IMG/VR virus record: IMGVR_UViG_3300046314_000711
Source of the DNA: a virus
Strand: one strand, 5' to 3'
Length of the DNA stretch: 64,000 bases
A program made the position numbers and the translations under genes. The number at the start of each line of letters is the position of its first letter. Within the stretch, counting starts at the first letter, position 1. The notes beneath the pieces are model-generated. The model did not search any database. It was not told the origin of the DNA and saw only the letters and a list, made by a program, of their open reading frames with translations. Positions 1 through 64,000 of the stretch are shown one piece after another.

Positions 1-132
1 TCGATGGTGATGGCGCTAACAATCAAATAAGTAACTTTAGACTAGTGTGATGCATTGTTGCCCACTTTTAAGAGTAAGAATAGAGGTAGAGGTCGTAAAT
101 ACGACCGTGAGTACCAACGCAAGAAGAATTTG

Positions 133-220
133 GGATAAATGGCTGAGTGGTCTATAGCACTGCGCTTGAAACGCAGCGAATCGAAAGGTTCCGTGGGTTC
201 GAATCCTACTTTATCCACCA
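133..220 (+). tRNA. tRNA-Ser(UGA)
   Basis: GGATAAA/TTTATCC acceptor, CTGCG-CTTGAAA-CGCAG anticodon arm, long variable arm, GGTTCGAATCC, CCA. Confidence 0.93.
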
Positions 221-224
221 ATTT

Positions 225-315
225 GGAGTGTATAGACCGACAGGGTTCGGCAGCTGTTTGGAAAACAGTTAACTGACGTAAGTTGGTTGTGATTCGATTT
301 CACTACACTCCTCCA
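225..315 (+). tRNA. tRNA-Ser(GGA) with 8/4 acceptor/T-stem geometry
   Basis: GGAGTGTA/TACACTCC 8-bp acceptor, 4-bp T stem GTGA-TTCGATT-TCAC, anticodon loop TTGGAAA, long variable arm, TCCA end. Confidence 0.85.
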
Positions 316-322
316 AAAATGT

Positions 323-436
323 AGCTGCTCCTGCTGGGTTGGGAGTCCTGAACAGGGTAGTAGCTGTTCGATTCAGTTGTACGTACTGTACGCGTAAATC
401 CACACGGGACGGAGAGGTTCGAATCCTCTAGCAGCT
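323..436 (+). ncRNA. tRNA-like RNA with two T-arms and no anticodon loop
   Basis: AGCTGCT/AGCAGCT closing stem, outer T-arm AGAGG-TTCGAAT-CCTCT, inner T-arm AGCTG-TTCGATT-CAGTT within a GTCCTG/CGGGAC helix. Confidence 0.6.
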
Positions 437-447
437 TCACAGTTAAT

Positions 448-522
448 GCCATTGAAGTGTAGAAAGCGACACACTTGTTTCGTAATCAAGAGAGTGGTGG
501 GCAGGTCACCACAATGGCACCA
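448..522 (+). tRNA. tRNA-Thr(CGU), non-canonical T-loop
   Basis: GCCATTG/CAATGGC, loop TTCGTAA, T-loop GGCAGGT, ACCA. Confidence 0.85.
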
Positions 523-595
523 TCTATAAGAGTTTTCGTCCCCTGCGATAATTCTTTTAAATGGTCTGAAATAGTTTGACTATATAAGATTATAC

Positions 596-741
596 GCCCT
601 GATAGCAAAGAGGATAATGCACTCGCCTTTTCTGAGAGGATACAGACCTCTCTCCACAGGAGATTCTCACGAGTCTCCTGTCCAGGAGGATAACTCCAAA
701 AGGTAAGCGAGAGACCGTCCGTTCGAATCGGACTCAGGGCA
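596..741 (+). tRNA. tRNA-Thr(GGU)-like with 73-nt structured insert in the anticodon loop
   Basis: GCCCTGA/TCAGGGC acceptor, CTCGC-CT-[629-701]-GGT-AA-GCGAG, T-arm GTCCG-TTCGAAT-CGGAC. Confidence 0.8.
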
Positions 742-752
742 CACAAAATTTA

Positions 753-825
753 GCCACCTTAGCTCATCTGGTAGAGTACTGGTTTTGTAATCCAGAGGTG
801 GCCCGTTCGAGCCGGGCAGGTGGCA
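753..825 (+). tRNA. tRNA-Thr(UGU)
   Basis: GCCACCT/AGGTGGC, loop TTTGTAA, T-arm GCCCG-TTCGAGC-CGGGC; no encoded CCA. Confidence 0.9.
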
Positions 826-834
826 CATCACACT

Positions 835-908
835 AGATCCTTAGTTTAAAAGAAGAACTCCATCCTTACACGGTGGTTGCGGCGGGGCGGTACCGTCAGG
901 ATCTACCA
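835..908 (+). tRNA. tRNA-Val(UAC), non-canonical T-loop
   Basis: AGATCCT/AGGATCT, loop CTTACAC, T-loop GGCGGTA, ACCA. Confidence 0.85.
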
Positions 909-915
909 AATTCAA

Positions 916-989
916 GCTCAGTTATTTCAGTGGTAGAATAATTCTTTGGTAAGGAATAGACGGGAGTCCGATTCTCCCACAGAGCACCA
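916..989 (+). tRNA. tRNA-Thr(GGU)
   Basis: GCTCAGT/ACAGAGC, loop TTGGTAA, ACCA. Confidence 0.85.
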
Positions 990-998
990 CACATTTAC

Positions 999-1075
999 AC
1001 GACTGTATCATAACTGGATAATGACCAGCATTGCGAGTGCTGAGTATGGAGGTTCAAATCCTCTCGGTCGTACCA
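999..1075 (+). tRNA. tRNA-Arg(GCG)
   Basis: ACGACTG/CGGTCGT, CAGCA-TTGCGAG-TGCTG, GGTTCAAATCC, ACCA. Confidence 0.88.
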
Positions 1076-1106
1076 ATAAATAAACACACGCAAATTTACA
1101 GAATAT

Positions 1107-1198
1107 GGTGGAATGACAGAGTTAGGCTTATTGTGCGTTCCTGCTAAGAACTGCGCTCCGAAGGGGGCACGAGGGTTCGAATCCCTCTTCTACCACCA
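1107..1198 (+). tRNA. tRNA-Ser(GCU)
   Basis: GGTGGAA/TTCTACC, loop CTGCTAA, long variable arm, ACCA. Confidence 0.92.
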
Positions 1199-1205
1199 TT
1201 CATAT

Positions 1206-1285
1206 CCGCCGGTACGCCGCCTGTCCTCGAAATAGGAGAAAGCTAACTGGATAACATGCAGGTTCGAATCCTGTCCGGCGGTCCA
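1206..1285 (+). tRNA. tRNA-Arg(UCG)-like with rearranged arms (D-loop-like sequence 3' of the anticodon arm)
   Basis: CCGCCGG/CCGGCGG acceptor, CCTGT-CCTCGAA-ATAGG only 7 nt after it, then AGCTAACTGGATAA, canonical T-arm, TCCA. Confidence 0.7.
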
Positions 1286-1364
1286 TTTCGTATCACTTGC
1301 CAACACTATTGGCAGTGGGTATGCTTACTTACTACTAAATAGTCTAAACAACTCTCCCACTAAT

Positions 1365-2492
1365 ATGTCCTCACTACTTCAACGTCTTTCTCTAATGGCT
1401 GGTGTCACTCTCACCGAAGCTCAACTGCTGCCAAAACCCGAGTCGAGTACTTTGGACTCAGCTGATGGTAAATATACAGCTAAAAAGCTTAGTGAAGCTG
1501 CTAATGAAGTTGGTTGGTACGTAACTAATGCAAATGACAAAGAAGTTGCTGGTCCAATGAGTGAACTTAAAGCTAGAGTGAAAGCGAGAGAACTTGGCGG
1601 CGATGCAAACGGATTTGCAGTTAGTTACGTGTCTGATTATGATAATCTCCGGGCGAATGAGAGTACGGAGATTAATGAAGCTGAAGATCACTACTTTTTC
1701 GGAAGAACTTCACACGACAGGTTTAAATCCAAGGCTGAAGAAATCCACGGACCAATCGCCAAGGGTGATCGCAACTCATCTGGCAATACTCCATATTACG
1801 ACAAAGCTGGTAAACAAATCGGTCACCACAGCATTGATGGTGAAGGCGACCACACGTACCGTGTATACGCCAAGCCTTCTGTTAAAGAAGCAACTAACAC
1901 TATGCAACGCTACGGCCAGAAAATCATCCAACGAGCAAAAGAGAAAGCCGCTGCTGAAAAGAAGCTAGAAGCTGCTAAAAAAAGTGTAAAAGAAGCTACT
2001 GGTAGCAACACACCATATGGTGATTTAGCTGACTGGAAAGCTGCAGCAGCTAAAGCAGGTCTCGAAGTTTATTCACAAGGTGCAGCCGATGGTAAATACA
2101 CAGCTAAGAGAGACGGTGAAGTATACGGGCGTTTTAACAAAGAATCTGGTGAAGGTTGGATTCACTCTTCTGCAATCGTGGAGGATGCTAACTATGATGA
2201 CGAAGATGAAGATGTTCCAGAAGGTCCGTTACCACAAGGTCTTGCTGAAATCGCTCGCCATCTTGGCTTCAAAACATTAGACACACGCAATAGTGACAGC
2301 CTCGACTTCAAAGAAGTTTCTGTAGGTGGTGTAAAAAGTGCACTACTAGCTGCGTACAATCTTGGCAAAACACAAGCTACTGCTCAAGCAACGCCTGCTG
2401 AACAGCAGCCGCAGTCTGGCGGTCTTCCAGTACCGCAGGGTCGAACATCTGCTGACCACCAACAGGCAGGCCCTGTTGGCATCGCCCGTTAA
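1365..2492 (+). CDS. Probable late or internal head protein with repeated (L/I/V)xEA motifs; C-terminal DUF6900-like segment
   Basis: TAAATA upstream; LTEA, LSEA, INEA and VKEA motifs; TLDTRNSDSLDFKEVSV motif. Confidence 0.55.
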   Translation: MSSLLQRLSLMAGVTLTEAQLLPKPESSTLDSADGKYTAKKLSEAANEVGWYVTNANDKEVAGPMSELKARVKARELGGDANGFAVSYVSDYDNLRANESTEINEAEDHYFFGRTSHDRFKSKAEEIHGPIAKGDRNSSGNTPYYDKAGKQIGHHSIDGEGDHTYRVYAKPSVKEATNTMQRYGQKIIQRAKEKAAAEKKLEAAKKSVKEATGSNTPYGDLADWKAAAAKAGLEVYSQGAADGKYTAKRDGEVYGRFNKESGEGWIHSSAIVEDANYDDEDEDVPEGPLPQGLAEIARHLGFKTLDTRNSDSLDFKEVSVGGVKSALLAAYNLGKTQATAQATPAEQQPQSGGLPVPQGRTSADHQQAGPVGIAR

Positions 2493-2495
2493 AAT

Positions 2496-2517
2496 GACCC
2501 GCTTAGGCGGGTTTTTT
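2496..2517 (+). terminator. Intrinsic terminator
   Basis: GACCCGC-TTAG-GCGGGTT followed by a T run. Confidence 0.85.
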
Positions 2518-2989
2518 AATGTATCGACCTTTTAAAAAGAACTATATGGTAATCGTAGTGAATTAAACTTTTGATCGATATGATTCTAATATCAAGTGTC
2601 TTGTTGTACTGTGCTGTTCAATGTGGGTTGAATACAATATTCCTTTTGCAGCAAATGCGACGAGTACTTCGTAGAGGGCGATTGCTTGCCCGCTTTGGGG
2701 TGGCAACTATTGTGCTAATCAACACAATCCTAATCATCACACTTGCTGCTATTTCAATCGGTATCCTTTGGTAATTTTAGTGACCAAACTTTTCATCGTT
2801 GTTGCAGGGAATATCGTCAGCGATCTCAATGAGGACGCTCCTAACGCAGTTGAAGTATTTTCATCCTATGAGACAGCGGAAGCATTTGGTGCTCTGTATG
2901 ATTACTATGATGTGAAAGAACGTGATTTGGACCCTGTTGTCCACAACCAGGTATTCAACTAAACTACTATCCTTACTTAAAAGGATTAT

Positions 2990-5134
2990 ATGACAACCCC
3001 AGTCCAATTTGGTGGTCGTGACGCGCGTGTATATCAGGTACTAGCTCGCAATGAGGTATTGCAAGCACTCAAAGATGGTCACAGTCGAATCTGTGTTGTG
3101 TTACCGACAGGTTGCCATGCAGTTGATACGAAAATTTTAATGTATGACGGGTCAATCAAAGCTGTGCAGGATGTTGTAGTGGGTGATAGATTGATGGGCC
3201 CTGACAATCAGCCTCGTAATGTATTGCAGTTGGCTCGAGGTACTGAGCAGATGTATGATATCGTACCTAAGTCTGGTGACGTGTTTAGAGTCAATGGTGG
3301 TCACGTACTTTCGCTAAAAACCGTTAATGAAGGTACGAGTAAATGGCGACAAAGCCCTTGTTTTTTAACAGGAACTGAAGTTGTTAATGTTACTGTTACT
3401 GATTATTTGAGGTGGTCTACTGACAAAAAACGATTGCATAAAGCATATCTAGCTAACAAATTAGAATTTACTGAACAAAATCATAAAATCCCAGCATATT
3501 TAATGGGAGTATACCTCGGGGATGGAAGTAGTCGCTCGGGTGTTAGCATTACTACCATGGATGCTGAAATTGCAACAGAGTTGACAACATTTAATGATCT
3601 ACACAAACTCCGCACGATAAAACGTGAAATGCATACTCCAAATAAAGCGTCTGTGTATTTCCCTGCTGGTACAGGTCGTGTGGGAGATAATCTTTGGAGG
3701 AATGAGCTTAAACAGTTAAGCTTATTTGGGGTCACTTCTCATCATAAATTCATTCCACCTGTTTACAAAATTGGTAGTGTAGAACAGCGCTTGCAGTTGC
3801 TTGCTGGACTGATTGATACAGACGGTTCTGTCTCAAAAAACACAGTAGAGTATACAACAGTTAGCAAACAACTAGCGCAAGATGTGCAATTTGTGGCTCG
3901 TAGTTTGGGCTTTCGGTGCAATATTAAAGTATATGCTCGTAAGAATAATTACATATGCTACACAATGCATATATCAGGTGCGGGTCAAGAACTCATCCCC
4001 ACTCGATTAGCGAGGAAACAATTAACTGCACGAGCACAGCGTAAGGATGTTCTTAAAACGAGTTTTGAGGTCGTGCCTGTAGGTATTGAACAATATTATG
4101 GGTTTACTGTTGATGGGGATAATCTCTATGTTATGGGAAATTTTTTCGTAACCCACAATAGCGGTAAAACACTTACCGCTGGTATTATCATGGTCGCATC
4201 CGAATTACGTACCATTCTTGGTATTCCAGTTGGTCAACCTCTCCGCGTCCTAATGATTGCTCATAGGCATCGTTTACTGAAGCAAGCTGAAGACTCATAC
4301 AGCGCTGCAGGCATTACCGTGATCAAAGACCACAAAAATACGCCATTTCAAGTGGGGTTCACAGGTACTTGCGACAGTGTTGTCGTGTTTAATACACTAT
4401 CTACGTTCAGTGACGTACCAAAGGATCTCTGTTGGGATATTGCCATTTTGGATGAGTGTCATCACGAGAGTTGCCTGACATTTCAATATAAGCTAGAGCA
4501 AATTAGCGCCAAACCGATCATTGGTCTTACAGCAACTCCGTTGAGAGCGGATGGAGTATTGTGCAAATTCTCGAAATTCGTCGAAACGATCTCTCGTGAA
4601 GACGCTGTCGCAGCTGGTTACCTTGCGGATAGTCACCTATATTCATTCATTGACTCCCCAGCCCGTGAGCACGTTGACATGGTGATGGATATCATCAACC
4701 TCAAACAAAGTGTGCTCGGTCAGACGATGGTATTCGTCCGCACAAAGCAGGAAGCGATTGACGTCACCTCTCGTCTCGAAAAGCTGGGACTGACAGCAGT
4801 TGCTCTTGTCAATATCAAGGAAAAAACACTGAACGAAGAACTGGCTAATTTCGAAAAAGGTGCAGTGCAGTTTGTAGTGTCATGCAATAAAATTGGTGAA
4901 GGTACAGATGTCAAGGGTTGTGAGAGTGTGATTATTGGGCGTACTACACAAAGCTTGCCACTGCTATCGCAAGTTATTGGACGCTCGGCACGGAATGATT
5001 GCGAATCTCACATCTATGAGATTATTAACCCACTATCCAACAGCAACATTACAGCTAGTGATATACTGAAGCCGCAGCTGCATGAAATCTGGTACAAAGT
5101 TCGCCAACAGTGGCGTCACCACACTGTTGTTTGA
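2990..5134 (+). CDS. SF2 (DEAD/DEAH-like) helicase containing an intein
   Basis: Walker A LPTG|SGKT split by the intein, DECHH, GLTATP, QVIGRSAR. Confidence 0.9.
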   Translation: MTTPVQFGGRDARVYQVLARNEVLQALKDGHSRICVVLPTGCHAVDTKILMYDGSIKAVQDVVVGDRLMGPDNQPRNVLQLARGTEQMYDIVPKSGDVFRVNGGHVLSLKTVNEGTSKWRQSPCFLTGTEVVNVTVTDYLRWSTDKKRLHKAYLANKLEFTEQNHKIPAYLMGVYLGDGSSRSGVSITTMDAEIATELTTFNDLHKLRTIKREMHTPNKASVYFPAGTGRVGDNLWRNELKQLSLFGVTSHHKFIPPVYKIGSVEQRLQLLAGLIDTDGSVSKNTVEYTTVSKQLAQDVQFVARSLGFRCNIKVYARKNNYICYTMHISGAGQELIPTRLARKQLTARAQRKDVLKTSFEVVPVGIEQYYGFTVDGDNLYVMGNFFVTHNSGKTLTAGIIMVASELRTILGIPVGQPLRVLMIAHRHRLLKQAEDSYSAAGITVIKDHKNTPFQVGFTGTCDSVVVFNTLSTFSDVPKDLCWDIAILDECHHESCLTFQYKLEQISAKPIIGLTATPLRADGVLCKFSKFVETISREDAVAAGYLADSHLYSFIDSPAREHVDMVMDIINLKQSVLGQTMVFVRTKQEAIDVTSRLEKLGLTAVALVNIKEKTLNEELANFEKGAVQFVVSCNKIGEGTDVKGCESVIIGRTTQSLPLLSQVIGRSARNDCESHIYEIINPLSNSNITASDILKPQLHEIWYKVRQQWRHHTVV
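3113..4159 (+). mobile_element. Intein with LAGLIDADG homing endonuclease (349 aa)
   Basis: Starts CHAVDT, ends VTHN followed by Ser; LMGVYLGDG and LAGLIDTDG motifs. Confidence 0.93.
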
Positions 5135-5165
5135 CCCCAACCAACATTTCTAATATAGTACTCGC

Positions 5166-6197
5166 ATGATTTCAAACAAACACTTCCCTATCCTCGACTT
5201 AGTTAAATTTGAGTACGCCCATGTAACTCACATTTCACAGGCTAACATAGACTGTACTATTACTTTGGTTCGTGATGGTGAAGCAGTGAAGTACCCACTA
5301 CCATCTAGCATTTCGTATCGTCTGCGTAAATCAATCGGCAAAGTGGCGAGGTTTGCCACTCCTCACCCAATCTGCGTAGCTTGGGTGGGTGCTCGCATTG
5401 TATGTGCTGAGTGTCCTGATAAAAACGCTCTACTATCTGCTCGCAAGAACCAGTGGAAGAGTCTGATCGAAATTAATGTCACAGCATTTAAACCCCCAAC
5501 AGATGCTTACTTCGATGGTCAATACGTCTACGCGCTAGATGCTGGGCCAGAAGTATTTGATCGTAACTACGGTGTGGTTAAGTTAAGCGCTTGTTTTGAT
5601 TTGTACCACTTAAATGATATCGCATGGACAAATCCAGCACGTGCTTGCTTTGCTTACAAGAACGGACACAATTGGGTCGCTACTGCCCCTTGTACATCAG
5701 CTGCTGGTAGTTTTTTGCAGTTAGTGGTAGATGATGTCAGTGCTAGTACAGCTGCTGTATTTGACTCAATGGCTATGATTGATGCAATTCGCTTTGTCAA
5801 TCTACGCTTTGTTAATTACGCAGCAGGTCGATTAGCTGATGCGTTCGACTTTGAGGCAATTGAGCCGCTAGGTCTGCCGTTACTGATGATTGAGCACGGT
5901 ACATTCAATCTCGGGGAATTAACTCCAACAGTGCAGATGACTTGTCCTGCGCCATTGACATTCTCACAAACACTGGCTTGGTTAATTGGATTGCACCAAC
6001 GTGTGACTACGCTCGATCAGTTCATTACATTGAAAGAAGCAATTAGAATGCTATTGTCTAAAGGTTGCACCCGCAGCGCTGCGGTAATTGGGGAGGGTGA
6101 GGAACTAGCTGACGGTGCTGTAGATCTATCGAAGAATGAGGTTGTGTATTCTGCTCGCAAACAGTTCAACGGTATGGCGGTAGTTCAGTTCGTATAA
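5166..6197 (+). CDS. Hypothetical protein
   Basis: 343-aa ORF, no recognised motif. Confidence 0.75.
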   Translation: MISNKHFPILDLVKFEYAHVTHISQANIDCTITLVRDGEAVKYPLPSSISYRLRKSIGKVARFATPHPICVAWVGARIVCAECPDKNALLSARKNQWKSLIEINVTAFKPPTDAYFDGQYVYALDAGPEVFDRNYGVVKLSACFDLYHLNDIAWTNPARACFAYKNGHNWVATAPCTSAAGSFLQLVVDDVSASTAAVFDSMAMIDAIRFVNLRFVNYAAGRLADAFDFEAIEPLGLPLLMIEHGTFNLGELTPTVQMTCPAPLTFSQTLAWLIGLHQRVTTLDQFITLKEAIRMLLSKGCTRSAAVIGEGEELADGAVDLSKNEVVYSARKQFNGMAVVQFV

Positions 6198-6260
6198 CTA
6201 CGTGTGTTGCCCCCTTTTTCAAAATCCATATAATTGATCAATCTTTTAGGAGTTCTCAAA

Positions 6261-7289
6261 ATGATCGTTCGTACCCCTCACCTGGTTTCTGCTCCTGTTA
6301 GCGAATCTCGTATCGTCCGCAGCAAGTTAATTTCTCCCATCATGAACGATAAGGGATTGATCGGAATGAAAGTTGATAAGTCTTTCGATGTACCATTCGC
6401 TTCCTCGTCAAGTGAAGCTCGTCAGGTAGCAATTGGAGTTGATCCAGTTCAAGTACTAAAGCAGTATGAGAATGGTCTCTTTCACATGGCTGATGATCAA
6501 GTAGTTGACTACCGTCCCAACTCGTATGTGGGATTTGTCCACAACCCAGCCGCCCTAGCTGAGTTAACAGCTCGTATTGGTTTTTTGAAACAAGGTAATG
6601 TCCTTGTTCCACGTAACCGCACTGCCCAATTTGAACACGAAGCATTTGCGAAGGGTGGAGTATTTGATGTTGACGTCGGTTTCCGTTGGAGTGCCTTCTC
6701 ACCAGAGATTGATTCTCATTTCGAGATGATGCGAGCACTGTGCGCTAATCAGATGATTTTTGGTAAAGGTACAGTAATGTCCCGTAGCATTCCGTTGATT
6801 TCAGATTGGCAAGCCAATATGGCTATCAGCAACGACGTTCTGAAACACATCTTCCGCACTACAGTAACAGGTCGGTTGAATGATATGCCAGAAGAACGCG
6901 CATCGCTAGCAGATGCTCGCTTTTTGGAAGCAGAAATTTCTCGACGTCTTACAGATGATGAAAAACTGACAGCAGCCAGTGCCAAGTTCTTGTCAAACTT
7001 GATGGATAAAATGTCGTTTATCAAAGAAGTTCAATTGCCCAAATCACTCACTACTAATGATGTGAAACGTATTCCAGTACCTATGTCGGTATATGATGCA
7101 ATGAACATTGCAACCGAACTATCCACCCACCACAGTGATAACACACCATCGAATAAATTGAAAGCATTTGCCGTGTCGTGTATTTTTGATAAAAAGCGGC
7201 AGTCGAACATTTCTAGTGAAGAAATCTTCACTACAACTAATACATTCAACGATCCGGATCGTGCGTTCTGGGGTGAAACGGTTCACTGA
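6261..7289 (+). CDS. Hypothetical protein (possibly DUF932-like)
   Basis: AGGAG RBS before ATG 6261; MRALCANQM resembles the R.VC.NG motif. Confidence 0.6.
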   Translation: MIVRTPHLVSAPVSESRIVRSKLISPIMNDKGLIGMKVDKSFDVPFASSSSEARQVAIGVDPVQVLKQYENGLFHMADDQVVDYRPNSYVGFVHNPAALAELTARIGFLKQGNVLVPRNRTAQFEHEAFAKGGVFDVDVGFRWSAFSPEIDSHFEMMRALCANQMIFGKGTVMSRSIPLISDWQANMAISNDVLKHIFRTTVTGRLNDMPEERASLADARFLEAEISRRLTDDEKLTAASAKFLSNLMDKMSFIKEVQLPKSLTTNDVKRIPVPMSVYDAMNIATELSTHHSDNTPSNKLKAFAVSCIFDKKRQSNISSEEIFTTTNTFNDPDRAFWGETVH

Positions 7290-7290
7290 A

Positions 7291-7722
7291 ATGCAATTTC
7301 GCAAACGAGACCTAAAGTACTTCAATCGTGCGTTGGGCCTTGCTCATACTAGCACATATGGTGTCAAAAACATCAAGATTGGGGCTACTGTTGTTGACAA
7401 ACGTGGAAATACTTACGATGGGTGTAACAGTAAAAAATCCAACCCACTCCAATATCACCACAACAAGCGGCGATTTGACATGCACATCCATGACGGAATC
7501 ACCCACACTCTACACGCAGAAATGGCAGCAATTAAGTTAGCCATAAATAAGCGTATTGACCTAACAGGTGCATCGTTGTATGTTGCACGAGTGGGTGGCA
7601 AAGAGTCTTCTTACGGAATGTGTAGACCTTGTGCAGCGTGCATGGGTGCTGCTGTTGCTGTTGGAATCACTGATATTTTTTACACAACAGAATGTGGGTA
7701 CGCCCACGAGCGAATACAGTAG
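7291..7722 (+). CDS. Zinc-dependent cytidine/dCMP deaminase-family protein
   Basis: HAE and RPCAAC zinc motifs, KIGATVVD. Confidence 0.85.
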
Positions 7723-7792
7723 CACCTGGTGCTGTATAGTTTCAAGCGAATACGCAATACTACAGGGTGCCAAAAGCACCCTTTACTTTTAT

Positions 7793-8374
7793 ATGATGAA
7801 CATTAATACAAAAATCCTGACCCTGGATATGGCTGGGGTACCTCGACGATGGGAAGACCTTGAAAAGGTAGTTGAATACTATGCGAAAGATAAGATTGCG
7901 TGGGACATTGGTGACTTTACTTACACCATGCGTGGTGGAATTCAACGAACCTCTGGTCTGCAGAGTGAGATTACTGTTCGTAGCATTGTCGCAATCAAAG
8001 GTACGGAGCACTTAGTTGGCAAGGAGCGCACCCCGGTACTCTCTCGTCGTATGTTGTTTTCCCGTGATCAATGCACGTGTGCGTACTGTGGAGTAAAATA
8101 TGACGAACGTCAGTTGGAGCAAGAACACGTCATCCCACGTGCACAAGGTGGCAAGTCTACCTGGACTAACTTGGTGACTGCTTGCTACCACTGTAACGAC
8201 GTTAAAGGCAACCGCACCCCAGAACAGGCAGACATGCCTCTACGATACTTACCTTTTGTGCCTTCAAGATGGGAAATGTTGCTACTGTCCAATCGCAACA
8301 TCTTGTCAGACCAGATGGAGTTATTGATGAGTAAATCAAAACATTTAAGAACACACCCGCGAGGAGGGGTATAA
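7793..8374 (+). CDS. HNH endonuclease (McrA/HNH_5-like)
   Basis: [10 protein letters not shown]...[10 protein letters not shown]...[15 protein letters not shown]. Confidence 0.9.
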
Positions 8375-8376
8375 CA

Positions 8377-8919
8377 ATGACGGTAAATCAAAATTTCGCA
8401 AACGTATTTCAAAATATGCAGAAAATCGTCGAAGATCGGCAAAATGGGATCCGTATGACTGATAGTGTGATTGTATTTGACGACCACCTCAACCCATTAA
8501 GTATTGGATACTCATGTTGTGTTGAGTTGGAAGGAATTACATTCTCGTCTGCTGATCATGCACTTCAGTATCTGCGCGCAATGGCCTTTCAAGATCGTGG
8601 AGCAATGGCACAAATTGCTCATGCACCATCTGCAAAGTCTGCTCGCGCGGTGCAGATTGCTCGATTTAATAACAATGCGTGGCGCAGATATGAACACCAA
8701 TCGATGCAACTCGTTACTAGTGTGAAAATCAAACAAAATAAGGTTGTCAGAGAAGCACTGAAGATGACAGGCTCTAAACGATTAGTATACGCCTCTAAAC
8801 ACGACATTTATTTCGGCTGTGGTCTTAATATGCTTGATGATAATATTCTATACCCACAGTTCTGGTTGGGTCAGAATAAATTAGGACAGATCCTCGAGCA
8901 GTGTCGTAAGTCTGTGTAA
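8377..8919 (+). CDS. NADAR (YbiA/DUF1768)-family protein
   Basis: FSSADHALQ..RA, TGSKRLVYAS.HD.YFGCG, WLGQNKLGQILE. Confidence 0.8.
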   Translation: MTVNQNFANVFQNMQKIVEDRQNGIRMTDSVIVFDDHLNPLSIGYSCCVELEGITFSSADHALQYLRAMAFQDRGAMAQIAHAPSAKSARAVQIARFNNNAWRRYEHQSMQLVTSVKIKQNKVVREALKMTGSKRLVYASKHDIYFGCGLNMLDDNILYPQFWLGQNKLGQILEQCRKSV

Positions 8920-8946
8920 ATACGCATAACATCAATATGCACTGAC

Positions 8947-9822
8947 ATGATAATACAAGAGGGTGGCCACGCAACCGAACAATGGGGTACTACACGTGCT
9001 AATCAAGCGGATATGCAAGCTGCCTTGCAGTTTATGTCTAAAGCATCTGGTATTCCTGTTGAGGAACTGCGCGCTGGGTTGCTTGGTAGTACAGAGCTAA
9101 CTTTGCTTGGATTCCGTCCCGACAGTGGTGATGTCGATATCGCTATTGACCTCAACGAGTATGACATGGCTGAGATACATAATAAAGTTCTTGCTGCTGT
9201 GAGTGGCGAAGGTACACTCGCATCAGGCCTCCGTACTGGCTCGTACGCGTGTCCTGTCGGCAACAATAAAAAGATTCAAGTCGACTTTATGTATTTCGAT
9301 AGTGTTACATGGGCAAAATTCATGTACCATAGCGACGAAGGACGCAACAGCAAGTTTAAAGGTGTTGTCCGCAATCAATTATTGATGGCGTGCGTGCGTC
9401 ACATGATTCACCCAGGTGATATGATCATCAAAAACGAGGCAGGAGACATTGTGGCCCGTGCTAGCCGCTCCATCGATCCCAACAAGGGAATGCGCCGTAT
9501 TTTCAAGATGGTATCAATCAATAAACGCACAGGCGCGCCAAATAAGTCACTGGGTACTGCAACTCCAGCTGAAATCCGCGCTCGTTATCCTGACGCTAAG
9601 TTTATCGATCGTGAAGATTTGGTTAACGATCCCACAACACTTGTTAAAACACTATTTGGTGAAAATATCACACCAACAGATGTTATGACAGTCGAAGATT
9701 TGATCGCAGTTGTTCGTACAAAAATAGCAGACCCTAAGTTACGTGAGGTTATTGGACTCGATGCAGCAGCTCAATTGGATCAGTCTAATATTCCGTATCC
9801 ACTCGCACTTAAAAATCTGTAA
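8947..9822 (+). CDS. Pol-beta-like nucleotidyltransferase, probably a late gene
   Basis: LLGS...DSGDVDIAI and QVDFM motifs; TAAATA upstream. Confidence 0.65.
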   Translation: MIIQEGGHATEQWGTTRANQADMQAALQFMSKASGIPVEELRAGLLGSTELTLLGFRPDSGDVDIAIDLNEYDMAEIHNKVLAAVSGEGTLASGLRTGSYACPVGNNKKIQVDFMYFDSVTWAKFMYHSDEGRNSKFKGVVRNQLLMACVRHMIHPGDMIIKNEAGDIVARASRSIDPNKGMRRIFKMVSINKRTGAPNKSLGTATPAEIRARYPDAKFIDREDLVNDPTTLVKTLFGENITPTDVMTVEDLIAVVRTKIADPKLREVIGLDAAAQLDQSNIPYPLALKNL

Positions 9823-10298
9823 AAATTAATAGTTGCCTACACGATCCAAATCAGGGATACTTGACCCAAGTTTAACTATTTGGAAACATCAATGACAGCT
9901 ATTTCTACGATGCCGAGCCGAGTTATCGCAGCGTATGTGGACTCTCGTTCTCCTCGTACATCGTTTACTCCATCTCAAGTTTCGCACCGCGCTGCATACC
10001 AAGCATTCCTTAAAACTGGTAAGTGGACCACTGGTTGTCCTTTCAAGTTGGAGTGGCCGTTTGTATCGGTGCCAGCACTGTGTCAAACGCGTCTATTGGA
10101 CTATTATTTAACCCAGGACACTGACCTACATAAATAAGTACGCAATCCACCGCCGTTGATAGACTACTTGGAGCACATGATGAGTGTGAATTGTGAGTGC
10201 AATGCTCAGTTAACAATTCAAAACACCAGCTCCATATTCACCCTGTCTATCACATATAGTTGATCCAATTTGGTATCAACGTTTTAACAGGAGAAACT

Positions 10299-11003
10299 AT
10301 GCTAACACTCACGCGACTACCGTCGGTATCATCGTTCGTCATTTCGAGAAATGTGTTTAACGCATCACCAATTAATCGTCGAGGCTTTTTGCTTCGGTAT
10401 TGGTGGTTAACACTTGCCGCACTTGTGATTTCACTAGCTGGTGTTGGTTATGCGTATCAACAAGCGATTGTGTGGTGGAACACTGAAATCTATCTCAAAA
10501 AGCAAGTTGCAGATATTGATACTACTGATCCAGTTCTCACAAACGCGCTCGTTAAATGGATTAAAACTCGTGCATCAGGCGTGCCAAATGTTAATCCAGA
10601 GATGATTCAACAAATTGTGGTTACTGCTTTTCAGGAGAGTGGCGATCGCCAAGTGGATCCGTTATTGACACTTGCTGTTATTACTGCAGAGAGTCGATTC
10701 AACTACATGGCCACTAGTCCAGCAGGAGCAAAGGGATTGATGCAAGTTATCCCATTTTGGCACAAGGATAAAATCAGTGCAGTTGAGGTGTATAACCCAA
10801 CAGCTAACATTAAAGCTGGTACCAAAATCTTGCGTGAATACTTAAATGCGTCAAACGGAGATGTGAACAAAGCTCTACTGATGTACAATGGGTCTGTTGG
10901 TATCCCTGGTGCAAATTACGATAAAAAAGTATTGCAGCACCGTGCTGAACTTTCTAAATTTATAGAGGACCAGATTCGGTTAAGTTATGGAAAAAAAGCC
11001 TAA
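10299..11003 (+). CDS. Membrane-anchored lytic transglycosylase (SLT domain)
   Basis: N-terminal TM helix, AESRFN, GAKGLMQV, ALLMYNG. Confidence 0.9.
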   Translation: MLTLTRLPSVSSFVISRNVFNASPINRRGFLLRYWWLTLAALVISLAGVGYAYQQAIVWWNTEIYLKKQVADIDTTDPVLTNALVKWIKTRASGVPNVNPEMIQQIVVTAFQESGDRQVDPLLTLAVITAESRFNYMATSPAGAKGLMQVIPFWHKDKISAVEVYNPTANIKAGTKILREYLNASNGDVNKALLMYNGSVGIPGANYDKKVLQHRAELSKFIEDQIRLSYGKKA

Positions 11004-11409
11004 AAAATACTCATACCATCGGGATGCGACGCTGCCAAGAAACGGAGAGATATGGGTTTTTGGTAGTAACGCTGCTGGCCGGCACGGTGCAGGTGCTGCA
11101 AAAGCTGCGTTGCAGTATGGTGCAGTGTATGGAGTGGGGGTTGGATTAGTGGGGCAGTCTTATGCACTGCCTACGAAAGACAAATCCATACAGACACTGC
11201 CACTTAATGTAATCAAATCTCACGTCGATGATTTTTTGAAATTTGCAACTAACCACCCCGACCTTATATTTTTTGTTACCAGGATCGCCTGTGGACTTGC
11301 TAATTACGTAGATTCGCAGATCGCTCCTATGTTCGTCAACGCTCCCATCAACTGCAACTTTGCAGAGCAGTGGCAACCATACCTTGAAAATGACACAACT
11401 TCGTTCTAA
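10987..11409 (+). CDS. Conserved phage protein, A1S_2505-family (macrodomain-like)
   Basis: EIWVFGSNAAGRHGAGAA, YALPT, FFVTRIACGLA. Confidence 0.7.
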   Translation: MEKKPKKYSYHRDATLPRNGEIWVFGSNAAGRHGAGAAKAALQYGAVYGVGVGLVGQSYALPTKDKSIQTLPLNVIKSHVDDFLKFATNHPDLIFFVTRIACGLANYVDSQIAPMFVNAPINCNFAEQWQPYLENDTTSF

Positions 11410-11812
11410 CCCAATCGGGCTTGATTTCGAGATTCTCGAGCGAATTACAGCTGGTCTAAAACTCACTGGTGAACAGACTAAAGCGATTGCAGAAAATGAA
11501 TACGATATCCGTGGTGCTCGTGCTGGTAATACGCCTGACGGCTTCTGTGTACTTGGTTTACAGTTTCGTAGCACTACCGAATCTGTCAAGGCACTGTTGC
11601 ATAAAAAAGAAATTGATCGGCTATCTGGGTTGATAACACAACGTGGATTGACGGTAATGGTAGAATCAGTTGCTCACATTCGTGGAAAATTCAAAGTTGT
11701 ACTCGCTGCTTGTAAAGGTAAAACGAAGTTTGATAAACGTGAAGATTCTAAGAATGTGGATATTGATAAACGGTTGCGTAGGGTTGTAAAATCCCAGCAA
11801 ATTTTCGAATAA
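11390..11812 (+). CDS. smpB: SsrA-binding protein (divergent)
   Basis: AGLKLTGEQTKAI, LLHKKEIDRL, KGKTKFDKRE. Confidence 0.85.
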   Translation: MTQLRSNPIGLDFEILERITAGLKLTGEQTKAIAENEYDIRGARAGNTPDGFCVLGLQFRSTTESVKALLHKKEIDRLSGLITQRGLTVMVESVAHIRGKFKVVLAACKGKTKFDKREDSKNVDIDKRLRRVVKSQQIFE

Positions 11813-12159
11813 ATACAGCGAACTAATCTCATTAGGTAATGACAGTAAACCCCAAATCTTCTCGCCCTCACGAAGTTGCAAAACTAGTTGAAGAAGTATC
11901 CCTCCTGACGGACGACGAAGCTTTCTCGTTGCACGGTATTGAGTATTACACCGACGGTACTCTATATGATGATATTGAAGGTATTGAATACGAGTCGCTC
12001 GCAGCTTGGGCTGAGGTTCAGATCTCGATGGCATACGACGCAAAATTTCAAAAGCGTCAAGCTCATCACGCTTACGAAGATTAAATCTGTTGTATACACA
12101 ACAGCATCTACTAGACGATTCCTAATCTCTTTTAAATATCGTGTTGCAATACACGCACT

Positions 12160-12867
12160 ATGTCAATCCAACTAACTCCCCCATCCATTGCAACTGTTAC
12201 AGCGGTTGTTAAGTTTTGCAAACAGTTTTCTGTAGATGTTATAAAACTTACATCTACATCAGCTGCTGCCATTGATGATGTACCGTCTCTGTTCATCATG
12301 TTCGATGGTGTGTCGTATGCTGGCCCTGATTTGCTGATTAATAGGATCCGTGATTTATCTCAACGCCTTACACTTGATGGAGCGACGGTGACTGTTGTAA
12401 CTGGCGGTGCTGAGGACAAACCGAAATCCCTTCAAATTAAATCTGGTAAATCTACATTCGATTTCCGTCTTGCAAACGACCGGTCGAATGATCGGATTCC
12501 AGCAAAGTTCACTGGTTCATTTGCTCAAGAGCTTGAGCTAACTCGAGATGACTTAACTGCAGCAATTAATGCAGCTAGTTCAATTGGTGCTAAACTAATT
12601 ACATTCTCGGGTGACAAACATCTATCACTCTCAGCACTAAGTGAGAGTGAGACGTATACTGCAGTGCTTAGTGACGTTAAAACGAACTCCAAATTCCAAT
12701 ATAACTATACAACAGAATATTTGGCTGCTGTTGATAAAGTGCTACCAAAAACCATCAATACAGTCCTGTTTGATATTACAGCTAAAGGCCACATGCGGGT
12801 CCAATTGCCAACAGAGTTGAAGCAGGTTGCTGCTTCGGTATTTTTACTTGACGTGAAGAATCGCTAA
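12160..12867 (+). CDS. Putative DNA polymerase sliding clamp (gp45-like)
   Basis: 235 aa with a two-domain clamp-like pattern, next to RNase H; weak similarity by eye. Confidence 0.5.
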   Translation: MSIQLTPPSIATVTAVVKFCKQFSVDVIKLTSTSAAAIDDVPSLFIMFDGVSYAGPDLLINRIRDLSQRLTLDGATVTVVTGGAEDKPKSLQIKSGKSTFDFRLANDRSNDRIPAKFTGSFAQELELTRDDLTAAINAASSIGAKLITFSGDKHLSLSALSESETYTAVLSDVKTNSKFQYNYTTEYLAAVDKVLPKTINTVLFDITAKGHMRVQLPTELKQVAASVFLLDVKNR

Positions 12868-12868
12868 T

Positions 12869-13258
12869 ATGTTCTATACAACGAAAATTGCTGATGACCT
12901 CAATGAGAGGTTGCTGACCATTGTTCATAATCTCAATGTCCGCATTGACGAGCTGGAGGCAACAATTCCAACTGCAATCAAGCAAGCTATTGAGGCGCAT
13001 GAACTCAGCAAGGAAGTTCGTGTTCAACGAGCAGCAGATGAACGACATGCCAGTGATGCGCCTTTTGTTGAGGTGATATCGTCTGGATATGATCCAGAAC
13101 TTGGGGTGCAGATGCAGCTTGATTGGAATGCGGCGTTCATCAAGGAACTCAAAGGCAAAGGGTATCGTGGTCGCTCCGAGCGTGACATCGTCAACAAGTG
13201 GTTGGTAGCAACTCATAAACAACTCGCAGAACAGTTTGAACAGGGTGACAAAGTATGA
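12869..13258 (+). CDS. Hypothetical protein
   Basis: 129-aa ORF coupled to neighbours; LDWN.AFI..L...GY.G motif. Confidence 0.7.
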   Translation: MFYTTKIADDLNERLLTIVHNLNVRIDELEATIPTAIKQAIEAHELSKEVRVQRAADERHASDAPFVEVISSGYDPELGVQMQLDWNAAFIKELKGKGYRGRSERDIVNKWLVATHKQLAEQFEQGDKV

Positions 13259-14289
13259 AGGTTGATAACTTATTGTTTGACGTTTCAGGTATGCTGTACC
13301 GCACGTACAATGCACTACAAGCTACACAAGGTCGTACAAACGTGCGTAAGCAGATTTTGGATGATGACGATGATGGTGGTGAAGAACTACCAGATATTGG
13401 TGGAATGGCTCTACACTCCGCTCTACAGTCGATGAATAAATCGTACAAGCAGTTTCAACCAAAACGTGTAGTTGCTTGTTTCGATACGCCTGGTAACTGG
13501 CGCAAGAAATACATGGAGAGTGGTCTATCAGTCTCCCGCTTGAAATACAAGGGACAGCGCCGTAAGGATTTCACTCCTACGCAACTAGCTGCTTATTATA
13601 AATTTCTTGATCACATTAATGAATTTCAAGAAATACTAACGACAATGACTGGGATCATTGTATTGGCGGCTCCACTATTGGAAGCAGATGACTGCATCGC
13701 AGGTTGGGTGCAACAATATCCTGATGAGGTGAATGTCATTCTCACCGGGGATAGTGATATGCACCAATTGATTACTAATACTACTCACGTGTGTGATTAC
13801 AAAACCGCTGAGCTGGTCAAAATGGATGATCCAGAGTTTTATATTTTCGAGAAGTGTTTCCGTGGTGATATGGCCTCCGACAACGTCGCAAGTGCGTACC
13901 CTGGCATTCGCTCTACGAGGTTGAAAAAAGCGTACACAGACAAAATCGAACTCGTCAACATTCTTGAAGAGCAGTGGCACAATCCAGTTGCATACCCTCT
14001 TCCAGATACAGAAGACGATCAACCACGAGTAGTCAAGGTCAAAGAAATCCTCGAAGAAAATCAAATGTTGATCGATTTGAGTAAGCAACCTCCCGCGATT
14101 CGCACACTAATGGAGAAGGTTGTTACTACCAACCGTGATGCAATCAAGAAGTTTGACTTTTGGAAGTTCTCTGCGTTCTGCACAAGAACAAAATTAAAGA
14201 AGATCTCCCAGGACCTTCAAACATTCAGACCACTCTTAATAGGCGGACATGGAATTAAACAGCGACCACTCACTACAACAATTGAATAA
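13255..14289 (+). CDS. T4-like RNase H / 5'-3' flap exonuclease
   Basis: FDVSG, CFD...NWRK, YKGQR, EADD, TGDSDMHQL, GDMASDNV. Confidence 0.9.
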   Translation: MKVDNLLFDVSGMLYRTYNALQATQGRTNVRKQILDDDDDGGEELPDIGGMALHSALQSMNKSYKQFQPKRVVACFDTPGNWRKKYMESGLSVSRLKYKGQRRKDFTPTQLAAYYKFLDHINEFQEILTTMTGIIVLAAPLLEADDCIAGWVQQYPDEVNVILTGDSDMHQLITNTTHVCDYKTAELVKMDDPEFYIFEKCFRGDMASDNVASAYPGIRSTRLKKAYTDKIELVNILEEQWHNPVAYPLPDTEDDQPRVVKVKEILEENQMLIDLSKQPPAIRTLMEKVVTTNRDAIKKFDFWKFSAFCTRTKLKKISQDLQTFRPLLIGGHGIKQRPLTTTIE

Positions 14290-14458
14290 AGCAGTTGAGC
14301 AGATGCCAGCATTGTGGGCTGCGTGCCGTGACGATCCAGCAAATCTAAATCACTTGTACACACTACTGGGAAGTGTTATAGTGTCTCTGGTTTCGATCAA
14401 CGACCGACTTTCATCAACTACTAATAAGTAAACTAATCTTTTACCAAAATAATCACAA

Positions 14459-14815
14459 ATGACATACGATAACCGCGACCCGATTGAAATTCCAATTGAA
14501 ACAGAAGAGCAAGCTCAATTACTTGAGATGATGTTTCGAGAAAAAGCAGTAGCAAAAGTAAACGCAAACCTAATTGCTCTTGATGGGATTTCTAAACCTG
14601 AAGACGTTCCAGTAGACGGGATTGAGTGCCAGCAGTGTGGGGATGATGTGCCCGCTGATCGAGTTAAAGCATTGATGTGCACAGTCCAAGTCGGTGAGAA
14701 ACAAATCTGGAAAGCAAATCCAAACGCATTGATTTGTGTACACTGTGCTACAAAAAATGAAAAAACAGGGAAGCAATTCTGGCATGGCGCAAAAGAAGAA
14801 TCCAATCCTTTCTAA
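14459..14815 (+). CDS. DksA/TraR-like C4 zinc-finger protein
   Basis: ECQQCGDDVPADR...ICVHCA preceded by a helical region. Confidence 0.65.
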   Translation: MTYDNRDPIEIPIETEEQAQLLEMMFREKAVAKVNANLIALDGISKPEDVPVDGIECQQCGDDVPADRVKALMCTVQVGEKQIWKANPNALICVHCATKNEKTGKQFWHGAKEESNPF

Positions 14816-15200
14816 GCTGCAAAAAGAGCTTGCGAAGCCCGCACGCCCTTCTAAATTAATTGCACTAAAGCGCACATTAACGAAGAAAGCGAATAAGACG
14901 CAGTTGAAGCCAAACATGCACAACATGAGTGATTTCAAAGATGCTACGGCAATGGCACTATCAGACAAGTTTCCATTTGGAAAGTATAAGGACAAGACCC
15001 TCCGACACATTATCAAGACAGACCCAATGTGGTTATCGTGGATAATGAATAACTCAGACGGACGTATTCGATTGTGTAGTGAAGCACAAAAGCAGATGGT
15101 AATGTTTGCTGTGGCAGAGTCTGCGGATATCCCAGATGGTGATGAGACGGATATTGAAGTTGGTGAATGGGGTGGTGTAGCATATGAAGACACATTTTAA
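14784..15200 (+). CDS. Hypothetical protein with FGKYK motif (DUF3820-like)
   Basis: FPFGKYKDKTL..I...DP.WL.W. Confidence 0.55.
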   Translation: MAQKKNPILSKLQKELAKPARPSKLIALKRTLTKKANKTQLKPNMHNMSDFKDATAMALSDKFPFGKYKDKTLRHIIKTDPMWLSWIMNNSDGRIRLCSEAQKQMVMFAVAESADIPDGDETDIEVGEWGGVAYEDTF

Positions 15201-15208
15201 GGAAAACT

Positions 15209-15571
15209 ATGACAGTAGCAAAAACATATATTAAAGTTCGTACAGAGTTCGAAGGATTTCACTTTTATCCTGGTGCTGGTAAAATTGACCCTCGAATCAC
15301 ATTTCTCGAAAAAGAGCATAGACACATGTTCAAGGTAGAGGTCAAAATCTCCGTCACCCACCAAGATCGTGAGTTGGAATTTTTTTTAACTAAATGGGCA
15401 TTGCAGGAGTTTATCCAAGCAGGTAACCAAAACCATATGTCTTGTGAAATGATAGCGACTAACATTTTGCAAAATCACCTGATTCCAACGTATGGTGACC
15501 ACCGTTACTACGAAATTGTCGTATCGGAAGACGGCGAATCGGATGGAATCGTCGAATGGGTGGGTACATGA
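15209..15571 (+). CDS. QueD-like (6-pyruvoyl-tetrahydropterin synthase-like) protein
   Basis: FEGFH, HRHMF, DRELEF, SCEM, VSEDGE. Confidence 0.65.
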   Translation: MTVAKTYIKVRTEFEGFHFYPGAGKIDPRITFLEKEHRHMFKVEVKISVTHQDRELEFFLTKWALQEFIQAGNQNHMSCEMIATNILQNHLIPTYGDHRYYEIVVSEDGESDGIVEWVGT

Positions 15572-16023
15572 GTTACGATCGTCCTCAAGTATGGCGAGCA
15601 GGCGCTGTTCCGTACGCAGTTGACCCTGACACAGGTGAAATTGAGATGTTGTTCATGGTACCAGCTAGTACTGACTACAACAAAGATATTCCTGAATTGA
15701 CAATGCCGCAGATCGCAAAAGGTCGCATCGAGCGGTTTGAAAATCCACTCCCAGCAGCTATCAGGGAGTGCATTGAAGAATTAGGTTTGGTCGAAGCAAA
15801 CATTGAAACGATCATTGAAGGCGGGGTGGTATTAGGTCGCACCCACATCTATGCATTTAAGGTAAGGGATAAATCAAACTTTATCGATTTCTCCAGCGAA
15901 ACTGCATCCACACTGTGGTTGACCCACGATCAATTTATGGATACTGGTCGCGAGTTGCATAGGTCTGTGGTAGATAGTTTACACAATCAAATGGTAGAGA
16001 AATACTTCACCGAGCTCGCGTAG
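15568..16023 (+). CDS. NUDIX hydrolase
   Basis: KGRIERFENPLPAAIRECIEELG Nudix box. Confidence 0.85.
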   Translation: MSYDRPQVWRAGAVPYAVDPDTGEIEMLFMVPASTDYNKDIPELTMPQIAKGRIERFENPLPAAIRECIEELGLVEANIETIIEGGVVLGRTHIYAFKVRDKSNFIDFSSETASTLWLTHDQFMDTGRELHRSVVDSLHNQMVEKYFTELA

Positions 16024-16062
16024 TCATAAATATCGAAATACCTCGTATTTTAAAGGACTTTT

Positions 16063-17427
16063 ATGAAATTATTACAAACACTTGTTGAGGCTGTTGCTTC
16101 AAAATCGAAAATGGCTGCACAAGCCATTTTGCGTGATCAGGAGAAACTGGACTTTATCTCTAGTATGGCTGCACAACACCTTAAGAAAACATTTGGCGAC
16201 GATTTGCTCGATACTCCAATGGCGATGATCACTCAGCAAGCTCGTTCGTATCTTGATGCTACTCTCGAGACTCGGTTGAATAGGGGCGATCTCGAGCAAG
16301 TTACAATGGCAGTTGTTGGTCAACTTCGTTCTCATTTAGGTGAAAGCGCAGATGTCGAGCTGACTGAAGGTAAATTGGCTGAACTTGATCTTGATTTTGA
16401 CGAGTTGAGTGGTTCAGAGTTTAAGAAAAAGTACAAGTGTACCAAAGCTGAAATGCGCAAGAAGGTTTCGGAGAGTGACGGTGTGACGGAAGATGGTGGT
16501 GAAGAACTCGAAGAGGCCATCGGCGATCAATCTGTACTTGGTACTCCTGGCCAAGAGCAATCTGTTGAGACGGTGTTTCACCTAATCCTTGCAGATGATA
16601 TTGATGCGTATGACGTGATGACTCGTCCGCAAGGTCCAATGCAACGTCAAGCTGCAAAGATTATTCAACGCATGTACGACAGCCATGCAGAAGGCACTGG
16701 CTTACATGGTGACGACGACGTAGAGCAAATCATGCTCAATGTCTATGAGGATATTGAAATGACCTACGGTGAAGGTGCTGGTCAATCTCCATTTGAATCT
16801 GTCCAGGAAAGTGCTTCAGATCAATATGACGTGACAGACGAGAATGCTCCTCGTAGTGATACCTATTTCACTGGTACTCGCAGTGAGTGCAACGCATGGA
16901 TTAAACAAAATCGCAATAACGACGCATATGCAGATTGTGAATTTAGTGCGATTCCTAGTGACGACAGTGAGGAGTTGGAAGAAGCAACTCGTGGCCGTCC
17001 TCGTAAAAATCCTCCGAAGGAAGAAAAAGTTCCTGGTAAGCGCGGCCGTCCAGCAAAAACTACAGCTATTTCTAAACCTGCTGCTAAAAAAGTTGATGAT
17101 AGTGACGAAGATGACGATAAGAAAAAAGTATCTTCCAAAGCACTTGCTAAATCAATGGAAAATGATGATGGCGAAGATGACGCTGATGCAAAAAAAGCTG
17201 ACTCTGCTGCGAAAGATGCTCCAAAGAAAATTGTCGATACGTCTATCAAGCCAGATCAATTAAACAACGCCAATAAAAAGCTATCCAAGCAAATCCAACA
17301 TGCTGTCCACACATCAAGTGCGACATCGGCATTTGAATTAAGTAAGGAATTACGCTCTACATTTAAAAACATATCCTCAGAAGAGGTTAAACAAGCGTGT
17401 GTGATTTGGAAATCTGAAAATAACTAA
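16063..17427 (+). CDS. Probable internal head protein; acidic, with AT-hook-like motifs
   Basis: TAAATA and RBS upstream; LVEA, LGES, LTEG and LEEA motifs; RGRPRK and KRGRPAK. Confidence 0.55.
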   Translation: MKLLQTLVEAVASKSKMAAQAILRDQEKLDFISSMAAQHLKKTFGDDLLDTPMAMITQQARSYLDATLETRLNRGDLEQVTMAVVGQLRSHLGESADVELTEGKLAELDLDFDELSGSEFKKKYKCTKAEMRKKVSESDGVTEDGGEELEEAIGDQSVLGTPGQEQSVETVFHLILADDIDAYDVMTRPQGPMQRQAAKIIQRMYDSHAEGTGLHGDDDVEQIMLNVYEDIEMTYGEGAGQSPFESVQESASDQYDVTDENAPRSDTYFTGTRSECNAWIKQNRNNDAYADCEFSAIPSDDSEELEEATRGRPRKNPPKEEKVPGKRGRPAKTTAISKPAAKKVDDSDEDDDKKKVSSKALAKSMENDDGEDDADAKKADSAAKDAPKKIVDTSIKPDQLNNANKKLSKQIQHAVHTSSATSAFELSKELRSTFKNISSEEVKQACVIWKSENN

Positions 17428-17449
17428 CAGAAAAGTTAGATATTGTTAC

Positions 17450-17482
17450 AAGTACAGGCTCATTGATGAGCCTGTACTTTTT
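17450..17482 (+). terminator. Intrinsic terminator
   Basis: AAGTACAGGCTCA...TGAGCCTGTACTT plus T run. Confidence 0.75.
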
Positions 17483-17776
17483 GCTGATGTTGGTTGTACC
17501 CATATAAATAGAATTGCCCCTAAAATAGTCATAGGAGATATCGAATGGCGCTTTTATTCCGCATCGCAAAATATGCATTCCACCAGGTTATCGTTACAAT
17601 CAATGGTATTGATACAGATGTTGTAACTGCCGAAGGTCACACAATCATCATCAGCAATTAGCAAATTGCGACTCTTGATAAAGCACCTATACTGGGTGCT
17701 TTTCCCGTTGCAGATTTACAATCCACTATAGCCCCCTATTGTGATAAAGTGTACTATTTGAGATGAGTAAATACTG

Positions 17777-18160
17777 ATGACTACAGCAAACTTTTACACT
17801 TCTATGGATTATACATATAAAATTTTACGGTCTAGTAAGGAATTCAACGTCATGGAGGTTGAGTTTAGTGCAGTTGATTGTGAAACAGTTGTTGCAGGAA
17901 TGCCACTTCCAGTTGAGGGACAAAACTACGTAGATATCATTAAAGCTTACGCTCCTACTCATCACTGGACCCGAGCGAAGCAGGTGACTGTTGATGTGCC
18001 TGTTGGTGAGGTTGGTACCCTGAATGCATCACCTCAGCAACTACCAACTACTCAGCAATCAGTCATCTCACCAGTAATAACACCAGATGAGCGTGCTGTT
18101 GTGGAATTGCGTGCACAAATTCAGCATGTGCTAGCTGATATGGCAGGGAGTGTTGTATGA
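17777..18160 (+). CDS. Hypothetical protein
   Basis: ORF after TAAATA, overlapping the next gene. Confidence 0.65.
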   Translation: MTTANFYTSMDYTYKILRSSKEFNVMEVEFSAVDCETVVAGMPLPVEGQNYVDIIKAYAPTHHWTRAKQVTVDVPVGEVGTLNASPQQLPTTQQSVISPVITPDERAVVELRAQIQHVLADMAGSVV

Positions 18161-18654
18161 TATGTAAACCAGTAGCAGCATTTGGCTATGTTGTATTCTT
18201 AGCATCACTAGTGGATGGTGAGGTACATACGGTTAATATCACATCACAAGATGGTGCGTATACTAATGGGTATTACTACTACTATGAAGGTCTCGCGAAG
18301 TTTCATTCAGTTGATACTAATACTGACTTGCCAGATCGAACGATAGGTTGGTTGAATAAAGAACATTCTGATGCAGGTACAACAGCTCCTGGTACCGTCT
18401 CGATTACTGCTGTGGGTGATACGTCTTGGGTGTGCATCCCACTAACACACAACGTATCGCTTCCCCCTAGTCTAACCAGCCTCACTCTATCTTCTAGCGA
18501 CACCGGAACATTCGCACAAGGTTCGGACTTGTTTTTGGTGAAAGGCAGCGTAACTGTTGCCGGTAGGGTGTTTGTTGGTCCTGCTCAAATTCGTGTTCGA
18601 TCGGGAGATGTGCAGTACACTCCCACTGAACCATCACATTTACTGAAGTTCTGA
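18157..18654 (+). CDS. Hypothetical protein (beta-rich, possibly cupin-like)
   Basis: ATGA-coupled ORF. Confidence 0.6.
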   Translation: MICKPVAAFGYVVFLASLVDGEVHTVNITSQDGAYTNGYYYYYEGLAKFHSVDTNTDLPDRTIGWLNKEHSDAGTTAPGTVSITAVGDTSWVCIPLTHNVSLPPSLTSLTLSSSDTGTFAQGSDLFLVKGSVTVAGRVFVGPAQIRVRSGDVQYTPTEPSHLLKF

Positions 18655-18655
18655 C

Positions 18656-19396
18656 ATGCAAACGCACACTTGGCACCGCACTGTAGTATCACTGGTCGGT
18701 ACTGCAGTGTGCATACAACAGTTGTGGGTTAGTGCACCCTGGTATCTATTCGCAGTTTCGTACTTGATATATTATGCAATCGCAATTGCCTCTACAGTCG
18801 GGTACCACCGTCTCTTCAACCACAACACATTTAAATGCAAGCAACGGTGGCACTGGTTATTTGGTATAATCGGATGCATTGGACTTAATTCAAGTCCATT
18901 TCACTGGTCTGTGGTACACTCAGGTCACCACAAGTACTCGGATACGGTAAGCGACCCATACGACTCGTCTTGGAGGTTTTTCTTCCGTCTGAAAGACAGG
19001 TCACTCAAAGTTTTCAGAAATGATATTAGGTTAGCACGACAACCACTCCATGTGTTTTTCGTTGATCACTCTTTCACGATCAGCTTACTATATGCAACAA
19101 GCGCGTATTTTTTATTTGGTTGGATGGGATTGGCATTTCTATACTTCATTCCTGTCGGACTGTATATAATGGGCGTAGGTGTGCACACACTAAATGCTCA
19201 TAAGGACAGTGGTCCGCGTAACATATGGTGGATGGAGTTCATTGTCCCGATGGGTGGAGAATGGTTGCATCAAACTCATCACCAGAAGCCTTGGTTAGAA
19301 AACTTTAAGACGGAACAATTTCACTATGACATCGGATACACCATCATCAACCTCATTAGAACCGATAAACGACATTCCGGAACTTCACGCACTTGA
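18656..19396 (+). CDS. Fatty-acid (delta-9-type) desaturase
   Basis: His boxes YHRLFNH, HSGHHKYSD, GEWLHQTHH; TM segments. Confidence 0.9.
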   Translation: MQTHTWHRTVVSLVGTAVCIQQLWVSAPWYLFAVSYLIYYAIAIASTVGYHRLFNHNTFKCKQRWHWLFGIIGCIGLNSSPFHWSVVHSGHHKYSDTVSDPYDSSWRFFFRLKDRSLKVFRNDIRLARQPLHVFFVDHSFTISLLYATSAYFLFGWMGLAFLYFIPVGLYIMGVGVHTLNAHKDSGPRNIWWMEFIVPMGGEWLHQTHHQKPWLENFKTEQFHYDIGYTIINLIRTDKRHSGTSRT

Positions 19397-19568
19397 TGTG
19401 CAATATAAAACATCAATGATTGCCAAGCGTCCAACAACCTGGGACTTATCGTTTACTACACCACCATTGCTGTACTCTGCTGATAATATAGCAGCATTGT
19501 TAACGAAATTGCAGCCGTAAACTACTGCCGAATCTTTAGTTCGGCAGTTTCACGCCGCTCACACATAT

Positions 19569-20516
19569 ATGAAATACTATTACCACAGAGGTGGGTTATG
19601 TCCCACTATGACATCTCCAGACCATGCTGTCAACATAATCGATCGAACGCAGACGATACTACCTAACAGCTCAATAGCAGTATACACACCTATTGGCAAG
19701 TTAATAACGCCAAAATCAGTTGCTGAGTTATTTCACACTCGTGCATCGGAGATTATCACAATAGCAGCTGGCCGTAAAATTGCTGTAGCTTGGAGTGGAG
19801 GAATTGACTCTACATCTATTCTTGTTGAATTTTTAAAACTCGTACCGAATGATCAGCTGATGGTATTGTTGAACGACTTTTCCATTCGCGAGTATCCGGA
19901 CTTCTACACTCGATACATCGATGGTAAAATAGAACAGCGCTTGTTTGATTTATACTCCGACAATTTTATGGATACGTACATTGACGATTGTGTTATTGTC
20001 ACTGGTATTTTGTTCGATAGGGTAATGGGGGATTCCTTGTTCCATGCGCTAACAGAAGAAGATTTAAAAATGTCCACAGCATCTTTTCTAAATTCTGTCA
20101 ATGCGACAAGCAGAGAGATGTATTCCACCCTGTTTGCTGCGTGTCCTCGTCCGTTAGAGACTCTCAAAGATATAAGTTGGTGGCAGAGCTATGCGCTCAA
20201 CTGGCAAAGTGGAGAAATGGTTTGGTTGCTATTGAGTGAAAAGTTGCGTCTCGAATCTAATATGTTTAATTTTTGCACCAGCCCGGATTGGAATGATTAT
20301 GCTGTATCAGCTCCCATGGAGGAGAAGTGGCCAGGATACCAGCAAAAACACTACAAATGGCCTTTGAAACAACACATATTTGAGTTTACACACGATAGTC
20401 AATATCGTGATAATAAATGTAAAGTTTTTTCATGGCGGCGGTATCGAACACCAGAGCAATGGAAAAAAATTCCAATTTATATTACAACTGACTGGAAACG
20501 AGGATATGCAGCATGA
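19569..20516 (+). CDS. PP-loop ATPase (asparagine synthase/QueC-like)
   Basis: AVAWSGGIDST. Confidence 0.65.
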   Translation: MKYYYHRGGLCPTMTSPDHAVNIIDRTQTILPNSSIAVYTPIGKLITPKSVAELFHTRASEIITIAAGRKIAVAWSGGIDSTSILVEFLKLVPNDQLMVLLNDFSIREYPDFYTRYIDGKIEQRLFDLYSDNFMDTYIDDCVIVTGILFDRVMGDSLFHALTEEDLKMSTASFLNSVNATSREMYSTLFAACPRPLETLKDISWWQSYALNWQSGEMVWLLLSEKLRLESNMFNFCTSPDWNDYAVSAPMEEKWPGYQQKHYKWPLKQHIFEFTHDSQYRDNKCKVFSWRRYRTPEQWKKIPIYITTDWKRGYAA

Positions 20517-20971
20517 ATACAAATATTGAGTTCAAGCGAGAAAGATTGAATGCGATCCGGCCACATATCGACGGATTGTTAGACTTTAACTACGATGAGC
20601 TCACGCTCAACAAGCACGTTATTAAACTCAATCCTGACTGGGTTAAGTATGATCAATTAGAACAAGAAAACAAGTTGATTATTTTCACAGTTCGCCACTC
20701 GGGTGTGTTAGTTGGGTACAGTTTTTTTATAGTTGATACACACCTACACTATAAAGATTTGGTCGTTGCTAATAATGATGTGTTGTTCATTCGTAAGGAC
20801 TATCGGCAGGGGATGCTTGGGATTAAATTTCTGAAGTTTTGTGACGCTGAATTACATCATGTCGATAAGATTGTGTGGCACGTGAAAGACGCTAATGATT
20901 TTAAACCTATTCTACATAGAATGGGGTATAAAAACGAAGATACTCTAGTGGGAAAGTTGCGCGTAGGGTAA
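20513..20971 (+). CDS. GNAT-family acetyltransferase
   Basis: NDVLFIRKDYRQGMLG...LHRMGY. Confidence 0.75.
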   Translation: MNTNIEFKRERLNAIRPHIDGLLDFNYDELTLNKHVIKLNPDWVKYDQLEQENKLIIFTVRHSGVLVGYSFFIVDTHLHYKDLVVANNDVLFIRKDYRQGMLGIKFLKFCDAELHHVDKIVWHVKDANDFKPILHRMGYKNEDTLVGKLRVG

Positions 20972-21008
20972 TGTTAGTGCCGGCCCAGTAAATATTGTTA
21001 TATTTGCT

Positions 21009-21599
21009 TTGATTGGGCATTGTGTGACCTGGCTATACCAACGAGTAACGATTCCAAACTATGAAGCACTAGCTGCGGAACTCAAATCAACCTTTGATGT
21101 ATTGACACGCAGTTACACTAGTGTCCAGCGCACCCAATTGTATATTACCTTATATGCTCATGAGATGTTGCCACTGTCTCCATTGTTGTACTCGTTCTTG
21201 AAATCTATTGGGCTACTCAACCGCTTTATGAAGAGTATCAATAGTACTCCAAATATCACTGTATCAAATATACTTCACATCGATTCCCCAAATAATTCAA
21301 TAAAGTATTCGTTCAACCTTCCCCTAAGTGATTGTAATGGTACCTACACAGCTTTTTATGCAGCTGATTCACCGCTTGTACTATCACCTTCAGGTAGAAA
21401 TTTAATTGCTCCACCTGGAATGGTTGAGCACGAGATAGATAGGGTGGAGTGTTCTACACCTATGTTCATTAATGCTAACACGCCCCACATGGGGGTATCA
21501 ACTAGACCTGGGCGGCTACTAATGTGTATTCGGTTTACTCCTGAATTAACTCGCCTGGAAGTCCAGCATATATGTAGCATCTTGAAATTCGCAGAATGA
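21009..21599 (+). CDS. Putative 2OG-Fe(II)/cupin-like oxygenase
   Basis: LHID...FNLPL...PH.G...R pattern. Confidence 0.5.
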   Translation: MIGHCVTWLYQRVTIPNYEALAAELKSTFDVLTRSYTSVQRTQLYITLYAHEMLPLSPLLYSFLKSIGLLNRFMKSINSTPNITVSNILHIDSPNNSIKYSFNLPLSDCNGTYTAFYAADSPLVLSPSGRNLIAPPGMVEHEIDRVECSTPMFINANTPHMGVSTRPGRLLMCIRFTPELTRLEVQHICSILKFAE

Positions 21600-21712
21600 G
21601 AAGCATAACTTTGATCTGAGTTGATAGTAAAATACATGCAAGCGCACAAAATTGACATGACGTGGACCTAATTGCTACTAAATACAGTGGTAACAATAAA
21701 GGGTATTTTAAT

Positions 21713-24277
21713 ATGGCAACTTTTCAACACAGTTCGATAACGGGCGCAGACGTTCATAGCGTAGTAGCGTTTACAGCAACATCTACGTCAGCTCGTGACG
21801 CGCTATCGGTGGCAGCAGGTGATATCGGTAAGGTTTGCCGGGTCACCGCCGATAACACATTTTACATTTTAACAAGCACTTCTCCAGCCGTCTGGTCCCC
21901 GTTCAGCCCAACACCGTCTCTAGCTACTGTAGCAACATCTGGTGCATATGCTGATTTAACTGGTGCACCGTCTCTAGCTACTGTAGCAACATCTGGTGCA
22001 TATGCTGATTTAACTGGTGCGCCAACGATTCCTGATGTGTACACTCTACCAACTTCTTCCACATTGGTGCTAGGTGGTGTGAAAGTAGACGGTTCGACTA
22101 TCGACATTAATGGTAGTGGGGTTATTAGCGTAATAGGTGGTAGTGCTGCAACTCCTACAGCACGCGGTGCTGTGTACGGATCTGTAGACAACTTGGAAAA
22201 TACTGGAATCGGCAAATTCGCTCAAGCTACTGTTTCTACCACACTAACAGGCGATCGCAACACATCTGTTGGTGTATATTCACTGTATTCAATAACATCC
22301 GGTAATGATAATGCTGGTCTTGGTCACAATAGCTTACGTGGTTTGATATCGGGCAATCAAAACTCCGGTTTTGGCGCGTACTCGCTAAAAGCATTGACCA
22401 CTGGAAATCGAAACGTCGGTTTTGGTGCTCAATCTGGTGCAAATATTACAGGAGGCTATGGTAACATCGCGGTTGGCGTATTAGCACTCGATCAGTTGCG
22501 CGACGGCAGCCAAAACATCGCTATTGGTCAAGATTCACTAAAAGCACTGCGTAATGATGGTAGTACATACAATCAGCATTTCAATATTGCAATCGGTGCA
22601 TGGAGTGGTACAACCTTGACTTCAGGATACGATAACATTATTATCGGTACTAATGCAGAACCTTCCAGCGCCACTGTAAGTGGTGAAGTAACACTAGGTA
22701 CTACTACCTCCGTCAATAGATTCAGAATACCTGGCATTGGCTTGGATATTTCCAAAGCTGACGCCCAGGCAAACCACGACGGAAAAGTACTAGCATGGAG
22801 CACTGCTGCAAATTCCAGTGCTGGTGGATTTGTGTGGACTACCCCATCTACTTCGTACACCCTGCCAACAGCTTCTACGACAATATCAGGTGGTGTTAAA
22901 GTTGATGGTACCACAATTGCAATTGACGGCAGTGGCGTTATTAGTAGTATTGCTAGTGCTGCAGCTACTCCTACTGCATACTCGAAGCGCTTGATGCTTA
23001 CTGGCTCATCCACGATAGCTGGTACTGGTGCATCATCGTACGCCAACTCTTACGCCGGTAAACTAACAACTGCAATGACTGCACGTGGTTGGACTGTTGC
23101 GAATACAGGCATTTCAGGAAATGCGTCGCAAAATGTGATCGATAGATTCTATACTGATATTGCTCCTTTCAAACCTGATGTTGTAATGATCGGATTGACA
23201 ATTGCAAACGAAGGTATTTCGGGTAACGTCAACTTCAATAATGGTAAATTTGTTGGAGTGCAAACATACCTTAAAAACATATACAAGTTGGTTGATATGT
23301 GCAGGCAGATTGGTGCAAAAGCAATAATTGCAGGTCAATTTTCTCGTAACGAATATAACGGTAACGACTACGCATTTGCAAAATTTGTTGACAAAGAGCT
23401 ACAAACATCAAATATCCCTTATATCTTGTTGATGGGAACTGTTGATGACGGCACAGGTAATTACAAAACATTCATGACACCTGACGGCGTCCACCCAAAT
23501 AATCTTGGTCACGAAGCAATGTATCGTGCAATACCGCTATCGATGTTTGATAGAATACCAAACGGATTCCAGTACTGGGATGTTGACTATCCAAGCAGTG
23601 GCGTATATTTGAGTACTAATGACAACGTTGCATCCCCTATCAATATTCCACTAGATAACGTCAATAACGGTTATACAATTAGTTCATTGTCTGTTGAGCC
23701 AATTGGATGCTATTCAGTTGCGTTCTGGATTAAGAAGCGTAGTGGAGCTGCGAATGGACTCGCCTTTTTTGCTGCAAACAACAACGGTACCACTGGTGCT
23801 CCATTGCGCCTCCGTCAAGCAACTGGTAGTGAGTTGTATGAACTAGCAACTGGTGGCACAATCGTAGCTTCCGCAGTTAGTGCAGCAGATTTGCTTCCTC
23901 ACCACGTTGTTATAACTTACGAATACCAAGCAGGTCAATCTGTTGACGTAGCTAGTTTATACATTGACGGCGTGCTAATCGGTTCCGCTAATACTAACTT
24001 CGTAGGACAAAATCCATACTCATTCTCTCTGTTGGGTCGTCCAGACAATGCTGGTGTCAACGCTGTTGGTTATGAGATCTCTAAATTTGGTGCATGGAAG
24101 TCTGCACTAACACCTGATCAAGTTAAAGAAGCATACAGAGGTCGTTACCCTAAAGGTGGTTGCATTGCGTACTTGCCATTGTCAGATGCTAATACTGTAC
24201 AAGGTATTACATTGACACAAGTTGCAGCGTCTGATCGACTAGCAATTGTCAACAGTGCTAACATCGTATCGGTGTAA
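21713..24277 (+). CDS. Tail fibre / receptor-binding protein with SGNH hydrolase and LamG-like domains
   Basis: LATVATSG repeats, GGVKVDG repeats, N.A.G beta-roll repeats, GSS/DGVHPN SGNH motifs, LYIDG. Confidence 0.8.
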   Translation: MATFQHSSITGADVHSVVAFTATSTSARDALSVAAGDIGKVCRVTADNTFYILTSTSPAVWSPFSPTPSLATVATSGAYADLTGAPSLATVATSGAYADLTGAPTIPDVYTLPTSSTLVLGGVKVDGSTIDINGSGVISVIGGSAATPTARGAVYGSVDNLENTGIGKFAQATVSTTLTGDRNTSVGVYSLYSITSGNDNAGLGHNSLRGLISGNQNSGFGAYSLKALTTGNRNVGFGAQSGANITGGYGNIAVGVLALDQLRDGSQNIAIGQDSLKALRNDGSTYNQHFNIAIGAWSGTTLTSGYDNIIIGTNAEPSSATVSGEVTLGTTTSVNRFRIPGIGLDISKADAQANHDGKVLAWSTAANSSAGGFVWTTPSTSYTLPTASTTISGGVKVDGTTIAIDGSGVISSIASAAATPTAYSKRLMLTGSSTIAGTGASSYANSYAGKLTTAMTARGWTVANTGISGNASQNVIDRFYTDIAPFKPDVVMIGLTIANEGISGNVNFNNGKFVGVQTYLKNIYKLVDMCRQIGAKAIIAGQFSRNEYNGNDYAFAKFVDKELQTSNIPYILLMGTVDDGTGNYKTFMTPDGVHPNNLGHEAMYRAIPLSMFDRIPNGFQYWDVDYPSSGVYLSTNDNVASPINIPLDNVNNGYTISSLSVEPIGCYSVAFWIKKRSGAANGLAFFAANNNGTTGAPLRLRQATGSELYELATGGTIVASAVSAADLLPHHVVITYEYQAGQSVDVASLYIDGVLIGSANTNFVGQNPYSFSLLGRPDNAGVNAVGYEISKFGAWKSALTPDQVKEAYRGRYPKGGCIAYLPLSDANTVQGITLTQVAASDRLAIVNSANIVSV
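21912..22020 (+). repeat. Perfect 54-bp tandem duplication (PSLATVATSGAYADLTGA x2)
   Basis: Identical units starting at 21912 and 21966. Confidence 0.9.
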
Positions 24278-24310
24278 ACTATAAGGAGTGTAAAAATCAA
24301 TACCTCTGGC

Positions 24311-24703
24311 TTGAAAACAATCATAGCAGGCTCACGTGGAATTACTGACTATAATATAGTCCACAAGGCGATATACGAATCGCCTTGGGTAATTACTGAA
24401 GTGGTGTCTGGTGGTGCTAGAGGTGTTGATACACTTGGCGAACAAGCGGCTGCCGCATTCGCCATCCCTGTGAAAGTATTTCCAGCTGCTTGGGCCACAC
24501 ACGGTCGAGCAGCTGGTCCTATTCGCAACCAAGAAATGGCTGAGTACAGTGATGGACTCATCGCAATATGGGACGGAGTAAGTACTGGAACTGCGGATAT
24601 GATCAGACGAGCGGAACGTATGAAGTTACGCGTTCACGTGATCAATCTGTCAACCGTGCCTGTGAAACCGTGGTACGATGATATGGATGAGTTTGGGTTT
24701 TGA
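24311..24703 (+). CDS. SLOG/YspA-like (DUF2493) protein
   Basis: IIAGSR, VSGGARGVD, AGPIRNQEMA, WDGVSTGT. Confidence 0.85.
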   Translation: MKTIIAGSRGITDYNIVHKAIYESPWVITEVVSGGARGVDTLGEQAAAAFAIPVKVFPAAWATHGRAAGPIRNQEMAEYSDGLIAIWDGVSTGTADMIRRAERMKLRVHVINLSTVPVKPWYDDMDEFGF

Positions 24704-24713
24704 AAAATAACTG

Positions 24714-24892
24714 TTGACCCACTTTTCAAAATGTGTTACATTTAACTTATCGGTTCGCAAGAATGAAAGTTTGAACTAACCTGTTGACCAGATTTCGAAA
24801 ATGTGTTACATTAGACAAATCGGTTGATAAAAAAGATTTTTCTCCTAAACCATGAAAAATCGTTGACCACAAGAAGAGTTTGCATATATACT
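24714..24892 (+). promoter_or_regulatory. Three tandem sigma70-type promoters upstream of the tRNA operon
   Basis: TTGACC-17-TACATT at 24714 and 24784; TTGACC-18-TATACT at 24863. Confidence 0.8.
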
Positions 24893-24929
24893 TAAAAGAC
24901 TGATTAATTTAACTTAAAGAGAAACTAAA

Positions 24930-25037
24930 ATGAACGCCGTATTACTGAATCAACAACCGCTCTGTGCGCAACCGAATTATTGGTTGCAGCAAGCCTTTGT
25001 GCATTCGTTTTCCGCTAGTTCTGTAGAGACTCTCTAA
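24930..25037 (+). CDS. Putative 35-aa leader peptide
   Basis: AGAG RBS-like site; MNAVLLNQQPLCAQPNYWLQQAFVHSFSASSVETL; terminator follows. Confidence 0.5.
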   Translation: MNAVLLNQQPLCAQPNYWLQQAFVHSFSASSVETL

Positions 25038-25065
25038 TAGAATAAAAAGCAAAAACAAATTTCAC

Positions 25066-25093
25066 AAGGGCTCCCTACAAGGAGCCCTTTTTT
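25066..25093 (+). terminator. Intrinsic terminator or attenuator before the tRNA operon
   Basis: AAGGGCTCC-CTACAA-GGAGCCCTT plus T run. Confidence 0.85.
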
Positions 25094-25152
25094 ATTGAGC
25101 GATCGTGCACAATAAAGTGATGTTCATTAAAAATTAAAGAATATTGTAGTGC

Positions 25153-25225
25153 AGAGTGTTGGTGTAATTGGCAACATACAGAATTCCAAATTCTGCTGAT
25201 TTCAGTTCGAATCTGAAGCGCTCTG
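25153..25225 (+). tRNA. tRNA-Trp(CCA), no CCA end, acceptor extended by flanking inverted repeat
   Basis: CAGAA-TTCCAAA-TTCTG, TTCAG-TTCGAAT-CTGAA. Confidence 0.88.
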
Positions 25226-25260
25226 CACTGCAATATTTGCGAAGAAATAGTTTTCTTTGT

Positions 25261-25344
25261 CCGTGTATAGGCTAGCCTGGTCAAGTCACTCGTTTTGGGG
25301 GCGAGAGTAGTAATACATCGCTGGTTCGAATCCAGCTACACGGA
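25261..25344 (+). tRNA. tRNA-Pro(UGG) with long variable region and extended acceptor
   Basis: CCGTGTA/TACACGG, CTCGT-TTTGGGG-GCGAG, canonical T-arm. Confidence 0.85.
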
Positions 25345-25360
25345 CAAAGAAAATTAATAT

Positions 25361-25445
25361 GGGGTGTTATACCGTTAAAGAGACGGTCCGGATTGTAAAC
25401 CCGGCGCTTTAAGCTCAGATGGAGCATTACCATCACACCCCACCA
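25361..25445 (+). tRNA. tRNA-Tyr(GUA), non-canonical D/T loops
   Basis: GGGGTGT/ACACCCC, loop TTGTAAA, T-loop AGCATTA, ACCA. Confidence 0.8.
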
Positions 25446-25463
25446 AAAATTAGTAATCTGTGC

Positions 25464-25538
25464 TGTGGTAGAGGCGTCTTGGTGACAACCGCGGAACTGT
25501 TAATTCCGATTAGCGTGTATCGTTCACACGTACCACAG
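25464..25538 (+). tRNA. tRNA-Asn(GUU)-like, degenerate T-loop, extended acceptor
   Basis: CGGAA-CTGTTAA-TTCCG, TGTGGTA/TACCACA. Confidence 0.65.
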
Positions 25539-25563
25539 CACAGATTACTTAATAAAGCATTGC

Positions 25564-25642
25564 TGGCATATAGCTCGGTTGGTAGAGCGCTCAGTCTGGA
25601 CCTGAGAGACGCACATAAGTCGTATACATAGGTTTGAATGCT
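25564..25642 (+). pseudogene. tRNA-Pro-like 5' half with degenerate 3' half
   Basis: TAGCTCGGTTGGTAGAGC D-arm and CTCAG-TCTGGAC-CTGAG present; no T-arm or acceptor partner. Confidence 0.5.
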
Positions 25643-25663
25643 ACTAACGAAGTCAGTATTTTT

Positions 25664-25738
25664 CTCGGTAAAGCGTTGATGGCGTCGCACGTGTTTTGGG
25701 AACATGAGGGGAAGTTTCGAGCACTTCTACCGAGACCA
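25664..25738 (+). tRNA. tRNA-Pro(UGG)
   Basis: CTCGGTA/TACCGAG, loop TTTGGGA, ACCA. Confidence 0.85.
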
Positions 25739-25746
25739 AGTTTTAT

Positions 25747-25818
25747 GGGGGCAGCAGTGGGCTGCGGTTCTGCCTTGCAAGTAGAATGTCTAGTGGGATT
25801 CGATTTCCCCGGCCTCCA
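25747..25818 (+). tRNA. tRNA-Ala(UGC)-like, atypical D-arm
   Basis: G3:U70 acceptor GGGGGC/GCCTCC, TTCTGC-CTTGCAA-GTAGAA, GGGA-TTCGATT-TCCC. Confidence 0.65.
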
Positions 25819-26198
25819 CACATTTTCGGATAGCACCTTGCTATCTCTCAATCCACTGAATAGGTCGGTGGCGTGTTAATCGACTCTGCACACGCAGGGT
25901 TTTCAGTATCTACGATAAAGGTACGGCTAAGTTGTAATGCTAAAGAATTTATGCGCGATATGTCGAAAAGTGAGACAACTGCCTTTGACGCAGTACCAAA
26001 GAAGGGGCAGTACCTTCATCGCGTTCCAACTTATAGGAGATACTGTGAAAGCATTTGGTTCTAAACGAGCATACCACGACTGCCGAGTTTATCGTGCAGG
26101 ACGTGGTAAAAAGATCCTCTTCACCACTGGTGTCAAGAGTCGCAAACACGGTCGCAAGACTGTAATATTGCAAGATGGTGAGAATTGATAGAGATTGC

Positions 26199-26278
26199 GC
26201 CCCTGTTGACAAATTGGAAAAGTCGTCTTTTTTAGAAAAAGAAATATTTTGCAGGTTCGAAGCCTGTCGGGGGCACCA
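26199..26278 (+). tRNA. tRNA-Leu(UAG), short variable arm
   Basis: GCCCCTG/CGGGGGC, loop TTTAGAA, ACCA. Confidence 0.85.
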
Positions 26279-26697
26279 AGTTTACAAGGAGATCGCAATA
26301 TGAGCAAAAACGCAAAAAAGATCGCAGTACTAGAATCACGTATTGCAGAGTTGGAAGCAGAAATGAAGATGTCACTTCAAAGGAAGTTGTCTGGTAAGGT
26401 GGCATTTGATGTACCTGGCTGTCTTCGCAAGATTGCCGATCTGCGTAAAGATGTCAGCAACCTGAAGTGAGAGTGCGATGCCATCATAATGATGGCACTA
26501 TTTTATGTCGTAGATTAGTGGAACCTGGAAAGCATCCGTACAAATGTGGACTGGAGGGCGCAACGAGTTGTTTGAAGCTAGTGGAGTGGCCACAAAGCCA
26601 GCAGAATCAATCTTCGTATGCTTAAATCGCTGTTCTTGGGTGAACGGAGACACTGTGTTGTGTAATGGTGCAGTCGACATAAAATAGTTATAATTTT

Positions 26698-26780
26698 GCG
26701 AGTGTGGTGGAACGGGATACACTACTGTCTTAAACGCAGTCGCCCGTAAGGGATTGAGGGTTCGAGTCCCTCCACTCGCA
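26698..26780 (+). tRNA. tRNA-Leu(UAA)
   Basis: GCGAGTG/CACTCGC, loop CTTAAAC, long variable arm. Confidence 0.92.
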
Positions 26781-26801
26781 CACATTTTTAGACTTTATTG
26801 A

Positions 26802-26885
26802 GTAGGCGTGGCAGAGCGGTCGAATGCGCGGGATTGCAATCCCCGATCCTTAAAGGACACGTCAGTTCAAATCTGACCGCCTACT
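26802..26885 (+). tRNA. tRNA-Cys(GCA) with long variable arm and extended acceptor
   Basis: GTAGGCG/CGCCTAC, U73, loop TTGCAAT. Confidence 0.85.
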
Positions 26886-26902
26886 CAATAAAGTTTTTAT
26901 AT

Positions 26903-26979
26903 GCCCCCGTACGCTAAGAGGTAGTGCGACTGGACTTAAAATTTAGTGGCTGGGAGTTCGAATCTCCACTTCTTCACCA
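26903..26979 (+). pseudogene. Chimeric tRNA-Leu(UAA) with non-pairing acceptor
   Basis: 5' GCCCCCG cannot pair with 3' CTTCTTC-ACCA; anticodon and T arms intact. Confidence 0.6.
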
Positions 26980-27010
26980 TTTATAAATAACAAACTGTTA
27001 ATAAAGTACG

Positions 27011-27628
27011 ATGAAACTCCAACATATTCTTGATGAAATGGCGTACAAAACCACTACACAACATCCTGAGTTTCCTCAGGAGCAAGTGGATGGATTTGCA
27101 AAATGGATACAAGATGGTAGCGTTGCTCATCCTGTCGAAGGCGGTAAATTCAAAGTCCTGCAAAAAGAATTCGCTTTCGCATTGTTTCGTGCTAGAGATG
27201 AAGCATTGTTGGGGTGGGTTTTGCTTGATGCTGAGAAAACTGAATATGGAATATCTGCATATCCTCTAAAAAACATCCAGATTCTACCAAAGTATCGTAA
27301 CACTGCAGCAATTGTTGTGCTGATAAACGCGATGCGGCTGATACTCAATCGCCCCGTGTTGATAGATAATCCAATATTTTCCGGTGGACAATCACTACTA
27401 AAAGCAATTATCGCTCGACCAGACACGATGCCTCGAGTTAAAACGATTAATAAACGCACAGGTGAAGTTAAACAATATACTGATATGGATTTAGTATATG
27501 ACGATACGATAGCAGTATTACTAGAACAACTCCATTGGAAACTAACTCATTGTGATATTCTCCCAGGAGGATATAGTCGAGACATTGTGCTTGAGTTTTT
27601 CTCAACCTACACTACTGACTTGATATAG
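27011..27628 (+). CDS. Hypothetical late protein
   Basis: TATAAATA at 26982; MKLQHILDE N-terminus. Confidence 0.7.
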   Translation: MKLQHILDEMAYKTTTQHPEFPQEQVDGFAKWIQDGSVAHPVEGGKFKVLQKEFAFALFRARDEALLGWVLLDAEKTEYGISAYPLKNIQILPKYRNTAAIVVLINAMRLILNRPVLIDNPIFSGGQSLLKAIIARPDTMPRVKTINKRTGEVKQYTDMDLVYDDTIAVLLEQLHWKLTHCDILPGGYSRDIVLEFFSTYTTDLI

Positions 27629-28021
27629 GACTTGACGACACATCAGTTTTCACTATATACTTGATATTAATGCACCTCTCAAGCTTCAACCGGTTACCCG
27701 AATTGCCGGTATTGCTCAAACTGAGAAGATGTGTTTAGGGCTTTACCCTATTCATATCAACCACATCTACTTCTGATCGCGGGTAGACATTCAATGCGGC
27801 AGGTATTCAAGCGACACGGACCGTCGTCCGACTACATCACTGACTTCCTATCTGGTGGAAACTACTTGGGATTAAGGTCTGTGAGGACATAAGATTGAAT
27901 GTCTCTGTTGCGGGACAGAGAACATTCAGCAGGGCACTAGGTGATATACCAAGTTGTGTAAGCACTACCCTGCTGAATGTTAAAGTGCGGTATACGCAAT
28001 ATACTTTCATAACCTACTCAT

Positions 28022-28498
28022 ATGTCATTTATTGCCACAGATTATATCAACCATACTGCAGTGCAGCAATTTACTGTCGTTAGCTCTGCGGCTGCAGAAG
28101 CACGTCCCCACTTATCATTTATGGCATGGTTGAAAGAGTACCGCACATTTTCAATTGGACTACCTCGACAAGTTGGAAAAACAACAGCACTGCTGGCGGT
28201 GTCAAATGAGTCTACTGCTATCATCTTCCCGACACCCTTGATGTTGGCTTATGTTAAACGTAGCCGCCTCTCTGTATCAGTTGGTCTCTACGATCCTGGT
28301 AGTTTTGTAGAGTATGCATCGTCGTATCACACGTCGAGTAATTCACCCAAACTAACTCAGATCTTTATGGATGAATTTGATTACATACCTACTCACCAAG
28401 CGGAACAGGTAATGAATGCTATAGAGATGCTACAGCATCGTGGCGGATTGGCGGACGATGTGTTCATTCTGAAGGTTGGCACTCCACCTTTTTGCTAA
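28022..28498 (+). CDS. Hypothetical protein with P-loop-like motifs
   Basis: PRQVGKTT and IFMDEF. Confidence 0.6.
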   Translation: MSFIATDYINHTAVQQFTVVSSAAAEARPHLSFMAWLKEYRTFSIGLPRQVGKTTALLAVSNESTAIIFPTPLMLAYVKRSRLSVSVGLYDPGSFVEYASSYHTSSNSPKLTQIFMDEFDYIPTHQAEQVMNAIEMLQHRGGLADDVFILKVGTPPFC

Positions 28499-28526
28499 AT
28501 ACTTAATATTCGTACAACTGTTTTAT

Positions 28527-29861
28527 ATGATGAGATTTATTGACTATTTAATTGAAGCGTCTTCCGGCGTGGATATGTGGGACAAGTACTACAAGGGTCG
28601 TCGGGTAATGACGACTATCAAACCGAAGGGGGCACAGTTATATGACGCTAATACCAATAAAGCAATCCCAGGAAAAAAACTGAGCGGTGGACACGAAGTG
28701 CTAGTTATTGGTGAGTATCCATTGCTACCAACACCGTCTCCAGCAGATATGGCACCTGGTTCGCGGTATGATTTGCGTGTTGGAGCTACTGATCCAGCAA
28801 ATGCTGCGTCAAAAGCATACCAACAGCGCAGCACTCCAGGTAATGACCCAAGTTTCGTTGACGTTGAATACAGTACTCGCACTAAAATTGCAGTGTACGA
28901 TGATGGTCACCAAAGCGTGTATCTTGTAAGCGTTAGTGATATTGCTAAGCCACTTCAAAAGAAGTTGTTTGTGTCACTAAAGCCTCAGAAAGTTTTAGCA
29001 GGCCGAGGTAAAGTTGAAAACGGATTCGCTGTGTTCCCTACATTGACTGCGTATAAGACAGAGTTGATCGCTGGAATTGAACAGTGTTCTGATCTGTCTA
29101 AGGAAGTTAAAGCATATTTAACGACATTGGTGATCGATGGAAGGAATGCAAGTGCTGTTCAACCAACGTATGACCAAACAGGAATTTCGAATAGCGTGCC
29201 ATCATACAATGCGCTAAACAATGATTTCTTGGAGATGATTGGCCCATTTGTAGTTGGAAAGAGTGGAAAGGTAGAAATTCCATTACGCGACAATGAGGCT
29301 ATGATTGATTTTAAAGTTGGTGGGGTAGGTTTTTCTTCAAAGCGTGCAGCCACAGTAGCAAATACACTAAAGTGTGGTGATGTGATTAAAGCACTTGGAG
29401 GACAAAAACTCAATCAGATGGAATTTTCATATCAACTCATGTCAACTCTTGCAACTGCTACTGTAAAGCAAGCACCAGCCGAACTGACAAACTTATTTAA
29501 TAGTAGTAAGTTCGCTTCGGAAATTGCTCAATTTGCTAGCGAACGAGTGTTCAAAAACAAGCGATCCACATGGCTTCCAGCAAAATCTGACTGGTCAATT
29601 GAAGATAACTACAACATGCAGATGACTACTATTGAGAAGTTCGTTAACCAGTGTGTCGCTCAAGGTTCTATAAATTTTGACAAATACGTCAATGAAGCAT
29701 TAATGGATGTGGGCGTAGTAAAAATGCAAATTAATCCACGCACTGGTGCATTGGATAAAATCGCGGTAACCCAACCTGGTTCAATGACTGCTTCTAAAGT
29801 TGGAATCCGGCACAAGGGTCGTGGATTCAAAGGCGGTGAACGTATGGGGTTTGTTCTGTAG
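28527..29861 (+). CDS. Hypothetical late protein
   Basis: TAAATA upstream; MRFIDYLIEA N-terminus. Confidence 0.7.
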   Translation: MMRFIDYLIEASSGVDMWDKYYKGRRVMTTIKPKGAQLYDANTNKAIPGKKLSGGHEVLVIGEYPLLPTPSPADMAPGSRYDLRVGATDPANAASKAYQQRSTPGNDPSFVDVEYSTRTKIAVYDDGHQSVYLVSVSDIAKPLQKKLFVSLKPQKVLAGRGKVENGFAVFPTLTAYKTELIAGIEQCSDLSKEVKAYLTTLVIDGRNASAVQPTYDQTGISNSVPSYNALNNDFLEMIGPFVVGKSGKVEIPLRDNEAMIDFKVGGVGFSSKRAATVANTLKCGDVIKALGGQKLNQMEFSYQLMSTLATATVKQAPAELTNLFNSSKFASEIAQFASERVFKNKRSTWLPAKSDWSIEDNYNMQMTTIEKFVNQCVAQGSINFDKYVNEALMDVGVVKMQINPRTGALDKIAVTQPGSMTASKVGIRHKGRGFKGGERMGFVL

Positions 29862-30060
29862 TGCTAACTTATCCTGAACTTGCTGCACTAGGCTTTTGTC
29901 CAGTGAAGAACTACGGGTGGATGAAAGCTTTCCCTCGGGGCTTCCGTCTTCCGCTATCCTGCCCAGCAGATCTATACAAAAGGCTCCCGCTGCAGATCCA
30001 GATTTTCTACGACTCTCCTATCGTTGATGGTAAGCGAGCATTAAAACGCCAACTAACCTG

Positions 30061-30830
30061 TTGACCTAAACTCAAACTGGCGATATAATGCTCCCTGTGT
30101 CTGGGAAATATCGCTGGTAAATAAAAGACTTGTAAATATTTTCAAATATCTGTTGACTTTAATAGAAAACGGTATATAATAGACCCTAATGCAGTGATCG
30201 AGCTGCTAAACAGAGTTCTTTAAAAAGTTGCTTGTTAGCGTCGTAATCTGGGATACCATGCTCGCCTGGTAAGAGTGTGAGGTAGTGGTCGCCAGCCACA
30301 ATAGATGAGGTTCGACTCCTCCACGACGCTAATAAGCAACTTTTTAAAAGATTCTGTTGACCTTAAAAGATTTTAGGGGATAATAGACGTACAGATAGTG
30401 ATCGCACTACTAATAATAGAGTTCTTTAAAAAGTTAGTTTGTTGTGCTGAAAGGTCCACCCACTGTCTTGTGGGGAGAAGGTAATAAGAAAGTTATCAGA
30501 TCCGTTTGATAGCAGAAATAACTTTAACAAACGAAACTTTTTAAAAGATTCTGTTGACCCTAGCCAAAATTGGGGTATAATGGAGACTAAGCAGTGATCG
30601 AGCTGCTTGATAGAGTTCTTTAAAAAGTTAGTGAAACCGCTGTTCATAGTGACGCCAGCTGAGATGCTGGGTAGCGCCAAAAAAGAACGAACAGTGGGAT
30701 GACTTGGATCATACCAAGCGTATCACAAAACTTTTTAAAAGATTCTGTTGACACATACTGAAAAGTGTGTGATAATAGACCCTAAGGCAGTTAAGACTGA
30801 TCACAGTAAACTGCAAAGTTCATTAAAAAT
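30061..30830 (+). repeat. Tandem array (about 200-nt period) of promoter / hairpin / boxA / cargo-RNA units
   Basis: TTGAC at 30061, 30153, 30357, 30554, 30748 with (T/G)ATAAT 16-17 nt later; GTTCTTTAAAAA at 30215, 30421, 30615; AACTTTTTAAAAGATTCTGTTGAC three times. Confidence 0.85.
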
Positions 30831-31174
30831 CTAAAGTTACGAAACAGTAGGATTAGTAGTGTCCATCTGATAATGAGTGGCAAATGGTTCGAAGTGCACC
30901 ACCCGCGCAGTAATTGCCAGGGGAAGTGAATACGGGAAGCCATACGGGAAGTGTAAGTCAGTCCAGATACTTGTAAATGCAGGAGGTCTAAAGACCTGAG
31001 CGACCGCAGCAATGTGGGAGAGATACTGGGACCGTTTGAAGCCTTTAGTGTAATAACACATTCGTAACTAATAGATTTTGTTCTTTAATAATTTACCGAG
31101 TGATATTCCTCTACATCGACTTCACAGTCCAATGTCGGGAGACAGCTGGTGGTTTAACCGCCCGGTTGGAGGAG

Positions 31175-31408
31175 TCATATTCAAATATCGAGTAAGCGAG
31201 GAGTGCAACCCAACTGAAGACGGCCACTGCATAGCCGAGCCGGACGCGGTATTTGAATATGATTATCTATGCGACGATAGTGACTAGGGCGCTTCGGGGT
31301 CTTCGACAATAGCATAGAATCATATTCAAATATCGAGTAAGCGAGGAGTGCAACCCAACTGAAGACGGCCACTGCATAGCCGAGCCGGACGCGGTATTTG
31401 AATATGAT
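31175..31408 (+). repeat. 89-nt direct repeat (31175-31263 = 31320-31408); the spacer unit recurs near 32060-32141
   Basis: Identical sequence blocks read directly. Confidence 0.9.
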
Positions 31409-32260
31409 AAAGGTGAATGGGTTAGGTATGTCACTGCCATAAGAACGCGGCATGCTGAGTTGGTTCAATTCCAACAACTTTTGTTCAATATGAATCCATG
31501 TGACAATAGCGCGCAACGATAGCATGGAATCATATCAAAGGATAATCGCAGGTAATGGCAAGTTGGTAGGCCATCCAGTTAATTCTGGCGCTGTAGTCGG
31601 AGGTTCGAATCCTTCTTATTCTTTGATATGATCGATGAGTGTTCGAGTAGCCGTGATGTTACTCACAGGGCAAGTAATCATCGTATGACATCTCGGAAAG
31701 ACGGGCTTCATATTTAAGTACTCCTTATAGGATCGTGCATTGGTAGTTCAAGCAGGGGAAGTTTGTAGTACTTAAATATGGTAAGTCGGTTGTTTGTGGG
31801 TCATAGAGAATTGCAGTAAGTTGGTTTAGCGACCTTCTGAAGATTCTCAACCGGGGCTGCTACTCCAAAGGTAGATACTGGGACTCGGAATCTCAGATAC
31901 AAACAACAATTCATAGCAAAGGATGTTGCAACATTCTAGCGAGGTCGCAGGCAGTAATACAGCCCCTTCCGTTCGATTCGGAGTTATGGATGACTTGGCA
32001 TATTCAAATATCGTAGGTGATGATAGTACGCTGGTTACGGTGAACTTCCCTGATCTGAACGGTATTTGAATATGATTATCTATGCGACGATAGTGACTAG
32101 GGCGCTTCGGGGTCTTCGACAATAGCATAGAATCATATTCATCCACAAGTCTCTTGCAACGGGGATTACAACAGGGGAATTAACCCTAAACGTGTTGCAG
32201 CGTTGACCTCTGGTAAGGAGGTATAGCTTGAATTAACAGGGTGGATGAATATGATACTTT

Positions 32261-32343
32261 GGAGAAGGAAAGCTGATGGCTTCAGCACCGAGTCTGTAAA
32301 ACTCGTCCTTCGGGGAGAGGGTCGGAACCTCACTTCTCCACCA
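32261..32343 (+). tRNA. tRNA-Tyr(GUA), atypical
   Basis: GGAGAAG/CTTCTCC, CGAGT-CTGTAAA-ACTCG, T-loop GTCGGAA, ACCA. Confidence 0.75.
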
Positions 32344-32544
32344 AGTTATGACGCAACGTGAACAGCAAAGTTCTTAATGTCATGTGCAATGGCGATAGTA
32401 GAGACTATCCAACGGGTGGTGAGTACGCTCCACATCATGTATTACTAGAAATAGTTTTCACATGTAGTAAAAGTTATGTTATAATTACTACATGTGAAAT
32501 TGGTCTAATTAACCAAAATTACAATCGAGAGTAATTAACTCGAT

Positions 32545-32674
32545 GACCCTTGCATAGTTTATTCGGCAAAACGTAAGAAATGTTGGTTCGATTCCAACCT
32601 ATGAACTCTGTTCGTAGTCGTCTAATGGCTAAGACGCAGGAGAGGGTGGTTCGAAGCCACCTGCAAATAGGGTC
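32545..32674 (+). ncRNA. Nested double-tRNA-like RNA
   Basis: Outer D- and T-arms surround an inner T-arm, closed acceptor-like hairpin and D-arm. Confidence 0.7.
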
Positions 32675-32784
32675 GCAAATTTGTCAGTAAAGAGAGTAAT
32701 TCTGAGTTCTGCAGGACTTGCATTAGGTAGTGATACCCGCGCCGCGATGCTGGCGGATAGAATTACTCTCTTTAGTGATTGATT

Positions 32785-32879
32785 ACAAATTAAAGTGTAT
32801 TTTATAGGTTCGATTCCTAAAGGGCGACGGTCGATAATTTCAAAGTTACTCTAAGTGGTTTAAGTACACTTTAATTTGT
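32785..32879 (+). ncRNA. Y-RNA-like (permuted tRNA) element
   Basis: 16-bp terminal stem enclosing T-arm TAGG-TTCGATT-CCTA and then D-loop-like TAAGTGGTTTAAG. Confidence 0.55.
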
Positions 32880-33188
32880 TAGTCAGTAGGTAGGCTTAGG
32901 AGCAGCCACCCTTTAATAAGTGAGACGAAGGCACGTTGAAACATTGTAATCTGGTGTAGGGCAGCAATCCAGATGAAAGCACAATAGGATTTTTGGTAAT
33001 GTTAGATAACAAACTCAAAAGGTTTGCTGACCCAAAAATCACAGTACGGTAACTTCGCTAGTTACTAAAGCAATGGGATAGCTTCCCTGAGTGCGAGTTT
33101 CGCGTGAGCCACTTGGTTAAGTACAGAGGCACCCCAGAAATGGTAAGGCTGACGTTCTCTTTGGCGTAATAGCAAGCTAACTAACAAA
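32875..33188 (+). ncRNA. RNA containing a 23S rRNA H43/H44 (L11-binding) mimic
   Basis: GGTAGGCTTAGGAGCAGCCACCCTTTAA (32889-32916) and GCGTAATAGC (33164-33173) inside a closing stem. Confidence 0.75.
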
Positions 33189-33858
33189 AATATGATAAAT
33201 AGTCTATTCTAAATATGGGTACTCAAAATATCCGTTCTTAGAGGGTGCAAATCCCTAGATACCTCGGGTTACCGACTGTTGAAGCGGAGTGCTAGGTAAA
33301 AACAGGGTAGACTTATCATATTCAAGTTTTATTTTGTATGGCTCGCAAAATTCGAGACTCCCAGCAGATAGAACTTGAATATGATAATGTTCGAAAGTTA
33401 TCATAACGGAAGATGAGCAAACTCGAGTAAAACTCATCAAGGCACACTTTGGTGAAGTTTAAACGACTTCCAATGCTGAACCACTATACCACTGACTGGA
33501 GGATATCCGCGCCGGAGTCGTCCTTCGGTTGTATAGTTGAATACATTGAAAGAATTGGTCAAGCCCAGTCAAGCCCAGTCAAGTTGTAGTTTATTGAAGA
33601 ACACCAATGTATTCAACTATGCTATAAATTGCGGGGATGAAAATGGAAATGTCGTTCGCCATTATAGAAAACACCTCTGCCTAAGCTGTAAATAGATGGT
33701 CTGGACCCCATCGGCATGCTTTGAGTGTCCACTGATAAATAAGGTTTTGCTGGTAAGAATACGTCGTAAAAGTGATTTTACAGAATTTAGAAATTTATTC
33801 TGGTTGTCAATAAAAATCTCTATCCTCCAAAGCAGGGCCAGCAAATTTATAATTTAAC

Positions 33859-33991
33859 GCGGTTGATGGCTAACTAAATTATTTCAACTCCGGATGAGAA
33901 GTAACGAGGTATCTTAGCTGTTAATAGTCTAACTTGTGATTGAATGTACAATAAATCACGAGTCGGGGTGCAAATCCTCTCAGCCGTACCA
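33859..33991 (+). ncRNA. Enlarged tRNA-like RNA ending ACCA
   Basis: GCGGTTG/CAGCCGT acceptor, GGGG-TGCAAAT-CCTC T-arm, expanded D and anticodon regions. Confidence 0.5.
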
Positions 33992-34213
33992 ATATTCCCC
34001 CTATAGCCTGACGCAAGGGAGCCAAGAGCATGATGCAGTCGCGCTGCACGCCTCAGAGCATGAGAATGATGTTCCTTTCCGGTGCAAGCAGTCCGGTCCA
34101 ATTTTGCGATGCAGACGCGCAGCCTCTCCATTTCACGGAACAAAAGCTCGCAGGGTAGTTAGATAGTTCTGCACCGTTGGGAAAAGACCCCTTAGGCCCA
34201 ACACCAGATAAAT

Positions 34214-34316
34214 GCGCTTGTAATTCAGTGGTTAGAAGGTCACCCAGCTATGATGGCACGATACGCCGTAAAAGCACTGGCTCTGTTGGACGTGGGTTCG
34301 AATCCCACCAAGCGCG
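34214..34316 (+). tRNA. tRNA-like RNA with extended anticodon arm (identity unclear)
   Basis: GCGCTTG/CAAGCGC, canonical D and T arms, about 50-nt anticodon region. Confidence 0.65.
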
Positions 34317-34596
34317 CTATATTGAAACACACTGGCGATTCTCGTATGAGGGTCGTTATTTGGTGCACAAGTGTAACAGTGTGTTTCAATATGGTATAGT
34401 GTAATGAGAATGCACGGGAGCGCCACATAAATCTCTTTGACTAGAGTGGTGGAACAAGTTTCAAGTACGGTAAAACCCCGTAAGCCATATTTAAACGTAC
34501 TGATGAGCTGATGCAATTTCAGCGAAACTGTTGGGGAGCCATTACAATGATTTGCTCTTGTAAAAATATCCAACAGTATACGTAGAGGATAAGCGA

Positions 34597-35106
34597 ATGA
34601 AGTTGTCTGACATTTTATGCAGTGTCCACATCGTGGAGGCGCTAACGACCCGAGTTCCTATCACATGGGAACAATCTACCCCAGCTACTATTACTGGCAC
34701 TGGTGTCATTGATGGTGTAATAATAACACTAACGATATCGTCCCTAGTGTACAGTGGGTACAATGGTTGTAATCTAGCATTTGCTACTGATAAAGATGGT
34801 GAACCTGTTGAGGTGTTCCGAAACGAATTTGGGCAAAGTGCATCTAAAATTATTGGTGCTGTTGTTAATGGATTCAATGAGAAATTGACTGATTTTAACT
34901 TCGACTTTTTGTGTCTTGCAGCCAAAGACAACGTTGATAAGCGAGCTTCGCTTTATCTAATGATAGCTGAACGATTTGCACGTAGTCGGCAGATGCATGC
35001 TAGAACTGTTGCATACGGAGAAAACAAAGTTGTTATTATGATTAACCACGACCTTCCTCTCGATTTGATTAAAAAACTAGAACAACAAGGTAGTAGTGTT
35101 GATTAA
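34597..35106 (+). CDS. Hypothetical protein, paralog family A
   Basis: GAGGA RBS; KIIGAVVN...FDF...AKD..R..LY...ERFAR shared with 45156 and 49064. Confidence 0.75.
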   Translation: MKLSDILCSVHIVEALTTRVPITWEQSTPATITGTGVIDGVIITLTISSLVYSGYNGCNLAFATDKDGEPVEVFRNEFGQSASKIIGAVVNGFNEKLTDFNFDFLCLAAKDNVDKRASLYLMIAERFARSRQMHARTVAYGENKVVIMINHDLPLDLIKKLEQQGSSVD

Positions 35107-35166
35107 ATATGGTGTGCCACTGGCAGTGATGAGTGAATTAAAAAATAATCTCAAGTAACGCATTTA

Positions 35167-35241
35167 GCATTCGAGGTGTTAATAGATACATTCTTCGCTT
35201 CCACCGAAGAGTTCCCGGCGCGATACCGGGCGAATGCTCCA
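35167..35241 (+). tRNA. tRNA-Gly(UCC)
   Basis: GCATTCG/CGAATGC, CTTCG-CTTCCAC-CGAAG, U73-CCA, T-loop CGCGATA. Confidence 0.82.
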
Positions 35242-35674
35242 GAATTAGTCGGAGTAGCTAACCGAAAAGTAAACAGTAGATGCGCCATGGTTGCTCGGCG
35301 ATCTTTGCGGTGATCCACCGCGTCAGCCCGCAAGGTTGAGAAAAACTGCAGTAAAAGTCTGAAAGTAGAGCAATCAGAATTTGAGCACAAAGTACAAGTG
35401 TAATAGAGTAAATATTATCATCAGTACTTTGTGCAGTGATGGTAAATATTACGTCTGGTGATGAAGACGATGGCTTCCCACCTACGGATGTAATGCCATT
35501 CGAGTGTGATACCTTTAACCCTCTGGATCCGTTTGCAGAAGCGAAGCGTGGGACAGTGGTGCAGGAGTTAGATATGGACGAAGAGTCGTTTTGGCGACTC
35601 TTCCAGTAAAAATTGGGCAAGTGGTGCAGTTACGACAGTGTGTAACTGGTTCTACCACCAATACCCGATACTTT

Positions 35675-35757
35675 GGGCCGCTGACATATGCAAATTGGCA
35701 CAGCTACTCGGCTTAGAACCGAGGTTTTTCCCGGTTCGAGTCCGGGGCGGCCCACCA
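35675..35757 (+). tRNA. tRNA-Leu(UAG), short variable arm
   Basis: GGGCCGC/GCGGCCC, CTCGG-CTTAGAA-CCGAG, ACCA. Confidence 0.85.
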
Positions 35758-35794
35758 TTAATCTTAAAATAAGACAGGTAATCACATCTTAGTT

Positions 35795-36583
35795 ATGCAG
35801 AATAGAATATCAACAGCTACAAAGCAACAAATTATCGATATGTTCACTCAAGGGATGTCTAGAATGGATATTTCGAACCAACTGGGTTTGGAGTGGAAAC
35901 AGGTCGATTATTGGTGTCGCAAACAAGCTCGAGTGTCAGAATTAGCAACCGAAGTTGACTTTTCACCTAAATTGTTGCAAGCAGTTGGTGAGTACTACGC
36001 ATATTTACTTGGAGCATATCTTGGTGATGGGTATATCAACAAAGAGCGCTATACCTGGAAAATTAGATTTTCATGTGACGTGAGGTACCCAGGCGTTATA
36101 AACGCACTTACGCGAGCACTAGTGCAATTGGGGTTTGTAAACGCAGCATGCTGTAAAACTGGTAGCGATAATTGTGTTGAAGTGTACGCATACGGAAAAC
36201 ATATCGCAGCAATGTTCCCTCAGGTTGGTCCAGGACGAAAACACACAAGACGGATCAACCTCGACCATTGGCAACAACAGATTGTTACAAAGTATCCCCA
36301 ATATTTTGTAAGGGGGTTGTATCATACTGATGGGTGTAGATATATTCACACGGACAAAAAAGGCGATAAAGTATACCAATCGGTTAAATACGCATTCGTC
36401 AACAGATCGAAGGACATTATTGATCTATTTTGTGGAAGCTGTGATCAATTAGGAATCGGATACAGAGTCACAACTAAAAAGTTCATTGCTCTGACCACTA
36501 ATGAAGTTGCAATAGGTTGGGTGATTCAACTCGGCCGCAAAAACGAAGTACTAAAGCTGGAGAAGTTTTTAGGGCCAAAGTAA
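35795..36583 (+). CDS. Free-standing HTH + LAGLIDADG homing endonuclease
   Basis: N-terminal HTH, YLLGAYLGDG and VRGLYHTDG motifs. Confidence 0.85.
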   Translation: MQNRISTATKQQIIDMFTQGMSRMDISNQLGLEWKQVDYWCRKQARVSELATEVDFSPKLLQAVGEYYAYLLGAYLGDGYINKERYTWKIRFSCDVRYPGVINALTRALVQLGFVNAACCKTGSDNCVEVYAYGKHIAAMFPQVGPGRKHTRRINLDHWQQQIVTKYPQYFVRGLYHTDGCRYIHTDKKGDKVYQSVKYAFVNRSKDIIDLFCGSCDQLGIGYRVTTKKFIALTTNEVAIGWVIQLGRKNEVLKLEKFLGPK

Positions 36584-36655
36584 TAAATAACATTAAACCA
36601 AAACAATGGCGCATTTCTAGTTGGGCGTCTATACAAATTTAACTAGCACAAATTT

Positions 36656-36735
36656 GGGGCACGGGGCTGCTTGGGGTGGCCACTACACTTGCACTGTAGA
36701 TATTCAGCTCGGTTCAAATCCGAGGTGCTCCACCA
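36656..36735 (+). tRNA. tRNA-Ala(UGC)
   Basis: GGGGCAC/GTGCTCC (G3:U70), CTACA-CTTGCAC-TGTAG, ACCA. Confidence 0.9.
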
Positions 36736-37452
36736 AATTTGAAGTAGGACACAGCACTGTATGGCTACAATGTCAACATACAGGCTTCAAATCACTATTC
36801 GTTAGTCGAATCACCCAATGGAGGCACATGGTGTAAAACTTACCCTCCAATTTTTTAAAGATAGTCATATCATATTAGCGGCACGCTGGAAGGACAGCGT
36901 AGATGCAATACAGAAACAAGCATCACAATAGTGGGGGCGTTCACACACCAGTTAATACAGCCTCGATGTCCAAGAGATTAATTACCTCGCTTCGGACTGC
37001 AAAACCACCAGATTGTGCTGAGAATGCATTCAGAGGTAAGTAGGCGAGCACTGTGGACGCACATCTCGACGGAGGGCACTGCTAGGGTGTGCTGACTGGG
37101 AATCAAGCCCCGGACGCTAATATGATATGATTTATGACCCTCCCATTAGGGATGGTAAGCGAGCTCTCAGTGACTCTGCTAGGTGAAGTAGTTGGTGACC
37201 AAACAGACCGCCTTGGTCGGTGGTAATGTGGAATCCTAAACGCTTAAAAACTCCTGACAATAGGCCTAACCGGCCATACGATAAGGAACACTAGTAACGC
37301 TCTCGTTTCCCATAGCAGTTCACTCTGCAAAGGGTCGCCAAATAATCCATTCTCGGTTTAAGGTGAAGCACGCCCGAGCACCAACTTGCAAAAGTTGTAT
37401 AAAACCCAATTACAAGTGACACGACTGGTGATGGAAGCCAGTCACAAATTTT

Positions 37453-37647
37453 CCCGAGGTAGTTCAGTGGATGGTTGGTAATCAGTGGTAAGGAACGCCC
37501 ACTACGGTTATCTTCCCGCAGATTGTGGAGTAGCATTGGTTAGTAATCAGCACGCGGCTGACGAATCTGATGTGGCAAGTCTCTCTGTGTAGAACGCTCG
37601 TTCTCTAAACGAGAGGTCGGTGGTTCGAATCCACCCCTTTGGGACCA
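37453..37647 (+). tRNA. tRNA with about 120-nt D-loop insert; anticodon UCU (Arg) or shifted CUA
   Basis: CCCGAGG-TA-GTTC...GAAC, CTCGT-TCTCTAA-ACGAG, canonical T-arm, ACCA. Confidence 0.65.
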
Positions 37648-38079
37648 TATAAAACACATTCCGGGCTGTCTCCAATGGCGTACGGATCTCCGCAAGGCTG
37701 TACGGGACTGTAGCAATGCAGTCGAGGGGTGTGAATGTGTTTGTAATAACGGGCAACGTGAAGGCCCTGCTGATAGGTTTAAATGGCCTTGATCGAAGGT
37801 ACGCCGGACTACCACAACTCTTGACTGTTATCAGACTAAACAGTCACCATATAAAAATACTATTGACGGGTAGACCCTGCATACACCGCAGGGCATCTAT
37901 TCGGTTCCCTGGCAGGGGCGAACCTTGTGTTGTGCCAGCAGCGCAAGCAGTATTGATAGTGTTTTTATATGGTGATAGTGGGTCGAGAGTTTGTAACTTG
38001 ATTAAGTTCGGGGCGATCTTGATTTATAGTCCGAGCGTAAAACTGTGGGATCTTTAGTCCCGCAGATGTAAGCGAGCAA

Positions 38080-38460
38080 TTATCCTTGTTCAGCTATATA
38101 TTTAGCTATTGTTTCGGTCGAGGCATCCCCAGTAGAACAAACAAAATAACCAGATGACTAAAATATACAATTCTTCCAAAAATGTTTTCTCAGTTCGGAG
38201 CTGTGTAAGAACCAAACTTTTGCAGTAGTCGTTTGTTTCAATAATCTGACAATTTGTGAAACTGACACATTTGGCGAGTAATCAACCAGTAAATGGATAT
38301 GATCTTTGTCCACTTCCATTACTTGTATTTTGAAATCGGCTGTTTGATTTGTTAGTATTGTATCTTTGATGGTCTGTATTAGTTGTGGCTTAGACAGAAG
38401 TTTCTTTCTATACTTGACGCAGAACACAATATGGCTTTTGAGTGTAGCTTTTCTCCCCAT
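38080..38460 (-). pseudogene. tnpA: Y1 HUH transposase with in-frame TAG at the conserved Trp (F*SSGYF)
   Basis: HIVFCVKYR, DHIHLL; after the TAG at 38158-38160 the frame continues SSGYFVCSTG...KYIAEQG. Confidence 0.85.
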
Positions 38461-38529
38461 TTTGATGGTATATTTTCAATTTTGTATAAATATATTTATG
38501 TCAATCAAATCAACTGCATAAATAATAGT

Positions 38530-39804
38530 ATGAAACAGCTGCTCGCTTACAAATATAGGATTTACCCAACAGAAGACCAACAAATCCTTCTGAGTAAAAC
38601 CTTTGGCTGTAAACGGGTAATATTCAACCATTACCTAAATGTGCAACAAACAAATTTCAAGAACAAAGAAAAGCACCTGAGCAACTATGACATCAATAGA
38701 GACATTACTAAACTGAAGGATGAGAAGGACTGGTTACGGGAAGTAGATTCTATTGCATTGCAGATGGCAGCAGAAGACCTATCGTTGGCATATGACAATT
38801 TCTTCAAATCAACTACTGGTAAGAGAAAGGGTCCGAAGATAGCGGCTCCTAAGTTCAAAACCAAGAATTCTCGGCAGTCGTATAGAACTCGTGGGGTTCG
38901 TATCAATGAAAATGGTTCTTTACAAATACCAAAACTAAAAGCAGTAGAAGCAGTCATCCATAGAGAAATTCCAGGTGATTCGACAATCAAATCAACAACC
39001 ATATCAAAGAATACGGATGGAAGATATTACGCATCGATTTTAGTTGAAACAGAAGTAGCATTAAAGCCAACGACTGGTAGAGAAGTTGGTTGCGATGTGG
39101 GTCTAAAAGATTTACTCATCACTTCAGATGGGATAAAATTCAAAAGACCGAATGATTTGCTAAACATTGTGAAAACAAAACAATTGTTGAAGGCAAAACA
39201 AAAGCAGTTTGCAAGAACTGATAAAGGCAGTGAAAATCATGAATCAATTCGACTCCAAGTAGCAAGATTGTACTCAAAGATCACAAGACAACGAAATGAA
39301 TATTATCATCTAGTATCAAACTACTTAGTCGATAATTATGATTCCATCTACGTTGAAGATTTGTCGAGTAAGAATATGCTACAAAACAGGAAGTTGAGTA
39401 GAGCAATTCACGAGGCAGCATGGGCCACACTGACTGGAATGATTTCATACAAATCAAATCAGGCAGGTAGGACATATCATCGAATTAGTAGATGGTATCC
39501 GAGCAGTAAGACTTGTAGTTCATGCAATTACAAACTTGAAAAGCTCGATCTTGGAACCCGAGAATGGACTTGTCCTAACTGTGGAGTCTTTCACGATCGG
39601 GATCTAAATGCAGCAAAGAATATACTTCGTGTTGGTCAGATTGACTGCTACGAAGAGGTAATAGAGTCGCAAGCAACAGGCGATTTGGAATTAAAAATTC
39701 CATTGGCCCTACAGAAAATGACTAGTAAAATCGAGAGATCTGGCATATGCTTGTCAGTTGGTTATGGGAGTGGGCAAGCTGCACGATCTTTAGTCGTGCA
39801 GTAG
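38530..39804 (+). CDS. tnpB: RNA-guided endonuclease TnpB
   Basis: AYKYRIYPT, RuvC D/E/D (GCDVG, VEDL, DRD), zinc finger CSSC...CPNC. Confidence 0.93.
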   Translation: MKQLLAYKYRIYPTEDQQILLSKTFGCKRVIFNHYLNVQQTNFKNKEKHLSNYDINRDITKLKDEKDWLREVDSIALQMAAEDLSLAYDNFFKSTTGKRKGPKIAAPKFKTKNSRQSYRTRGVRINENGSLQIPKLKAVEAVIHREIPGDSTIKSTTISKNTDGRYYASILVETEVALKPTTGREVGCDVGLKDLLITSDGIKFKRPNDLLNIVKTKQLLKAKQKQFARTDKGSENHESIRLQVARLYSKITRQRNEYYHLVSNYLVDNYDSIYVEDLSSKNMLQNRKLSRAIHEAAWATLTGMISYKSNQAGRTYHRISRWYPSSKTCSSCNYKLEKLDLGTREWTCPNCGVFHDRDLNAAKNILRVGQIDCYEEVIESQATGDLELKIPLALQKMTSKIERSGICLSVGYGSGQAARSLVVQ

Positions 39805-40033
39805 TTGACAGTGGTTCGAACAAAAGCGGAAGCAGCCAGGCGAACTCATAGAGTTTGGATAGTGTTGGGACGGCAGAAATTCCCACTACCTATTGTCATC
39901 ATATAAAAATGTACTGTCCTACCCAAAGGGTGGCAGACAGTGGTTGGAAGGATCTGCTCGTTATCTATCTGATGGATGCACTCGGGTTGCACCGATGCCA
40001 AAGGACGATGATTGTAGTACATTTTTATATGAT

Positions 40034-40154
40034 TAGTTGGTGATGTAATTGGTAAACATAAGCGGTTAGAGGAATTTATCTTCGAGAAGGACGCCAAAAC
40101 CTTTCCTCGTAAACCGCTGGCAAAGTGTGGGTTCGAGCCCCATCCAACTTTCCA
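40034..40154 (+). tRNA. tRNA with 41-nt anticodon-loop insert (GUA if removed)
   Basis: AGCGG-TT-[40068-40108]-GTA-AA-CCGCT; D and T arms intact; TCCA. Confidence 0.65.
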
Positions 40155-40318
40155 TATAAAAGTTAGTTCCCATTTGGAGGTAGAACACTGCGTAATCCCA
40201 GTATAGCGCATTGGTCGAGCTAACTTTTATATTGTCCATATTTGAGTGTATTGCTATCGCACAAACAGTATTCCGGAAAACGGCCCACAAAGCTTAGCTG
40301 GGTAATACACTCAAATAT

Positions 40319-40432
40319 GGGGAGGTAGCTCAGTTGGCAGAGCAACGTAATCGAATGCAGAGACAGGCCGGCTTTATGGCTCTGTTAGTAGATATGCGCA
40401 TGTCGGTGGATCGTGGCCACCCCTCCCCACCA
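40319..40432 (+). tRNA. tRNA-like RNA with extended anticodon arm
   Basis: GGGGAGG/CCTCCCC, canonical D-arm, about 45-nt structured anticodon loop, ACCA. Confidence 0.65.
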
Positions 40433-40526
40433 TATATAGAATTATGTGGGCCACATCCTGTGGTTCATATGCAAACTGTCTTTAAAATTAATGGTCTTAG
40501 GCAGTGACCAGTACAATGGAAATAAA

Positions 40527-41327
40527 ATGATGTATAACAACAAGTGTGTAGTTGCTGCTAAGGCAAACGGTAAAGTTCTCCGCGAATTTAAAGATACTAT
40601 TTTCGTACCCTTTGGTAGTGAGTATTCACTACTAATCAAAAATCTAAACTCAGTCCGAGCAATTTTTAACATCTATATTGACGGTGATAATGTTGTTCCA
40701 GGTGGACTTGTTCTAGCTGCTGGTCAGGAGATTGATCTCGAACGCAGCATCAAGAACGGAAATCTCAACGAAGGAAATAAGTTTAAATTCATTTCTCGCA
40801 CAAGTGATATCGAGAATCACCGCGGAATAAAGTTAGAAGATGGTATTATTCGGATCGAGTACCAGTTTGAAAAGGTGTATCAACGCCAAGATGGTATCCA
40901 ATGGAATACTGACTTATACGGCTGCCCAATCACATTCGGTAATGCGCAAGTACCGCAAAGTTCTATTGTGCGCGGAATGAGTAATATCAACATTGCTGGA
41001 TCTGCGAATTGTGTTGCAACATTAGATGGTGGTGCATCTGCGCAGAATATGACAATGCTCACTGCAACCGCACAATCCGTGAATGATGTTGGTATTACTG
41101 TACCAGGTGGCAAAAGCGAGCAGAAGTTTGATACAGTGTCTTGGTTCCCAACAGAGATAGAAAAGCACACAATTGTGCTCAAAATACTTGGTGAGACCGC
41201 CGACAACAAACCTATTCCAACTCCCGTGACGGTGAAAAGTAAGCCCAAATGCACAAGCTGTGGTAAGGTGAACAAAGTTGGATCAAAATTCTGCAACAGT
41301 TGTGGCACTGGTTTGGATCTGTTTTAA
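40527..41327 (+). CDS. Hypothetical protein with C-terminal zinc ribbon
   Basis: Beta-rich N-domain; CTSCG...FCNSCG. Confidence 0.75.
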   Translation: MMYNNKCVVAAKANGKVLREFKDTIFVPFGSEYSLLIKNLNSVRAIFNIYIDGDNVVPGGLVLAAGQEIDLERSIKNGNLNEGNKFKFISRTSDIENHRGIKLEDGIIRIEYQFEKVYQRQDGIQWNTDLYGCPITFGNAQVPQSSIVRGMSNINIAGSANCVATLDGGASAQNMTMLTATAQSVNDVGITVPGGKSEQKFDTVSWFPTEIEKHTIVLKILGETADNKPIPTPVTVKSKPKCTSCGKVNKVGSKFCNSCGTGLDLF

Positions 41328-41434
41328 CCATCTCGCATATATAGTAGTATCGAGATCAAGTCTTCCAGAACTTTTTTAATCTGGCTGGACACCGCCAACG
41401 GGGAGTCTGTAAGCTAACAGTTGGAAAGATTTAT

Positions 41435-41508
41435 GCAGGCATGGTGTAAAAGAAACTCATAACTTTGCCAAAGTTAAGTCCCCGGAGCATTACCGGGTGC
41501 CTGCTCCA
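41435..41508 (+). tRNA. tRNA-Gly(GCC)
   Basis: GCAGGCA/TGCCTGC, loop TTGCCAA, TCCA. Confidence 0.85.
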
Positions 41509-41534
41509 ATCACAATAGTATGTGTGTGCATAGA

Positions 41535-41608
41535 CGCGCAGTAGGGAAGTAGCTATCCCACCTGGCTCATAACCACGGAGGTCGCTGGTGCAAATCCAGC
41601 CTGCGCAT
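41535..41608 (+). tRNA. tRNA-Met(CAU), initiator-like, extended acceptor
   Basis: C1:A72 mismatch, loop CTCATAA, GCTGG-TGCAAAT-CCAGC. Confidence 0.75.
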
Positions 41609-41627
41609 CTATGCATACTTACAAAAA

Positions 41628-41733
41628 GGGGTAGGTTCAGCAACCTTAAAATATGGCTGAAGTCAATGGGCTTGCCCAACGATCTCAAACTGGAGTTGTT
41701 GCCCAGTTAAAACAAGCAGCTAACAACTACCCC
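41628..41733 (+). ncRNA. CAGC-motif small RNA candidate (copy 3)
   Basis: GGGGTAG/CTACCCC terminal stem followed by TTCAGCAACC. Confidence 0.5.
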
Positions 41734-41791
41734 GTTGTGTACAAAGTGATAGTGATAGATAGTGGAATAATATGATGCAAGATGGCTGCGC

Positions 41792-41874
41792 TCACCAGTA
41801 GAGGAATTGGTAAACTCACCTGACTGTTAATCAGACGCTTAATTGCACTGTTGGTTCGAAGCCAACCTGGTGAG
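41792..41874 (+). tRNA. tRNA-Asn(GUU) with long variable region
   Basis: TCACCAG/CTGGTGA, loop CTGTTAA, canonical T-arm. Confidence 0.85.
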
Positions 41875-42551
41875 CACAGCTGATTTTGCATCGCGATAGA
41901 ATCCCCCTTAGGACCGTTTGATGTCAACGGTAGGGTGGCGTAGGCTGCTCAGGCGTCCGAGTAGTTGCCGTTAGCAATAGGCGTTATTACACTGCTTAAC
42001 AAGCTGTGGTGATGCTGCGGGATAATGAGCAGACGCTCCGATAAGGCGCCTCCGGATTTGTAACCGGATCATTTTAAAATACTCAAAATGACCGTCAACT
42101 ACTGCACGACCAAAGATCCGGCAGTTTTACGTACACACCCGATAAATATAATAAAAACTCAAACAAAATGACCATCTTTTCTTGGATCACTAAACCGCTG
42201 CGCGACATTGCCGCCTTGCAAACTCAGCACGATCGCATAGCTCGACTAGCACTTGACTTGCAAACGCAGTGCAATGATCGTGATGACTATATTAAACAAC
42301 TGAAAGCTCGTATCGATCACATTGAAGGCGTGATCAGAACTCACACGTTCTAACATCACTCGGTATTGCGGCAACGATGGGTTGAGCACAATACCCCAAT
42401 CCCTTATGATAGACTTAATACTACACCAACAGAGCTAGTAACCGAGACAACTCTGCTAATGACAATAAACTGCTGACAAAGTCGATAAATTCCTTCTCAG
42501 GATTTGCAGTTAGTTGGGTGTGGTACTTTATTAACTACCAATGGAGTTTAC

Positions 42552-43066
42552 ATGACAGAATTTTTCCTAGGCCTTGTAACTGGCTATTTGTTTACGTGGC
42601 CAGCAATCGCTATATTGATCGCATTGGGTATCATGTTCGAATCAGCCTCGAGTCACGCAACAGCAGCTTTCCTTGGTATCGTTGCAGCAGTTAGTGCGTA
42701 TTTTACTTCCAGCTTGATATCCAATCAATGGTGATGTATATTGTGGCGTACTTTGGACTGGGATTTGCGTGGAGCATCTGGCGTTACCGTCGACACATAA
42801 AATCGATCGTCGAGCAATACCGTAACGACGATCGATTTTATGTGCGTAAAGGTGCTGCTGATCGTCTACATCCGCTGGCAATGTTGAGCACATTAACTGC
42901 CTGGGTAATCATCTGGCCATTCAGCATGGTTGAGAACTTGGCTGGTGATGTTATCAACATGATCCGTACTGCTATCTCGACTGTGTTCCGTAGCGTGTAC
43001 AACCGCATCTACGAATCTGCTGTGCGCGACTTGCTGCCAACGCCTGTTGATGGCACTGAAGTATAA
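42552..43066 (+). pseudogene. Membrane protein apparently split by a 1-nt frameshift
   Basis: Adding one T in TATTTTAC (42699-42706) fuses the two hydrophobic ORFs. Confidence 0.5.
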
Positions 43067-43090
43067 TAGTTTGAAAATTGAAAGAAACCC

Positions 43091-43525
43091 ATGAGCCTTA
43101 TTACAGAAATCAAGTCTGCGCAGTTGACTGCTCGTAAGGACCGAAATGGTCCAATGGCATCACTGCTAACTACCCTCATCGGTGAAGCAGAAATGGTCGG
43201 CAAGAATGCTGGCCGTGAAGTGCTTGATGCAGAAGTGGTTGCAACAATCAAAAAGTTTATCAAGAACATTGACGAAACAATCAAAGCACTTGGTGTGGAA
43301 GATGCTCGTGCACAGGCTGCACAAGACGAACGCGTTGTTCTGGAACACTTTCTACCGCGTCAAATGGACGAACAGCAACTGACCGAAGCAGTGACTGCTA
43401 TCAAGGCTGAACTGAATGCTGGACAAAAAGATATGGGCAAAGTGATGGGTCTATTGAAGACACGACACGAAGGCCAGTATGATGGTAAGATGGCTTCTAC
43501 TGTGGTCAAAGCAGTACTCGCCTAA
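43091..43525 (+). CDS. GatB/YqeY domain protein
   Basis: LEHFLPRQM, KDMGKVMG, DGKMAS.VVK. Confidence 0.9.
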   Translation: MSLITEIKSAQLTARKDRNGPMASLLTTLIGEAEMVGKNAGREVLDAEVVATIKKFIKNIDETIKALGVEDARAQAAQDERVVLEHFLPRQMDEQQLTEAVTAIKAELNAGQKDMGKVMGLLKTRHEGQYDGKMASTVVKAVLA

Positions 43526-44217
43526 ATAGAGATACGGAGGTGCGACAGCCCAATAGGTTCCACATTTTGTGGGTCACCACTGTCGCTTTATATGTTGAGT
43601 ACACACTCGGTAACTGGTATAAATAGAGATGGGTGGTTACACCCATACACACATACACAGGAGTTATACCAATGTTTTTACTAGCATATCTAATCGAAAA
43701 AATCAAGAAGTCTTTCAAACCCACCACTTACGGTGAAGAATTGGAAACATTCGTTGTTTCTCACAACCCATCTACATCAGCTGATGTAGAATACTGGATT
43801 ACCCAGTATGATCGTAGACAACAACGTGCCCGTGGTGGTATGTTTAGTTATCGGTAATATTTTTGTCGATACATTTCATACACACATACAGGAGAAATCT
43901 AAAATGGCTACTACATCTAAATCTGCCGGCAAATCCGGCTTTGAAATCCGTCTCGAAGTTCTGCAGATGGCAAAAGAGCTTGTCGAAAAGCAAGCTAAAC
44001 TAACTACTGACTTCGCTACCCAAGCATTCACACTTGCTATTCAATCAAACCAAGCTACTATTAACCAGTGGAAAGAATTTTCTCCCGCTGCTCTTACCGT
44101 AGATGAAGTAATGGCAAAGGCAACTGAGCTATATAAGTTCATTGCCCCAACAACTACAACCAAGTAATATGACCTTTTTTACATCCCACTCGAAGTGTTC
44201 CCGATTGTGTACATTAC

Positions 44218-44589
44218 ATGAAGGAGAACACAATGAGCAGAACTTTCCGAAGAAAGAACTACGAGGCTGAAAACAATACCTCGTGGGATGTGCAAGGCCG
44301 AAAGACAGCTGGGTTTTATACTGAGCGCGTATCCCACTGGGTTGCTAGTGGTCAGTACTTCCATACGTACGAGATCCCGACAAAAGCACAGTTCTACAAA
44401 AAATATACTTGGGCACATGGCGAAAGCAAGTCCGCGAACAGTTGGAGTCCGGGTCATAGCTTTCGTCACCCACGCATGACTCAAAATCGAGCTATCACGC
44501 GACGAGAATTGCATAAATATCGCATGATTCCTGACTATGAACCAATGGTAGAAGCGAATCCTCGCAGCTGTCGTTGGGATTGGAGTTAG
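44218..44589 (+). CDS. Hypothetical basic protein
   Basis: AAGGAG RBS before MSRTFRRK (true start probably 44233). Confidence 0.6.
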   Translation: MKENTMSRTFRRKNYEAENNTSWDVQGRKTAGFYTERVSHWVASGQYFHTYEIPTKAQFYKKYTWAHGESKSANSWSPGHSFRHPRMTQNRAITRRELHKYRMIPDYEPMVEANPRSCRWDWS

Positions 44590-45155
44590 AAAAGGACTAC
44601 AAGATGAGCACAGAGCAGGACAAAGTCAAGCATAGCAAGCGGATCCACAACAAGCAAACGCGTACTCATCGTCAGTGGACGCTATCGAAACAAATATTCA
44701 AAGAAGTGGTAAAAGAGCCACACGTCTATCACAAGAGATCATTCGCAACCTGTGGTAACAGCAATTGCGTAATGTGCATGAATCCACGTCGCGCAACAGG
44801 CGAGCTCACTATTCAAGAACAACGATTGTTTCAAGATCGACTACAGGAGTATGTTGAGCACAAGGACGCTTTATGTGATGATTGATTTATGAGCAGTTCT
44901 GCCCGAATTCCGGTCTGGTAATAGACAGAACTGCAATAGTGGAGTGGACAAAAGAACGGTGCATGTGGAGCGAAGGTACGTAAGCGTTGAAGCATGCACT
45001 TGCTGTAAGGAATGCCTGATTTAACAGGACTCCCTAGTGTCTAAGTTAGGGTTAATAGCCTACTACTAGCGGATGCGTAAGTTCGAAGCCGGAACAGCGG
45101 GCTCAAACCTCCCAGGTAGGTGGAAAGCCTACACAATATTAGGATATTTTTGGCA

Positions 45156-45656
45156 ATGAAAATAACGCAAATATTAGAAAGTTTTCCAGTAATGGAGATG
45201 CTGAATACGAGACTAGATGAACCAGTTGTGTGGGAGCAAGAGCATCAGCAGGATATCTGCAAGTGTTCAATCGATGGTGGAAGCATTAATCTCAAACTGG
45301 TGATATCAGCCATAACATATAAGCAGTTATCAGGATTGCGAGTTGGTTTCTTATTGTGGAACGGTACTGATTATGTTGAACACATTGGAGCTGTATCAAC
45401 GATCAGTTCTGCAAAAGTAATTGGTGCGGTTACAAACGCCCTGCTTAATCGGTTAAATGAGTACGAGTGGGATTTTATTGTAGCAGATGCAAAAGATGCT
45501 GTTCCAATCCGGATGAAGTTATACACTCGCATCGTGGAACGAATCGCTCGGTCAAATAGTTGGCAGTACGGTTCTGGAGTTGTTAACAATATAGGGATTG
45601 CAGTAGTCTCTAAACAGTATAGTTGTCAAGACATAATCGATAACATTCAACATTGA
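45156..45656 (+). CDS. Hypothetical protein, paralog family A
   Basis: KVIGAVTN...WDF...AKD..R.KLY..IVERIAR. Confidence 0.75.
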   Translation: MKITQILESFPVMEMLNTRLDEPVVWEQEHQQDICKCSIDGGSINLKLVISAITYKQLSGLRVGFLLWNGTDYVEHIGAVSTISSAKVIGAVTNALLNRLNEYEWDFIVADAKDAVPIRMKLYTRIVERIARSNSWQYGSGVVNNIGIAVVSKQYSCQDIIDNIQH

Positions 45657-46102
45657 GCACAATCTCATAAACTTGTAAAGTAAGATTTTAAACACTGAAA
45701 CGCACAAAGGTAAAAAATGAAACCAACCAAAACTTTCAAGCTCAGCAAAACGACCAAACGTATGATGTCAACTCTAACCAACGCAGAAGCGCGCAATGAA
45801 TTTAAAAGAATTATGATCCAGGGGCAACTCGCTGCTCAGGTTGTAATCAAAAAAGAAAAAGCAGATAAGTAAACTCTGTTTAACCAGATCCAGGGGTGGA
45901 TCCAGCAACATAAATTAAAATGGACTGATAGTTTGATAATTTCCAGCTTGTCTGGAAACTCGACTAGATATGTGCCTGTCCAGACATGACAGAGATATGG
46001 CAGAGAATGGTAGGCTCTGCATGAAAAAAACAAGCACACTGAAAAGTGTAAAGAATTGCTAAAACAATTTGCATCGACCGCACCACCCCGTTAGTTATTT
46101 TA

Positions 46103-46226
46103 GGGAAGCTTGCAGCCAACTTTATACACTAGACTTTTAATCTAACCCGTAAAAAGGCTTCCCGTTTAATTTTAGGGTTACTTCCAGCCACCATCTTCAT
46201 TTGTACTGAAAATAAAACAGTAACCC
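46103..46226 (+). ncRNA. Two tandem CAGC-motif small RNA candidates with anticodon-like hairpins
   Basis: GGGAAGCT/GGCTTCCC (46103-46163) and GGGTTACT/AGTAACCC (46175-46226), each with CAGCCA after the 5' stem. Confidence 0.65.
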
Positions 46227-46251
46227 GGCTTATATCAAGGAGCACATAGAC

Positions 46252-47685
46252 ATGACAACAGCAACATTTGCACACGCAGTTTTAACTCAACCAACTACAA
46301 CAACCAATGGCATGAAAGCATTCGCTGGCACTGGTAACGCTTGTGTTCAACTTTTCTATGCGATCGGTGCGATGCGTGGTAAAGACGTTATTCCATTGTT
46401 TAAAGCAGCCTATGCAGAAAACATGGAAATTGCACTGCGAATCGCACAATGGAGCCGTGACATTCGTGGTGGAGCAGGAGAGCGTCAAATTTTCAAAGAT
46501 ATTCTTGCTCACTTGGAAATTACGAATCAAGATCAGCAAGTACGAGCACTAATCGATAAGATTCCAGAAATTGGGCGTGCTGATGATATGTTGATCAATT
46601 GGAAGACAGTGGGGGTTCGTAACTATGCATTTACTGTATATGGGGAACAACTTCGCAACGGTAATGGACTATTCTACAAATTCCTACCTCGTGAAAAAAG
46701 CGCAAAGAAGCGTCTCGCAGCAGAACTCCGTTCATTCTTCGGATTGACTCCTCGTCAGTACCGTAAGCTGGCTTCTGCTAATACTACTGTTACCGAAACA
46801 CAGATGTGTGCGAAGGATTGGGATAACATCAACTTTAGCCACGTGCCTTCTGTTGCTGCCTCACGTTACAAAAAAGCATTTAAAAGAAATGCTCCCGTTG
46901 TGTTTACTGAATATGTTGAAAAACTGACCAAAGGCGATCCGTCCGTAAAGGTAAACTCAAGCGCAATCTTCCCGTACACAGTGATCAAAGGCTGGCATTC
47001 TTCTCGCATTGATCCAACGATTCGTGCTCATGTGAATGCACAGTGGGCAGCACTACCAAACTACGTAGGTAATGCGAGTATCTTGCCATTAGTTGATGTA
47101 TCTGGTTCGATGAATTGCCCAGCTGGTGGAGACACTTCAGTGACTTGCCACGATGTTGCACTATCACTCGGTCTGTACCTGTCTGAAAAGAATACTGGTA
47201 AGTTTAAAGATATGTTCCTGACGTTCTCCGAAGATCCTGAACTACTGCACCTAACTGGTGACGTGATGGATCGTTTGGAAACAATGGATCGTAGCAAATG
47301 GGACATGAGCACTGACATTGTCAAGGCACTTGCTAAGATTTTGGAAGTCGCTGTTGCTGGTAACGTACCTCAAGGTGAAATGCCAGAAATCTTGTGTGTG
47401 ATGTCCGACATGCAATTCAATGAGGCAGCAGAGGCAAACGATAGTGCGATGGAAAGCGTGCGAACTCAATATGCTGCAGCCAACTACACATGCCCAAAGT
47501 TGGTGTGGTGGAATCTAAATCACAAAGGTAACGTACCTGTGACAGCCAATGAGCAGGGCGCAGCACTTGTATCGGGGTTTAGCCCAGCGATTGTAGCAAG
47601 CATTCTGAGTGCGGATCCAGATGATTTCACACCATATGCATTAATGATCAAATCCGTCTGTGTACCGCGATATGATGTGAAATAA
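46252..47685 (+). CDS. DUF2828-family protein (helical repeat + vWA; Ro60/TROVE-like architecture)
   Basis: TTNG, RDIRGGAGER, VPSVA, MIDAS DVSGSM, FLTFSEDP, SDMQF, WWNL, VSGFS. Confidence 0.85.
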   Translation: MTTATFAHAVLTQPTTTTNGMKAFAGTGNACVQLFYAIGAMRGKDVIPLFKAAYAENMEIALRIAQWSRDIRGGAGERQIFKDILAHLEITNQDQQVRALIDKIPEIGRADDMLINWKTVGVRNYAFTVYGEQLRNGNGLFYKFLPREKSAKKRLAAELRSFFGLTPRQYRKLASANTTVTETQMCAKDWDNINFSHVPSVAASRYKKAFKRNAPVVFTEYVEKLTKGDPSVKVNSSAIFPYTVIKGWHSSRIDPTIRAHVNAQWAALPNYVGNASILPLVDVSGSMNCPAGGDTSVTCHDVALSLGLYLSEKNTGKFKDMFLTFSEDPELLHLTGDVMDRLETMDRSKWDMSTDIVKALAKILEVAVAGNVPQGEMPEILCVMSDMQFNEAAEANDSAMESVRTQYAAANYTCPKLVWWNLNHKGNVPVTANEQGAALVSGFSPAIVASILSADPDDFTPYALMIKSVCVPRYDVK

Positions 47686-47713
47686 GGTGCTCTAACGTAG
47701 TTTGGAGCATGTT

Positions 47714-47821
47714 GGGACTCTAGCATAATTGGTAGTGCTGGGAACTCTTACGGAGCATCTGCACAAGCGGGTGTTCAAAATAATTCCTAAGGCCTCGGTT
47801 CGAACCCGGGGGGTCCCACCA
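47714..47821 (+). tRNA. tRNA (Ile/Met, CAU if spliced) with 32-nt hairpin insert in the anticodon
   Basis: GGGAA-CT-C-[47748-47779]-AT-AA-TTCCT; intact D, T and acceptor; ACCA. Confidence 0.75.
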
Positions 47822-47825
47822 AGTT

Positions 47826-47849
47826 AAAAGGCTCCAATTGGAGCCTTTT
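47826..47849. terminator. Bidirectional intrinsic terminator
   Basis: AAAAGGCTCC-AATT-GGAGCCTTTT between convergent units. Confidence 0.85.
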
Positions 47850-47850
47850 C

Positions 47851-48201
47851 TTATTTGCAGTGTAATCCGCTTGGATCGAATGTATCCAAAAATTTAACAC
47901 ATACCCATCGAGCAACGGTTTTTCGCCATGAATCTTGCTCCGTGCAGCACCACATGCTTAGTCGTTGTGTTACTAACCACTGTCGTGGTAGTTCCAGAAA
48001 CAAAATCGACATTACAAATATATTGACAAGCACATCAACGAGTGCGAGTAAGCCAATTACTGGATAACCCAGCACAAGTGCGGGAAGAGAGATAGTGTGA
48101 TTATCTTTTGCTCTAACTAGCGCACACCCCGCAAGGTAGAACATCCATAACACATATAGCGATCCAATAAAATACAGTACCGTCCAACCTACATAGTTCA
48201 T
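47851..48201 (-). CDS. Membrane protein
   Basis: Two hydrophobic segments; DPSGLHC C-terminus. Confidence 0.7.
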   Translation of the reverse strand: MNYVGWTVLYFIGSLYVLWMFYLAGCALVRAKDNHTISLPALVLGYPVIGLLALVDVLVNIFVMSILFLELPRQWLVTQRLSMWCCTEQDSWRKTVARWVCVKFLDTFDPSGLHCK

Positions 48202-48980
48202 TTCACATCTCCTTTTTTAAATAATTGCCATAACCACATCCCAGCCGGTAGCAACAGTGTTGACCATATCCACTGCATGTGCTCTTTCAACATTGCAAGT
48301 AGCCGCTGTTGTGGTGCGATCTCCACCGTTATAGTACTCTCAAACGTCTTAATAGACCGTTCTGCACGATCGTTATCTACAGTCACGATTGCGTTGATGG
48401 ACAAATGTATATCGTGCTTACCAGGTGGTGCACCTGACAGATCCCACTTCCACTCCGTAATCTCCGTCTCTGATAGTGCTTGACGATCTGGTGTAAGCGC
48501 TAGTACCTTAAAGTCTGGTGCAAGTAGAGTGACGTTGAGTATTTTCGACACCTGTATCACTGCTCGTGTCGAACTGTGAGTAGTTGTTGATATAGCAACT
48601 ATATTTGGATCGATCCGCAGTACAGCGTGTACTGTATCATTAACATTGGCTGTGGTAGGTGCTTCAAACGTCATCGTAGCACTTTTTAACTGAGATGACA
48701 CTAGATCCGCAGTCTGCTCCACGGTAGCACCTACTGACTTTGGTGCGATGTTGAGTTGTTTTGCTACTTTGTTAATTAGCGTTGGTGTAGATACAACCTT
48801 TGCGAGAGTACTCGAAGTCTCGCGCTCATTGACTGGTGCTGATGTAGATCCTGCATTGGTAGACTGACGCAATATTTCTTCAACATTAATATTGAGTGCA
48901 GTAGCTGGTGCTGTGGTAATCATCGGGAGTTGTGAACATCCTGCCAGTAGAGCTACAATAAATAAAAGTGTTCGTTGCAT
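48198..48980 (-). CDS. Putative lipoprotein with C-terminal TM
   Basis: Lipobox LLAGC; TAAATA upstream on the minus strand. Confidence 0.7.
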   Translation of the reverse strand: MQRTLLFIVALLAGCSQLPMITTAPATALNINVEEILRQSTNAGSTSAPVNERETSSTLAKVVSTPTLINKVAKQLNIAPKSVGATVEQTADLVSSQLKSATMTFEAPTTANVNDTVHAVLRIDPNIVAISTTTHSSTRAVIQVSKILNVTLLAPDFKVLALTPDRQALSETEITEWKWDLSGAPPGKHDIHLSINAIVTVDNDRAERSIKTFESTITVEIAPQQRLLAMLKEHMQWIWSTLLLPAGMWLWQLFKKGDVK

Positions 48981-49063
48981 GATAATTCTCGTATGAGCAA
49001 CTATTTACTACTAGTATGTTGCGACTGCACACATGATTGAAACAAGCAATAGAAAGCAAATCG

Positions 49064-49579
49064 GTGAAAATTAACCAAATACTAAATCAATTAGCAGAGG
49101 CGAATTTTGATACTAATCTCACTAATCTGTCCTCGTGGCACAAAAAATCTGATGCAAATACGCATCTCCGTGTAGGTCAGTTAGGAGAGCTTAGTGTAGT
49201 GGTGTCGGTTAAATTTACTCACATTGCTCCACTCAATCTCATTGGAGCGGGTGTTGAATTTGGCATACTTGCACCTGGTGCTACAGAATACGCTTACGAC
49301 ATTGGTTCGGCACCAACTGTTCCAACAGGGCAAATATTTGGTGCCGTAATCAATGTGTTGCGAGGAGATCTGCCCACCCACTGGGATTTTATGTATGCAG
49401 AAGCAAAAGATAGTGTCCCAAGACGAGTGCGCTTGTATACTGCATTATTTTCTCGGTTTGCTTCACATTACAATATGGTAGTCGGGTCCGTGGCTGATCG
49501 ACACAGTGGTGGCGTAGTTATGGCACGGCAGCAGGACATGGAGCCGATCAGGCAACTTGCTTCACAGGTATTTCGGTAA
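49064..49579 (+). CDS. Hypothetical protein, paralog family A
   Basis: QIFGAVIN...WDF...AKD..R..LY..LFSRFA. Confidence 0.7.
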   Translation: MKINQILNQLAEANFDTNLTNLSSWHKKSDANTHLRVGQLGELSVVVSVKFTHIAPLNLIGAGVEFGILAPGATEYAYDIGSAPTVPTGQIFGAVINVLRGDLPTHWDFMYAEAKDSVPRRVRLYTALFSRFASHYNMVVGSVADRHSGGVVMARQQDMEPIRQLASQVFR

Positions 49580-50163
49580 TGGATGCAATCAACCCAGGCC
49601 GCTTGCAATACTTTCCGGAGTATTATACTCAATTTGATTCTCCTGTTGTATGGGAAGAAAATACGTGCATCGATACAGTACTGTCCAGCAAGTATAAAGT
49701 GCAGTTGACATTAGATCAAGTTATCATAGATAATATTTTGGGGATTGTTCCGCATATTGCGATATGGGACGGGGTACAATTTATTGAACAAGTAGAGTGG
49801 ATTGGTAAACCATACGAATGGTTCGATGAACAGAAATCTGATATGGCTAACATCGTAGGGGCTTGTGCCAATGCGATTTTATCTGAAATTGATCACCAAA
49901 GTTGGCAATACATAGTTGCAATTTCCCCAATTGCTATGCGTGATGTCCCTACCAGTTTATTGCTTGAAGTAATACGAAAACGAAAAGGAATGGGGATAAA
50001 TGATTATGAAACATCAACTACACGATATGTAGGCGCTGCCAAAAATAGTGCCCCTGGTTTTGTGATTAGTGATCACCATCTACAAGGGATCGCCGCCCAA
50101 TATGATTCGACTTTCCAACCCAATTTATCTCAACCAAATCGCCCACGGTGGCGCATGTCGTAA
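49579..50163 (+). CDS. Hypothetical protein, distant family A member
   Basis: PVVWE, NIVGACANA, WQYIVA. Confidence 0.6.
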   Translation: MDAINPGRLQYFPEYYTQFDSPVVWEENTCIDTVLSSKYKVQLTLDQVIIDNILGIVPHIAIWDGVQFIEQVEWIGKPYEWFDEQKSDMANIVGACANAILSEIDHQSWQYIVAISPIAMRDVPTSLLLEVIRKRKGMGINDYETSTTRYVGAAKNSAPGFVISDHHLQGIAAQYDSTFQPNLSQPNRPRWRMS

Positions 50164-50177
50164 TATTTTAGCGCACT

Positions 50178-50786
50178 ATGAACAACCCTTACTTCCCACC
50201 ATCCATCTACGGTCACGAGTACGATTTTCTTAAGCCTAAAGTCAAATCTGCAAAAGGGACAAAGCCTCCAAAAGACAAAAGACCAGTGAACTGGCGCGCT
50301 GGTAAAAAATGTACCTGTGCACTAGCTTGTATTACACCATCGGGGCGGGTGTTAATCTGCCACCCAACTAACGGTCCATTCAAATTCGGCTGGGGGTTTC
50401 CAAAGGGTATTAAGGATGATACCGATGCTGATGAAATCTCCGCCGCCCGCCGAGAACTGCGTGAAGAAACTGGAATAGACCTACCCGATGATATGCTGTA
50501 CATCAATTGTGGAACATTTGATTATACTAAGGAAAAGGTGTATCGTCTGTTTGCGGTGAAACTTGATTATGAAATTGACATCACTACACTGCACTGCGAA
50601 TCAATGTTTACAGATAAGGACGGTACTCAAAAACCCGAGATTGACAAATATGATCTTGTTAAGCTCGATCGTTGTTACAAAGATATGACGACAAAACAAT
50701 CCCTTGTGGTTAAGTCGTGTCTAGCAACACTCCGTGCTACATTGCGGGGTACTGCGAAAGACACTCGTGTCGATTGGGTACTATAA
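50178..50786 (+). CDS. NUDIX hydrolase
   Basis: WGFPKG...AARRELREETG. Confidence 0.88.
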   Translation: MNNPYFPPSIYGHEYDFLKPKVKSAKGTKPPKDKRPVNWRAGKKCTCALACITPSGRVLICHPTNGPFKFGWGFPKGIKDDTDADEISAARRELREETGIDLPDDMLYINCGTFDYTKEKVYRLFAVKLDYEIDITTLHCESMFTDKDGTQKPEIDKYDLVKLDRCYKDMTTKQSLVVKSCLATLRATLRGTAKDTRVDWVL

Positions 50787-52011
50787 GTATTCTCGTTGGA
50801 ACGGAGCACTACGAATGGCGACATATGAATGGACGACAGAGGATACCCAACTGTGGATACACGAGCAGTATCTGAAGCTAGAAGATATGCAGTACTATCT
50901 GAAGACCACAGTCGAGTGGTTGGAAGATAAAGGAATCACTGACAATAGGTTGGTATTTGTGTGCTCATTTATGACAATTATCTGGGTCAATCATCTACGT
51001 GGTATGTTGACGTCAAAGCGAGAAATATTTGAGATACTCGAAATTCCTCAGTGGGAGGATGTTAGTGATCAATTGTATATTCTCCCGAATGCATATGTTG
51101 CAATGAACTTGGAACACGAAGAACTTTTAGAGTTGGTTATTCGCAACAAAATTAAAATATGAACTTATTACCAATTACCCTTCAATCGCTCAGCACTCCA
51201 ACAGAACCTACCGATGAACGACGAATCTTAGAAATGTTAAATGAAGTGAATAGCGAGCTTGACAACTTACTGAGCCATTTGGATTCGATCCTTACTACTG
51301 ATACATCAAAATGAAGTTATCTAGTCAACTAACACAGTTGTATGAAGAAATGTGCGGTGCGTGCTCGTACGATGTTGTGGCGTGTGACGAAGCAGGGGAG
51401 CGATGTTTTAGCTGGGAGCCACAAGCAGTAGCATGGGACACGTGCGGTATAGTAGAAAAACACTTCTTCAACCCTGAAACTGGCAAATACAGTAGAGGAT
51501 ATGATGATGTCCGACAAAAACTCCGCGAAAGTTTAGCTGGATTAAATGACGCGCTCGACAAGCATGAAGACCCGTATCTTCAGGTACATGCTCAGTGGTG
51601 GGGTGCGATATGGGGCGCGCTGGCAGAAGAATCGAAGAAAAAATGAACGATTACTTTACTGTTGAAAATACTGGCTGGTCTGATGGTGTTAGCTGGTTTG
51701 AAGTTAAACAAAATCGCTTCGACGCCCGTTTTCCAACGTATGAGACCGCATTAGAGTATATTGAACGCAATTGCACGGACGACTCAGCCATACGATGGCG
51801 AATCGCTCACATCGTCGTGATACACTTTGAGGATGGGTTTACCGTGACGACAAAATATACGGAGATCAAATGATTGAAATAATTATTCGTGGTCCTAGTG
51901 GTGCAGTCTCCATCGACCGAACTAAAGATTCGGCAATTTCCCGCCGCTCAAACTAAATGAAATACTAGAAGGTGTGTGCATCAAGCAACAAATGGTCGAT
52001 CAAATTAAAAG

Positions 52012-52040
52012 TTGACCACTTATATTGAGGTGGTTAAAGT
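52012..52040 (+). promoter_or_regulatory. Sigma70-type promoter of the amber operon
   Basis: TTGACC-17-TAAAGT. Confidence 0.65.
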
Positions 52041-52078
52041 AAAAGCATATATACATTCATCAACCAAAGGATTTTAAA

Positions 52079-52438
52079 ATGTTGTAGATTTCTCACAAAA
52101 CATACTGCTACGTGTTCATCCGGACGGATATTCCATTAGCACAGCAAATCGTGCAGGCGAATCACTCGACCCTTCACGCTGGTCTTTTAGCCGGGCAATC
52201 CGGTCATAGTTATACACAGACCCCTTCTATAGTTTTATTACAGATTTCGAACGAAGCAAAGCTACTCAAAGCTCACGCTCGCATCACGTCCCTCAGGATT
52301 CCATGTGAGATTTTCTTCGAACCAGATGGCGAAGCTCTTGGATACGAGTCTTCGTTTACCTCTTTTGCTACTATTCCTGTGGCAGAAGAACTTCGCGCCG
52401 AGTTTCGGCAATATAGACTTTGGAGATCCCCACTATGA
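52079..52438 (+). CDS. Peptidyl-tRNA hydrolase (PTH2-like) with in-frame TAG at codon 3
   Basis: AAAGGA RBS, then ATG TTG TAG ATT in frame with YVFIRTDI..AQQIVQANH...FFEPD...TSFAT.P. Confidence 0.8.
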
Positions 52439-52740
52439 CTACTACCCTAACTACACTACCAGCTTTTGCAACCATGGATGACTACAAAACATGGAGAGCA
52501 GCATGGAGAGCAGAATACGCTCAACTAACACTCGACATTCGTGTTGCAAAGATTAAGCTACGTAGCACTAACCGTGAATACTCTGCCACAGGTACATCTG
52601 CACTGTACATTGCTACTACCGCAGCTCGCTGCCAGGTAACGAGCCACAGCAAACGAGCTAATAAGGCGATTGACACTCGCCATGCTTCAAAAGTGCGTGC
52701 AGCAGAACTATATGCAGCTACGCACGTGGAGGTGGCATAA
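52435..52740 (+). CDS. Small basic helical hypothetical protein
   Basis: ATGA overlap, GGAG RBS; Y.TWRAAWRAEY..L...IR..K. Confidence 0.75.
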   Translation: MTTTLTTLPAFATMDDYKTWRAAWRAEYAQLTLDIRVAKIKLRSTNREYSATGTSALYIATTAARCQVTSHSKRANKAIDTRHASKVRAAELYAATHVEVA

Positions 52741-52741
52741 A

Positions 52742-53305
52742 ATGTGGTAGATTGACAAGACTGAGCTCGAAGCTCAAATGAGGACTTGTTTTCAGTTCAA
52801 GACGATCGATATGCTGGACCACGGAAACATGGTCCACGCAGCATACATGCAGATCGTTGGTGATATTGAAAATGACAATCTGTCCAAGTATCCAGCGTGT
52901 ACAGCGCAGATTTGGCACAAGTATCGAGCGACTTTGCCAAGCCTTGAAACAATCCGGTTGTACCATGTGTATCACGATTGTGGCAAGCACTTGTCACTGA
53001 CGATTGATAACGAAGGCCGCCGGCATTATCCAAACCATGCGGAGCACAGTTACCAGCTGTTCTCCAAGTACAATGATGATGTGGTGGCTGCTACACTTAT
53101 CAAACACGATATGCACCTGCACATACTGCGTGGTGAAGAGCTTTGTCAGTTCCTTAAATCATTCGACTACATTGGGATTTTGTGGCTGACTGCATCAGCA
53201 GAGTTGCATGCAAATGCGGAAATGTTTGGCGGTTATGACCAAACCTCTTTTAAGATAAAGTTGAAACAGATAGAGAAAGCAGGTAAGCGATTGCTTTCTA
53301 CGTAA
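52742..53305 (+). CDS. HD-domain phosphohydrolase with in-frame TAG at codon 3
   Basis: GGAGGTGG RBS, then ATG TGG TAG ATT in frame with YHDCGK...HYPNHAEHS...LIKHDM. Confidence 0.8.
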
Positions 53306-53310
53306 GATGC

Positions 53311-53384
53311 GCCCATGAAACTTTAAGGTGAAGTGTCAGTCTCTAAAACTGGAAAACTCGGCTCGGTACCGAGCATGGGCACCA
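53311..53384 (+). tRNA. Amber suppressor tRNA(CUA)
   Basis: GCCCATG/CATGGGC, ACTT/AAGT D-stem, TCAGT-CTCTAAA-ACTGG, CTCGG/CCGAG T-stem, ACCA. Confidence 0.88.
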
Positions 53385-53443
53385 AAGTACTCACCTGCGC
53401 ACGAATAGCGCACCACCCTCAATTATCAATGGAGACATTCTAT

Positions 53444-53869
53444 ATGCAAGACGTTAATCAACAACCAGTTAGTATCACCACCGCCACGTGGACCGCAACT
53501 CAGGTTCCGCATGTGTGGCAAACGGTGGATGGTAAATTTGTCTGGACAACCGAAACTGGGAGCTCTGGTGATGATATCCTATATCCAGATATTCCTGATG
53601 CAGTTCGTGCAATGAATGTCTACAACTTCTTTGTGTTGGAAGGTCTCGGAGAGCGTTTGCGCACAGAAGTATTCAATGTAACATTCAAAAAGTCTGACGG
53701 CACACTGCGAACAATGCGTTGCACTTCTAATCCATCAGCATTTCCAGTGCGCGAATCAACAGAACCCACAAAGGCTTCCAATCCTGATGTCCAGGTTGTG
53801 TTTGACCTCGATAAAAAAGCTATCCGGTCATTTCGACGGGATAGCATTGTGAGTTTTACAGTGGCTTAA
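53444..53869 (+). CDS. SH3/WYL_2-like (DUF2693-like) protein
   Basis: VTFKKSDGTLRTMRCT...VFDLDKKAIRSFR. Confidence 0.7.
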   Translation: MQDVNQQPVSITTATWTATQVPHVWQTVDGKFVWTTETGSSGDDILYPDIPDAVRAMNVYNFFVLEGLGERLRTEVFNVTFKKSDGTLRTMRCTSNPSAFPVRESTEPTKASNPDVQVVFDLDKKAIRSFRRDSIVSFTVA

Positions 53870-53874
53870 CAGGT

Positions 53875-54216
53875 TTATGCTGCTGGCGAGATAATACGTG
53901 TGCGGAGGTTGGTGATTTTGTCATCGACCTCTTTCACTTTTGCATACTCGAATGATGTTGGATCGAGAGTGCTTAGCAAAAAGATTCTAAGAACCCGAGG
54001 TAGGAGAGACTGCTCTTCAATCTGCTTAATCTCAGCCTGTGCCATGCTCGAATCTAGTAGCGACAGTGTAGTACTATCCTTCGGAGTGTTTGTAATCGTA
54101 TACACTCCGTTGTCAAGGGTCTGCGATACCCAGAAGTAACGATTGTAGTCGATCCTGTGCTTGAGGTGATTAGTATTTTGCCAGCCATTTGAATAATTCC
54201 TGTATGTTATGCGCAA
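53875..54216 (-). CDS. Putative tail-fibre assembly protein
   Basis: Coupled downstream of the fibre gene; C-terminal coiled segment. Confidence 0.45.
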   Translation of the reverse strand: MRITYRNYSNGWQNTNHLKHRIDYNRYFWVSQTLDNGVYTITNTPKDSTTLSLLDSSMAQAEIKQIEEQSLLPRVLRIFLLSTLDPTSFEYAKVKEVDDKITNLRTRIISPAA

Positions 54217-55637
54217 CGGTTTGCGACTTCTACTTGCATCTTTTCGACATCACAGCGTTCTGCAAATATGTGGTAATAGCAATTGATTGCTCCAGTATTT
54301 GCACTATTGATGATGAATATCTTATTATCCCAAACGCCAGCGACGATCAAATCCTGTGGGGCGCCAATTGCAGTCAAGCTAACCGTGATCGATTCTGGGT
54401 CTACTAACTTAGTCCAATATTCAGGTAACTCAATTACACTAGATGTTGTCTTACCGCGGACATACACACCATTTTCTCCTCCCTCTAACGATCCATGGCG
54501 CAACATCATATCAGGCTTGGTTGGATGCGGTATCAAGAAGTTTTTCGTTGTAGCGCTCAATGTACCAACAATCGTTAAGTCACCAGACATTGTATCACCA
54601 GTCTTGCTTACGAATCCAGACGTCGTTGCATCGGTAACAATTGATGTTGTTACTCCATTGATACGTCCGTACAATCCTGTTGTAGTTGTCCAGAGATCTC
54701 CATCTAACGGAGTGGTTGGTGCTACCCCGTGTGGTAATCGTATGGATGTGACAGATAGTGATCCGGATGCATCACGGCTAGCAATTGTGTTCGCAGTATT
54801 GCTCGCTGTTGCATTAGAAGATACGTAAGCAACCCCTCCGACTGCACTAGTGGAAAGTCCAACGCCAGACACACCAATCTCTGCAATGCCGGCTGATTGA
54901 GTCGATGTTGTTGTAATTGCCAAATTAGCCGAACCGTCAAATATAGCAGTACCAGTCACAGCACCTGTTAGCGTAATTGTGCGTGGCGTAAGTAGTTTGG
55001 ATGCTGTCGTTGCGTTCCCTACTAGTGCACTGGTTACAGTTGTAGCAGTGATATTATTAGCAGAAAAACTTCCAGATGCATCGCGGCTAACAATTGTATT
55101 CACAACATTAGTTGCAGTCGCGTTTGACGAAATAGTGGCTGTAGTTCCAACAACACTTGCTGTAAGACCATTACCAGTTACATCGATTGTTCCTATGTAT
55201 GTTTGTGCACCTGCAGCTGTTGTTGCAATTGTTAAATTAGTTGAACCATCAAATGTAGCAGTACCAGTTACAGCACCTGTTAGAGCTATTGTTCGAGGAG
55301 TGAATAACCGAGATGCTGTCGTGGCGTTTCCGGCAACATTCCCTGTTAGTGATGTGGCAGTAATCACATTGGCTGCAAAGTTACCAGTAGCGTTTCGCAA
55401 TACAATCGAATCACCTACGTTGGATGAACTGGCGGCGGCTGGAGCAGTTCCAAGCGCTACCCAAGTGATAGGCGAGGCGCTGGTTAGAATCCAAAACGTA
55501 TTCGTGTCGATTTCCCAAGCCACTTTACCACAATCACTCAGTGCCAGTGTCGTCATAGCACCCCGTGCCGCAGAGTTGGAAAATTCCCACTTGTAAAAAG
55601 GGTGGTTATCAGATGGCAGTAAACGGGAATGAAGCAT
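54207..55637 (-). CDS. Tail fibre protein with C-terminal chaperone-like domain
   Basis: GNATTA..L.TPRTI repeats, RDASG repeats, KNFLIPHP...LEG; TATAAATA upstream. Confidence 0.8.
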   Translation of the reverse strand: MLHSRLLPSDNHPFYKWEFSNSAARGAMTTLALSDCGKVAWEIDTNTFWILTSASPITWVALGTAPAAASSSNVGDSIVLRNATGNFAANVITATSLTGNVAGNATTASRLFTPRTIALTGAVTGTATFDGSTNLTIATTAAGAQTYIGTIDVTGNGLTASVVGTTATISSNATATNVVNTIVSRDASGSFSANNITATTVTSALVGNATTASKLLTPRTITLTGAVTGTAIFDGSANLAITTTSTQSAGIAEIGVSGVGLSTSAVGGVAYVSSNATASNTANTIASRDASGSLSVTSIRLPHGVAPTTPLDGDLWTTTTGLYGRINGVTTSIVTDATTSGFVSKTGDTMSGDLTIVGTLSATTKNFLIPHPTKPDMMLRHGSLEGGENGVYVRGKTTSSVIELPEYWTKLVDPESITVSLTAIGAPQDLIVAGVWDNKIFIINSANTGAINCYYHIFAERCDVEKMQVEVANRCA

Positions 55638-56396
55638 ATTGCACCAGCTTTTGATCAGTCGTAGTGGCTATTTATACCGAGGGTACTTGTGGTTGAGCCC
55701 ATTTACCAAATTCACTATATTAGACAACACGCTTCACTACTTTAAAGCAAAATTTATGACAACAATTGCTCAACAAATCGCAAATCTCCGCGCCGCATTG
55801 TTCCAACGAGACTGTACAATGGAATATGTTGACGACGTTCAGAATGGTGTCATTGCGACCCTAAATCAACAATGGGTTCCACTGACTGCAGAACAACAAG
55901 CTGCAAACTCTGCTGCACAATGACTGATATCATCCAAACGAAATCTATGAACGGAGTCGTGTTCACTCTCGGACAATCTGTTCTGCGTCCGCTAGTACAC
56001 GGACGTAGTGCATTCATTGAACAACGAACTGTCACACGGATTGAAAACGGTCGCCTGTACCTCGACAACAGCAAGGTAGCAATCAACTGTCCAGAAAGAC
56101 TGTGGGTACTTTAATGCTAAATGAAATGATGCAAAATCGCATTGCAGCACTTGTGGTTGCAGTGCACGAAACTGAATACTACACCAACCTATTCGAGCGT
56201 GTATGTGGACCCGCTACGTATCACCTACACACAAATCCGAATGCAATTTCATTGCTGAATAACTTTTGGTTCGCTTTACCAGATAGCAAGTCTATCCGCA
56301 CGCCAGTGTTCTTTCAATTGTGTAACATTATTGAAGATGCAGGTGAGGTTGATGAATACGACGACCGGTACAGTGCACCATTCTAATTTACAACAT

Positions 56397-57143
56397 ATGA
56401 AAAACCTAATTAAAAAACTCTGGACACGCAATGGGACTCCACTGCACAAATCCGTCAAGTGGGTGGTACAGGATCAGTACAGCAAGCTCGTGCGCGATAT
56501 CGAAATTCGACTAGTGAAATGGCAGGGTGGGTATAAGTGCGTTGATTGTGGTACGACTGATACGCGGTTCAAATCCGGTCTGTATGAAGGTAATGTCAAC
56601 GGCAAACGAATGATGGTTCAGTACACTGGAGGATACTATCATTCAATTGGTAAAACATTGTGTCCACACTGTTTGTTTGATCGCATTGAGCAATACTGGT
56701 GGGATCAACCTCCGCTGGCTCCGTCTGTGTTTGGCGATGATAACTATGCATTTACAAAAGACGAAGGTCCGTATCTATCGAACACATCCAGTGGAGTGTA
56801 TCCTGGTAAGTGCTATTGGTATGGGGATGACTTATATGTTGCAGAGGGTATACGAGATTGGGATAATCCTGGTGCTAAAAAATACTTTGGGAAAGCTGTG
56901 GTCATGTTTGGTGGAGAGCACTGGAACGGTCACGCTACTAGCTTACATGCGCTACAACAGCTACTAACAAAGACGGGTGTACTCAAGACGAACCGTTTAG
57001 TAAATTCGAAAATGACTGTTGAAGGTGCTAGTGCTATGGGTGTGCATATCCGAATGCACTCAACGCAGTATACAGACGGCTGCGTTACTGGTGATGCTCA
57101 ACCAGTAACTGAAATCATACAAAAGGTGAGACGAGATGACTGA
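56397..57143 (+). CDS. Hypothetical protein with CxxC motifs
   Basis: CVDCG and LCPHC. Confidence 0.6.
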   Translation: MKNLIKKLWTRNGTPLHKSVKWVVQDQYSKLVRDIEIRLVKWQGGYKCVDCGTTDTRFKSGLYEGNVNGKRMMVQYTGGYYHSIGKTLCPHCLFDRIEQYWWDQPPLAPSVFGDDNYAFTKDEGPYLSNTSSGVYPGKCYWYGDDLYVAEGIRDWDNPGAKKYFGKAVVMFGGEHWNGHATSLHALQQLLTKTGVLKTNRLVNSKMTVEGASAMGVHIRMHSTQYTDGCVTGDAQPVTEIIQKVRRDD

Positions 57144-58054
57144 ACACGAATATACTGCTTTTAAGTTTGCTGTAGTTAATCAACGCGCGATCATAGCAGC
57201 CAAGCAAGCACTTGCAGATGAGCAGCGGGAAGTACTGAAGACAATGTTGGAAGATTGTCCGCACACCGAACTGAAACGTGAAAGTTCGTACTACGAAGGC
57301 GACTACTACAACAAAGCTCACACAGAGAGTTGGAACGCCTGTACACTTTGTGGTAAGTGTAGTGAAAAAACCTTTGAGCAACTAAGTTATTACGGTTGAC
57401 CGTATGTTGCAAACACAATAACTACATTGGATAGTGTATACAAATCTCACAACACCTGTGAGTTGTTTTACAAATTTTAGGAGTACACTCAAATGAACTG
57501 TTGTGATGATTTCGGAAACTGCACTCAAGGTCGTAACTGCCCAATACGGAATGCTGCAATCGAACGACGCAATCAGCAATTAGCGGCTGATATGCAGACT
57601 CAGACAGAGCGGTATGTATCTTGGATTTCAGACAAAGGTCTTGGAATGCTGATGTGTTTGGGAAGCAGTGTCTTTGTTAGTTCCATGATTGTACTAGGTG
57701 TAGTGGTAGCATTTAGTAGTTGACCTTTTTGATTAAATAGGGTATAATAACCCTATTGACAAACAAATAGGAGTTCAAGATGGCACGCTTTGAAGCAGTA
57801 TTTGACTGTGGGGATGACGATCGTCTTGCAGAGTGGAAAGTAGTTGAGTGGACCTACGATGATGGTTACGGAAACCGCTTTGGTAGCAAAGTTGCACCCG
57901 CTAACAATAAGTTGGATGCACAGCAGCAAGCTGCTATCCTCAACGCCGCACTGGAAGTTGAGTTAAATGGTATGCAAGAATGTGAGTTTGATTGTTGACT
58001 TTTTGCTAAATAGGTATACAATATACAGTATCGCAACCAAAATAGACCCTGATT

Positions 58055-58303
58055 ATGATCGCACATACCATCCAAGAACTCTCTCGTATCATGTGGGAAA
58101 TAGACCCGATGCATACATCATGTTGGGGTAATCCAGGAATGGAGAATGAGTATGAGAAGATTGCTGGGTATGCAATTCAGTTATCTGCTACCATGAGCAA
58201 TGAGGAAGCGTTGAAAAAATCAATCATCGACTGGTTTGATGAATATCTGTATAATTATCACAAGGATGATATTCTAAAATGTCTATATTACAAGAAGCCC
58301 TAA
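58055..58303 (+). CDS. Hypothetical protein, paralog of 58671-58919
   Basis: Shared ELSR...DPM...ME.EY..IA...WFDEYL. Confidence 0.7.
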   Translation: MIAHTIQELSRIMWEIDPMHTSCWGNPGMENEYEKIAGYAIQLSATMSNEEALKKSIIDWFDEYLYNYHKDDILKCLYYKKP

Positions 58304-58671
58304 ACGATTTATCTGCCGCAAACTACACACCCGGACAAAGCGCTGCTGTCAACACTGTCGATGGTTGGCAAATTGTTAAATCAGGCCACGGTTTAGAGCG
58401 TAATGTCGAGCGCTCTGCTGAGCACCAAATTGATGAACTCATTGCGCGAATAGTCAAGCGCTTAAAATCTCCACTACAGCGGATCACTCGGTCTGGCTTG
58501 TATATGTTTTTTTCCAAGGGTTTAAATCGCGGTGCGATTTGTAATATTGACTTCGCAGCCCCACAGTTGCGAATTGTAACAATTCTCGACCCGGGACACG
58601 ACTGGGCTCGACCTGATACTAAAAAAGTATTTATCGAGGGTGTCGCACCTATAATGATTGAAATCGATTAA
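58279..58671 (+). CDS. Hypothetical protein, possibly a BECR/RelE-like RNase
   Basis: GHGLER..ER near the N-terminus and RIVTIL strand. Confidence 0.4.
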   Translation: MSILQEALNDLSAANYTPGQSAAVNTVDGWQIVKSGHGLERNVERSAEHQIDELIARIVKRLKSPLQRITRSGLYMFFSKGLNRGAICNIDFAAPQLRIVTILDPGHDWARPDTKKVFIEGVAPIMIEID

Positions 58672-58919
58672 TGATGCACGCCAACGTGAAAGAACTTTCG
58701 CGACTTTTACACGATGCTGACCCAATGGGTACTTGCTGCAATGTTAACTCAGATATGGAGGACGAATATGATCAGATTGCGTCCACGATACTCGAGTATG
58801 CCGAACACATGAGTGACTCGGCAGCAGTAGAAAAAGCGATTGTATACTGGTTTGATGAATATTTGTTTAATCGCCACAAAAAAGAACTTCTCCACTGCAT
58901 CCCATCTAACGAATTTTAA
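58671..58919 (+). CDS. Hypothetical protein, paralog of 58055-58303
   Basis: Same motifs as 58055. Confidence 0.7.
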   Translation: MMHANVKELSRLLHDADPMGTCCNVNSDMEDEYDQIASTILEYAEHMSDSAAVEKAIVYWFDEYLFNRHKKELLHCIPSNEF

Positions 58920-59207
58920 CAACCTGAAAGTCTAAACTGTTTATTACTATTCTCGAAGTGGTTGCACTAACTGCAGTTGCTGCCATTGCTTTTGTTGCAT
59001 TTGCTACAGTGTGGTTGTACAGCATCTTTGCACTATTCGGTGTGGTTGCACTACTTGGTTTAATATGGTTGGGTAACGCTCGCTTCAGTGTGACTCATAA
59101 TGGAGTAAAAGTAGGCACATACACTCGTAAGGGTGGATTTCGCGAACTCTAACTGTTGACCTTTTCCTTATTTTGTGGATAATAGGGGCATCTAAGGAGA
59201 AATCGAT

Positions 59208-59675
59208 ATGTCTACCACAAATAAGATGTTTGCAAAAATGCTCAACGATGCTATTGTAATCGCTACAAACGCACACGCTAGTCAATTCGACAAAGGTGGA
59301 AATCCCTACATTTTGCATGTGCTTGCTGTGATGCACAAACTTCGGTCTGATGATCTTGAATTGAAATCCATTGCTGCTCTGCACGACACCATAGAAGATA
59401 CGGATGTTACATACGCAGATCTGCGAGCAGCAGGGATGAGCGAACGAGTTATCGACGGGGTTCGTGCGTTGACAAAACAACGCGGTCAGACTTATGAAGA
59501 GTACAAAGCTGGGGTGTTTGGAAATGTGGATGCGATGCGAGTAAAACAAAAAGACCTAATGCACAATAGCGACATTCGTCGGTTGAAAGGTGTCAGTGAA
59601 AAAGACATCGCTCGGGTTGCAAAATACATGCAATTTTATACCGAAATTGATGCAAAGTTGAAAGAAGTAGCGTGA
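59208..59675 (+). CDS. Small HD hydrolase, (p)ppGpp hydrolase (SpoT/Mesh1)-like
   Basis: AHASQFDKGGNPYILH, ALHDTIEDT, VK.KD..HN; own promoter at 59156. Confidence 0.8.
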   Translation: MSTTNKMFAKMLNDAIVIATNAHASQFDKGGNPYILHVLAVMHKLRSDDLELKSIAALHDTIEDTDVTYADLRAAGMSERVIDGVRALTKQRGQTYEEYKAGVFGNVDAMRVKQKDLMHNSDIRRLKGVSEKDIARVAKYMQFYTEIDAKLKEVA

Positions 59676-59741
59676 CCATCACAATCCCAATAGCACTCAT
59701 ACTCTGTGTGAGTGTTTCTCTAATTGTTTTAAAGAAGTAAT

Positions 59742-60350
59742 ATGTTAAATGTACAGAAATTTATTGCTACTAATGGTCTCGACTCTTTGTCGGAACAGTT
59801 TAGCATTGATATTAAGAAATACGAAAATGGGTATGTAAAGCTTAATTACAGCCAAATTGATTCTCCAAAGTATCACCCAATTTGTGATGAGTGTAGAGGA
59901 TTAGTACTGCAGATATTACCTGACAACTCGTCTGTTGTTATATCTCGTTCGTTCAATAGATTTTATAATTTTGGCGAGGGGGATACCAAATTGTTTGATT
60001 TTTCAGATTGTTCAGTATATGAAAAAGCCGATGGATCACTAGTAATGGTGTCTTGGTCACCTGTCGATAACAAATGGATCATCGGTACTCGTGGAATGCT
60101 CTATGCAGAAGGGAGTTTCGGATTTTCATTAACAGCAGCTGGTGGGACATTTTATGATTGGATCTTAAAAGCAATGCAACTAAATGAGTCTCAATTCCAG
60201 TCATGTATGAGTGGGTTTTCTCAAGACTACACATACGTGATGGAGTTTTGTGGAATGGCAAACAGAATTGTTACACCATATTCTGATAATTTTATGGTAT
60301 TATTGGCTGTGGTGCACAATCAGACTGGAGCGGAACTTTTGTTAAATTAA
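59742..60350 (+). CDS. T4 Rnl1-like RNA ligase, N-terminal part
   Basis: ECRGL, RFYN.GE, motif I EKADGS, TRG, YVMEF...NRIV. Confidence 0.85.
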   Translation: MLNVQKFIATNGLDSLSEQFSIDIKKYENGYVKLNYSQIDSPKYHPICDECRGLVLQILPDNSSVVISRSFNRFYNFGEGDTKLFDFSDCSVYEKADGSLVMVSWSPVDNKWIIGTRGMLYAEGSFGFSLTAAGGTFYDWILKAMQLNESQFQSCMSGFSQDYTYVMEFCGMANRIVTPYSDNFMVLLAVVHNQTGAELLLN

Positions 60351-61200
60351 GTTTGCAATTATCGAAGTGCCATCGTTTCATTACACTGTCGCCACCAAGT
60401 TTTTCACAAAACGGACATTTAACTAATGGCCGTTTTGTTCCTCGAACTAATGCTGCTCTTGCTTCTACGATTGCTGCCGATATTTTTTTACCATATGAGT
60501 GATGTTTTTCTCCTCTCTTTCCGTAGTTACCGTTTTTCTCTCCAGTATTTCGCCCACTATCTAACCAGCGTTGCTTTACTTCATCTGAAGTATGCTTCCC
60601 GTAATTTGGATTATTCTCTCCAGAGAATCTTTCACTCATTCGTTGCTTGTGCTCTTCTGTATGATGCTTCCCGAACATAGGATGTTCAGCTCCACACTTC
60701 CCAAAAGGACTACGGGTTCCATTAGCAAACTGTTCTTTCATTTTAATCGACTTTAATTCTCGTTGCTCTGGTGTTAATTGTTTGACACCATGCTTTGCGA
60801 CATGTTCTTTTCTATTTTTAGACCGCAGTGCTCGTAGCTCTTCCGTCGTGGTGTATACGCGGTTTGGGAACTTTTTTCCAAAAACTCCATTCCCAACGCC
60901 TGGAGTAGATCCACCATCTATCCCATTTTCTAATATTTGGTTTGCCCACAGAGTGGATTCAACAATGTCTTCTTGTATAGAGAAATTCATGGCAAACTCT
61001 GTCAATGATTTTTCGTCTAAAAATAAACAATACCACAGCGTTGCAACAAACTTCTTTCCGTGCTTTGCGATGTGTCGTTTCCAATGAACTCCCGACCCAA
61101 CATATTTCTCTGGATCTTTTATTGTTTTACCGAAGTACAGTTTTCCAGTTTTTGTGTGCTGCTTGATGTATAAAAAAGTCGGTACGAATGTTGTTGACAC
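60292..61200 (-). CDS. GIY-YIG-type homing endonuclease with NUMOD3 repeats
   Basis: FLYIK...LYFGKT, YVGSG, repeated NP.YGKH.SEE-like motifs; TATAAATA at 61235-61242 (minus). Confidence 0.85.
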   Translation of the reverse strand: MSTTFVPTFLYIKQHTKTGKLYFGKTIKDPEKYVGSGVHWKRHIAKHGKKFVATLWYCLFLDEKSLTEFAMNFSIQEDIVESTLWANQILENGIDGGSTPGVGNGVFGKKFPNRVYTTTEELRALRSKNRKEHVAKHGVKQLTPEQRELKSIKMKEQFANGTRSPFGKCGAEHPMFGKHHTEEHKQRMSERFSGENNPNYGKHTSDEVKQRWLDSGRNTGEKNGNYGKRGEKHHSYGKKISAAIVEARAALVRGTKRPLVKCPFCEKLGGDSVMKRWHFDNCKLNLTKVPLQSDCAPQPIIP

Positions 61201-61247
61201 TTATTGCTGTCCTTATAATTGCATTGTTATGGACTATTTATACTAAA

Positions 61248-61781
61248 ATGAAAACCTTACCTCAAATCTGCGCTCAATTGCAGCAACAGGGAATGAATAT
61301 TCGATTGCCGTTTACGTATGCTGCTACAGATGGTGCGGCGTTGGTAAAGTTAGCCAATGATCTACCAAGACTACAAGAGGGGTTCGTTGTATACGATAAC
61401 AAATCTGGCCGTCGGTTAAAAATCAAGAGTTCGGTGTATGTTGCTGTCCACCACCTGCGAGGAAATGGAATTCCATCACAAGGTAAGTTGATGGAATTAG
61501 TACTTAAAAACGAACAAGCCGAGCTGCTAACATACTTCGCAGAATTTTCTGAATATGTGGCACCTATCGAGCAAGCACTTGAAATATTACTCACTGAAGC
61601 TGACCAACTGGTCGAGGCTACTCACGATCTACCGACTCAAAAAGACTTTGCGCTAGCAGTAAAGGATACTCCTCTTGCTCCACTGCTGTTTAAGACTCGG
61701 GCACTGCATAGTGGAGCTCGTCATACTTTCAGCCAATTAGACATCAACCTACAATGTAAGATATTGGGGAAATTCCTATGA
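61248..61781 (+). CDS. T4 Rnl1-like RNA ligase, C-terminal part
   Basis: Motif IV EGFVV, motif V RLKIKS..Y...H, QKDFA. Confidence 0.8.
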   Translation: MKTLPQICAQLQQQGMNIRLPFTYAATDGAALVKLANDLPRLQEGFVVYDNKSGRRLKIKSSVYVAVHHLRGNGIPSQGKLMELVLKNEQAELLTYFAEFSEYVAPIEQALEILLTEADQLVEATHDLPTQKDFALAVKDTPLAPLLFKTRALHSGARHTFSQLDINLQCKILGKFL

Positions 61782-62113
61782 CATCTGAAATCACGTTGAT
61801 AGAACCGACATCACTAGAGGGGAATCCAAGCGATCTTCGTGATACACTTGACATGGTAACCGAAGAATGTGCAGAAGTCATTCAAGCGATATCCAAAGTC
61901 AAGCGATTTGGACTCGATGATGGTTGGGGAAGTACGCAATCAAGTCGTCAACAACTGGAGACTGAGGTTGGTGATTTGTTGTGTCTGATCAGCATTCTTG
62001 TTGATAACAAAGTGTTAGACCGTGATGCTATCGAAGTCGCACGATTTAAAAAATCCCTCAAGATACAGTGGTGGGCCCCCAATGTTGCAAATTATTTCAA
62101 AGGTAAAATGTAA
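61778..62113 (+). CDS. MazG-like NTP pyrophosphohydrolase
   Basis: EECAEVIQAISK..RFG...ETEVGD. Confidence 0.8.
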   Translation: MTSEITLIEPTSLEGNPSDLRDTLDMVTEECAEVIQAISKVKRFGLDDGWGSTQSSRQQLETEVGDLLCLISILVDNKVLDRDAIEVARFKKSLKIQWWAPNVANYFKGKM

Positions 62114-62357
62114 TGTATCGATTTGCAGGATATTTGATCAAGAACCCAACCGGTGATGTGGTGCAGTATGCGCCCAATCGTGCTGTAGCAGAACAGTTTG
62201 CACAGCAGCACGGAATGTCAGTTGAGTCGATCGCTAAAGCATACGAATGGCGCGTTGGGTGGGCTGAGTCTGCACCACAATCAGATTCAGCACCCGAACC
62301 ACAGATTGATTTGCCACCTTCACAATAAAAATTGATACTAGCTATTTTGGATCACTT

Positions 62358-62960
62358 ATGAGCTACGACTTAAATACGTTTTCAAATACTCCAGCTGGTC
62401 AGTATTTGACACGAATCATCAACGAACGCAACCCAGGTGCAATGAAGAGTTGCAGTAATCGTATTCGTACGTTTAACACGAACGTCAATGAAATTGAGCA
62501 CGCTGTTGCAGATGGACACATGTCGGCGCACGTCGCTGCAAATTTATTGCGACTATTGCGAATTGACGCAACTTTGATTGAACTAGGTACTGATGTTGTG
62601 GAGGGTAAGTTCATCTCTCAACTGCTACGTAATGTGATTATTGGTCACATTAAGCGTGCAATCCGTCGTGTCACTACAATGCGGAAAATTGAAAGTGGTA
62701 ATGTAAATCTACCAAAAGTACGCACGAAAGGTGCTCGTACTGCGCCAACAGGTGAGTGGGATAATTTGTACAGTGTGTATAACATTCTTGGTCACACCGC
62801 TGGTGTTGAATTTGCTGATGGTAGATATTACCGTCAGTTCCCAATGTATGAAGATTTGGAAGATGGTACTACACCAGAACTGTTAATGGAACGCAGCAAT
62901 CGTCGCTGCTTGAGGCAAGGAAAGCAACACATGATGGAAAAGGAATCAAAAAATGGATAA
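62358..62960 (+). CDS. Hypothetical protein
   Basis: 200-aa ORF within the operon. Confidence 0.65.
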   Translation: MSYDLNTFSNTPAGQYLTRIINERNPGAMKSCSNRIRTFNTNVNEIEHAVADGHMSAHVAANLLRLLRIDATLIELGTDVVEGKFISQLLRNVIIGHIKRAIRRVTTMRKIESGNVNLPKVRTKGARTAPTGEWDNLYSVYNILGHTAGVEFADGRYYRQFPMYEDLEDGTTPELLMERSNRRCLRQGKQHMMEKESKNG

Positions 62961-63251
62961 CATCTTGACCCCAAGTCATGAGAATCTGTATGCTGTCGAA
63001 GAAATCGTAGTCTTTCGTAATGTGACACTCGTTCGGGCGGATAGTGCTGAACAAGCTGCGCAGCGAGCTCAGGATGAGTGTCCGATAAATTACTTCCAAC
63101 GGCATGTTGGCACCAATGTGTCTAATGTGTATAGTGTGAAAGAAGATGCAGATATCGTCAAGATTATGCAATCTACCGAACAACCAGGCATGACGCTGGA
63201 ACAATTTACCGATAGCCGTGATAAATGGCTGACCTCAACTATTCTCGAACC

Positions 63252-64000
63252 ATGAAATTCATTCGTATTAGCAGCGATACTCACTTAGAAGGCTTTTATG
63301 GCACGCCAGCTGCTAAACTCGTTGACAACTTCATTCCTGTTGATGAGCGGGATAGCGAGAGCGTGCTTGTATTGGCAGGTGATATTTCTAGCAGACCAAA
63401 CCAAGCAGCACAGTTTATCAAACAACTGGAAGACCGCTTCATTAAGGTAATCTACGTGTTCGGAAACCACGAGATGTATCACCACGTATACAATGATCTA
63501 CCAGATCAAATGTTTGAACAGTTTCGTAAGTATGGAGTACAGAATACGCTGTGTCCTGGGAATGATGTCAAGTCATTCGTCATAGATGGTGTAAAGTTTA
63601 TCGCAGGTACACTCTGGGGCGAATGCAGCCACAGACCTGACTACAATCAAGATATTCAGCGTGGTATTGCAGACTTTGAATACATTCGTGTTCGTGAGCA
63701 CGGTCGGGATGATTATCGTATGACACCAGCGTACATGCGTAGGATTTCTGGCGAGCATCGTCAGTTGATTCGAAACGAACTTGCTCGTGCCAACGAAGAT
63801 AAGGTGATCGTTGTGACACACCACTTGCCAACATATGATGCTGTGTCCATGCGTTTTCGCACGAGTACTGTAAATGGTGCGTTTGTTAATAACTGTGATG
63901 ACATTGTTGAACCCAACTGCGCACCCAATATGTGGATTTTTGGTCACACACATGACCACCAAGAGTTTGTGAAGGACGGTATCCTATACGTCGCTAACCC
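63252..64000 (+). CDS. Calcineurin-like metallophosphoesterase (runs off the window end)
   Basis: SDTHLE, LAGDI, GNHE, THHLP, FGHTH read from ATG 63252. Confidence 0.85.
   Translation, partial: MKFIRISSDTHLEGFYGTPAAKLVDNFIPVDERDSESVLVLAGDISSRPNQAAQFIKQLEDRFIKVIYVFGNHEMYHHVYNDLPDQMFEQFRKYGVQNTLCPGNDVKSFVIDGVKFIAGTLWGECSHRPDYNQDIQRGIADFEYIRVREHGRDDYRMTPAYMRRISGEHRQLIRNELARANEDKVIVVTHHLPTYDAVSMRFRTSTVNGAFVNNCDDIVEPNCAPNMWIFGHTHDHQEFVKDGILYVAN

Follow-up and report, generated by a model that had tools for sequence, protein, structure and literature searches.

At least three tRNA genes of a T4-like giant phage, uncultured and of freshwater origin, have their anticodon split by a short folded insert, and in two more genes the anticodon arm is replaced. 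Acceptor stem, D arm, T arm and anticodon stem are preserved, often with an encoded CCA, and such insert-bearing genes may well specify tRNA-derived, tRNA-bodied stable small RNAs that are unable to read codons, like RNA C of phage T4, a reading that we put forward tentatively. The stretch of DNA analysed (hereafter the window) measures 64 kb; the phage contig has 110 kb and is estimated at about 32% of the genome, from which a genome size of about 340 kb follows.

When introns were allowed in the search (ARAGORN -i0,200), seven insert-bearing tRNAs were called in the window, and none in 30 shuffled windows (1.9 Mb) or in the reversed window; across 169 related loci, 9 of the 1472 tRNAs gave such calls. 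These counts uphold the insert-bearing tRNAs of the preliminary description, all coordinates of which were confirmed. Its account of small hairpin inserts held for the size (32-73 nt), and strong structure was found for two of the three inserts but not for the one at 40068..40108. Additionally, Logan contigs from other samples contain 39644-40472 and 39973-40442 with 0-1 differences, so that the inserts are no assembly artefact. Two further doubtful elements (323-436 and 32548-32669) contain T-arm-like hairpins, and other degenerate tRNA-like sequences are also present in the tRNA array.

Interrupted tRNA genes and their inserts

The tRNA(CAU) gene at 47714..47821 (+ strand; Rfam/ARAGORN calls, insert-less orthologues), which encodes CCA and has a terminator-like hairpin next downstream, contains a 32-nt insert at 47748..47779 (+; z = -5.8). 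The orthologues of the two closest relatives (L030:3849-3924 and L090:3668-3755) lack the insert and are tRNA(CAU), which places the insert between C34 and A35; the anticodon loop is identical to theirs, and the comparison shows that the gene originated from an ordinary tRNA(CAU). It had been proposed that removal of 47748-47779 leaves CU-CAU-AA and that removal of 47747-47778 leaves AAU at a 33/34 site common to the three inserts; both products were confirmed, but the common site fails, since the orthologues put this insert at 34/35. The insert folds into a hairpin of 10 bp, three of them G-U pairs, and can therefore form in + strand RNA only. Other CAU tRNAs of the phage are an initiator-like one at 41535 and one upstream of the window, and the interrupted gene may be needed as the third, which would speak against its being non-decoding.

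The tRNA-Thr-type gene at 596..742 (+; ARAGORN -i; fold z = -5.2) has a complete cloverleaf (acceptor GCCCUGA/UCAGGGC, T arm GUCCG-UUCGAAU-CGGAC) and a 73-nt insert within 629..702 (+; z = -4.1), the register of which is ambiguous (629-701 or 630-702), so that the insertion site is 33/34 or 34/35. Removing 629-701 does restore the Thr loop CU-GGU-AA first described, but this solution is not unique, as removing 630-702 gives CU-UGU-AA, which is Thr too. The insert is composed of three perfect hairpins closed by U-rich and A-rich ends, with CAAAA at 697. Within the related loci that were fetched, the normal tRNA most similar to this gene is the tRNA-Thr(UGU) of L069. Intact tRNA-Thr(UGU) (753-826, +) and tRNA-Thr(GGU) (916-989, +) genes lie beside it, and an intact tRNA-Thr(CGU) gene is found at 448-519.

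The third interrupted gene, a tRNA-like one at 40034..40154 (+; ARAGORN -i; fold), carries a 39-41-nt insert (40068..40108, +; fold z = +0.3) in which a 6-bp closing stem, GAGGAA/UUCCUC, is accompanied by weakly structured sequence with CAAAA at 40095; the insertion site is 32/33 or 33/34. Without 40068-40108 the loop becomes UU-GUA-AA, as had been noted, which allows a Tyr(GUA) reading, and the register chosen by ARAGORN gives Thr(CGU) as an alternative. Judged from its short variable loop, U-U at pair 1-72 and U73, followed by an encoded CCA, the body fits neither Tyr nor Thr identity, and it gives no match to the Rfam tRNA model. This gene is carried unchanged in DNA contigs of other samples, and its redundancy is comparable to that of the Thr-type gene, an intact class II tRNA-Tyr(GUA) gene of 85 nt being present at 25361..25445 (+; ARAGORN at 90% threshold).

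Since the flanks begin with YU on the 5' side and finish with AA on the 3' side, U33 with a purine at 37 arises in 4-6 of the 8 registers that are possible, and the anticodon is thus not fixed by sequence alone. A 'perfect loop' is therefore weak evidence, and the anticodon can be considered settled for the tRNA(CAU) gene only, through its orthologues.

The analysis shows the inserts to be RNA-level structures on the tRNA strand. They look selected rather than mobile: each is unique in sequence, those of the Thr-type and CAU genes are strongly structured, and the G-U pairs of the latter suit the + strand only. In all three genes the insert is closed by pairing of its own ends, CAAAA follows the last helix and GGA is frequent, and these common features suggest one reader, possibly an endonuclease, which counts against the non-decoding reading. 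Also against it, all seven loop nucleotides survive in the three genes, with Y32-U33 and A37-A38, and this is exactly what a spliced tRNA would need; their survival would be equally expected after recent insertion.

Recent insertion is the core of another explanation, according to which these are recently disabled tRNA genes, with insertions into redundant copies of an over-supplied array followed by neutral decay. This is improbable in our judgement, although it agrees with the redundancy of the Thr-type and tRNA-like genes with intact isoacceptors. The CAU gene is uninterrupted in both closest relatives, and its insert is therefore young or lineage-specific; the compensatory stem changes between it and L030 appear mostly on the L030 branch and thus give no evidence of post-insertion selection. 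On the other hand, every one of the 21 stem pairs is preserved in each case, as are the conserved tertiary nucleotides, the inserts, unlike random junk, are perfect hairpins of unusual stability with G-U pairs that exist in RNA only, they are unchanged in other samples, and at least five cases in one genome contrast with the 9 of 1472 in relatives.

Elements with a replaced anticodon arm

Two tRNA-like elements deviate further. In the one at 34214..34317 (+), the anticodon arm is enlarged by about 30-41 nt, arranged as CAGCUAUGAU, hairpin, GUAAAAGC, and the one at 40319..40432 (+; supported by its fold) has a rod-like hairpin of about 49 nt instead of the anticodon loop. The tRNA model of Rfam accommodates them (45.2 and 35.9 bits, respectively) only if 41 and 44 nt of the anticodon arm are skipped. 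Their arms had been called unresolvable, and indeed no canonical loop could be rebuilt. The cassette that holds the first element (33846-34339) is missing as a whole from some DNA strains, which, together with the further degenerate tRNA-likes of the array, is in line with the decay explanation.

The element at 40319 combines an Ala-like 5' half, but with G3-C70, with a non-canonical T loop and an encoded CCA. A contig of an RNA run (40263-41243) covers it without gaps, although such contigs show neither RNA ends nor levels. It has a homologue in a relative (L087:1903-2016), and the genes beside the two are homologous as well, with 47% aa identity. The two elements agree in their 5' half and in an ACGU/AUGU anticodon stem, and the tRNA body is kept, whereas their payloads are unrelated. 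A family of oversize tRNA-likes was also found in other relatives (L016/L017/L021, L096 and L100), in which CAGCA is invariant and hairpin changes are compensated, as far as visual inspection of alignment and folds shows, and to which a convincing anticodon stem could not be assigned. This conservation with covariation argues against decay.

The non-decoding reading fits these observations better, considering that no loop can be rebuilt in the elements at 34214 and 40319, that the payload differs in L087 and that intact Thr (UGU, GGU, CGU) and class II Tyr(GUA) isoacceptors exist beside the interrupted genes.

Possible splicing: signals, enzymes and products

The inserts could instead be protein-spliced introns, excised by an endonuclease encoded either by the host or in the two-thirds of the phage genome outside the contig and followed by sealing by the phage Rnl1, with tRNA(CAU), tRNA-Thr and possibly tRNA-Tyr as products, an explanation that we consider rather unlikely. 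Because pairing between its own ends closes each insert, the anticodon loop turns into a defined internal loop made of its seven nucleotides, both strands of which would be cut while the tRNA halves remain paired; end healing would come first if the cuts gave cyclic phosphate and 5'-OH. The explanation draws on the canonical 7-nt loops rebuilt from the loop remnants, on the loop that the CAU gene has in common with its insert-less orthologues, on the own-end closure and CAAAA of all three inserts, and on the T4-type Rnl1 that the phage encodes. T4 Rnl1 is a specialist in sealing anticodon-loop breaks. The predicted Rnl1-type ligase (59742..61781, +), which would be the enzyme able to seal exons, RtcB being absent from the contig, consists of two ORFs (59742-60350 and 61188-61781); the preliminary description was thus right as to the presence of the gene, but the two pieces flank a NUMOD3 homing-endonuclease ORF (60292-61200, -).

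The other components expected of such a pathway were not detected. No bulge-helix-bulge (two 3-nt bulges 4 bp apart, with splice sites within the bulges) was found at the insert junctions by a script whose positive control worked; relaxed motifs of this type occurred elsewhere in the RNAs only, so that the BHB-like motif raised in the preliminary description has no counterpart with bulges at the insert boundaries. The splicing endonuclease it envisaged was likewise not found: EndA (PF01974) is absent from the 110-kb contig, although archaeal controls were positive, and RtcB, Rnl2, RegB and an AAA_33 kinase gave no hit on this third of the genome. Contigs of one RNA run, of thin cover, and of three DNA runs contained no spliced or insert-less forms, and the RNA contigs showed no skipped joints. 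Additionally, insertion sites are not uniform among the three genes, two of which duplicate intact isoacceptors, one of these without Tyr or Thr identity features, and no tRNA could be obtained by splicing the elements at 34214 or 40319. On this third of the genome and at thin RNA cover, the splicing branch first proposed received no positive support from motif, enzyme or product, and the alternative branch of non-decoding mimics, for which decoy or amino-acid carrier had been suggested as possible roles, fits better.

In its most specific form, the phage would splice its own tRNAs, a structure-reading endonuclease other than EndA excising the hairpin modules in the anticodon and the T4-type Rnl1 joining the halves. 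This is unlikely, and no bacterial or phage enzyme is known to have such a splicing activity; T4-type Rnl1 is not known to act other than in repair. If true, the tRNA supply would depend on phage or phage-triggered enzymes.

A self-splicing or self-cleaving RNA, such as a miniature ribozyme or a group I intron that has degenerated, is very improbable. Bacterial tRNA group I introns, among others those of tRNA-Leu(UAA) and tRNA-fMet, also interrupt the anticodon itself, and the 34/35 site of the CAU gene is also that of the cyanobacterial ones. Those introns have at least 200 nt and a conserved catalytic core (P3-P9), whereas no core was detected here, and at 32-73 nt the inserts are far under any group I or II core, as had already been remarked. 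No Rfam intron or ribozyme family, including Intron_gpI, matched at E <= 1. According to the group I rule (U before the 5' site, G as last intron base), the insert of the CAU gene fails, being preceded by C and ending in A (C|U...A|A), and that of the Thr-type gene fits in one register, 34/35. The phage group I introns known up to a 2014 review were all in protein-coding genes, none in tRNA genes (PMC3984707).

Known systems and a possible role

The published precedent that the inserts resemble is that of the 'enigmatic introns' in tRNAs of Lak megaphages (Devoto et al. 2019, Nat Microbiol, PMC6784885; preprint 10.1101/356790), which by their name and like presence/absence pattern also speak for splicing. 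Both cases concern oversize tRNA genes of very large phages in which the insert lies within the anticodon loop, the genes affected include Thr(UGU) and Tyr(GUA), boundaries were set by relatives with and without the insert (here, the CAU gene versus L030 and L090), and neither Rfam class nor mechanism nor enzyme was assigned. However, Lak inserts have 93-113 nt with a T-arm-like or whole tRNA-like element (PMC6784885, Table S6), whereas those described here are plain hairpin modules of 32-73 nt, and no T loop or tRNA-model match was found inside 629-701, 40068-40108 or 47748-47779. The tRNAscan site of Lak inserts is near 37/38, against 34/35 in the CAU gene, and Lak phages infect gut Prevotella, in contrast to this freshwater T4-like phage. 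Archaeal and eukaryal tRNA introns are also short non-catalytic inserts at the anticodon loop of otherwise normal tRNAs, and sealing by an Rnl1-family ligase is conceivable, as with yeast Trl1; they differ in their junction BHB, EndA and 37/38 site, none of which was found in these genes or on the 110-kb contig, and this is a bacterial virus.

RNAs C (rnaC) and D (rnaD) of T4, also called species 1 and 2, are non-decoding and have no assigned role (PMC3014915). In rnaC, a canonical T arm (CCGGG-UUCGAAU-CCCGG) stands beside the terminal stem and large hairpins replace the D and anticodon arms. The elements described here have in common with these RNAs the location in a T4-type tRNA array and, with RNA C, the T arm and terminal stem with a structured domain replacing a decoding anticodon loop, so that architecture alone matches, in a family without formal definition. 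They differ in lacking sequence similarity and in having the D arm and the anticodon stem complete; as all seven loop nucleotides survive in three cases, these are visibly interrupted tRNAs and not remodelled ones like RNAs C and D.

In the non-decoding reading, a folded module would lie inside the anticodon of the three interrupted genes, or in place of the anticodon loop in the elements at 34214 and 40319. These RNAs would probably be transcribed together with the tRNA arrays, and the tRNA body would bring trimming by RNase P and 3' enzymes as well as stability, as presumed for RNA C from the T4 tRNA cluster. The working part would be the projecting hairpin module, probably a handle for a protein, for which the tRNA-repair set (Rnl1) and a phage Ro60-like protein are candidate partners.

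This Ro60/TROVE and vWA-like protein (46252..47685, +; Pfam DUF2828 and DUF7788) has an AlphaFold model of pLDDT 71 with Foldseek matches to Ro60 structures 9kop, 9l5y, 2nvo and 1yvr (E = 6e-8 to 2e-5), and the CAU gene starts 28 nt 3' of it on the same strand. Ro60/Rsr binds the Y RNAs of bacteria (YrlA/Yrn1), which are ncRNAs that mimic tRNAs and are encoded, in phages too, at most 4 kb away from a same-strand Ro60 orthologue (Chen et al. 2014, PMC4201824), a distance and orientation that the CAU gene has in common with them. However, the 5' and 3' ends of Y RNAs form the Ro-binding stem, with the acceptor end closed, whereas the ends of the present elements pair into an acceptor stem. Neither the five elements nor the spacers on either side of the Ro60-like gene contain GNCGAAN(0-1)G, the Ro-binding motif that Y RNAs have near the 5' end, and no Rfam Y-RNA family matched. 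In relatives, the gene next downstream of the Ro60-like one is an ordinary tRNA, so the adjacency of the CAU gene may be meaningless. Contigs of closer relatives carry 86-90% identical Ro60-like genes, P0001 and P0002.

Interrupted tRNA genes and their inserts

The IMG/VR virus record to which the window belongs has 109,810 bases, and the window shows its minus strand; CheckV estimates a completeness of about 32%, so that the genome should be near 340 kb, and the sequencing runs holding DNA of this phage are freshwater metagenomes. Well over 30 tRNA or tRNA-like genes are found on the record, all on one strand and clustered into arrays. Default ARAGORN reported 16 tRNAs in the window, and seven further genes were recovered when introns were allowed (596-742, 32548-32669, 34214-34317, 37482-37643, 40034-40154, 40319-40432 and 47714-47821); the same mode made zero calls in 1.92 Mb of shuffled window sequence plus the reversed window, and in 169 loci of related phages 9 of 1472 tRNAs were called as insert-bearing. 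Among the seven genes, three are clean cases: tRNA 1 (596-742), tRNA 2 (40034-40154) and tRNA 3 (47714-47821), in which every stem (acceptor, D, anticodon and T) is completely paired, except for a U-U at 1-72 in tRNA 2, and ARAGORN places the additional sequence between both strands of the anticodon stem. The Rfam tRNA model gave no match to tRNA 1 or tRNA 2, and it matched the tRNA-like genes at 34214 and 40319 only by leaving out stretches of 41 and 44 nt, respectively, in the anticodon arm. Since the genes at 40034 and 40319 are present in contigs from other samples with 0-1 differences, assembly errors are excluded for both. Phage tRNA counts and the codon-supply arguments built on them are biased, because standard tRNA finders overlook such genes.

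The inserts differ in their folding. That of tRNA 1 forms three perfect hairpins (z = -4.1) and that of tRNA 3 a single 10-bp hairpin (z = -5.8), while in tRNA 2 there is merely a 6-bp closing stem (z = +0.3). In each insert the own ends pair, which turns the seven anticodon-loop nucleotides into an internal loop. The hairpin of tRNA 3 contains three G-U pairs and is thus restricted to the RNA of the tRNA strand, which excludes a DNA palindrome, a terminator or an att site. No common sequence was found among the inserts, and a mobile repeat was rejected, since, when each insert was searched by blastn-short on the 110-kb contig, only the self-match was returned. CAAAA directly follows the last helix in all of them (a post hoc observation, with a chance of about 1 in 1000 by window frequency), and GGA/GGAG motifs occur 7 times versus 1.8 expected, also counted post hoc.

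Odd tRNAs are common in this phage even without inserts, some of them with non-canonical T loops or D arms. The tRNA-Pro, tRNA-Cys and tRNA-Asn genes (25261-25345, 26802-26886 and 41792-41875; 84-85 nt) have extended variable arms or loops, which is unusual for these three tRNAs, which normally belong to class I. Further non-canonical tRNA-likes were missed by default ARAGORN at 323-436, 448-519, 835-908, 1206-1281, 31539-31622, 31910-31990 and 35675-35757; the anticodons of 835-908 and 448-519 read as Val(UAC) and Thr(CGU), T-arm-like hairpins are nested within 323-436 and 32548-32669, and odd T loops or D arms are seen in others.

Insertion site and tRNA identity

The preliminary description had proposed an insertion site common to the three genes, between positions 33 and 34. 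When its excisions were recomputed (629-701 in tRNA 1, 40068-40108 in tRNA 2 and 47748-47779 in tRNA 3), all yielded the loops it had named. However, the flanks start with YU and end with AA, so that of the eight possible registers four to six produce a loop having U33 and, at 37, a purine; sequence alone has no power to fix the insertion site. For tRNA 3 the site was fixed by orthologues. The closest relative, L030, whose Ro60-like protein is 78% identical, carries a 76-nt tRNA(CAU); with 47748-47779 excised, tRNA 3 agrees with it at 58 of 76 positions. Both preserve all 21 stem pairs, six of them via double changes, and they have the same loop, CUCAUAA. In a second relative, L090 (Ro60-like protein 77% identical), a tRNA(CAU) lies 7 nt after the Ro60-like gene, just where tRNA 3 is located here, and shares with the latter the GGGAC...GUCCC-ACCA ends. 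As CUCAUAA can be obtained by one excision only, the 32-nt insert separates C34 from A35; the common 33/34 site consequently fails, and the Lys(CUU) call made by ARAGORN is wrong. Comparison with further tRNA(CAU) genes (L149 and L021) points to the L030 branch as the likely origin of most of these double changes, so that they do not demonstrate selection on tRNA 3 after the insertion.

For tRNA 1, the nearest normal counterpart in the related loci that were compared is a Thr(UGU) from L069, a similarity that favours the 34/35 register (630-702) for the 73-nt insert, with GGU equally possible. Tyr(GUA) or Thr(CGU) are the candidate identities of tRNA 2, and its body matches neither, with U-U at 1-72, a short variable loop and U at position 73; the intact tRNA-Tyr of the phage is class II, unlike this short loop. 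Pattern scans with the bodies of tRNAs 1 and 3 recovered the L030 record alone, and the D arm of tRNA 2 proved generic in such scans. Intact Thr(UGU, GGU, CGU) and Tyr(GUA) genes are present in the same genome, which makes the interrupted copies for Thr and Tyr redundant. This redundancy agrees with a neutral decay of superfluous tRNA copies, an explanation that is nevertheless unlikely, being at odds with the perfect stems and the designed-looking hairpins.

Removal or retention of the inserts

Two outcomes had been envisaged in the preliminary description, namely phage tRNA splicing, perhaps finished by the RNA ligase Rnl1, or non-decoding tRNA mimics. The latter is the best-supported reading, given the redundant Thr and Tyr copies and the remodelled RNAs of the 40319 type: tRNAs 1 to 3 and the genes at 34214 and 40319 could, tentatively, be tRNA-derived stable RNAs in which a folded module takes the place of a working anticodon, the tRNA body being kept for processing and stability. 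In the gene at 40319 the 5′ half is Ala-like, although with G3-C70, and a rod-like 49-nt hairpin replaces the anticodon loop. In the distant relative L087, a tRNA-like gene lies beside a homologue (47% amino acid identity) of the neighbouring zinc-ribbon gene and has the 5′ half and the anticodon stem (ACGU/AUGU) in common with 40319, whereas its filling is unrelated. Both proteins, encoded at 40527-41324 and L087:2504-3205 directly downstream of the insert-bearing tRNA-likes, bear the zinc ribbon C-terminally; that at 40527-41324 matched no family, only viral hypothetical proteins were retrieved from the protein atlas, and its predicted model is unusable (pLDDT 41). Another family of tRNA-likes, 113-121 nt in size, was found in L016/L017/L021, L096 and L100 (L016:1154-1270, L096:4502-4619, L100:7607-7727); with the L087 elements counted in (L087:1903-2016 and 2266-2388), the sizes span 113-123 nt. 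By eye, from alignment and folds, the hairpin of these RNAs shows compensatory changes and is followed by an invariant CAGCA and then an A-run; no convincing anticodon stem could be drawn for them. In L087, the UCAGCAAU...AAACAAAA motif also frames spacers between tRNA genes. T4 RNA C, which lies in the T4 tRNA cluster and whose role is still unexplained (PMC3014915), was folded here with a canonical T arm beside the terminal stem and two long central hairpins.

Splicing by proteins, the final sealing being done by Rnl1, would account for the intact anticodon-loop remnants and for the features common to the inserts, and its missing components could lie elsewhere in an incomplete genome; it appears somewhat unlikely. 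The preliminary description had called for a check for motifs of the bulge-helix-bulge type, and none with bulges at any junction was detected in a search with a positive control. EndA, RtcB, Rnl2, RegB and an AAA_33 kinase were not found on the 110-kb contig (about 32% of the genome). Excision of the RegB type was rejected, since the GGAG/GGA motifs are internal to the inserts and do not mark both boundaries, and since the search of the contig gave no RegB gene. Excision of a tRNA-shaped insert by RNase P/Z was rejected as well, given that the inserts have no T loop and that cleavage at the base of the tRNA 3 hairpin would not yield CUC|AUAA. Self-splicing is very unlikely: the Rfam search returned no introns or ribozymes even at E <= 1, only tRNA passing the gathering score and E <= 1, and the phage group I introns known by 2014 were all in protein genes (PMC3984707). 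The T4-type ligase itself is encoded on the plus strand in two ORFs, N-terminal (59742-60350) and C-terminal (61188-61781), and a NUMOD3 homing-endonuclease ORF (60292-61200, minus strand) occupies the stretch dividing them; the arrangement may reflect either a split gene or an intron that escaped detection. Among the read-derived contigs listed for 28101-48100, from one metatranscriptome and three DNA runs, neither insert-removing joints nor insert-less alleles were seen. The depth of RNA came to 0 across 39440-40106 and to about 1.7 across 47444-48100; as the RNA cover of tRNAs 2 and 3 is close to nil and the contigs are limited to 28101-48100, this is weak evidence against splicing and no proof that spliced forms are absent. 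One RNA-run contig traversed 40319-40432 gap-free.

Protein-spliced tRNA introns are thought to be absent from bacteria and their viruses. The only published hint of such introns in phages is a remark on Lak megaphages, where "enigmatic introns" were described in Phe, Gly, Thr and Tyr tRNAs as previously unreported for phage tRNAs (Devoto et al. 2019, PMC6784885). The Lak inserts span 93-113 nt and contain tRNA-like elements (PMC6784885), whereas the phage described here is a freshwater T4-like one with short plain-hairpin inserts, one of them placed at 34/35 by orthologues, plus fully remodelled tRNA-likes. Three interrupted tRNAs, one with an orthologue-fixed site, and two anticodon-less tRNA-bodied RNAs constitute a compact, testable set, on the same contig as a Ro60-like protein and the Rnl1 ligase. 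Removal of the inserts would amount to a new splicing route and give phage RNA ligase a new role; if they stay, the tRNA body would be a natural scaffold for small structured RNAs in large phages, and T4 RNA C and D, a riddle 50 years old, would gain relatives.

Ro60-like gene and surroundings of the arrays

The Ro60-like gene (46252-47685, plus strand) ends 28 nt upstream of tRNA 3 and encodes Pfam DUF2828 and DUF7788. Phmmer and profile searches of the protein against PDB sequences gave no match. A fold search with its predicted model (pLDDT 71) retrieved Ro60/TROVE structures over the whole length (E = 6e-8 to 2e-5), including a phage Ro60 and Deinococcus Rsr, and the protein is therefore predicted by modelling to fold as Ro60 (TROVE + vWA). 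Its best cultured-phage matches are KVP40-type vibriophages (42%); proteins 90% (P0001) and 86% (P0002) identical to it were found, and a metagenome scan for closer relatives gave none above 77%. Bacterial Ro60 partners with tRNA-mimicking Y RNAs encoded beside its gene (PMC4201824). Reading tRNA 3 as a Y RNA was rejected, the Y-RNA motif being absent and the topology different. In 161 related loci the Ro60-like gene lies within tRNA arrays and is followed by tRNAs of many identities, at a distance of <=400 nt in about 40% of them, and a link between the protein and tRNA 3 is a lead only.

The gene adjoining array 1 has zero relatives in IMG/VR. DNA contigs of other samples skip 33846-34339 (the cassette with the tRNA-like 34214), 30338-30534 and 35752-36729 as whole stretches, indicating that the RNA-cassette region is modular and variable among strains. 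An ORF in this region (35795-36583) has weak LAGLIDADG and HTH matches and is possibly a free-standing homing endonuclease among the tRNA-like genes, and a TnpB gene (IS605 OrfB/Cas12f-like; 38383-39804) ends 230 nt upstream of tRNA 2. One more tRNA-related gene clustered in the region, at 43091-43525, encodes a YqeY-like protein with a GatB C-terminal-type domain, whose PHROG family is named "tRNA amidotransferase".

Follow-up and report, generated by a model that had tools for sequence, protein, structure and literature searches.

Long transcripts that are not translated are an obvious target for Rho, and we know of no explanation so far for the passage of polymerase through kilobases of phage tRNA and RNA genes. 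In E. coli rRNA (rrn) operons, boxA and the strand of the processing helix are separate elements. The closest described systems are the rrn leader, with its P2 promoter, boxB, boxA and boxC and the factors NusA/B/E/G, SuhB and S4, and the nut sites of phage lambda, which share with the locus described here a phage boxA and hairpin on the nascent RNA; in lambda these make host polymerase processive, as they putatively do here. It has been reported that the elements of rrn leaders stand in the order boxB, boxA, boxC, and that boxA is necessary and sufficient for formation of the rrn antitermination complex (PMC10250234). 16S rRNA also needs a leader-trailer helix longer than 17 bp, the formation of which is thought to be aided by boxA tethering (PMC10250234; also PMC12360218). 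In this study, five near-consensus sigma-70 promoters were identified between 30061 and 31091 of the window (the whole stretch of phage DNA analysed, 64,000 nucleotides), and four of them lead into a hairpin, a boxA-like 12-mer and a distinct structured RNA. We consider it fairly likely that the array is a row of four miniature rRNA-operon-like units, preceded by one additional promoter and transcribed by host sigma-70 polymerase; judging from its sequence, the phage probably makes its own RNAs with the host machinery that transcribes and processes rRNA. This rrn-type interpretation is supported by comparison and not by experiment, with Nus loading, Rho resistance and RNase III cutting as its putative steps.

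The phage genome is a single contig of 109,810 bp with 43% G+C, in which ARAGORN found at least 16 tRNA genes. Near-identical DNA to the window is present in many freshwater metagenomes, and neither the genome nor the array showed DNA similarity to deposited phage genomes. The elements of the array and all boxA-like copies given below lie on the + strand. Upstream of the array, a 461-aa ORF without known family (28476-29861) is followed by a 67-aa ORF (29861-30064), the stop of which abuts the first promoter. The locus would give the long untranslated transcript that is typical of rrn operons, since there is no + strand ORF of at least 100 aa from 30065 to 34596 and, in a scan from the array onward, no + strand terminator with a strong stem was predicted before 35707. 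A tRNA block (array 2) lies on the other side of these ORFs, with its first tRNA at 25153 and a strong attenuator terminator hairpin upstream of it at 25066-25089. TnpB and LAGLIDADG-like genes were observed 5-8 kb from the array, and no integrase or recombinase adjoins it among the neighbouring ORFs.

When positions 24500-42000 (17.5 kb) were scanned against the sigma-70 consensus, the best scores were those of the array, with 11/12 matches at 30061, 30153, 30554 and 30748 and 10/12 at 30357; outside the array, one further 11/12 match was found in the 17.5 kb, at 32457. In the order 30061, 30153, 30357, 30554 and 30748, the spacers are 17, 16, 16, 16 and 17 nt. Promoter A (30061..30089; TTGACC, 17-nt spacer, TATAAT) is separated from promoter B (30153..30180; TTGACT, 16-nt spacer, TATAAT) by a leader without boxA (30096-30152), 80% conserved in the related contig L247 described below. 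Promoters C, D and E each include an UP-like region that is at the same time the trailer of the cassette before them: that of cassette 1 for promoter C (30338..30384; TTGACC, 16-nt spacer, GATAAT), of cassette 2 for promoter D (30535..30581; TTGACC, 16-nt spacer, TATAAT) and of cassette 3 for promoter E (30729..30776; TTGACA, 17-nt spacer, GATAAT with TG). In these three units the 3' strand of the closing helix thus has a second role, as the sequence just upstream of the promoter that follows. The 24-mer AACTTTTTAAAAGATTCTGTTGAC occurs in three exact copies at 30338, 30535 and 30729, with 0 expected, and in a diverged fourth copy at 30134, and AGAGTTCTTTAAAAAGTT is found in three exact copies at 30212, 30418 and 30612. 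With trailers shared in this way between one unit and the promoter region of the following one, the constant frames amount to long direct repeats, between which cargos can be gained, lost or exchanged. Neither the 24-mer trailer/promoter repeat nor the combined promoter-boxA pattern of this phage had any match in IMG/VR. The terminator scan returned no intrinsic terminator on the + strand within 30061-31091, and a U5 run follows each long-range helix, where weak termination may still take place.

The leader hairpins lie between promoter and boxA. Hairpin B (30191..30206), GCAG-TGATCGAG-CTGC, occupies the boxB position, hairpin C (30396..30409) reads TAGTG-ATCG-CACTA, and hairpin D (30588..30609) reads AAGCAG-TGATCGAG-CTGCTT. 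Hairpin E (30787..30814) is two-tier and is conserved in L247 at 7040-7075. GTGATCG is present in three of the four hairpins, and the fourth, hairpin E, contains CTGATCA. The boxA-like motif GTTC[AT]TTAA[AT]AA has six copies in the 109,810-bp genome against 0.09 expected from shuffles, and all six are on the + strand, which is the RNA-gene strand, and in leaders of RNA genes. The copy of cassette 1, GTTCTTTAAAAA (30215..30226), begins 34 nt after the -10 element; the motif count placed those of cassettes 2 and 3 at 30421-30432 and 30615-30626 and a fourth, GTTCATTAAAAA, at 30818..30829. A terminal copy, GTTCTTTAATAA (31080..31091), immediately follows the last trailer, at a place comparable to that of the rrn spacer boxA, and is conserved together with its 3' flank in L247 at 7183-7224. 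The outlying copy, also GTTCATTAAAAA (25122..25133), lies between the attenuator terminator and the first tRNA of array 2. A first-pass annotation made from the sequence had described units of promoter, small hairpin, boxA-like motif and structured cargo, and had listed further boxA-like copies at 30818, 31080 and 25122; repeat, promoter and fold scans recovered every one of these elements, and the whole-genome motif count found those copies and none beyond the six. Three phage copies contain the 11-mer GTTCTTTAAAA exactly, and those at 30818, 31080 and 25122 are each one position off; two copies read GTTCATTA, the binding of which by NusB/NusE is only putative. In the phage units, boxA is located 33-41 nt after the -10 element and a hairpin of 5-10 bp ends 3-9 nt before it. 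A GTGTGGG-like boxC is absent behind all phage boxA copies, as read from the sequence, and a search of the next 16 kb for a long-range partner of the terminal boxA region (31076-31125) gave nothing better than shuffled queries.

Comparison with bacterial genomes gave a first test of the boxA assignment. We scanned one genome per prokaryote species for TTGAC, a gap of 17-19 nt, TANAAT, a gap of 20-50 nt and GTTCTTTAAAA, and obtained at least 120 loci. Among the loci listed, 36 have a 16S 5' end 72-269 nt downstream, and another 43 run into a contig end within 400 nt; contig breaks are common at rrn operons. Most of the organisms belong to the Beta- and Gammaproteobacteria, among them Gallionellaceae, Sideroxydans, Nitrotoga, Zoogloea, Methylophilus, Nitrosomonas, Porticoccaceae, Cellvibrionaceae and Marinobacter. 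Across the 36 rrn leaders verified by 16S, GTTCTTTAAAA follows the -10 element by 24-49 nt, the spacer is 16 bp in 33, a hairpin of 4-14 bp ends 0-3 nt before boxA in 31, and a GTGTGGG-like boxC lies 15-23 nt after boxA in 30. The phage motif can be placed in this class of leader because GTTCTTTAAAA is identical in all 36 and exact in three phage copies, and promoter, hairpin and boxA stand in the rrn order near the start, with a phage spacing that resembles that of rrn leaders. That the phage motif is boxA, as had been claimed from the sequence, is supported by the identical 11-mer behind a 16-bp-spacer promoter and hairpin in 16S-linked leaders; the comparison with E. coli TGCTCTTTAACA made at that stage understates the match, since the phage carries a variant found here mostly in Beta-/Gammaproteobacteria.

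By sequence, the phage units appear to match the verified rrn leaders in everything except boxC. They share the strong sigma-70 promoter with mostly 16-bp spacer, the hairpin immediately before boxA and the same boxA 11-mer, and like the rrn operon they have an untranslated template and a further boxA after the first processed RNA. Unlike rrn leaders, they have no boxC and no GC-rich discriminator, the element recurs four to five times within 1 kb, and the RNAs driven are of 100-250 nt instead of 16S and 23S. Like pre-16S and pre-23S with their RNase III helices, the presumed mature RNA lies between complementary flanks, here of 19-36 bp, that start just after boxA, and the phage helices exceed the 17 bp on which 16S is reported to depend (PMC10250234). 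The rrn boxA, however, stands 18-19 nt before the helix, whereas the phage boxA overlaps the leader strand of it, and in the phage the trailer is the upstream region of the next promoter and the enclosed RNAs are small and mutually unrelated.

A second test of the boxA assignment came from other phages. A like promoter pattern ending in TGTTCTTTAAAA was found at no fewer than 119 loci in IMG/VR, and among the 121 matches listed, 76 (on at least 76 contigs) are followed by a tRNA on the same strand within 1.5 kb; for 45 the distance is no more than 30 nt, with the tRNA usually at +15 to +20. With a scrambled 12-mer in the same pattern, 59 matches were obtained and 0/59 had a downstream tRNA; thus promoter, hairpin and motif head tRNA arrays in many phage contigs that are unrelated to one another, and the scrambled control has no such link. 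The tRNA-linked leaders have a hairpin of 5-8 bp between the -10 element and boxA, mostly with a GAAA, GCAA or AGAAAU loop, and its stems vary with pairing kept (UUGA/UCAA, GCUAGC/GUUAGC, CUGUU/AACAG, ACUGA/UCGGU). In these phage leaders boxA is not part of any clamp, and the tRNA starts 7-22 nt later; since boxA is conserved there, pairing alone cannot explain its conservation. The hairpin sequence GTGATCG is conserved in this phage and in L002, L019 and L115, and a shorter TGATCG in L034. A search for GTGATCG followed by boxA gave seven loci, of which only L001 and L002 are genuine leaders; the remaining five look coding or chance and were discarded. Likewise, the cassette design itself (boxA, about 100 nt, TTTTAAAA, TTGAC) had 10 loci in IMG/VR, all chance or coding. 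For a typical IMG/VR leader, no similar DNA was found among deposited phage genomes.

Each RNA of the array is closed by a helix of 19-36 bp (~36, ~28 and ~28 bp in cassettes 1-3 and ~19 bp in cassette 4, from folding and inverted repeats), in line with the pairing over more than ~17-20 bp expected of a processing helix, and the three cassettes of L247 fold alike. Cassette 1 (30209..30358) has a 36-bp helix, 30209-30244 / 30323-30358, the flanks of which form inverted repeat I1 with 89% complementarity; cassettes 2 (30415..30555) and 3 (30609..30749) enclose cargos at 30436-30534 and 30630-30728, and cassette 3 has no counterpart in L247. The stretches from boxA to the next promoter in cassettes 1-3 fold with -68.6, -41.3 and -48.9 kcal/mol and z-scores of -9.1, -4.8 and -5.7. 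In cassette 4 (30826..31079), a helix of 30826-30843 / 31061-31079 surrounds a structured RNA of ~217 nt. The first-pass claim that each cargo is clamped by pairing of its flanks holds for the three cargos then named, around which the helices fold, and extends to this fourth one (30844-31060), which is additional to them and closed by AAAAUCUAAAGUUACGAA / UUCGUAACUAAUAGAUUUU. In the constant part of the helix, AACAGAGUUCUUUAAAAAGUU pairs with AACUUUUUAAAAGAUUCUGUU in 20/21 positions including G-U, and cargo-specific extensions are added by cargo 1 (GCUUGUUAGCGUCGU / ACGACGCUAAUAAGC), cargo 2 (AGUUUGUUG / CAACAAAC) and cargo 3 (AGUGA / UCAC). The T-run/A-run cores of boxA and the UP-like region are nearly palindromic, which makes part of the constant complementarity cheap; this does not apply to the ends that contain G/C or to the extensions specific to each cargo. 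In three units boxA falls within the helix, whereas in cassette 4 and in the last cassette of L247 most of boxA is outside.

The core of cargo 1 resembles a tRNA in having an acceptor-like stem (30238-30244 / 30323-30329) and a good T-arm (30307-30321; GAGG-UUCGACU-CCUC); its middle arm has a 6-nt loop and a bulge, and there is no anticodon loop. The earlier description of it as tRNA-like with a T-arm is thus right as to the stem and the arm, but it is not called a tRNA by ARAGORN or by Rfam at E<=5, and a true tRNA was rejected for want of a 7-nt anticodon loop and with the tRNA models silent. No Rfam family was found for cargos 2-4 at E<=5; for 30061-31091, Rfam gave nothing at gathering score in a search of the whole window or at E<=5 in 29800-33500. 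Apart from cargo 2 and its counterpart in L247, no cargo has similarity to any fetched locus, bacterial rrn loci included.

The protein encoded upstream has homologues with 43-49% identity; eight proteins were obtained from a large protein collection and none from IMG/VR, and one homologue contig recovered from metagenomes, L247, carries a syntenic array. It has a leader like that of promoter A (80% identity over 69 nt) and three promoter-hairpin-boxA cassettes, followed by a terminal boxA with the same 3' flank; its four boxA copies are all on the + strand, and the first reads GTTCTTTAACAA, which at that position agrees with E. coli. Of the cargos, only the second is retained, at 6915-6986 (87.5% identity over 72 nt); in place of cargo 1 there is unrelated sequence, the third cargo is missing, and where cargo 4 would be expected L247 has a different RNA of about 95 nt, unrelated to it. 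The three L247 cassettes have the same kind of terminal helix (z -4.7, -6.9 and -3.8). Seven cassettes, four here and three there, hold six unrelated cargos, whose own complementary ends lengthen the constant helix. In the cargo-specific part of helix 2, both strands are changed in L247 and still paired (ACUUGUUGA / UCAGCAAGU), in a comparison of two sequences; hairpin C differs by one U-A to C-G pair and one change to U-G, and the inner hairpin of cargo 2 has one compensatory U-A to C-G exchange. The first-pass annotation had suggested an expandable cassette array of constant repeats and variable cargos and a comparison of unit number and cargo content in related phages. That comparison, made with L247, gave three cassettes against four, with cargo differences: the frames are kept and cargos are swapped or lost, which bears out the cassette idea in part, the word expandable being based on a single relative.

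Parts of the stretch are present in six metatranscriptome runs, and assembled contigs from four of them were mapped to 29000-35000; these contigs tell presence only, not starts, ends or levels, and DNA carry-over is possible. Cargo 4 is represented in the RNA libraries of four freshwater studies, by contigs that begin at 30819/30825 and end at 31071/31079. A contig at 30421-30623 includes cargo 2 together with promoter, hairpin and boxA of unit D, and as it crosses the unit boundary it fits read-through. Another, at 31042-31192, reaches into the RNA block that follows. In three studies, three contigs end at 31071-31079, inside the trailer, and another runs on; the ends are at most a weak hint of processing.

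Based on the sequence and on comparison with rrn operons, we propose the following course of events. Host sigma-70 polymerase would start at one of five stacked promoters, all close to consensus and preceded by A/T-rich sequence, and the nascent RNA would present a short hairpin in the boxB position and then boxA, within about 40 nt in four units. While single-stranded, boxA most likely recruits host NusB/NusE and other Nus factors, and the polymerase would then resist Rho and pauses on the untranslated template and go on across the following cassettes as far as 34.6 kb, where the RNA region without ORFs ends. About 100-250 nt later, the trailer strand would pair with the leader strand, the start of which lies in or at boxA, and close the small RNA in a helix of 19-36 bp, a likely RNase III substrate for release or trimming, as in pre-16S and pre-23S. 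The next unit would supply a fresh promoter and boxA, and the terminal boxA at 31080 putatively serves the following RNA genes. Of these steps, those on the promoters, on the presentation of hairpin and boxA and on leader-trailer pairing come from sequence and comparison, and Nus loading, Rho resistance and RNase III cutting are inferred from the rrn system. Because boxA overlaps the leader strand in three units, factor binding and pairing should compete; the overlap may be a hand-over device, or only the inner helix may matter. The presence of a promoter in every unit lessens the need for processivity within the array.

Other readings of the same units were considered. It is rather unlikely, in our view, that they are a plug-in small-RNA cassette in which boxA in the leader strand acts as a co-transcriptional clamp-closer for whatever cargo is inserted; if it were so, the Nus-modified polymerase would hold the 5' strand until the trailer emerges, and the helix would free boxA and reset the complex at the next unit. 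As a further possibility, the many released boxA leaders might starve host rrn operons of antitermination by titrating NusB/NusE. We regard as unlikely that the units are independent small-RNA genes whose closing helix and UUUUU form a terminator, the likeness to boxA being that of an A-rich pairing strand. Every trailer does read AACUUUUUAAAAG directly after a strong cargo-specific stem, and this reading would suit both the promoter in each unit and the near-palindromic T-run/A-run cores, but a helix closing 80-220 nt of structure makes a poor terminator, the terminator scan is blank on the + strand of the array, and an RNA contig bridges 30421-30623. The same 12-mer, moreover, heads at least 76 phage tRNA arrays without any partner strand and is the boxA of the verified rrn leaders, a conservation for which this reading has no account, and most of it lies outside the helix in cassette 4 and the last L247 cassette.

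A specific binder of the hairpin is suggested by the conservation of its loop sequence, with GTGATCG kept here and in L002, L019 and L115 and TGATCG in L034, and the mostly GNRA-like loops (GAAA, GCAA) of the other phage leaders are reminiscent of lambda boxB. Hairpin and boxA might thus be a lambda-style nut site for an N-like antiterminator of the phage instead of part of a host-only rrn pathway, and N-like antiterminators are small and hard to detect. However, hairpin precedes boxA in all units, as in rrn, whereas in lambda boxB follows boxA; the same layout occurs in bacterial rrn leaders without N, and the phage target is non-coding RNA, not early mRNAs, which makes this reading quite improbable to us. 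Least of all do we expect the repeats to act mainly as DNA, as recombination or protein-binding sites or operators with incidental RNA features. Constant frames around variable cargos, the differing content in L247 and the nearby TnpB and LAGLIDADG-like genes would fit such sites, but all six motif copies are in the transcribed orientation, the cargo-specific complementary extensions make sense only as RNA helices, no integrase or recombinase is adjacent, and the frames are the best promoters of a region that is found in RNA libraries. A CRISPR-like or integron-like array was considered and rejected, as the repeats contain promoters, no cas gene or integrase adjoins and the inverted repeats stand on both sides of each cargo instead of behind it.

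If the rrn-type interpretation is right, a host-type rrn leader on phage RNA genes would be a concrete and testable answer to the Rho problem, and the scans suggest that such leaders are common, with the exact motif on at least 76 IMG/VR contigs. No description of boxA leaders on phage tRNA arrays or small-RNA genes was found in the literature searched; BOXA in one match is the name of a PCR primer. The stacked mini-cassette form, in which each copy of the leader encloses one small RNA, is new here, and would be a compact natural design for high-level production of several folded small RNAs whose ends are set by a helix. Cargos of these cassettes turn over between related phages, and searching behind boxA leaders offers a handle on new phage small RNAs. 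As boxA variants differ between bacterial groups, the boxA of a phage also hints at its host range. The predicted NusB-NusE target RNAs of the phage boxA are GUUCUUUAAAAA and GUUCAUUAAAAA.

The clamp that closes each small RNA of the cassette array, in which leader and trailer pair around the cargo, recurs at two tRNA genes in window 25118-25345. Here tRNA-Trp (25153-25226) is enclosed by an extra flanking helix formed by AATATTGTAGTGC and GCACTGCAATATT, and tRNA-Pro (25261-25345) by one formed by TTTTCTTTGTCCGTGTA and TACACGGACAAAGAAAA. In both genes the flanking helix lengthens the acceptor stem, and the logic of these helices is the same as that of the cassette clamps.

Leaders composed of a promoter, a hairpin and boxA were also found at other fetched loci, and in two of them the modules are stacked in pairs (L034, 14056-14216, minus strand; L002, 515-760), with a spacing of about 90-190 nt and with blocks of tRNAs or structured RNAs downstream, an arrangement resembling the P1/P2 pair of rrn operons. 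In L034 the leader is separated from the first tRNA by an HNH-like ORF. In L019 (267-337), the promoter, TGATCGA-loop hairpin and boxA are followed by protein-coding genes, not tRNAs, and the same leader is present in L115, thus boxA leaders in these phages are not confined to RNA genes. L242, a contig assigned to a bacterial genome bin, carries a tRNA preceded by a phage-type leader of promoter, hairpin and boxA, and is probably phage DNA binned together with the bacterial genome.

Ahead of its syntenic array, the relative phage contig L247 carries an additional promoter and a small zinc-ribbon-like ORF (L247 6317-6523), which separate the array from the conserved 67-aa ORF and have no counterpart in the window. 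Among the RNA-library contigs, one from run X19 (depth 14.6, which indicates presence and cannot rank genes) passes from the 3' half of cargo 1 straight into 33855-33988, joining position 30340 to 33855 with the 3,514 nt between them missing. The joint may come from a strain whose array is shorter, from a chimeric assembly or from joining at the RNA level. Within 29000-35000, the contigs of highest word depth fell at 32819-33019 in all four RNA-library runs.

Rfam called tRNAs of 103-105 nt at 34214-34316 and 47714-47818, two intervals at which ARAGORN made no tRNA call, and these long tRNAs probably contain an insertion or intron. The RNA-gene region also holds protein genes, namely a LAGLIDADG-like endonuclease ORF (35795-36583) and a TnpB gene (IS605 OrfB / Cas12f-like; 38383-39804). 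A DUF2828/DUF7788 protein, of a family presumably related to Ro60, is encoded at 46252-47685.

Follow-up and report, generated by a model that had tools for sequence, protein, structure and literature searches.

A shared closing stem frames a putative family of tRNA-linked small RNAs in an uncultivated large phage

Organization of the cassette array

We analyzed a window of 64,000 nucleotides from a 109.8-kb record of an uncultivated large phage (IMG/VR record IMGVR_UViG_3300046314_000711). A gene-poor 10-kb stretch of the window carries at least 14 small RNAs; a stem closes each of them and, judging from the geometry, each is presumably released as a hairpin. These cassettes share a conserved closing stem of about 20 bp (the handle) and differ in the payload that it encloses. 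The main features are as follows.

30061..30776, + strand: cluster of near-consensus sigma-70-type promoters in four repeat units of ~200 bp (family D1), just upstream of the array
31175..31262, + strand: cassette 1, 19-bp UCAUAU...AUAUGA stem and 50-nt payload; covariance model score 43.6 bits on the + strand, 30.4 on the - strand
31262..31322, + strand: hairpin in the spacer that separates cassettes 1 and 2, with UCUAUGC/GCAUAGA as its closing stem and ...AAUCA as its end, right before the next handle; identical copy at 32075-32135
31319..31408, + strand: cassette 2, which duplicates cassette 1 at 99% identity
31529..31632, + strand: cassette 3, its payload ending in a tRNA T-arm (GGAGG-UUCGAAU-CCUUC), so that the handle plays the part of an extended acceptor stem of 17 bp
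31709..31780, + strand: cassette 4, matched by the covariance model
31781..31998, + strand: tRNA-like closed domain between cassettes, with a terminal helix and a T-arm at 31967; its 3' end continues into the next handle
31999..32076, + strand: cassette 5, same handle as cassette 1, different payload
32132..32255, + strand: cassette 6, 15-bp stem, 94-nt multi-hairpin payload
32684..32778, + strand: second divergent clamp, like the following one
32785..32879, + strand: divergent clamp without CAUAU ends, its payload opening with a T-arm-like hairpin; covariance model score 31.2 bits, E = 2e-4, outside the training set
33313..33387, + strand: cassette 7, 22-bp stem, 31-nt payload
33531..33622, + strand: cassette 8, variant ends UAUAG...CUAUG
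34317..34394, + strand: cassette 9, variant ends CUAUAU...AUAUGG, directly 3' of the tRNA-like gene 34214-34317
36865..37130, + strand: cassette 10, 230-nt payload; its orthologue in contig L003 has CCUAU ends and retains the stem through a compensatory change
37844..37975, + strand: cassette 11, 25-bp stem with four G.U pairs; left breakpoint of a 2.39-kb block missing in contig L001
38383..39811, + strand: TnpB (IS605-family) element with Pfam matches, right end set by 19 relatives
39898..40033, + strand: cassette 12, matched by the covariance model
40034..40154, + strand: tRNA-like gene with an insertion, whose ...UCCA 3' end is the start of the next handle
40152..40234, + strand: cassette 13, variant 3' end AUAUUG
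40236..40320, + strand: cassette 14, with its final G serving as the +1 base of the tRNA-like gene 40319-40432

Five + strand promoter sites with 11/12 matches were found (30061, 30153, 30554, 30748 and 32457), the last belonging to an extra promoter inside the array (32457-32485), and no strong terminator-like site occurs within 31-41 kb. The island also contains a LAGLIDADG endonuclease gene. The sole transposon-type gene is that of the TnpB element, which stops 88 nt short of the nearest handle; the handle is therefore not its guide, and the element is an insertion in an inter-cassette segment, separate from the handle system. Further downstream, a DUF2828/DUF7788 protein with a Ro60 fold is encoded at 46252-47685; its top 13 Foldseek matches were all Ro60 (E from 1e-6 to 8e-4), the Ro60 of Thermus phage phiLo included.

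Occurrence of the stems

All 14 inverted repeats listed in the sequence-only reading of this DNA were recovered in place. Exact CATAT...ATATG ends are present in 11 of them—31176-31261, 31321-31406, 31531-31630, 31709-31780, 31999-32074, 32134-32253, 33317-33383, 36866-37129, 37848-37971, 39900-40031 and 40237-40319—leaving three near variants where two had been counted: 33532-33621 (TATAG...CTATG), 34318-34393 (TATAT after a C) and 40152-40234 (3' end ATATTG). The stems are long, as described, with a measured ungapped range of 13-25 bp instead of 14-23 bp. A chance origin is excluded by shuffling, as the whole record contains 12 CATAT...ATATG pairs compared with a mean of 0.17 and a maximum of 1 in 60 dinucleotide shuffles; for the island alone, the corresponding figures were 12 and 0.0 (200 shuffles). 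Scanning the whole 109.8-kb record revealed no such stem outside window positions 31176-40319, and the covariance model matches in the window were likewise confined to 31.1-40.3 kb. Moreover, two clamps of the same kind (32785-32879 and 32684-32778) and a degenerate one (37645-37745) had been absent from the earlier list.

The duplications noted at 31.2-32.1 kb are genuine, with 31172-31263 matching 31317-31408 at 99% and 31247-31328 matching 32060-32141 at 100%. Opposite-phase hairpins in the spacers, also part of the earlier description, do exist (31262-31322, identical to 32075-32135, and a variant at 31480-31530), but in the minimum-free-energy fold their GAC(A/G)ATAG words sit in internal loops and are not paired with each other as had been proposed.

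The handle as an RNA structure

The consensus of the 5' arm is (A)CCAUAUUGAAGURYA, paired with a mirror arm ending AUAUGG(U); a looser form reads (A)(C/U)CAUAU(U/A)NAARURYA, with a 3' mirror arm ending AUAUG(G/A)U. Stems have a median length of 20 bp (interquartile range 18-22), are near-perfect and lack bulges; those of the window comprise 245 Watson-Crick, 17 G.U and one A.C pairs. Across 18 contigs, we counted 94 G.U against 19 A.C pairs on the tRNA strand (p = 4e-13), the strand having been fixed independently by the tRNAs, and the + strand outscored the - strand at every locus in the covariance model. Additionally, 64 cassettes from 18 contigs displayed 173 double-sided changes compared with 44 in shuffles, and such changes affected 16 of the 19 stem pairs. 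The claim that inner stems vary yet stay paired held up in the same set, with 94.2% of cells paired compared with 80.6% in shuffles and 33-48% in slid registers. The stems are thus RNA structures on the + strand, which is the tRNA strand. The cassettes do share a handle around unrelated payloads, as first proposed, and they share it at the RNA level; the alternative offered at the time, purely DNA-level boundaries, is disfavoured because the G.U pairs are strand-specific. Stem positions 7, 8 and 10 are conserved in sequence, though pairing alone would permit variation, which points to a putative sequence-specific partner.

Distribution and tRNA junctions

The handle recurs in two related phage contigs as well as in 15 further viral contigs, the latter identified through a single exact variant, and its location is nearly always within tRNA arrays. 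Contigs L001 and L003 carry ~10 cassettes each, next to a protein 45-49% identical to that of the window. The handle sequence is kept across phages whose core proteins are only ~25-50% identical: the complete 214-kb phage G001, which shares only ~15 proteins with the record studied here (24-37% identity), contains three cassettes, all inside a 28-tRNA array. Among bacterial genomes (596 Gb), a single true case emerged, on a phage-like contig.

Cassettes and tRNAs always lie on the same strand. Counting only tRNAs called by ARAGORN, 20 of 70 cassettes begin 2 nt inside the CCA of the upstream tRNA, and in 15 of 70 the final nucleotide coincides with position +1 of the next one; at these exact junctions, the upstream CCA provides the first stem bases and the terminal G of the stem doubles as base +1 of the following tRNA. 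In the window, the neighbours are mostly non-canonical tRNA-like elements or plain hairpins, and the inter-cassette segments are closed by acceptor-like helices ending N(C/U)CA. This link to tRNA ends was absent from the sequence-only reading. The position of the handle exactly between a CCA and the next +1 base points first to the tRNA-maturation machinery. No Rfam family corresponds to the element, and we found no published description. As the stem lies exactly between tRNA genes in many other phages, the cassettes are, on sequence evidence, a previously undescribed family of tRNA-linked phage RNAs.

Payloads and modular turnover

Cassette-wise gain and loss among relatives, a check suggested with the initial description, could be observed directly: a complete cassette present in contig L016 is missing from L017, and the window has a 2.39-kb cassette block inserted exactly at a handle relative to L001. 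Some payloads are 93-96% conserved between distant phages, i.e., 96% over 84 nt between L001 and L003, and 93% over 43 nt between cassette 14 (from 40237) and L001 12191-12273, where the inner stem differs by compensatory changes. Others have been swapped; L016 and L017 share a stem with different payloads, and L014 and L017 share a payload with different stems. A T-arm hairpin occurs in nine of 67 payloads compared with 0.5 expected (in the window, only in 31529-31632), and one of the 67 combines a T-arm with a D-arm. The cassettes contain no open reading frames. By comparison among contigs, the payloads are interchangeable modules—a minority mimic parts of tRNAs, a few are strongly conserved and the majority undergo rapid turnover. 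RNA-level handles nonetheless behave as recombination breakpoints.

Proposed processing and alternative explanations

We propose, with roughly an even chance of being right, that the cassettes are small RNAs co-transcribed with tRNAs and tRNA-like elements and excised by tRNA-end maturation, possibly with RNase III. Transcription would start at the strong promoters at 30.06-30.78 kb. The duplex grows out of tRNA ends: its first pairs involve the CCA or UCA of the acceptor-type helix upstream, and its last G either is or immediately precedes base +1 of the tRNA or tRNA-like helix that follows. The likeliest mechanism is tRNA punctuation, in which the 3' boundary (AUAU|G) would be a cleavage site for RNase P and the 5' boundary (CCA|UAU) one for tRNA 3'-end maturation, the two together releasing a flush-ended hairpin. 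The long stem would protect this presumably stable product and may double as a common recognition handle; being two turns long, it is also a plausible RNase III substrate, and duplex cleavage may contribute. The array could then serve as a platform expressing a changing set of small RNAs, whatever their payloads might do, with the repeated handles as recombination points for the gain, loss and swapping of units. Several considerations weigh against this proposal. A stable stem that ties up the CCA and runs right up to base +1 should impede RNase P and 3' exonucleases instead of aiding them, although weak AU-rich terminal pairs may offset this effect; only the 20 and 15 of 70 cassettes noted above abut an ARAGORN-called tRNA; and tRNA-end processing leaves the conservation of stem positions 7, 8 and 10 unexplained.

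The stems might instead be mainly duplex-cleavage signals by which host RNase III separates neighbouring tRNAs or tRNA-like RNAs, the payloads being passengers or by-products. We consider this explanation unlikely, even if stem lengths cluster at two helical turns, the stems are near-perfect and bulge-free, and the array has tandem strong promoters reminiscent of rRNA operons. This record and five other handle-bearing records, one of them a complete genome, lack an RNase III gene, so that a host enzyme would be needed across possibly diverse hosts. The element is essentially missing from bacterial genomes. Furthermore, tRNA-tRNA spacers in the same arrays are mostly 1-10 nt and need no such signal, and several payloads outdo phage proteins in conservation, which is unexpected of passengers.

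A rather improbable explanation is that the cassettes form an expanded Y-RNA-like library, with the handle docking the Ro60-like protein of the phage and the payloads serving as tethers or as gates, in the manner of Ro60-Y RNA-PNPase complexes. The Ro60/TROVE fold of the DUF2828/DUF7788 protein would fit, as would the T-arms in nine of 67 payloads, the end-to-end alignment of L001 cassette 7280-7375 with the Rfam YrlA model (long stem, T-arm and D-arm; 27.1 bits) and a Ro-like gene, in the same gene order, in the sample of the L001 phage. Y RNAs adjoining Ro60 are also known in phages (PMC4201824, PMC12135203). However, the YrlA model retrieved none of the window cassettes even at E = 5, and the handle runs as one uninterrupted helix (94% pairing across 19 positions) without the stem-bulge-stem Ro-binding site of Y RNAs (PMC12135203). 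Y RNAs typically lie within 4 kb of the Ro60 gene (PMC4201824), whereas the Ro60-fold gene is 5.9-15 kb from the cassettes, 5.9 kb past the last one. A DUF2828-type protein was found in only one of ten other handle-bearing records, most of these being fragments, and the complete phage G001 carries its cassettes with neither DUF2828 nor TROVE, so the protein is not required.

Finally, it is similarly improbable that the cassettes move or recombine as units of DNA, in the way of miniature inverted-repeat elements or integron attC-type hairpins, and spread between tRNA genes with incidental RNA structure. In favour of this reading, whole cassettes are gained and lost with breakpoints exactly at the handle, near-exact copies (99-100%) occur at 31.2-32.1 kb, payloads are swapped behind identical stems, and TnpB and LAGLIDADG genes lie in the island. 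However, the strong G.U excess on the transcribed strand is not what selection on a DNA hairpin or terminal inverted repeat would produce, the TnpB element stops short of the handle, the exact tRNA junctions show no target-site duplication, and the turnover is explained by homologous recombination between repeated handles, with no need for a dedicated mobility enzyme.

Comparison with known systems

Like integron attC sites and miniature inverted-repeat elements, the cassettes combine conserved ends with variable yet paired inner arms and cassette-wise gain and loss; unlike them, they show selection for pairing in the RNA of one strand and lack open reading frames, and no transposon-type gene could be linked to the handle. 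Pairing at the DNA level predicts no strand-specific G.U excess, and the count was 94 G.U to 19 A.C.

The resemblance to YrlA and to phiLo Yrl1 and Yrl2 lies in 5' and 3' ends that pair into a long stem around a variable module, sometimes a tRNA mimic, and, for phage Y RNAs, in a Ro60-fold protein encoded by the same phage. In contrast to bacterial and phage Y RNAs, the cassettes have no bulged Ro60-binding helix, most payloads are not tRNA-like (T-arm in nine of 67, both arms in one), copies number up to 14 compared with 1-4, and a complete phage has cassettes without any Ro60 homologue. Against the YrlA model (RF02553), the cassette L001 7280-7375, the best among the related contigs, stays well below the gathering score of 69 bits; a non-cassette element (L003 13978-14035) reaches 32.1 bits. 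The gene at 46252-47685 is beyond the ~4 kb characteristic of YrlA.

RNase III stems flank 16S and 23S rRNA and phage T7 early messages. Like these, the handle is a long stem, about two helical turns, that borders an RNA within a polycistronic transcript; tandem strong promoters lie upstream and no internal terminators were found. It differs in being conserved in sequence, perfectly paired and abutted to tRNA ends, and it is much shorter than the rRNA stems.

Other RNAs linked to tRNAs include those of mitochondrial tRNA punctuation, the tRNA-miRNA units of murine gammaherpesvirus 68, plant tRNA-snoRNA dicistrons and E. coli tRNA spacer RNAs. As in these systems, a non-tRNA RNA lies directly against tRNA 3' and 5' ends (20/70 and 15/70) on the same strand of one transcript, with exact geometry at both junctions, which would allow its ends to be set by RNase P and tRNA 3'-end enzymes. 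Unlike these RNAs, each cassette carries its own conserved closing duplex of ~20 bp that incorporates the upstream CCA, and many copies are present per array, in an arrangement common to distantly related phages.

Stem-clamped RNA cassettes in the phage island

The inverted repeats between 31175 and 40320 belong to a genuine family of stem-clamped small RNAs that is linked to tRNA arrays in phages and that, in the phage of the window, has expanded into a 10-kb RNA island. Each cassette consists of a conserved closing stem of about 20 bp with CATAT...ATATG ends (the handle) and the payload enclosed by it. All 14 inverted repeats listed in the sequence-only reading are present, and the duplications it described at 31.2-32.1 kb were recovered as near-exact copies (99-100%). 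When the entire record was scanned for CATAT...ATATG pairs (at least 13 pairs, span 45-330 nt), 12 were returned—11 hairpins and one cross-pair between duplicate copies—all confined to 31176-40319, with dinucleotide shuffles predicting 0.17 per record and 0.0 for the island. Three near-variant hairpins lie at 33532, 34318 and 40152; two further clamps with different ends (32684-32778 and 32785-32879) and a degenerate one (37645-37745) fit in with them. No matching family was found in Rfam 15, and literature searches yielded no published description of an equivalent element.

The window corresponds, in reverse complement, to bases 24163-88162 of a single 109,810-bp viral record. CheckV puts the completeness of that record at only about 32%, so it probably represents part of a much larger phage. 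No similar genome occurs among 50,697 deposited phage genomes; in the cultured-phage collection, no close relatives were detected by DNA or protein, and a distant-mode query with the cassettes was also empty. Genes run along the + strand, with products including an intein-bearing helicase, an exonuclease, a tail-fibre-like protein, a LAGLIDADG endonuclease and TnpB. Long open reading frames are almost missing from about 30-41.5 kb, a region that contains many tRNA T-arm motifs together with tRNA-like genes carrying 20-75-nt insertions, the latter reported only by an intron-tolerant ARAGORN run.

Features of the window (coordinates on the + strand)
2990-5134: helicase with an intein containing a LAGLIDADG domain
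596-742, 34214-34317, 37482-37643, 40034-40154, 40319-40432 and 47714-47821: tRNA or tRNA-like genes, each carrying an insertion of 22-74 nt within or close to the anticodon arm
38383-39811: TnpB element, right end ...GTAGTTGAC
43091-43525: YqeY-like protein
46252-47685: DUF2828/DUF7788 protein, PHROG 850 'RNA-binding protein' (examined with AlphaFold and Foldseek)
50178-50786: NUDIX hydrolase
53390-53869: WYL_2 (Sm-like beta-barrel) protein, just after an amber-suppressor tRNA
59742-60350: fragment matching the N-terminal part of T4-type RNA ligase 1

Selection on the transcript and conservation across phages

The 15 stems of the window comprise 245 Watson-Crick pairs, 17 G.U pairs, one A.C and six other mismatches. 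A G.U pair on the + strand is an A.C mismatch on the opposite strand or in a DNA cruciform. Across the cassettes of 18 contigs, with the strand fixed independently from tRNA genes, G.U exceeds A.C by 94 to 19 (p = 4e-13), and a covariance model of the handle scores higher on the tRNA strand than on the opposite strand at every locus. Five near-consensus sigma-70-type promoters, at 30.06-30.78 kb and 32.46 kb, are aimed into the array, inside which no strong terminator-like site was found. Taken together, the G.U excess, the strand scores and the inward promoters indicate that the stem structure is selected in the + strand transcript.

The upstream promoter region also shows an organization of its own, with four repeat units of about 200 bp (30134-30778), each carrying a near-consensus promoter and the word AGAGTTCTTTAAAAAGTT. 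The AGAGTTCTTTAAAAAGTT of one unit forms long inverted repeats with the promoter region of the next, and such units are kept in three metagenomic relatives (L001 6530-7200, L003 11700-11990 and L004 11765-12075).

Directly upstream of the island lies a gene for a 461-aa protein (28476-29861), with homologues 43-49% identical on metagenomic contigs. Gene order around it is the same in L001, L003 and L004, and the first two continue into an ORF-poor island with about ten same-ended stems each, mostly ACCATAT...ATATGGT. In a logo of 31 handles, CAUAU is invariant, positions 7 and 8 are nearly always A and position 10 is mostly U, followed by R, Y and A, with the 3' arm mirroring this pattern. Stem length is uniform (median 20 bp, interquartile range 18-22). 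Pairing across the 19-pair stem reaches 94.2% when 64 cassettes are aligned, compared with 80.6% in shuffles and 33-48% in slid registers; double-sided changes occur in 16 pairs, and compensated cells number 173 against 44 expected.

An exact search of IMG/VR for one variant of both arms retrieved 15 further viral contigs, where about 0.2 would be expected by chance on our own estimate; several of them hold 3-8 cassettes. The handle also occurs in a complete 214-kb phage (G001) that shares only about 15 proteins with the record of the window, at 24-37% identity, and is thus better conserved in sequence than the phage proteins. A scan of prokaryotic genomes (596 Gb) gave 19 matches, with about four expected by chance. 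Thirteen of these have only 12-17 Watson-Crick pairs (once 25, once 34) and no tRNA nearby, five gave nothing in the stem scan, and the sole true cassette sits on a phage-like contig with 16 tRNAs (L035). This single case in 596 Gb rules out a general bacterial tRNA-operon signal; the element, being essentially absent from bacterial genomes, is phage-specific.

Cassette boundaries at tRNA ends

Observed junctions show that the handle is built onto tRNA ends. G001 has just three good cassettes in its 214 kb, and all of them lie within its array of 28 tRNAs. One hairpin runs from 12086 to 12183; tRNA-Arg ends at 12087, and tRNA-Ser has its base 1 at 12183. The junctions at tRNA-Glu and tRNA-Val are the same. 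More broadly, 20 of 70 cassettes start exactly 2 nt inside the CCA of the upstream tRNA, and in 15 of 70 the final base coincides with the first base of the next tRNA, CCA being encoded in 266 of the 285 tRNAs in handle-bearing arrays. Ordinary spacers in these arrays are AU-rich, 1-10 nt long and usually have UAU or AAU ahead of the +1 base. At its 3' end the handle therefore resembles a normal RNase P leader, whereas only cassettes show CCA followed by UAUU.

Few canonical tRNAs lie around the cassettes of the window. The inter-cassette segments have their own terminal helices, ending in N-(C/U)CA right before the next handle, and several are tRNA-like, with T-arms at 31967, 34292, 37619 and 40127. 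With such acceptor-like closing helices, the transcript thus forms a chain of closed domains with 0-4-nt joints, in which acceptor-type and handle closures alternate. The insertions in the tRNA-like genes fall below the size of group I introns; the gene at 40319-40432 matches L001 12615-12737 at 92% identity and also occurs in L003. A separate two-headed tRNA mimic, ordered D-arm, T-arm, hairpin, D-arm, T-arm, is 83% conserved between the window (32545-32674) and L003 (13924-14035), and its inner T-hairpin-D part gives a sub-threshold match (32 bits) to YrlA, the bacterial Y RNA family in Rfam.

Payload conservation and cassette turnover

Most payloads are mutually unrelated, and they are not junk. 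L001 8930-9037 and L003 13760-13867 share 96% identity across 84 nt; a 43-nt core is 93% identical between window 40237-40319 and L001 12191-12273, whose inner stems differ by compensatory changes; and one cassette upstream of tRNA-Ala is common to five contigs. A T-arm hairpin appears in 9 of 67 payloads (0.5 expected), usually positioned so that the handle forms a long acceptor stem, as at window 31529-31632. One L001 cassette can be aligned over its full length to the YrlA model, with a score of 27 bits that stays below threshold.

Payloads are also swapped between stems. At the Lys-to-Asp junction, the handle-bearing contigs L016 and L017 have the same stem around different payloads, the L017 payload recurring in L014 behind a different stem. 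Cassette-wise gain or loss among relatives, proposed as a test in the sequence-only reading, was seen twice. Compared with L017 and L013, L016 carries one complete additional cassette, placed between tRNA-Arg and the tRNA-Ala cassette; and a 2.39-kb block with three cassettes, a tRNA-like gene and the TnpB element is inserted in the window, relative to L001, between CCATAT at 37848 and CCATAT at 40237, homology switching within the first 5-6 nt of the handle.

Two further conserved stretches were noted in the island. A 102-nt non-coding stretch (34103-34204) is 95% identical to L001 7960-8061, the neighbouring protein being 49% identical. Directly downstream of the cassette at 36865-37130, a segment with no bounding handle (37130-37341; L003 15930-16140) is strongly conserved, with about 60 nt nearly identical.

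Candidate partners and enzymes

The WYL_2 protein has homologues adjoining the tRNA arrays of G001 (9067-9273), L013 and L017, and occurs in 3 of 10 other handle-bearing records, a count that weighs little either way because these are mostly fragments. The DUF2828/DUF7788 protein, whose family has more than 6,600 metagenome relatives, is predicted to have a Ro60/TROVE fold: the top 13 Foldseek matches of its model (pLDDT 73) are all Ro60, including a protein of Thermus phage phiLo. No match was detectable to Pfam TROVE (E up to 0.1) or, by sequence or profile, to PDB chains. Against this protein as a partner, G001 has cassettes and neither DUF2828 nor TROVE, no window cassette matches YrlA, and the handle is missing the stem-bulge-stem site bound by Ro60 proteins (PMC12135203); a Ro-like protein in 1 of the 10 other records, again mostly fragments, is weak evidence in either direction.

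As candidates for the handle enzyme itself, the 461-aa protein was set aside, having no Pfam or PHROG family, no IMG/VR relative and a poor AlphaFold model (pLDDT 61) with no fold match, and a phage-encoded RNase III was rejected for the absence of its gene from this record and five others, including the complete G001. Nor is the handle a TnpB guide, the element being unrelated to it: 19 relatives of the element share sequence only up to ...GTAGTTGAC (~39811), 88 nt before the cassette at 39900. Close TnpB relatives (73-86% identity) occur on 17 viral contigs, with three copies on one 129-kb contig. A self-cleaving ribozyme was likewise rejected, the conserved part being a regular helix only and the payloads having no common core.

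Independently of the handle, a type I hammerhead ribozyme is common to three phages (window 34495-34585, L003 14545-14640 and L001 9497-9592). It has the core CUGA(U/C)GA, GAAA and an A15.1-U16.1 pair, a cleavage site after GUA, and one compensatory change in each of stems I and II; the ribosome-binding site of ORF 34597-35106 follows just downstream of it, and Rfam hammerhead models do not report it.

Proposed mechanism and significance

The structure, strand, conservation, geometry and turnover of the cassettes are shown by the data; we infer which nucleases act, how stable the products are and what the payloads do. The best-supported mechanism is that cassettes would be co-transcribed with the tRNAs and cut out by tRNA-end maturation, with RNase III possibly helping. 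The conserved duplex may then provide stability and recognition by a putative partner, and repeated handles may drive modular turnover.

A more far-reaching proposal, which we consider rather unlikely as it stands, is that the handle serves as a phage-specific docking duplex, read by sequence by a putative conserved protein, and makes the tRNA array a plug-and-play platform for fast-evolving anti-defence small RNAs renewed by handle recombination. The payload RNAs would then be tRNA mimics, Y-like RNAs and other decoys, and their targets could be host defences aimed at the translation apparatus.

With the handle as a simple sequence tag, such RNAs can be looked for in metagenomes, and it is also a concrete substrate for experiments on the processing and use of non-coding RNA by phages. 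One lineage combines at least 14 handle copies with a predicted Ro60-fold protein, a hammerhead ribozyme, an RNA ligase fragment and many tRNA mimics. A growing view holds that tRNA arrays let phages counter host attacks on translation; these arrays also hold a second class of RNA genes, unannotated and united by one conserved handle.

Follow-up and report, generated by a model that had tools for sequence, protein, structure and literature searches.

The window analysed here, a stretch of 64,000 nucleotides, is part of a 109.8-kb IMG/VR virus record that is estimated to be 32% complete. At positions 32875-33188 (+) it carries a 314-nt non-coding RNA gene of an uncultured freshwater giant phage, the ends of which are a copy of helices H43 and H44 of 23S rRNA (E. 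coli 1051-1108); this copy is self-closed and is split by a 238-nt insert. The closing stem P1 is formed by TTTGTTAGTCAG (32875-32886, +), which mimics the top of H42 (E. coli 1044-1055), and by CTAACTAACAAA (33177-33188, +; E. coli 1104-1115). It comprises 12 bp with one C.A mismatch and continues from the G1055-C1104 pair. Inside it lies the H43 mimic (A1057-U1081; 32888-32912, +), identified by an Rfam LSU match and by the 16-mer GGCTTAGGAGCAGCCA (RNA form GGCUUAGGAGCAGCCA) at 32893-32908, which is an exact match to rRNA GGCTTAGRAGCAGCCA; even with two mismatches allowed, the chance expectation for this 16-mer is 0.03 matches per window. The H43 loop reads UUAGGAGCA, with A1067 at 32898 and C1072 at 32903, and is followed by the junction U1082-U1090, UUAAUAAGU (32913-32921, +). 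Here the family consensus is UUAAAGAGU; the form in the window element, with U1086 and A1087, is a subtype variant that is also present in two other members of the family described below, L038 and L063.

The 238-nt insert (32922-33159, +) is located between positions 1090 and 1091 and is closed by a stem, Pins, in which GAGACG (32922-32927) pairs with CGTTCTC (33153-33159). Within the insert, a conserved part that we call the class M module occupies 33119-33152 (+). The insert is joined to H44 by the linker UUUG (33160-33163, +), an instance of a UUUR sequence that is invariant in the family and absent from rRNA. The H44 mimic then follows at 33164-33177 (+), where G1091-C1100 is GCGUAAUAGC and A1101-C1104 is AAGC; the H44 motif GCGTAATAGC is found at 33164-33173, A1095 corresponds to 33168 and A1101 to 33174. 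The subtype represented in the window deviates from the fold of the GTPase-associated centre (GAC) at U1086, A1087.A1102 and U1056.G1103, and two of these deviations are common to L038 in full and to L063 in part. The two rRNA-like motifs, the closing stem and the GAGACG/CGTTCTC inner stem described in an earlier sequence-only reading of this DNA are thus all in place, and the E. coli 23S sequence around 1055-1105 which that reading had quoted agrees with a genuine rRNA copy, L075.

When the whole 64 kb was searched with Rfam at gathering thresholds, only tRNAs were found. At E ≤ 10 the sole rRNA match was a 25-nt alignment to positions 1184-1208 of LSU_rRNA_archaea at 32888-32912 (17 bits; the gathering score is 50), which bears out the earlier statement that no other rRNA flanks the motifs. 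Since this short and weak LSU match is the only one in the window, the element is not part of an rRNA gene. A genuine 23S gene or a fragment of it was considered and rejected, because 238 nt separate the two halves and only 25 nt match the LSU model; in real rRNA the H44 loop motif GCGUAA begins no more than 5 nt from the UUUAA junction motif, as seen in L075 and in 111 of the 120 matches listed from the genome scan described below. No Rfam model of an r-protein leader matched the element, either at gathering thresholds or at E ≤ 10. The folding z-score of the whole element was -1.6 on the plus strand and -2.5 on the minus strand. Thermodynamics alone shows neither the structure nor the strand; both are provided by covariation and synteny.

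A family of phage RNAs

Scanning IMG/VR for the H43 string together with UUUAA yielded 90 loci, among which only L075 was real rRNA. All remaining loci had the H43 string followed by AGAGU, a variable insert and, further 3', GCGUAAYAGC. A second IMG/VR scan, in which the H43 loop was left free, added members with variant loops, and after the removal of duplicates 86 distinct full elements with inserts of 23-334 nt were obtained. A narrow gapped pattern scan returned only 11 loci and added little. The order of parts in the family is P1, G/A.A at 1056.1103, H43, UUUAAAGAGU, Pins, the insert, UUUR, H44, ACAC and P1'. The sequence-only reading had proposed that the two motifs would be conserved jointly in homologs, and they indeed recur in all 86 distinct elements with the closing stem and with the insert at the same position.

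The helices of these elements vary in sequence and keep their pairing. The nine pairs of P1 (1047-1055 with 1104-1112) occur as all Watson-Crick types and are canonical in 79-100% of the elements, depending on the position. The pair 1058:1080 is canonical in 86/86 elements (GC 35, UA 28, AU 20, CG 2, GU 1), and the first three pairs of Pins, again represented by all Watson-Crick types, are canonical in 86/86, 86/86 and 83/86. The linker has U in 85/86, 84/86 and 84/86 elements at its first three positions and then G in 68 or A in 18. A covariance model, R1, was built from a seed of 22 other elements from which that of the window was excluded. R1 nevertheless matched the window element over the full model length with 86.5 bits (E 3.5e-24), on the plus strand only. 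In the 22-sequence seed alignment 95.9% of the cells pair, in comparison with 70.1% in shuffled alignments, and the covariation score of 0.69 (0.175 when shuffled) was reached by none of 500 shuffles; moreover, it dropped to 0.11-0.20 when the pairing partners were slid by one to three columns.

With R1, members were also detected in cultured phages: in the Pseudomonas putida phage pf16 (E 4.4e-35), where the element lies between tRNA-Asn and tRNA-Pro, in the Aeromonas phage 4_4572 (E 4.6e-28) and in the Cronobacter phage GAP32 (E 9.7e-26). GenBank entries of cultured phages show no annotation at this locus or place a "hypothetical protein" over it. Another phage (L027) carries two copies in tandem. 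The 120 matches listed from a scan of bacterial and archaeal genomes consisted of 111 real rRNAs, 4 rRNA variants and 5 chance matches, and with real rRNA so dominant the scan has little bearing on stand-alone copies in cellular genomes.

A second, divergent copy of the element, assigned to a subfamily designated type B, is found in the same genome at 30833-31071 (+) (R1 54.9 bits, E 7e-15). It shares the RNA-gene block with the main element and lies directly downstream of a strong promoter-like site at 30748-30776. Its H43 is GGAUUAGUAGUGUCC and its H44 is GUGUAAUAAC; it has A1064-U1074 and the triple U1072/(U1092-A1099), whereas C1057-G1081 replaces an A-U pair and A1082/U1086 replaces U/A. 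Type B (H43 GGAUUAGNAGUGUCC) is represented by 22 other IMG/VR loci, which were found by a separate scan, and the two elements recur in a related contig, L305, at a distance of about 2 kb from each other. The whole family, including type B, shares three derived characters that rRNA lacks, namely A1101, the UUUR linker and an insertion between 1090 and 1091. In addition, members from phages of gammaproteobacterial hosts have GAGU and not the E. coli-type GAAA. The shared derived characters, together with GAGU in these members, therefore indicate a single origin without re-capture from hosts, and the element belongs to a monophyletic phage RNA family. The junction form AAAGAGU is by itself a natural rRNA form in many phyla.

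The inserts are diverse. In 22 family members including that of the window, i.e. in about a quarter of the family, the insert ends with the class M module, which consists of AAGUR, four variable nucleotides, a three-pair stem, an internal loop ACC/UAAG and a hairpin CC-N-(GNRA or UAAC)-N-GG. AGU, ACCCC and GGUAAGG are invariant in it, and the middle pair of the stem (N2:N') is Watson-Crick in 22/22 sequences (GC 14, UA 6, AU 1, CG 1). In the window the module is composed of AAGUA, N4, the stem GGC (33128-33130) with GCU (33148-33150), the internal loop ACC/UAAG and the hairpin CCAGAAAUGG at 33134-33143. The module is also present in the Aeromonas phage 4_4572 and in the P. putida phage pf16. 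With a tandem G.A beside the stem, it is plausible that it forms a K-turn or k-junction, and it would constitute an accessory part of the RNA. The "extra hairpins" that the sequence-only reading had seen inside the insert are thus not an arbitrary collection, as the 3' part is this conserved module. Rfam searches with the insert alone and with the second copy gave nothing beyond a chance match to Vault (E 2.2). The likeness of AAGUACAGAGGCACC in the window insert to AGUACGAGAGGACC of the sarcin-ricin loop was also considered and rejected, as the homologs keep only AGUR...G.CACC.

The tertiary fold and the uL11 footprint

A position-wise comparison of the 86 phage elements with 80 distinct real 23S rRNAs showed that U1060, G1071, C1072, A1073, A1077, C1079, U1081-A1085 and A1088 are retained in the phage RNAs; of these, U1060, G1071, A1073, A1077, C1079 and A1088 are invariant in the family. 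The non-canonical oppositions are kept as in rRNA as well, namely U1060.U/C1078 and G.A or A.A at 1056.1103. The window element has C1072, C1092, G1099, U1060 and A1088. The base triple 1072/(1092-1099) is C/C-G in 85/86 elements of type A and U/U-A in all 12 of the type B elements in which the 3' half was located. Moreover, the triple is C/C-G in the window element and U/U-A in its ortholog in the related contig L305, with the rest of H43 and the architecture of the insert common to both. Since type B and the L305 ortholog have both switched, the triple changed on at least two occasions. For the lone pair 1082:1086, the combinations U/A, A/U and C/G are all represented. Judged by comparative analysis, the ends of the element rebuild the secondary structure of the 58-nt uL11-binding domain, and the covariation supports the same tertiary structure. 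The family comparison thereby supports the earlier proposal that this non-coding RNA stands alone, closed by its own stem, as a mimic of the uL11-binding GTPase-associated centre with a large inserted domain.

Within this fold, position 1101 is a fixed A in the family and U in rRNA, and A1101 can pair with U1090. Position 1061 is U in 79/80 rRNAs, whereas in the phage family it is U in 42, A in 23, G in 16 and C in 5 elements. In previous work A1061 stabilised the isolated domain in Mg2+, and the fold of the isolated domain was the same alone, with L11 and in the ribosome (PMC6239185). The freedom of position 1061 fits a free-standing RNA.

In the crystal structure, the interface of the L11 C-domain consists of nucleotides 1058-1060, 1062-1065, 1075-1083 and 1088 (PMC1802607). 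All these nucleotides are conserved or covary in the phage RNAs as they do in rRNA, and the insert enters outside them. The situation in H42 is different. A1048, C1049, A1050 and A1111 are present in 80/80 rRNAs and C1109 in 78/80, whereas the phage family, beyond 1055:1104, accepts any Watson-Crick pair at the same positions. As these H42 nucleotides are not kept, the copy ends at the 58-nt uL11 domain. We take the conserved H42 nucleotides around 1043-1050 and 1109-1112 to be the uL10 site. The earlier suggestion that the RNA also binds uL10/L12 is not supported by this pattern, in which H42 nucleotides that are invariant in rRNA change without constraint as long as the Watson-Crick pairing is preserved.

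The nucleotides on the factor/thiostrepton face show an intermediate behaviour. A1067, A1095 and A1096 are present in 80/80 real rRNAs; in the family, A1067 is A39/G5/U1 (n = 45, in the sample in which the loop was not fixed), A1095 is A79/C2/G3/U2 and A1096 is A67/G18/U1 (n = 86 for both). A1067 and A1095 are thus 87-92% conserved, and they are replaced in 16/86 elements, by any base. Substitutions of the two together were observed in 0 elements, with 0.7 expected, so that this count is uninformative. None of A1067, A1095 and A1096 takes part in a tertiary contact, and A1095 is contacted by cofactors (PMC6239185). Since these contact-free adenines are only partly conserved, selection on the factor/thiostrepton face is relaxed, but not absent. 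At the same time, the conservation of A1067 and A1095 far exceeds that of neutral positions. Most members are therefore probably subject to a further constraint, in addition to the fold and the C-domain of uL11, which may come from a factor, a ligand or the N-domain of uL11, for example.

Genomic setting and presence in RNA libraries

The element is situated inside a 4.7-kb stretch (29861-34597) without any ORF of at least 120 aa, which is rich in sigma-70-like promoters, stem-clamped RNA cassettes and tRNA-like pieces. A match to Hammerhead_3 in this stretch (34479-34533; 18 bits, E 5.8) was rejected: on inspection by eye, its GAAAC would find a partner in a GUUUC further upstream, an arrangement that speaks against a hammerhead core. 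The window contains 16 tRNAs, all on the plus strand, as is the element. In the family, 58/86 elements lie no more than 500 nt from a tRNA or tmRNA gene, often at a distance of 3-17 nt, and all neighbouring tRNA genes within 3 kb (on average 4.3 per element) are on the strand of the element. This fixes the coding strand of the RNA, and the same-strand tRNA neighbours suggest that it may be released by the tRNA-processing enzymes.

About 390 nt upstream of the element, a sigma-70-like promoter is found at 32457-32485 (+), with TTCACA, a spacing of 17 nt and TG-n-TATAAT (11/12 consensus matches). Going by this match to the consensus, it is a candidate for the transcript start of the element. No terminator-like site was found on the plus strand between this promoter and the element, and there is no ORF of at least 120 aa within 1.4 kb downstream of the element. 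A uL11 gene was absent from this record and from four 99-100% complete carrier phages of 358-408 kb; the partner must therefore be a host protein if the RNA binds uL11. The gene for bL12 occurs in one of the same five records, which gives no consistent link.

Contigs from freshwater metatranscriptomes of three studies (X19, X20 and X21) cover the element. As these contigs are assemblies, and DNA carry-over is possible, they speak for the presence of the element in RNA libraries only and not for its ends, strand or level: X19 provided a 1468-nt contig with a depth of 305 on 32908-33999, for which differences at equal depth are listed from 32608, X20 a contig on 33048-33197 and one that covers the second copy exactly at 30825-31071, and X21 contigs on 32823-32980 and 32951-33038, while the adjoining coding stretch 34325-35200 had a depth of 0-6 in the same runs. 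The depth at 32877-33057 was very high, but it derives partly from cross-mapped real rRNA and from other members of the family (loose end AGAAAGCGTAA), and neither this depth nor the uncovered stretches were used as evidence. That RNA-library contigs span the element is in line with the transcript across both motifs which the sequence-only reading had expected.

Possible function and related systems

Taken together, the preserved uL11 contacts and the self-closed architecture suggest that the RNA probably imitates the uL11-binding site of the ribosome away from the ribosome. Our main reading is that the element is the gene for a stable non-coding RNA whose function would centre on the binding of host uL11, and we estimate the probability of this reading at about one half. 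According to the proposed mechanism, the RNA would be transcribed with the tRNA/ncRNA block, be freed by tRNA-type processing and fold on its own into the GAC fold. It would then bind the host's own uL11 through the uL11 C-terminal domain, off the ribosome, and the resulting RNA-uL11 particle would serve as a sponge or as an imitation of the ribosomal stalk base. In this way the phage would alter what free or exchangeable uL11, or the readers of the uL11-RNA surface, can do during infection. A candidate purpose would be to blunt the uL11-dependent activation of RelA while phage tRNAs flood the cell. It weighs against this reading that the surface of the particle could be changed by the invariant UUUR linker and by the insertion into the H44 strand, and that the uL11 of assembled ribosomes may not be titratable.

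In a more speculative form, which we consider rather doubtful, phages that flood the cell with tRNAs would co-express an rRNA mimic that forms an off-ribosome stalk-base particle with host uL11 and, by luring exchangeable uL11 or the readers of the uL11-RNA surface off the ribosomes, disables uL11-dependent alarm pathways such as RelA activation or a defence directed at the GAC. If this were true, the RNA would represent an RNA-only counter-defence made from a copied piece of the ribosome, and the two compensated versions in one phage (C/C-G and U/U-A triples) would serve two partners or two conditions.

The conserved H43/H44 copy could also be explained by a decoy substrate, either free or complexed with uL11, that soaks up a host or competitor enzyme or toxin which modifies or cuts H43/H44, and thereby spares the ribosomes; we regard this as unlikely. 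The toxin Tre23 ADP-ribosylates 23S rRNA within 1095-1098 of H44 and blocks the GTPase of EF-G (PMC8661411), and the H44 loop G-U-A-A-Y-A is kept in most members of the family. However, the target 1095-1097 is the most variable part of this loop (A1095 79/86, A1096 67/86, and U38/C38/A10 at 1097), which is odd for a substrate mimic. The location of the element in phage tRNA arrays could be seen in the same light, since such arrays are widely regarded as countermeasures to tRNA-directed defences, but our literature searches turned up no anti-phage defence aimed at the GAC, and a stoichiometric RNA would have to outcompete tens of thousands of ribosomes.

Equally improbable, in our estimate, is a sponge for factors or tRNAs, in which the RNA-uL11 surface would dock EF-G, the EF-Tu ternary complex, RF3, IF2, RelA-bound tRNA or tRNA elbows. 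A1067 touches the elbow of the A/T-state tRNA, and isolated oligonucleotides of the thiostrepton domain are said to have bound EF-G in the 1997 study by Munishkin and Wool. A1067 and A1095 are without tertiary contacts (PMC6239185) and yet 87-92% conserved, and the element is co-located with tRNA genes, both of which would suit such a sponge. On the other hand, the same adenines, present in 80/80 rRNAs, are replaced in 16/86 phage elements; the sarcin-ricin loop, which is the other half of the factor site, is absent, and the similarity of AGUACAGAGG in the insert to it is not conserved in the homologs. The sequestration of elongation factors would also harm the phage's own translation. The partial relaxation at A1067/A1095 argues against a pure mimicry of either a factor site or an enzyme substrate, whereas the residual conservation of these two adenines speaks for the involvement of more than the uL11 C-domain.

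Still less likely is that the GAC fold serves as a structural cap, i.e. a stable, nuclease-resistant clamp or a processing signal, and that the inserted domain is the functional part. The diversity of the inserts and the conserved, covarying module in about a quarter of them could be interpreted in this way, and the neighbouring RNA cassettes in the window are likewise clamped by long stems. However, in several members (L135, L130, L012 and L015) the insert is a bare hairpin of 23-43 nt, which makes the GAC core the common functional denominator of the family. Moreover, a generic clamp requires neither near-identity to rRNA at the uL11-contact nucleotides nor a triple conserved across at least 100 elements. 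Finally, an inert relic of a host 23S rRNA gene or a chance resemblance, to which only the identity of the loop sequences to rRNA would point, is hardly credible, as it is contradicted by compensatory changes in every helix and in the tertiary triple, by A1101, the UUUR linker and the insert at 1090/1091 as shared derived characters, by GAGU instead of the E. coli-type GAAA in the members from gammaproteobacterial hosts and by the presence of the element in RNA libraries.

With respect to the bacterial 23S GAC (E. coli 1051-1108; the 58-nt uL11/thiostrepton domain), the phage RNA shares the secondary structure, the invariant nucleotides, the 1056.1103 and 1060.1078 oppositions, the covariation of the 1072/(1092-1099) triple, the lone pair 1082:1086 and the uL11 C-domain contact nucleotides. 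It differs in that it lies outside rRNA, is closed by a variable stem of its own and is encoded among phage tRNA genes, with 23-334 nt inserted between 1090 and 1091 and followed by UUUR. Furthermore, it has A1101 in place of U1101 and a free position 1061, A1067, A1095 and A1096 are not invariant, and the H42 nucleotides are not copied. Imitation of the rRNA site of an r-protein by an RNA off the ribosome is also known from the autoregulatory leaders of r-protein operons (the L10 leader RF00557, and the L1 and S15 operators). These leaders, however, are cis-acting 5' UTRs of their own operon that usually have few nucleotides in common with rRNA, whereas the phage RNA is self-closed, located in tRNA arrays, near-identical to rRNA and without an r-protein gene downstream. 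YrlA/Y RNAs (PMC4201824) are similar in being small structured RNAs that copy a translation module and are often phage-borne and near tRNA genes, and the block of the present element also holds tRNA-like pieces; YrlA/Y RNAs, however, copy tRNA rather than rRNA and have Ro60, not a ribosomal protein, as their partner. The pseudo-ToxI decoy of phage phiTE (PMC3475682) is likewise a phage RNA that captures a host protein by resembling a host RNA. In that case an antitoxin repeat is copied and the target and effect are proven, whereas the GAC mimic copies rRNA and its target is inferred.

Rfam 15 has no family for a phage GAC-mimic RNA, and full-text literature searches, including 2026 preprints on ncRNA discovery, found no description of such an RNA. 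Thus, the family is large and apparently undescribed. If the main reading is true, that the RNA acts by binding host uL11, it would be the first stand-alone, trans-acting copy of an rRNA domain known in a virus; rRNA would then join tRNAs, tmRNA and a few ribosomal proteins among the parts of translation borrowed by phages, and uL11 and the stalk base would be a battleground in infection. Members lie unannotated in cultured phages with tractable hosts, e.g. the Pseudomonas putida phage pf16, which makes these ideas directly testable. The family also represents a natural mutational scan of a well-studied RNA tertiary fold, with its switches of the triple, the variation at 1061 and a tolerated insertion point, and it offers a compact natural scaffold that accepts inserts of up to 334 nt.

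Type B copy in the window and paired copies in other phages

A second, divergent GAC mimic, of type B, lies at 30833-31071 on the + strand of the window, in the fourth promoter cassette of the RNA block that also contains the type A element. Its base triple is U1072/(U1092-A1099) (E. coli 23S numbering), and it carries the pairs A1064-U1074 and C1057-G1081 together with A1082/U1086. One contig of X20, a freshwater metatranscriptome assembly, spans this copy exactly, and within the RNA block the depth of X19, another such RNA library, peaks at the same position.

The combination of a type B and a type A copy, about 2 kb apart as in the window, has been retained in L305, a related contig of 15.8 kb (L305:2699-2895 and L305:4759-5056). 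In the type A copy of L305 the base triple has been switched to U/U-A, and the 1082-1086 turn contains one nucleotide fewer. The triple rule is broken by L033, the sole type A element in which C1072 is combined with a U1092-A1099 pair, and this element may represent an intermediate. In the phage locus L027, two family members were observed in tandem (5122-5364 and 5439-5710), with 17 tRNA genes within 3 kb around them.

A bL12 homolog was not found in four of the carrier records searched. The remaining one, the complete 395-kb L300 phage, which bears a family member, encodes such a homolog at G004:C1:284586-284783 (78 bits).

Class M module of the insert

In the type A element the insert finishes, on its 3' side, with a class M module (33119-33152), which is conserved at this position in 22 family members. 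It consists of AAGUR, N4, a covarying 3-bp stem, an ACC/UAAG internal loop and a small GNRA/UAAC hairpin; a tandem G.A beside the 3-bp stem is suggestive of a K-turn-like junction. No Rfam family matched the module, which was also detected in L325 (Aeromonas phage 4_4572) and L324 (P. putida phage pf16).

Neighbouring cassettes and tRNA-like genes

Upstream of the element, a 14-bp stem, CAAATTAAAGTGTA/TACACTTTAATTTG (32777-32790 with 32866-32879), clamps a 75-nt cassette containing the T-arm-like GGTTCGATTCC. Since the 3' strand of this stem overlaps the first bases of the closing stem P1 of the element, the adjoining cassettes may compete with each other for pairing. Two hairpin cassettes inside the RNA block are duplicated as near-identical pairs (31178-31260 and 31322-31408; 31258-31320 and 32073-32140). 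From strain to strain, RNA cassettes are acquired, lost and exchanged: one X19 contig of a close strain (depth 305) lacks the 110-nt stem-loop cassette 32676-32785 and has 139 other letters in place of window 33628-33744.

A weak Hammerhead_3 match at 34479-34533 (CUGAUGAG...CGAAAC; 18 bits, E 5.8) is probably not a ribozyme because, judged by eye, its GAAAC has an alternative pairing partner in an upstream GUUUC. Rfam tRNA matches of about 103-105 nt were obtained at 34214-34316, with an insertion of about 41 nt in the anticodon region, and at 47714-47818. ARAGORN made no tRNA call at either site, and both are probably intron-bearing tRNA genes.
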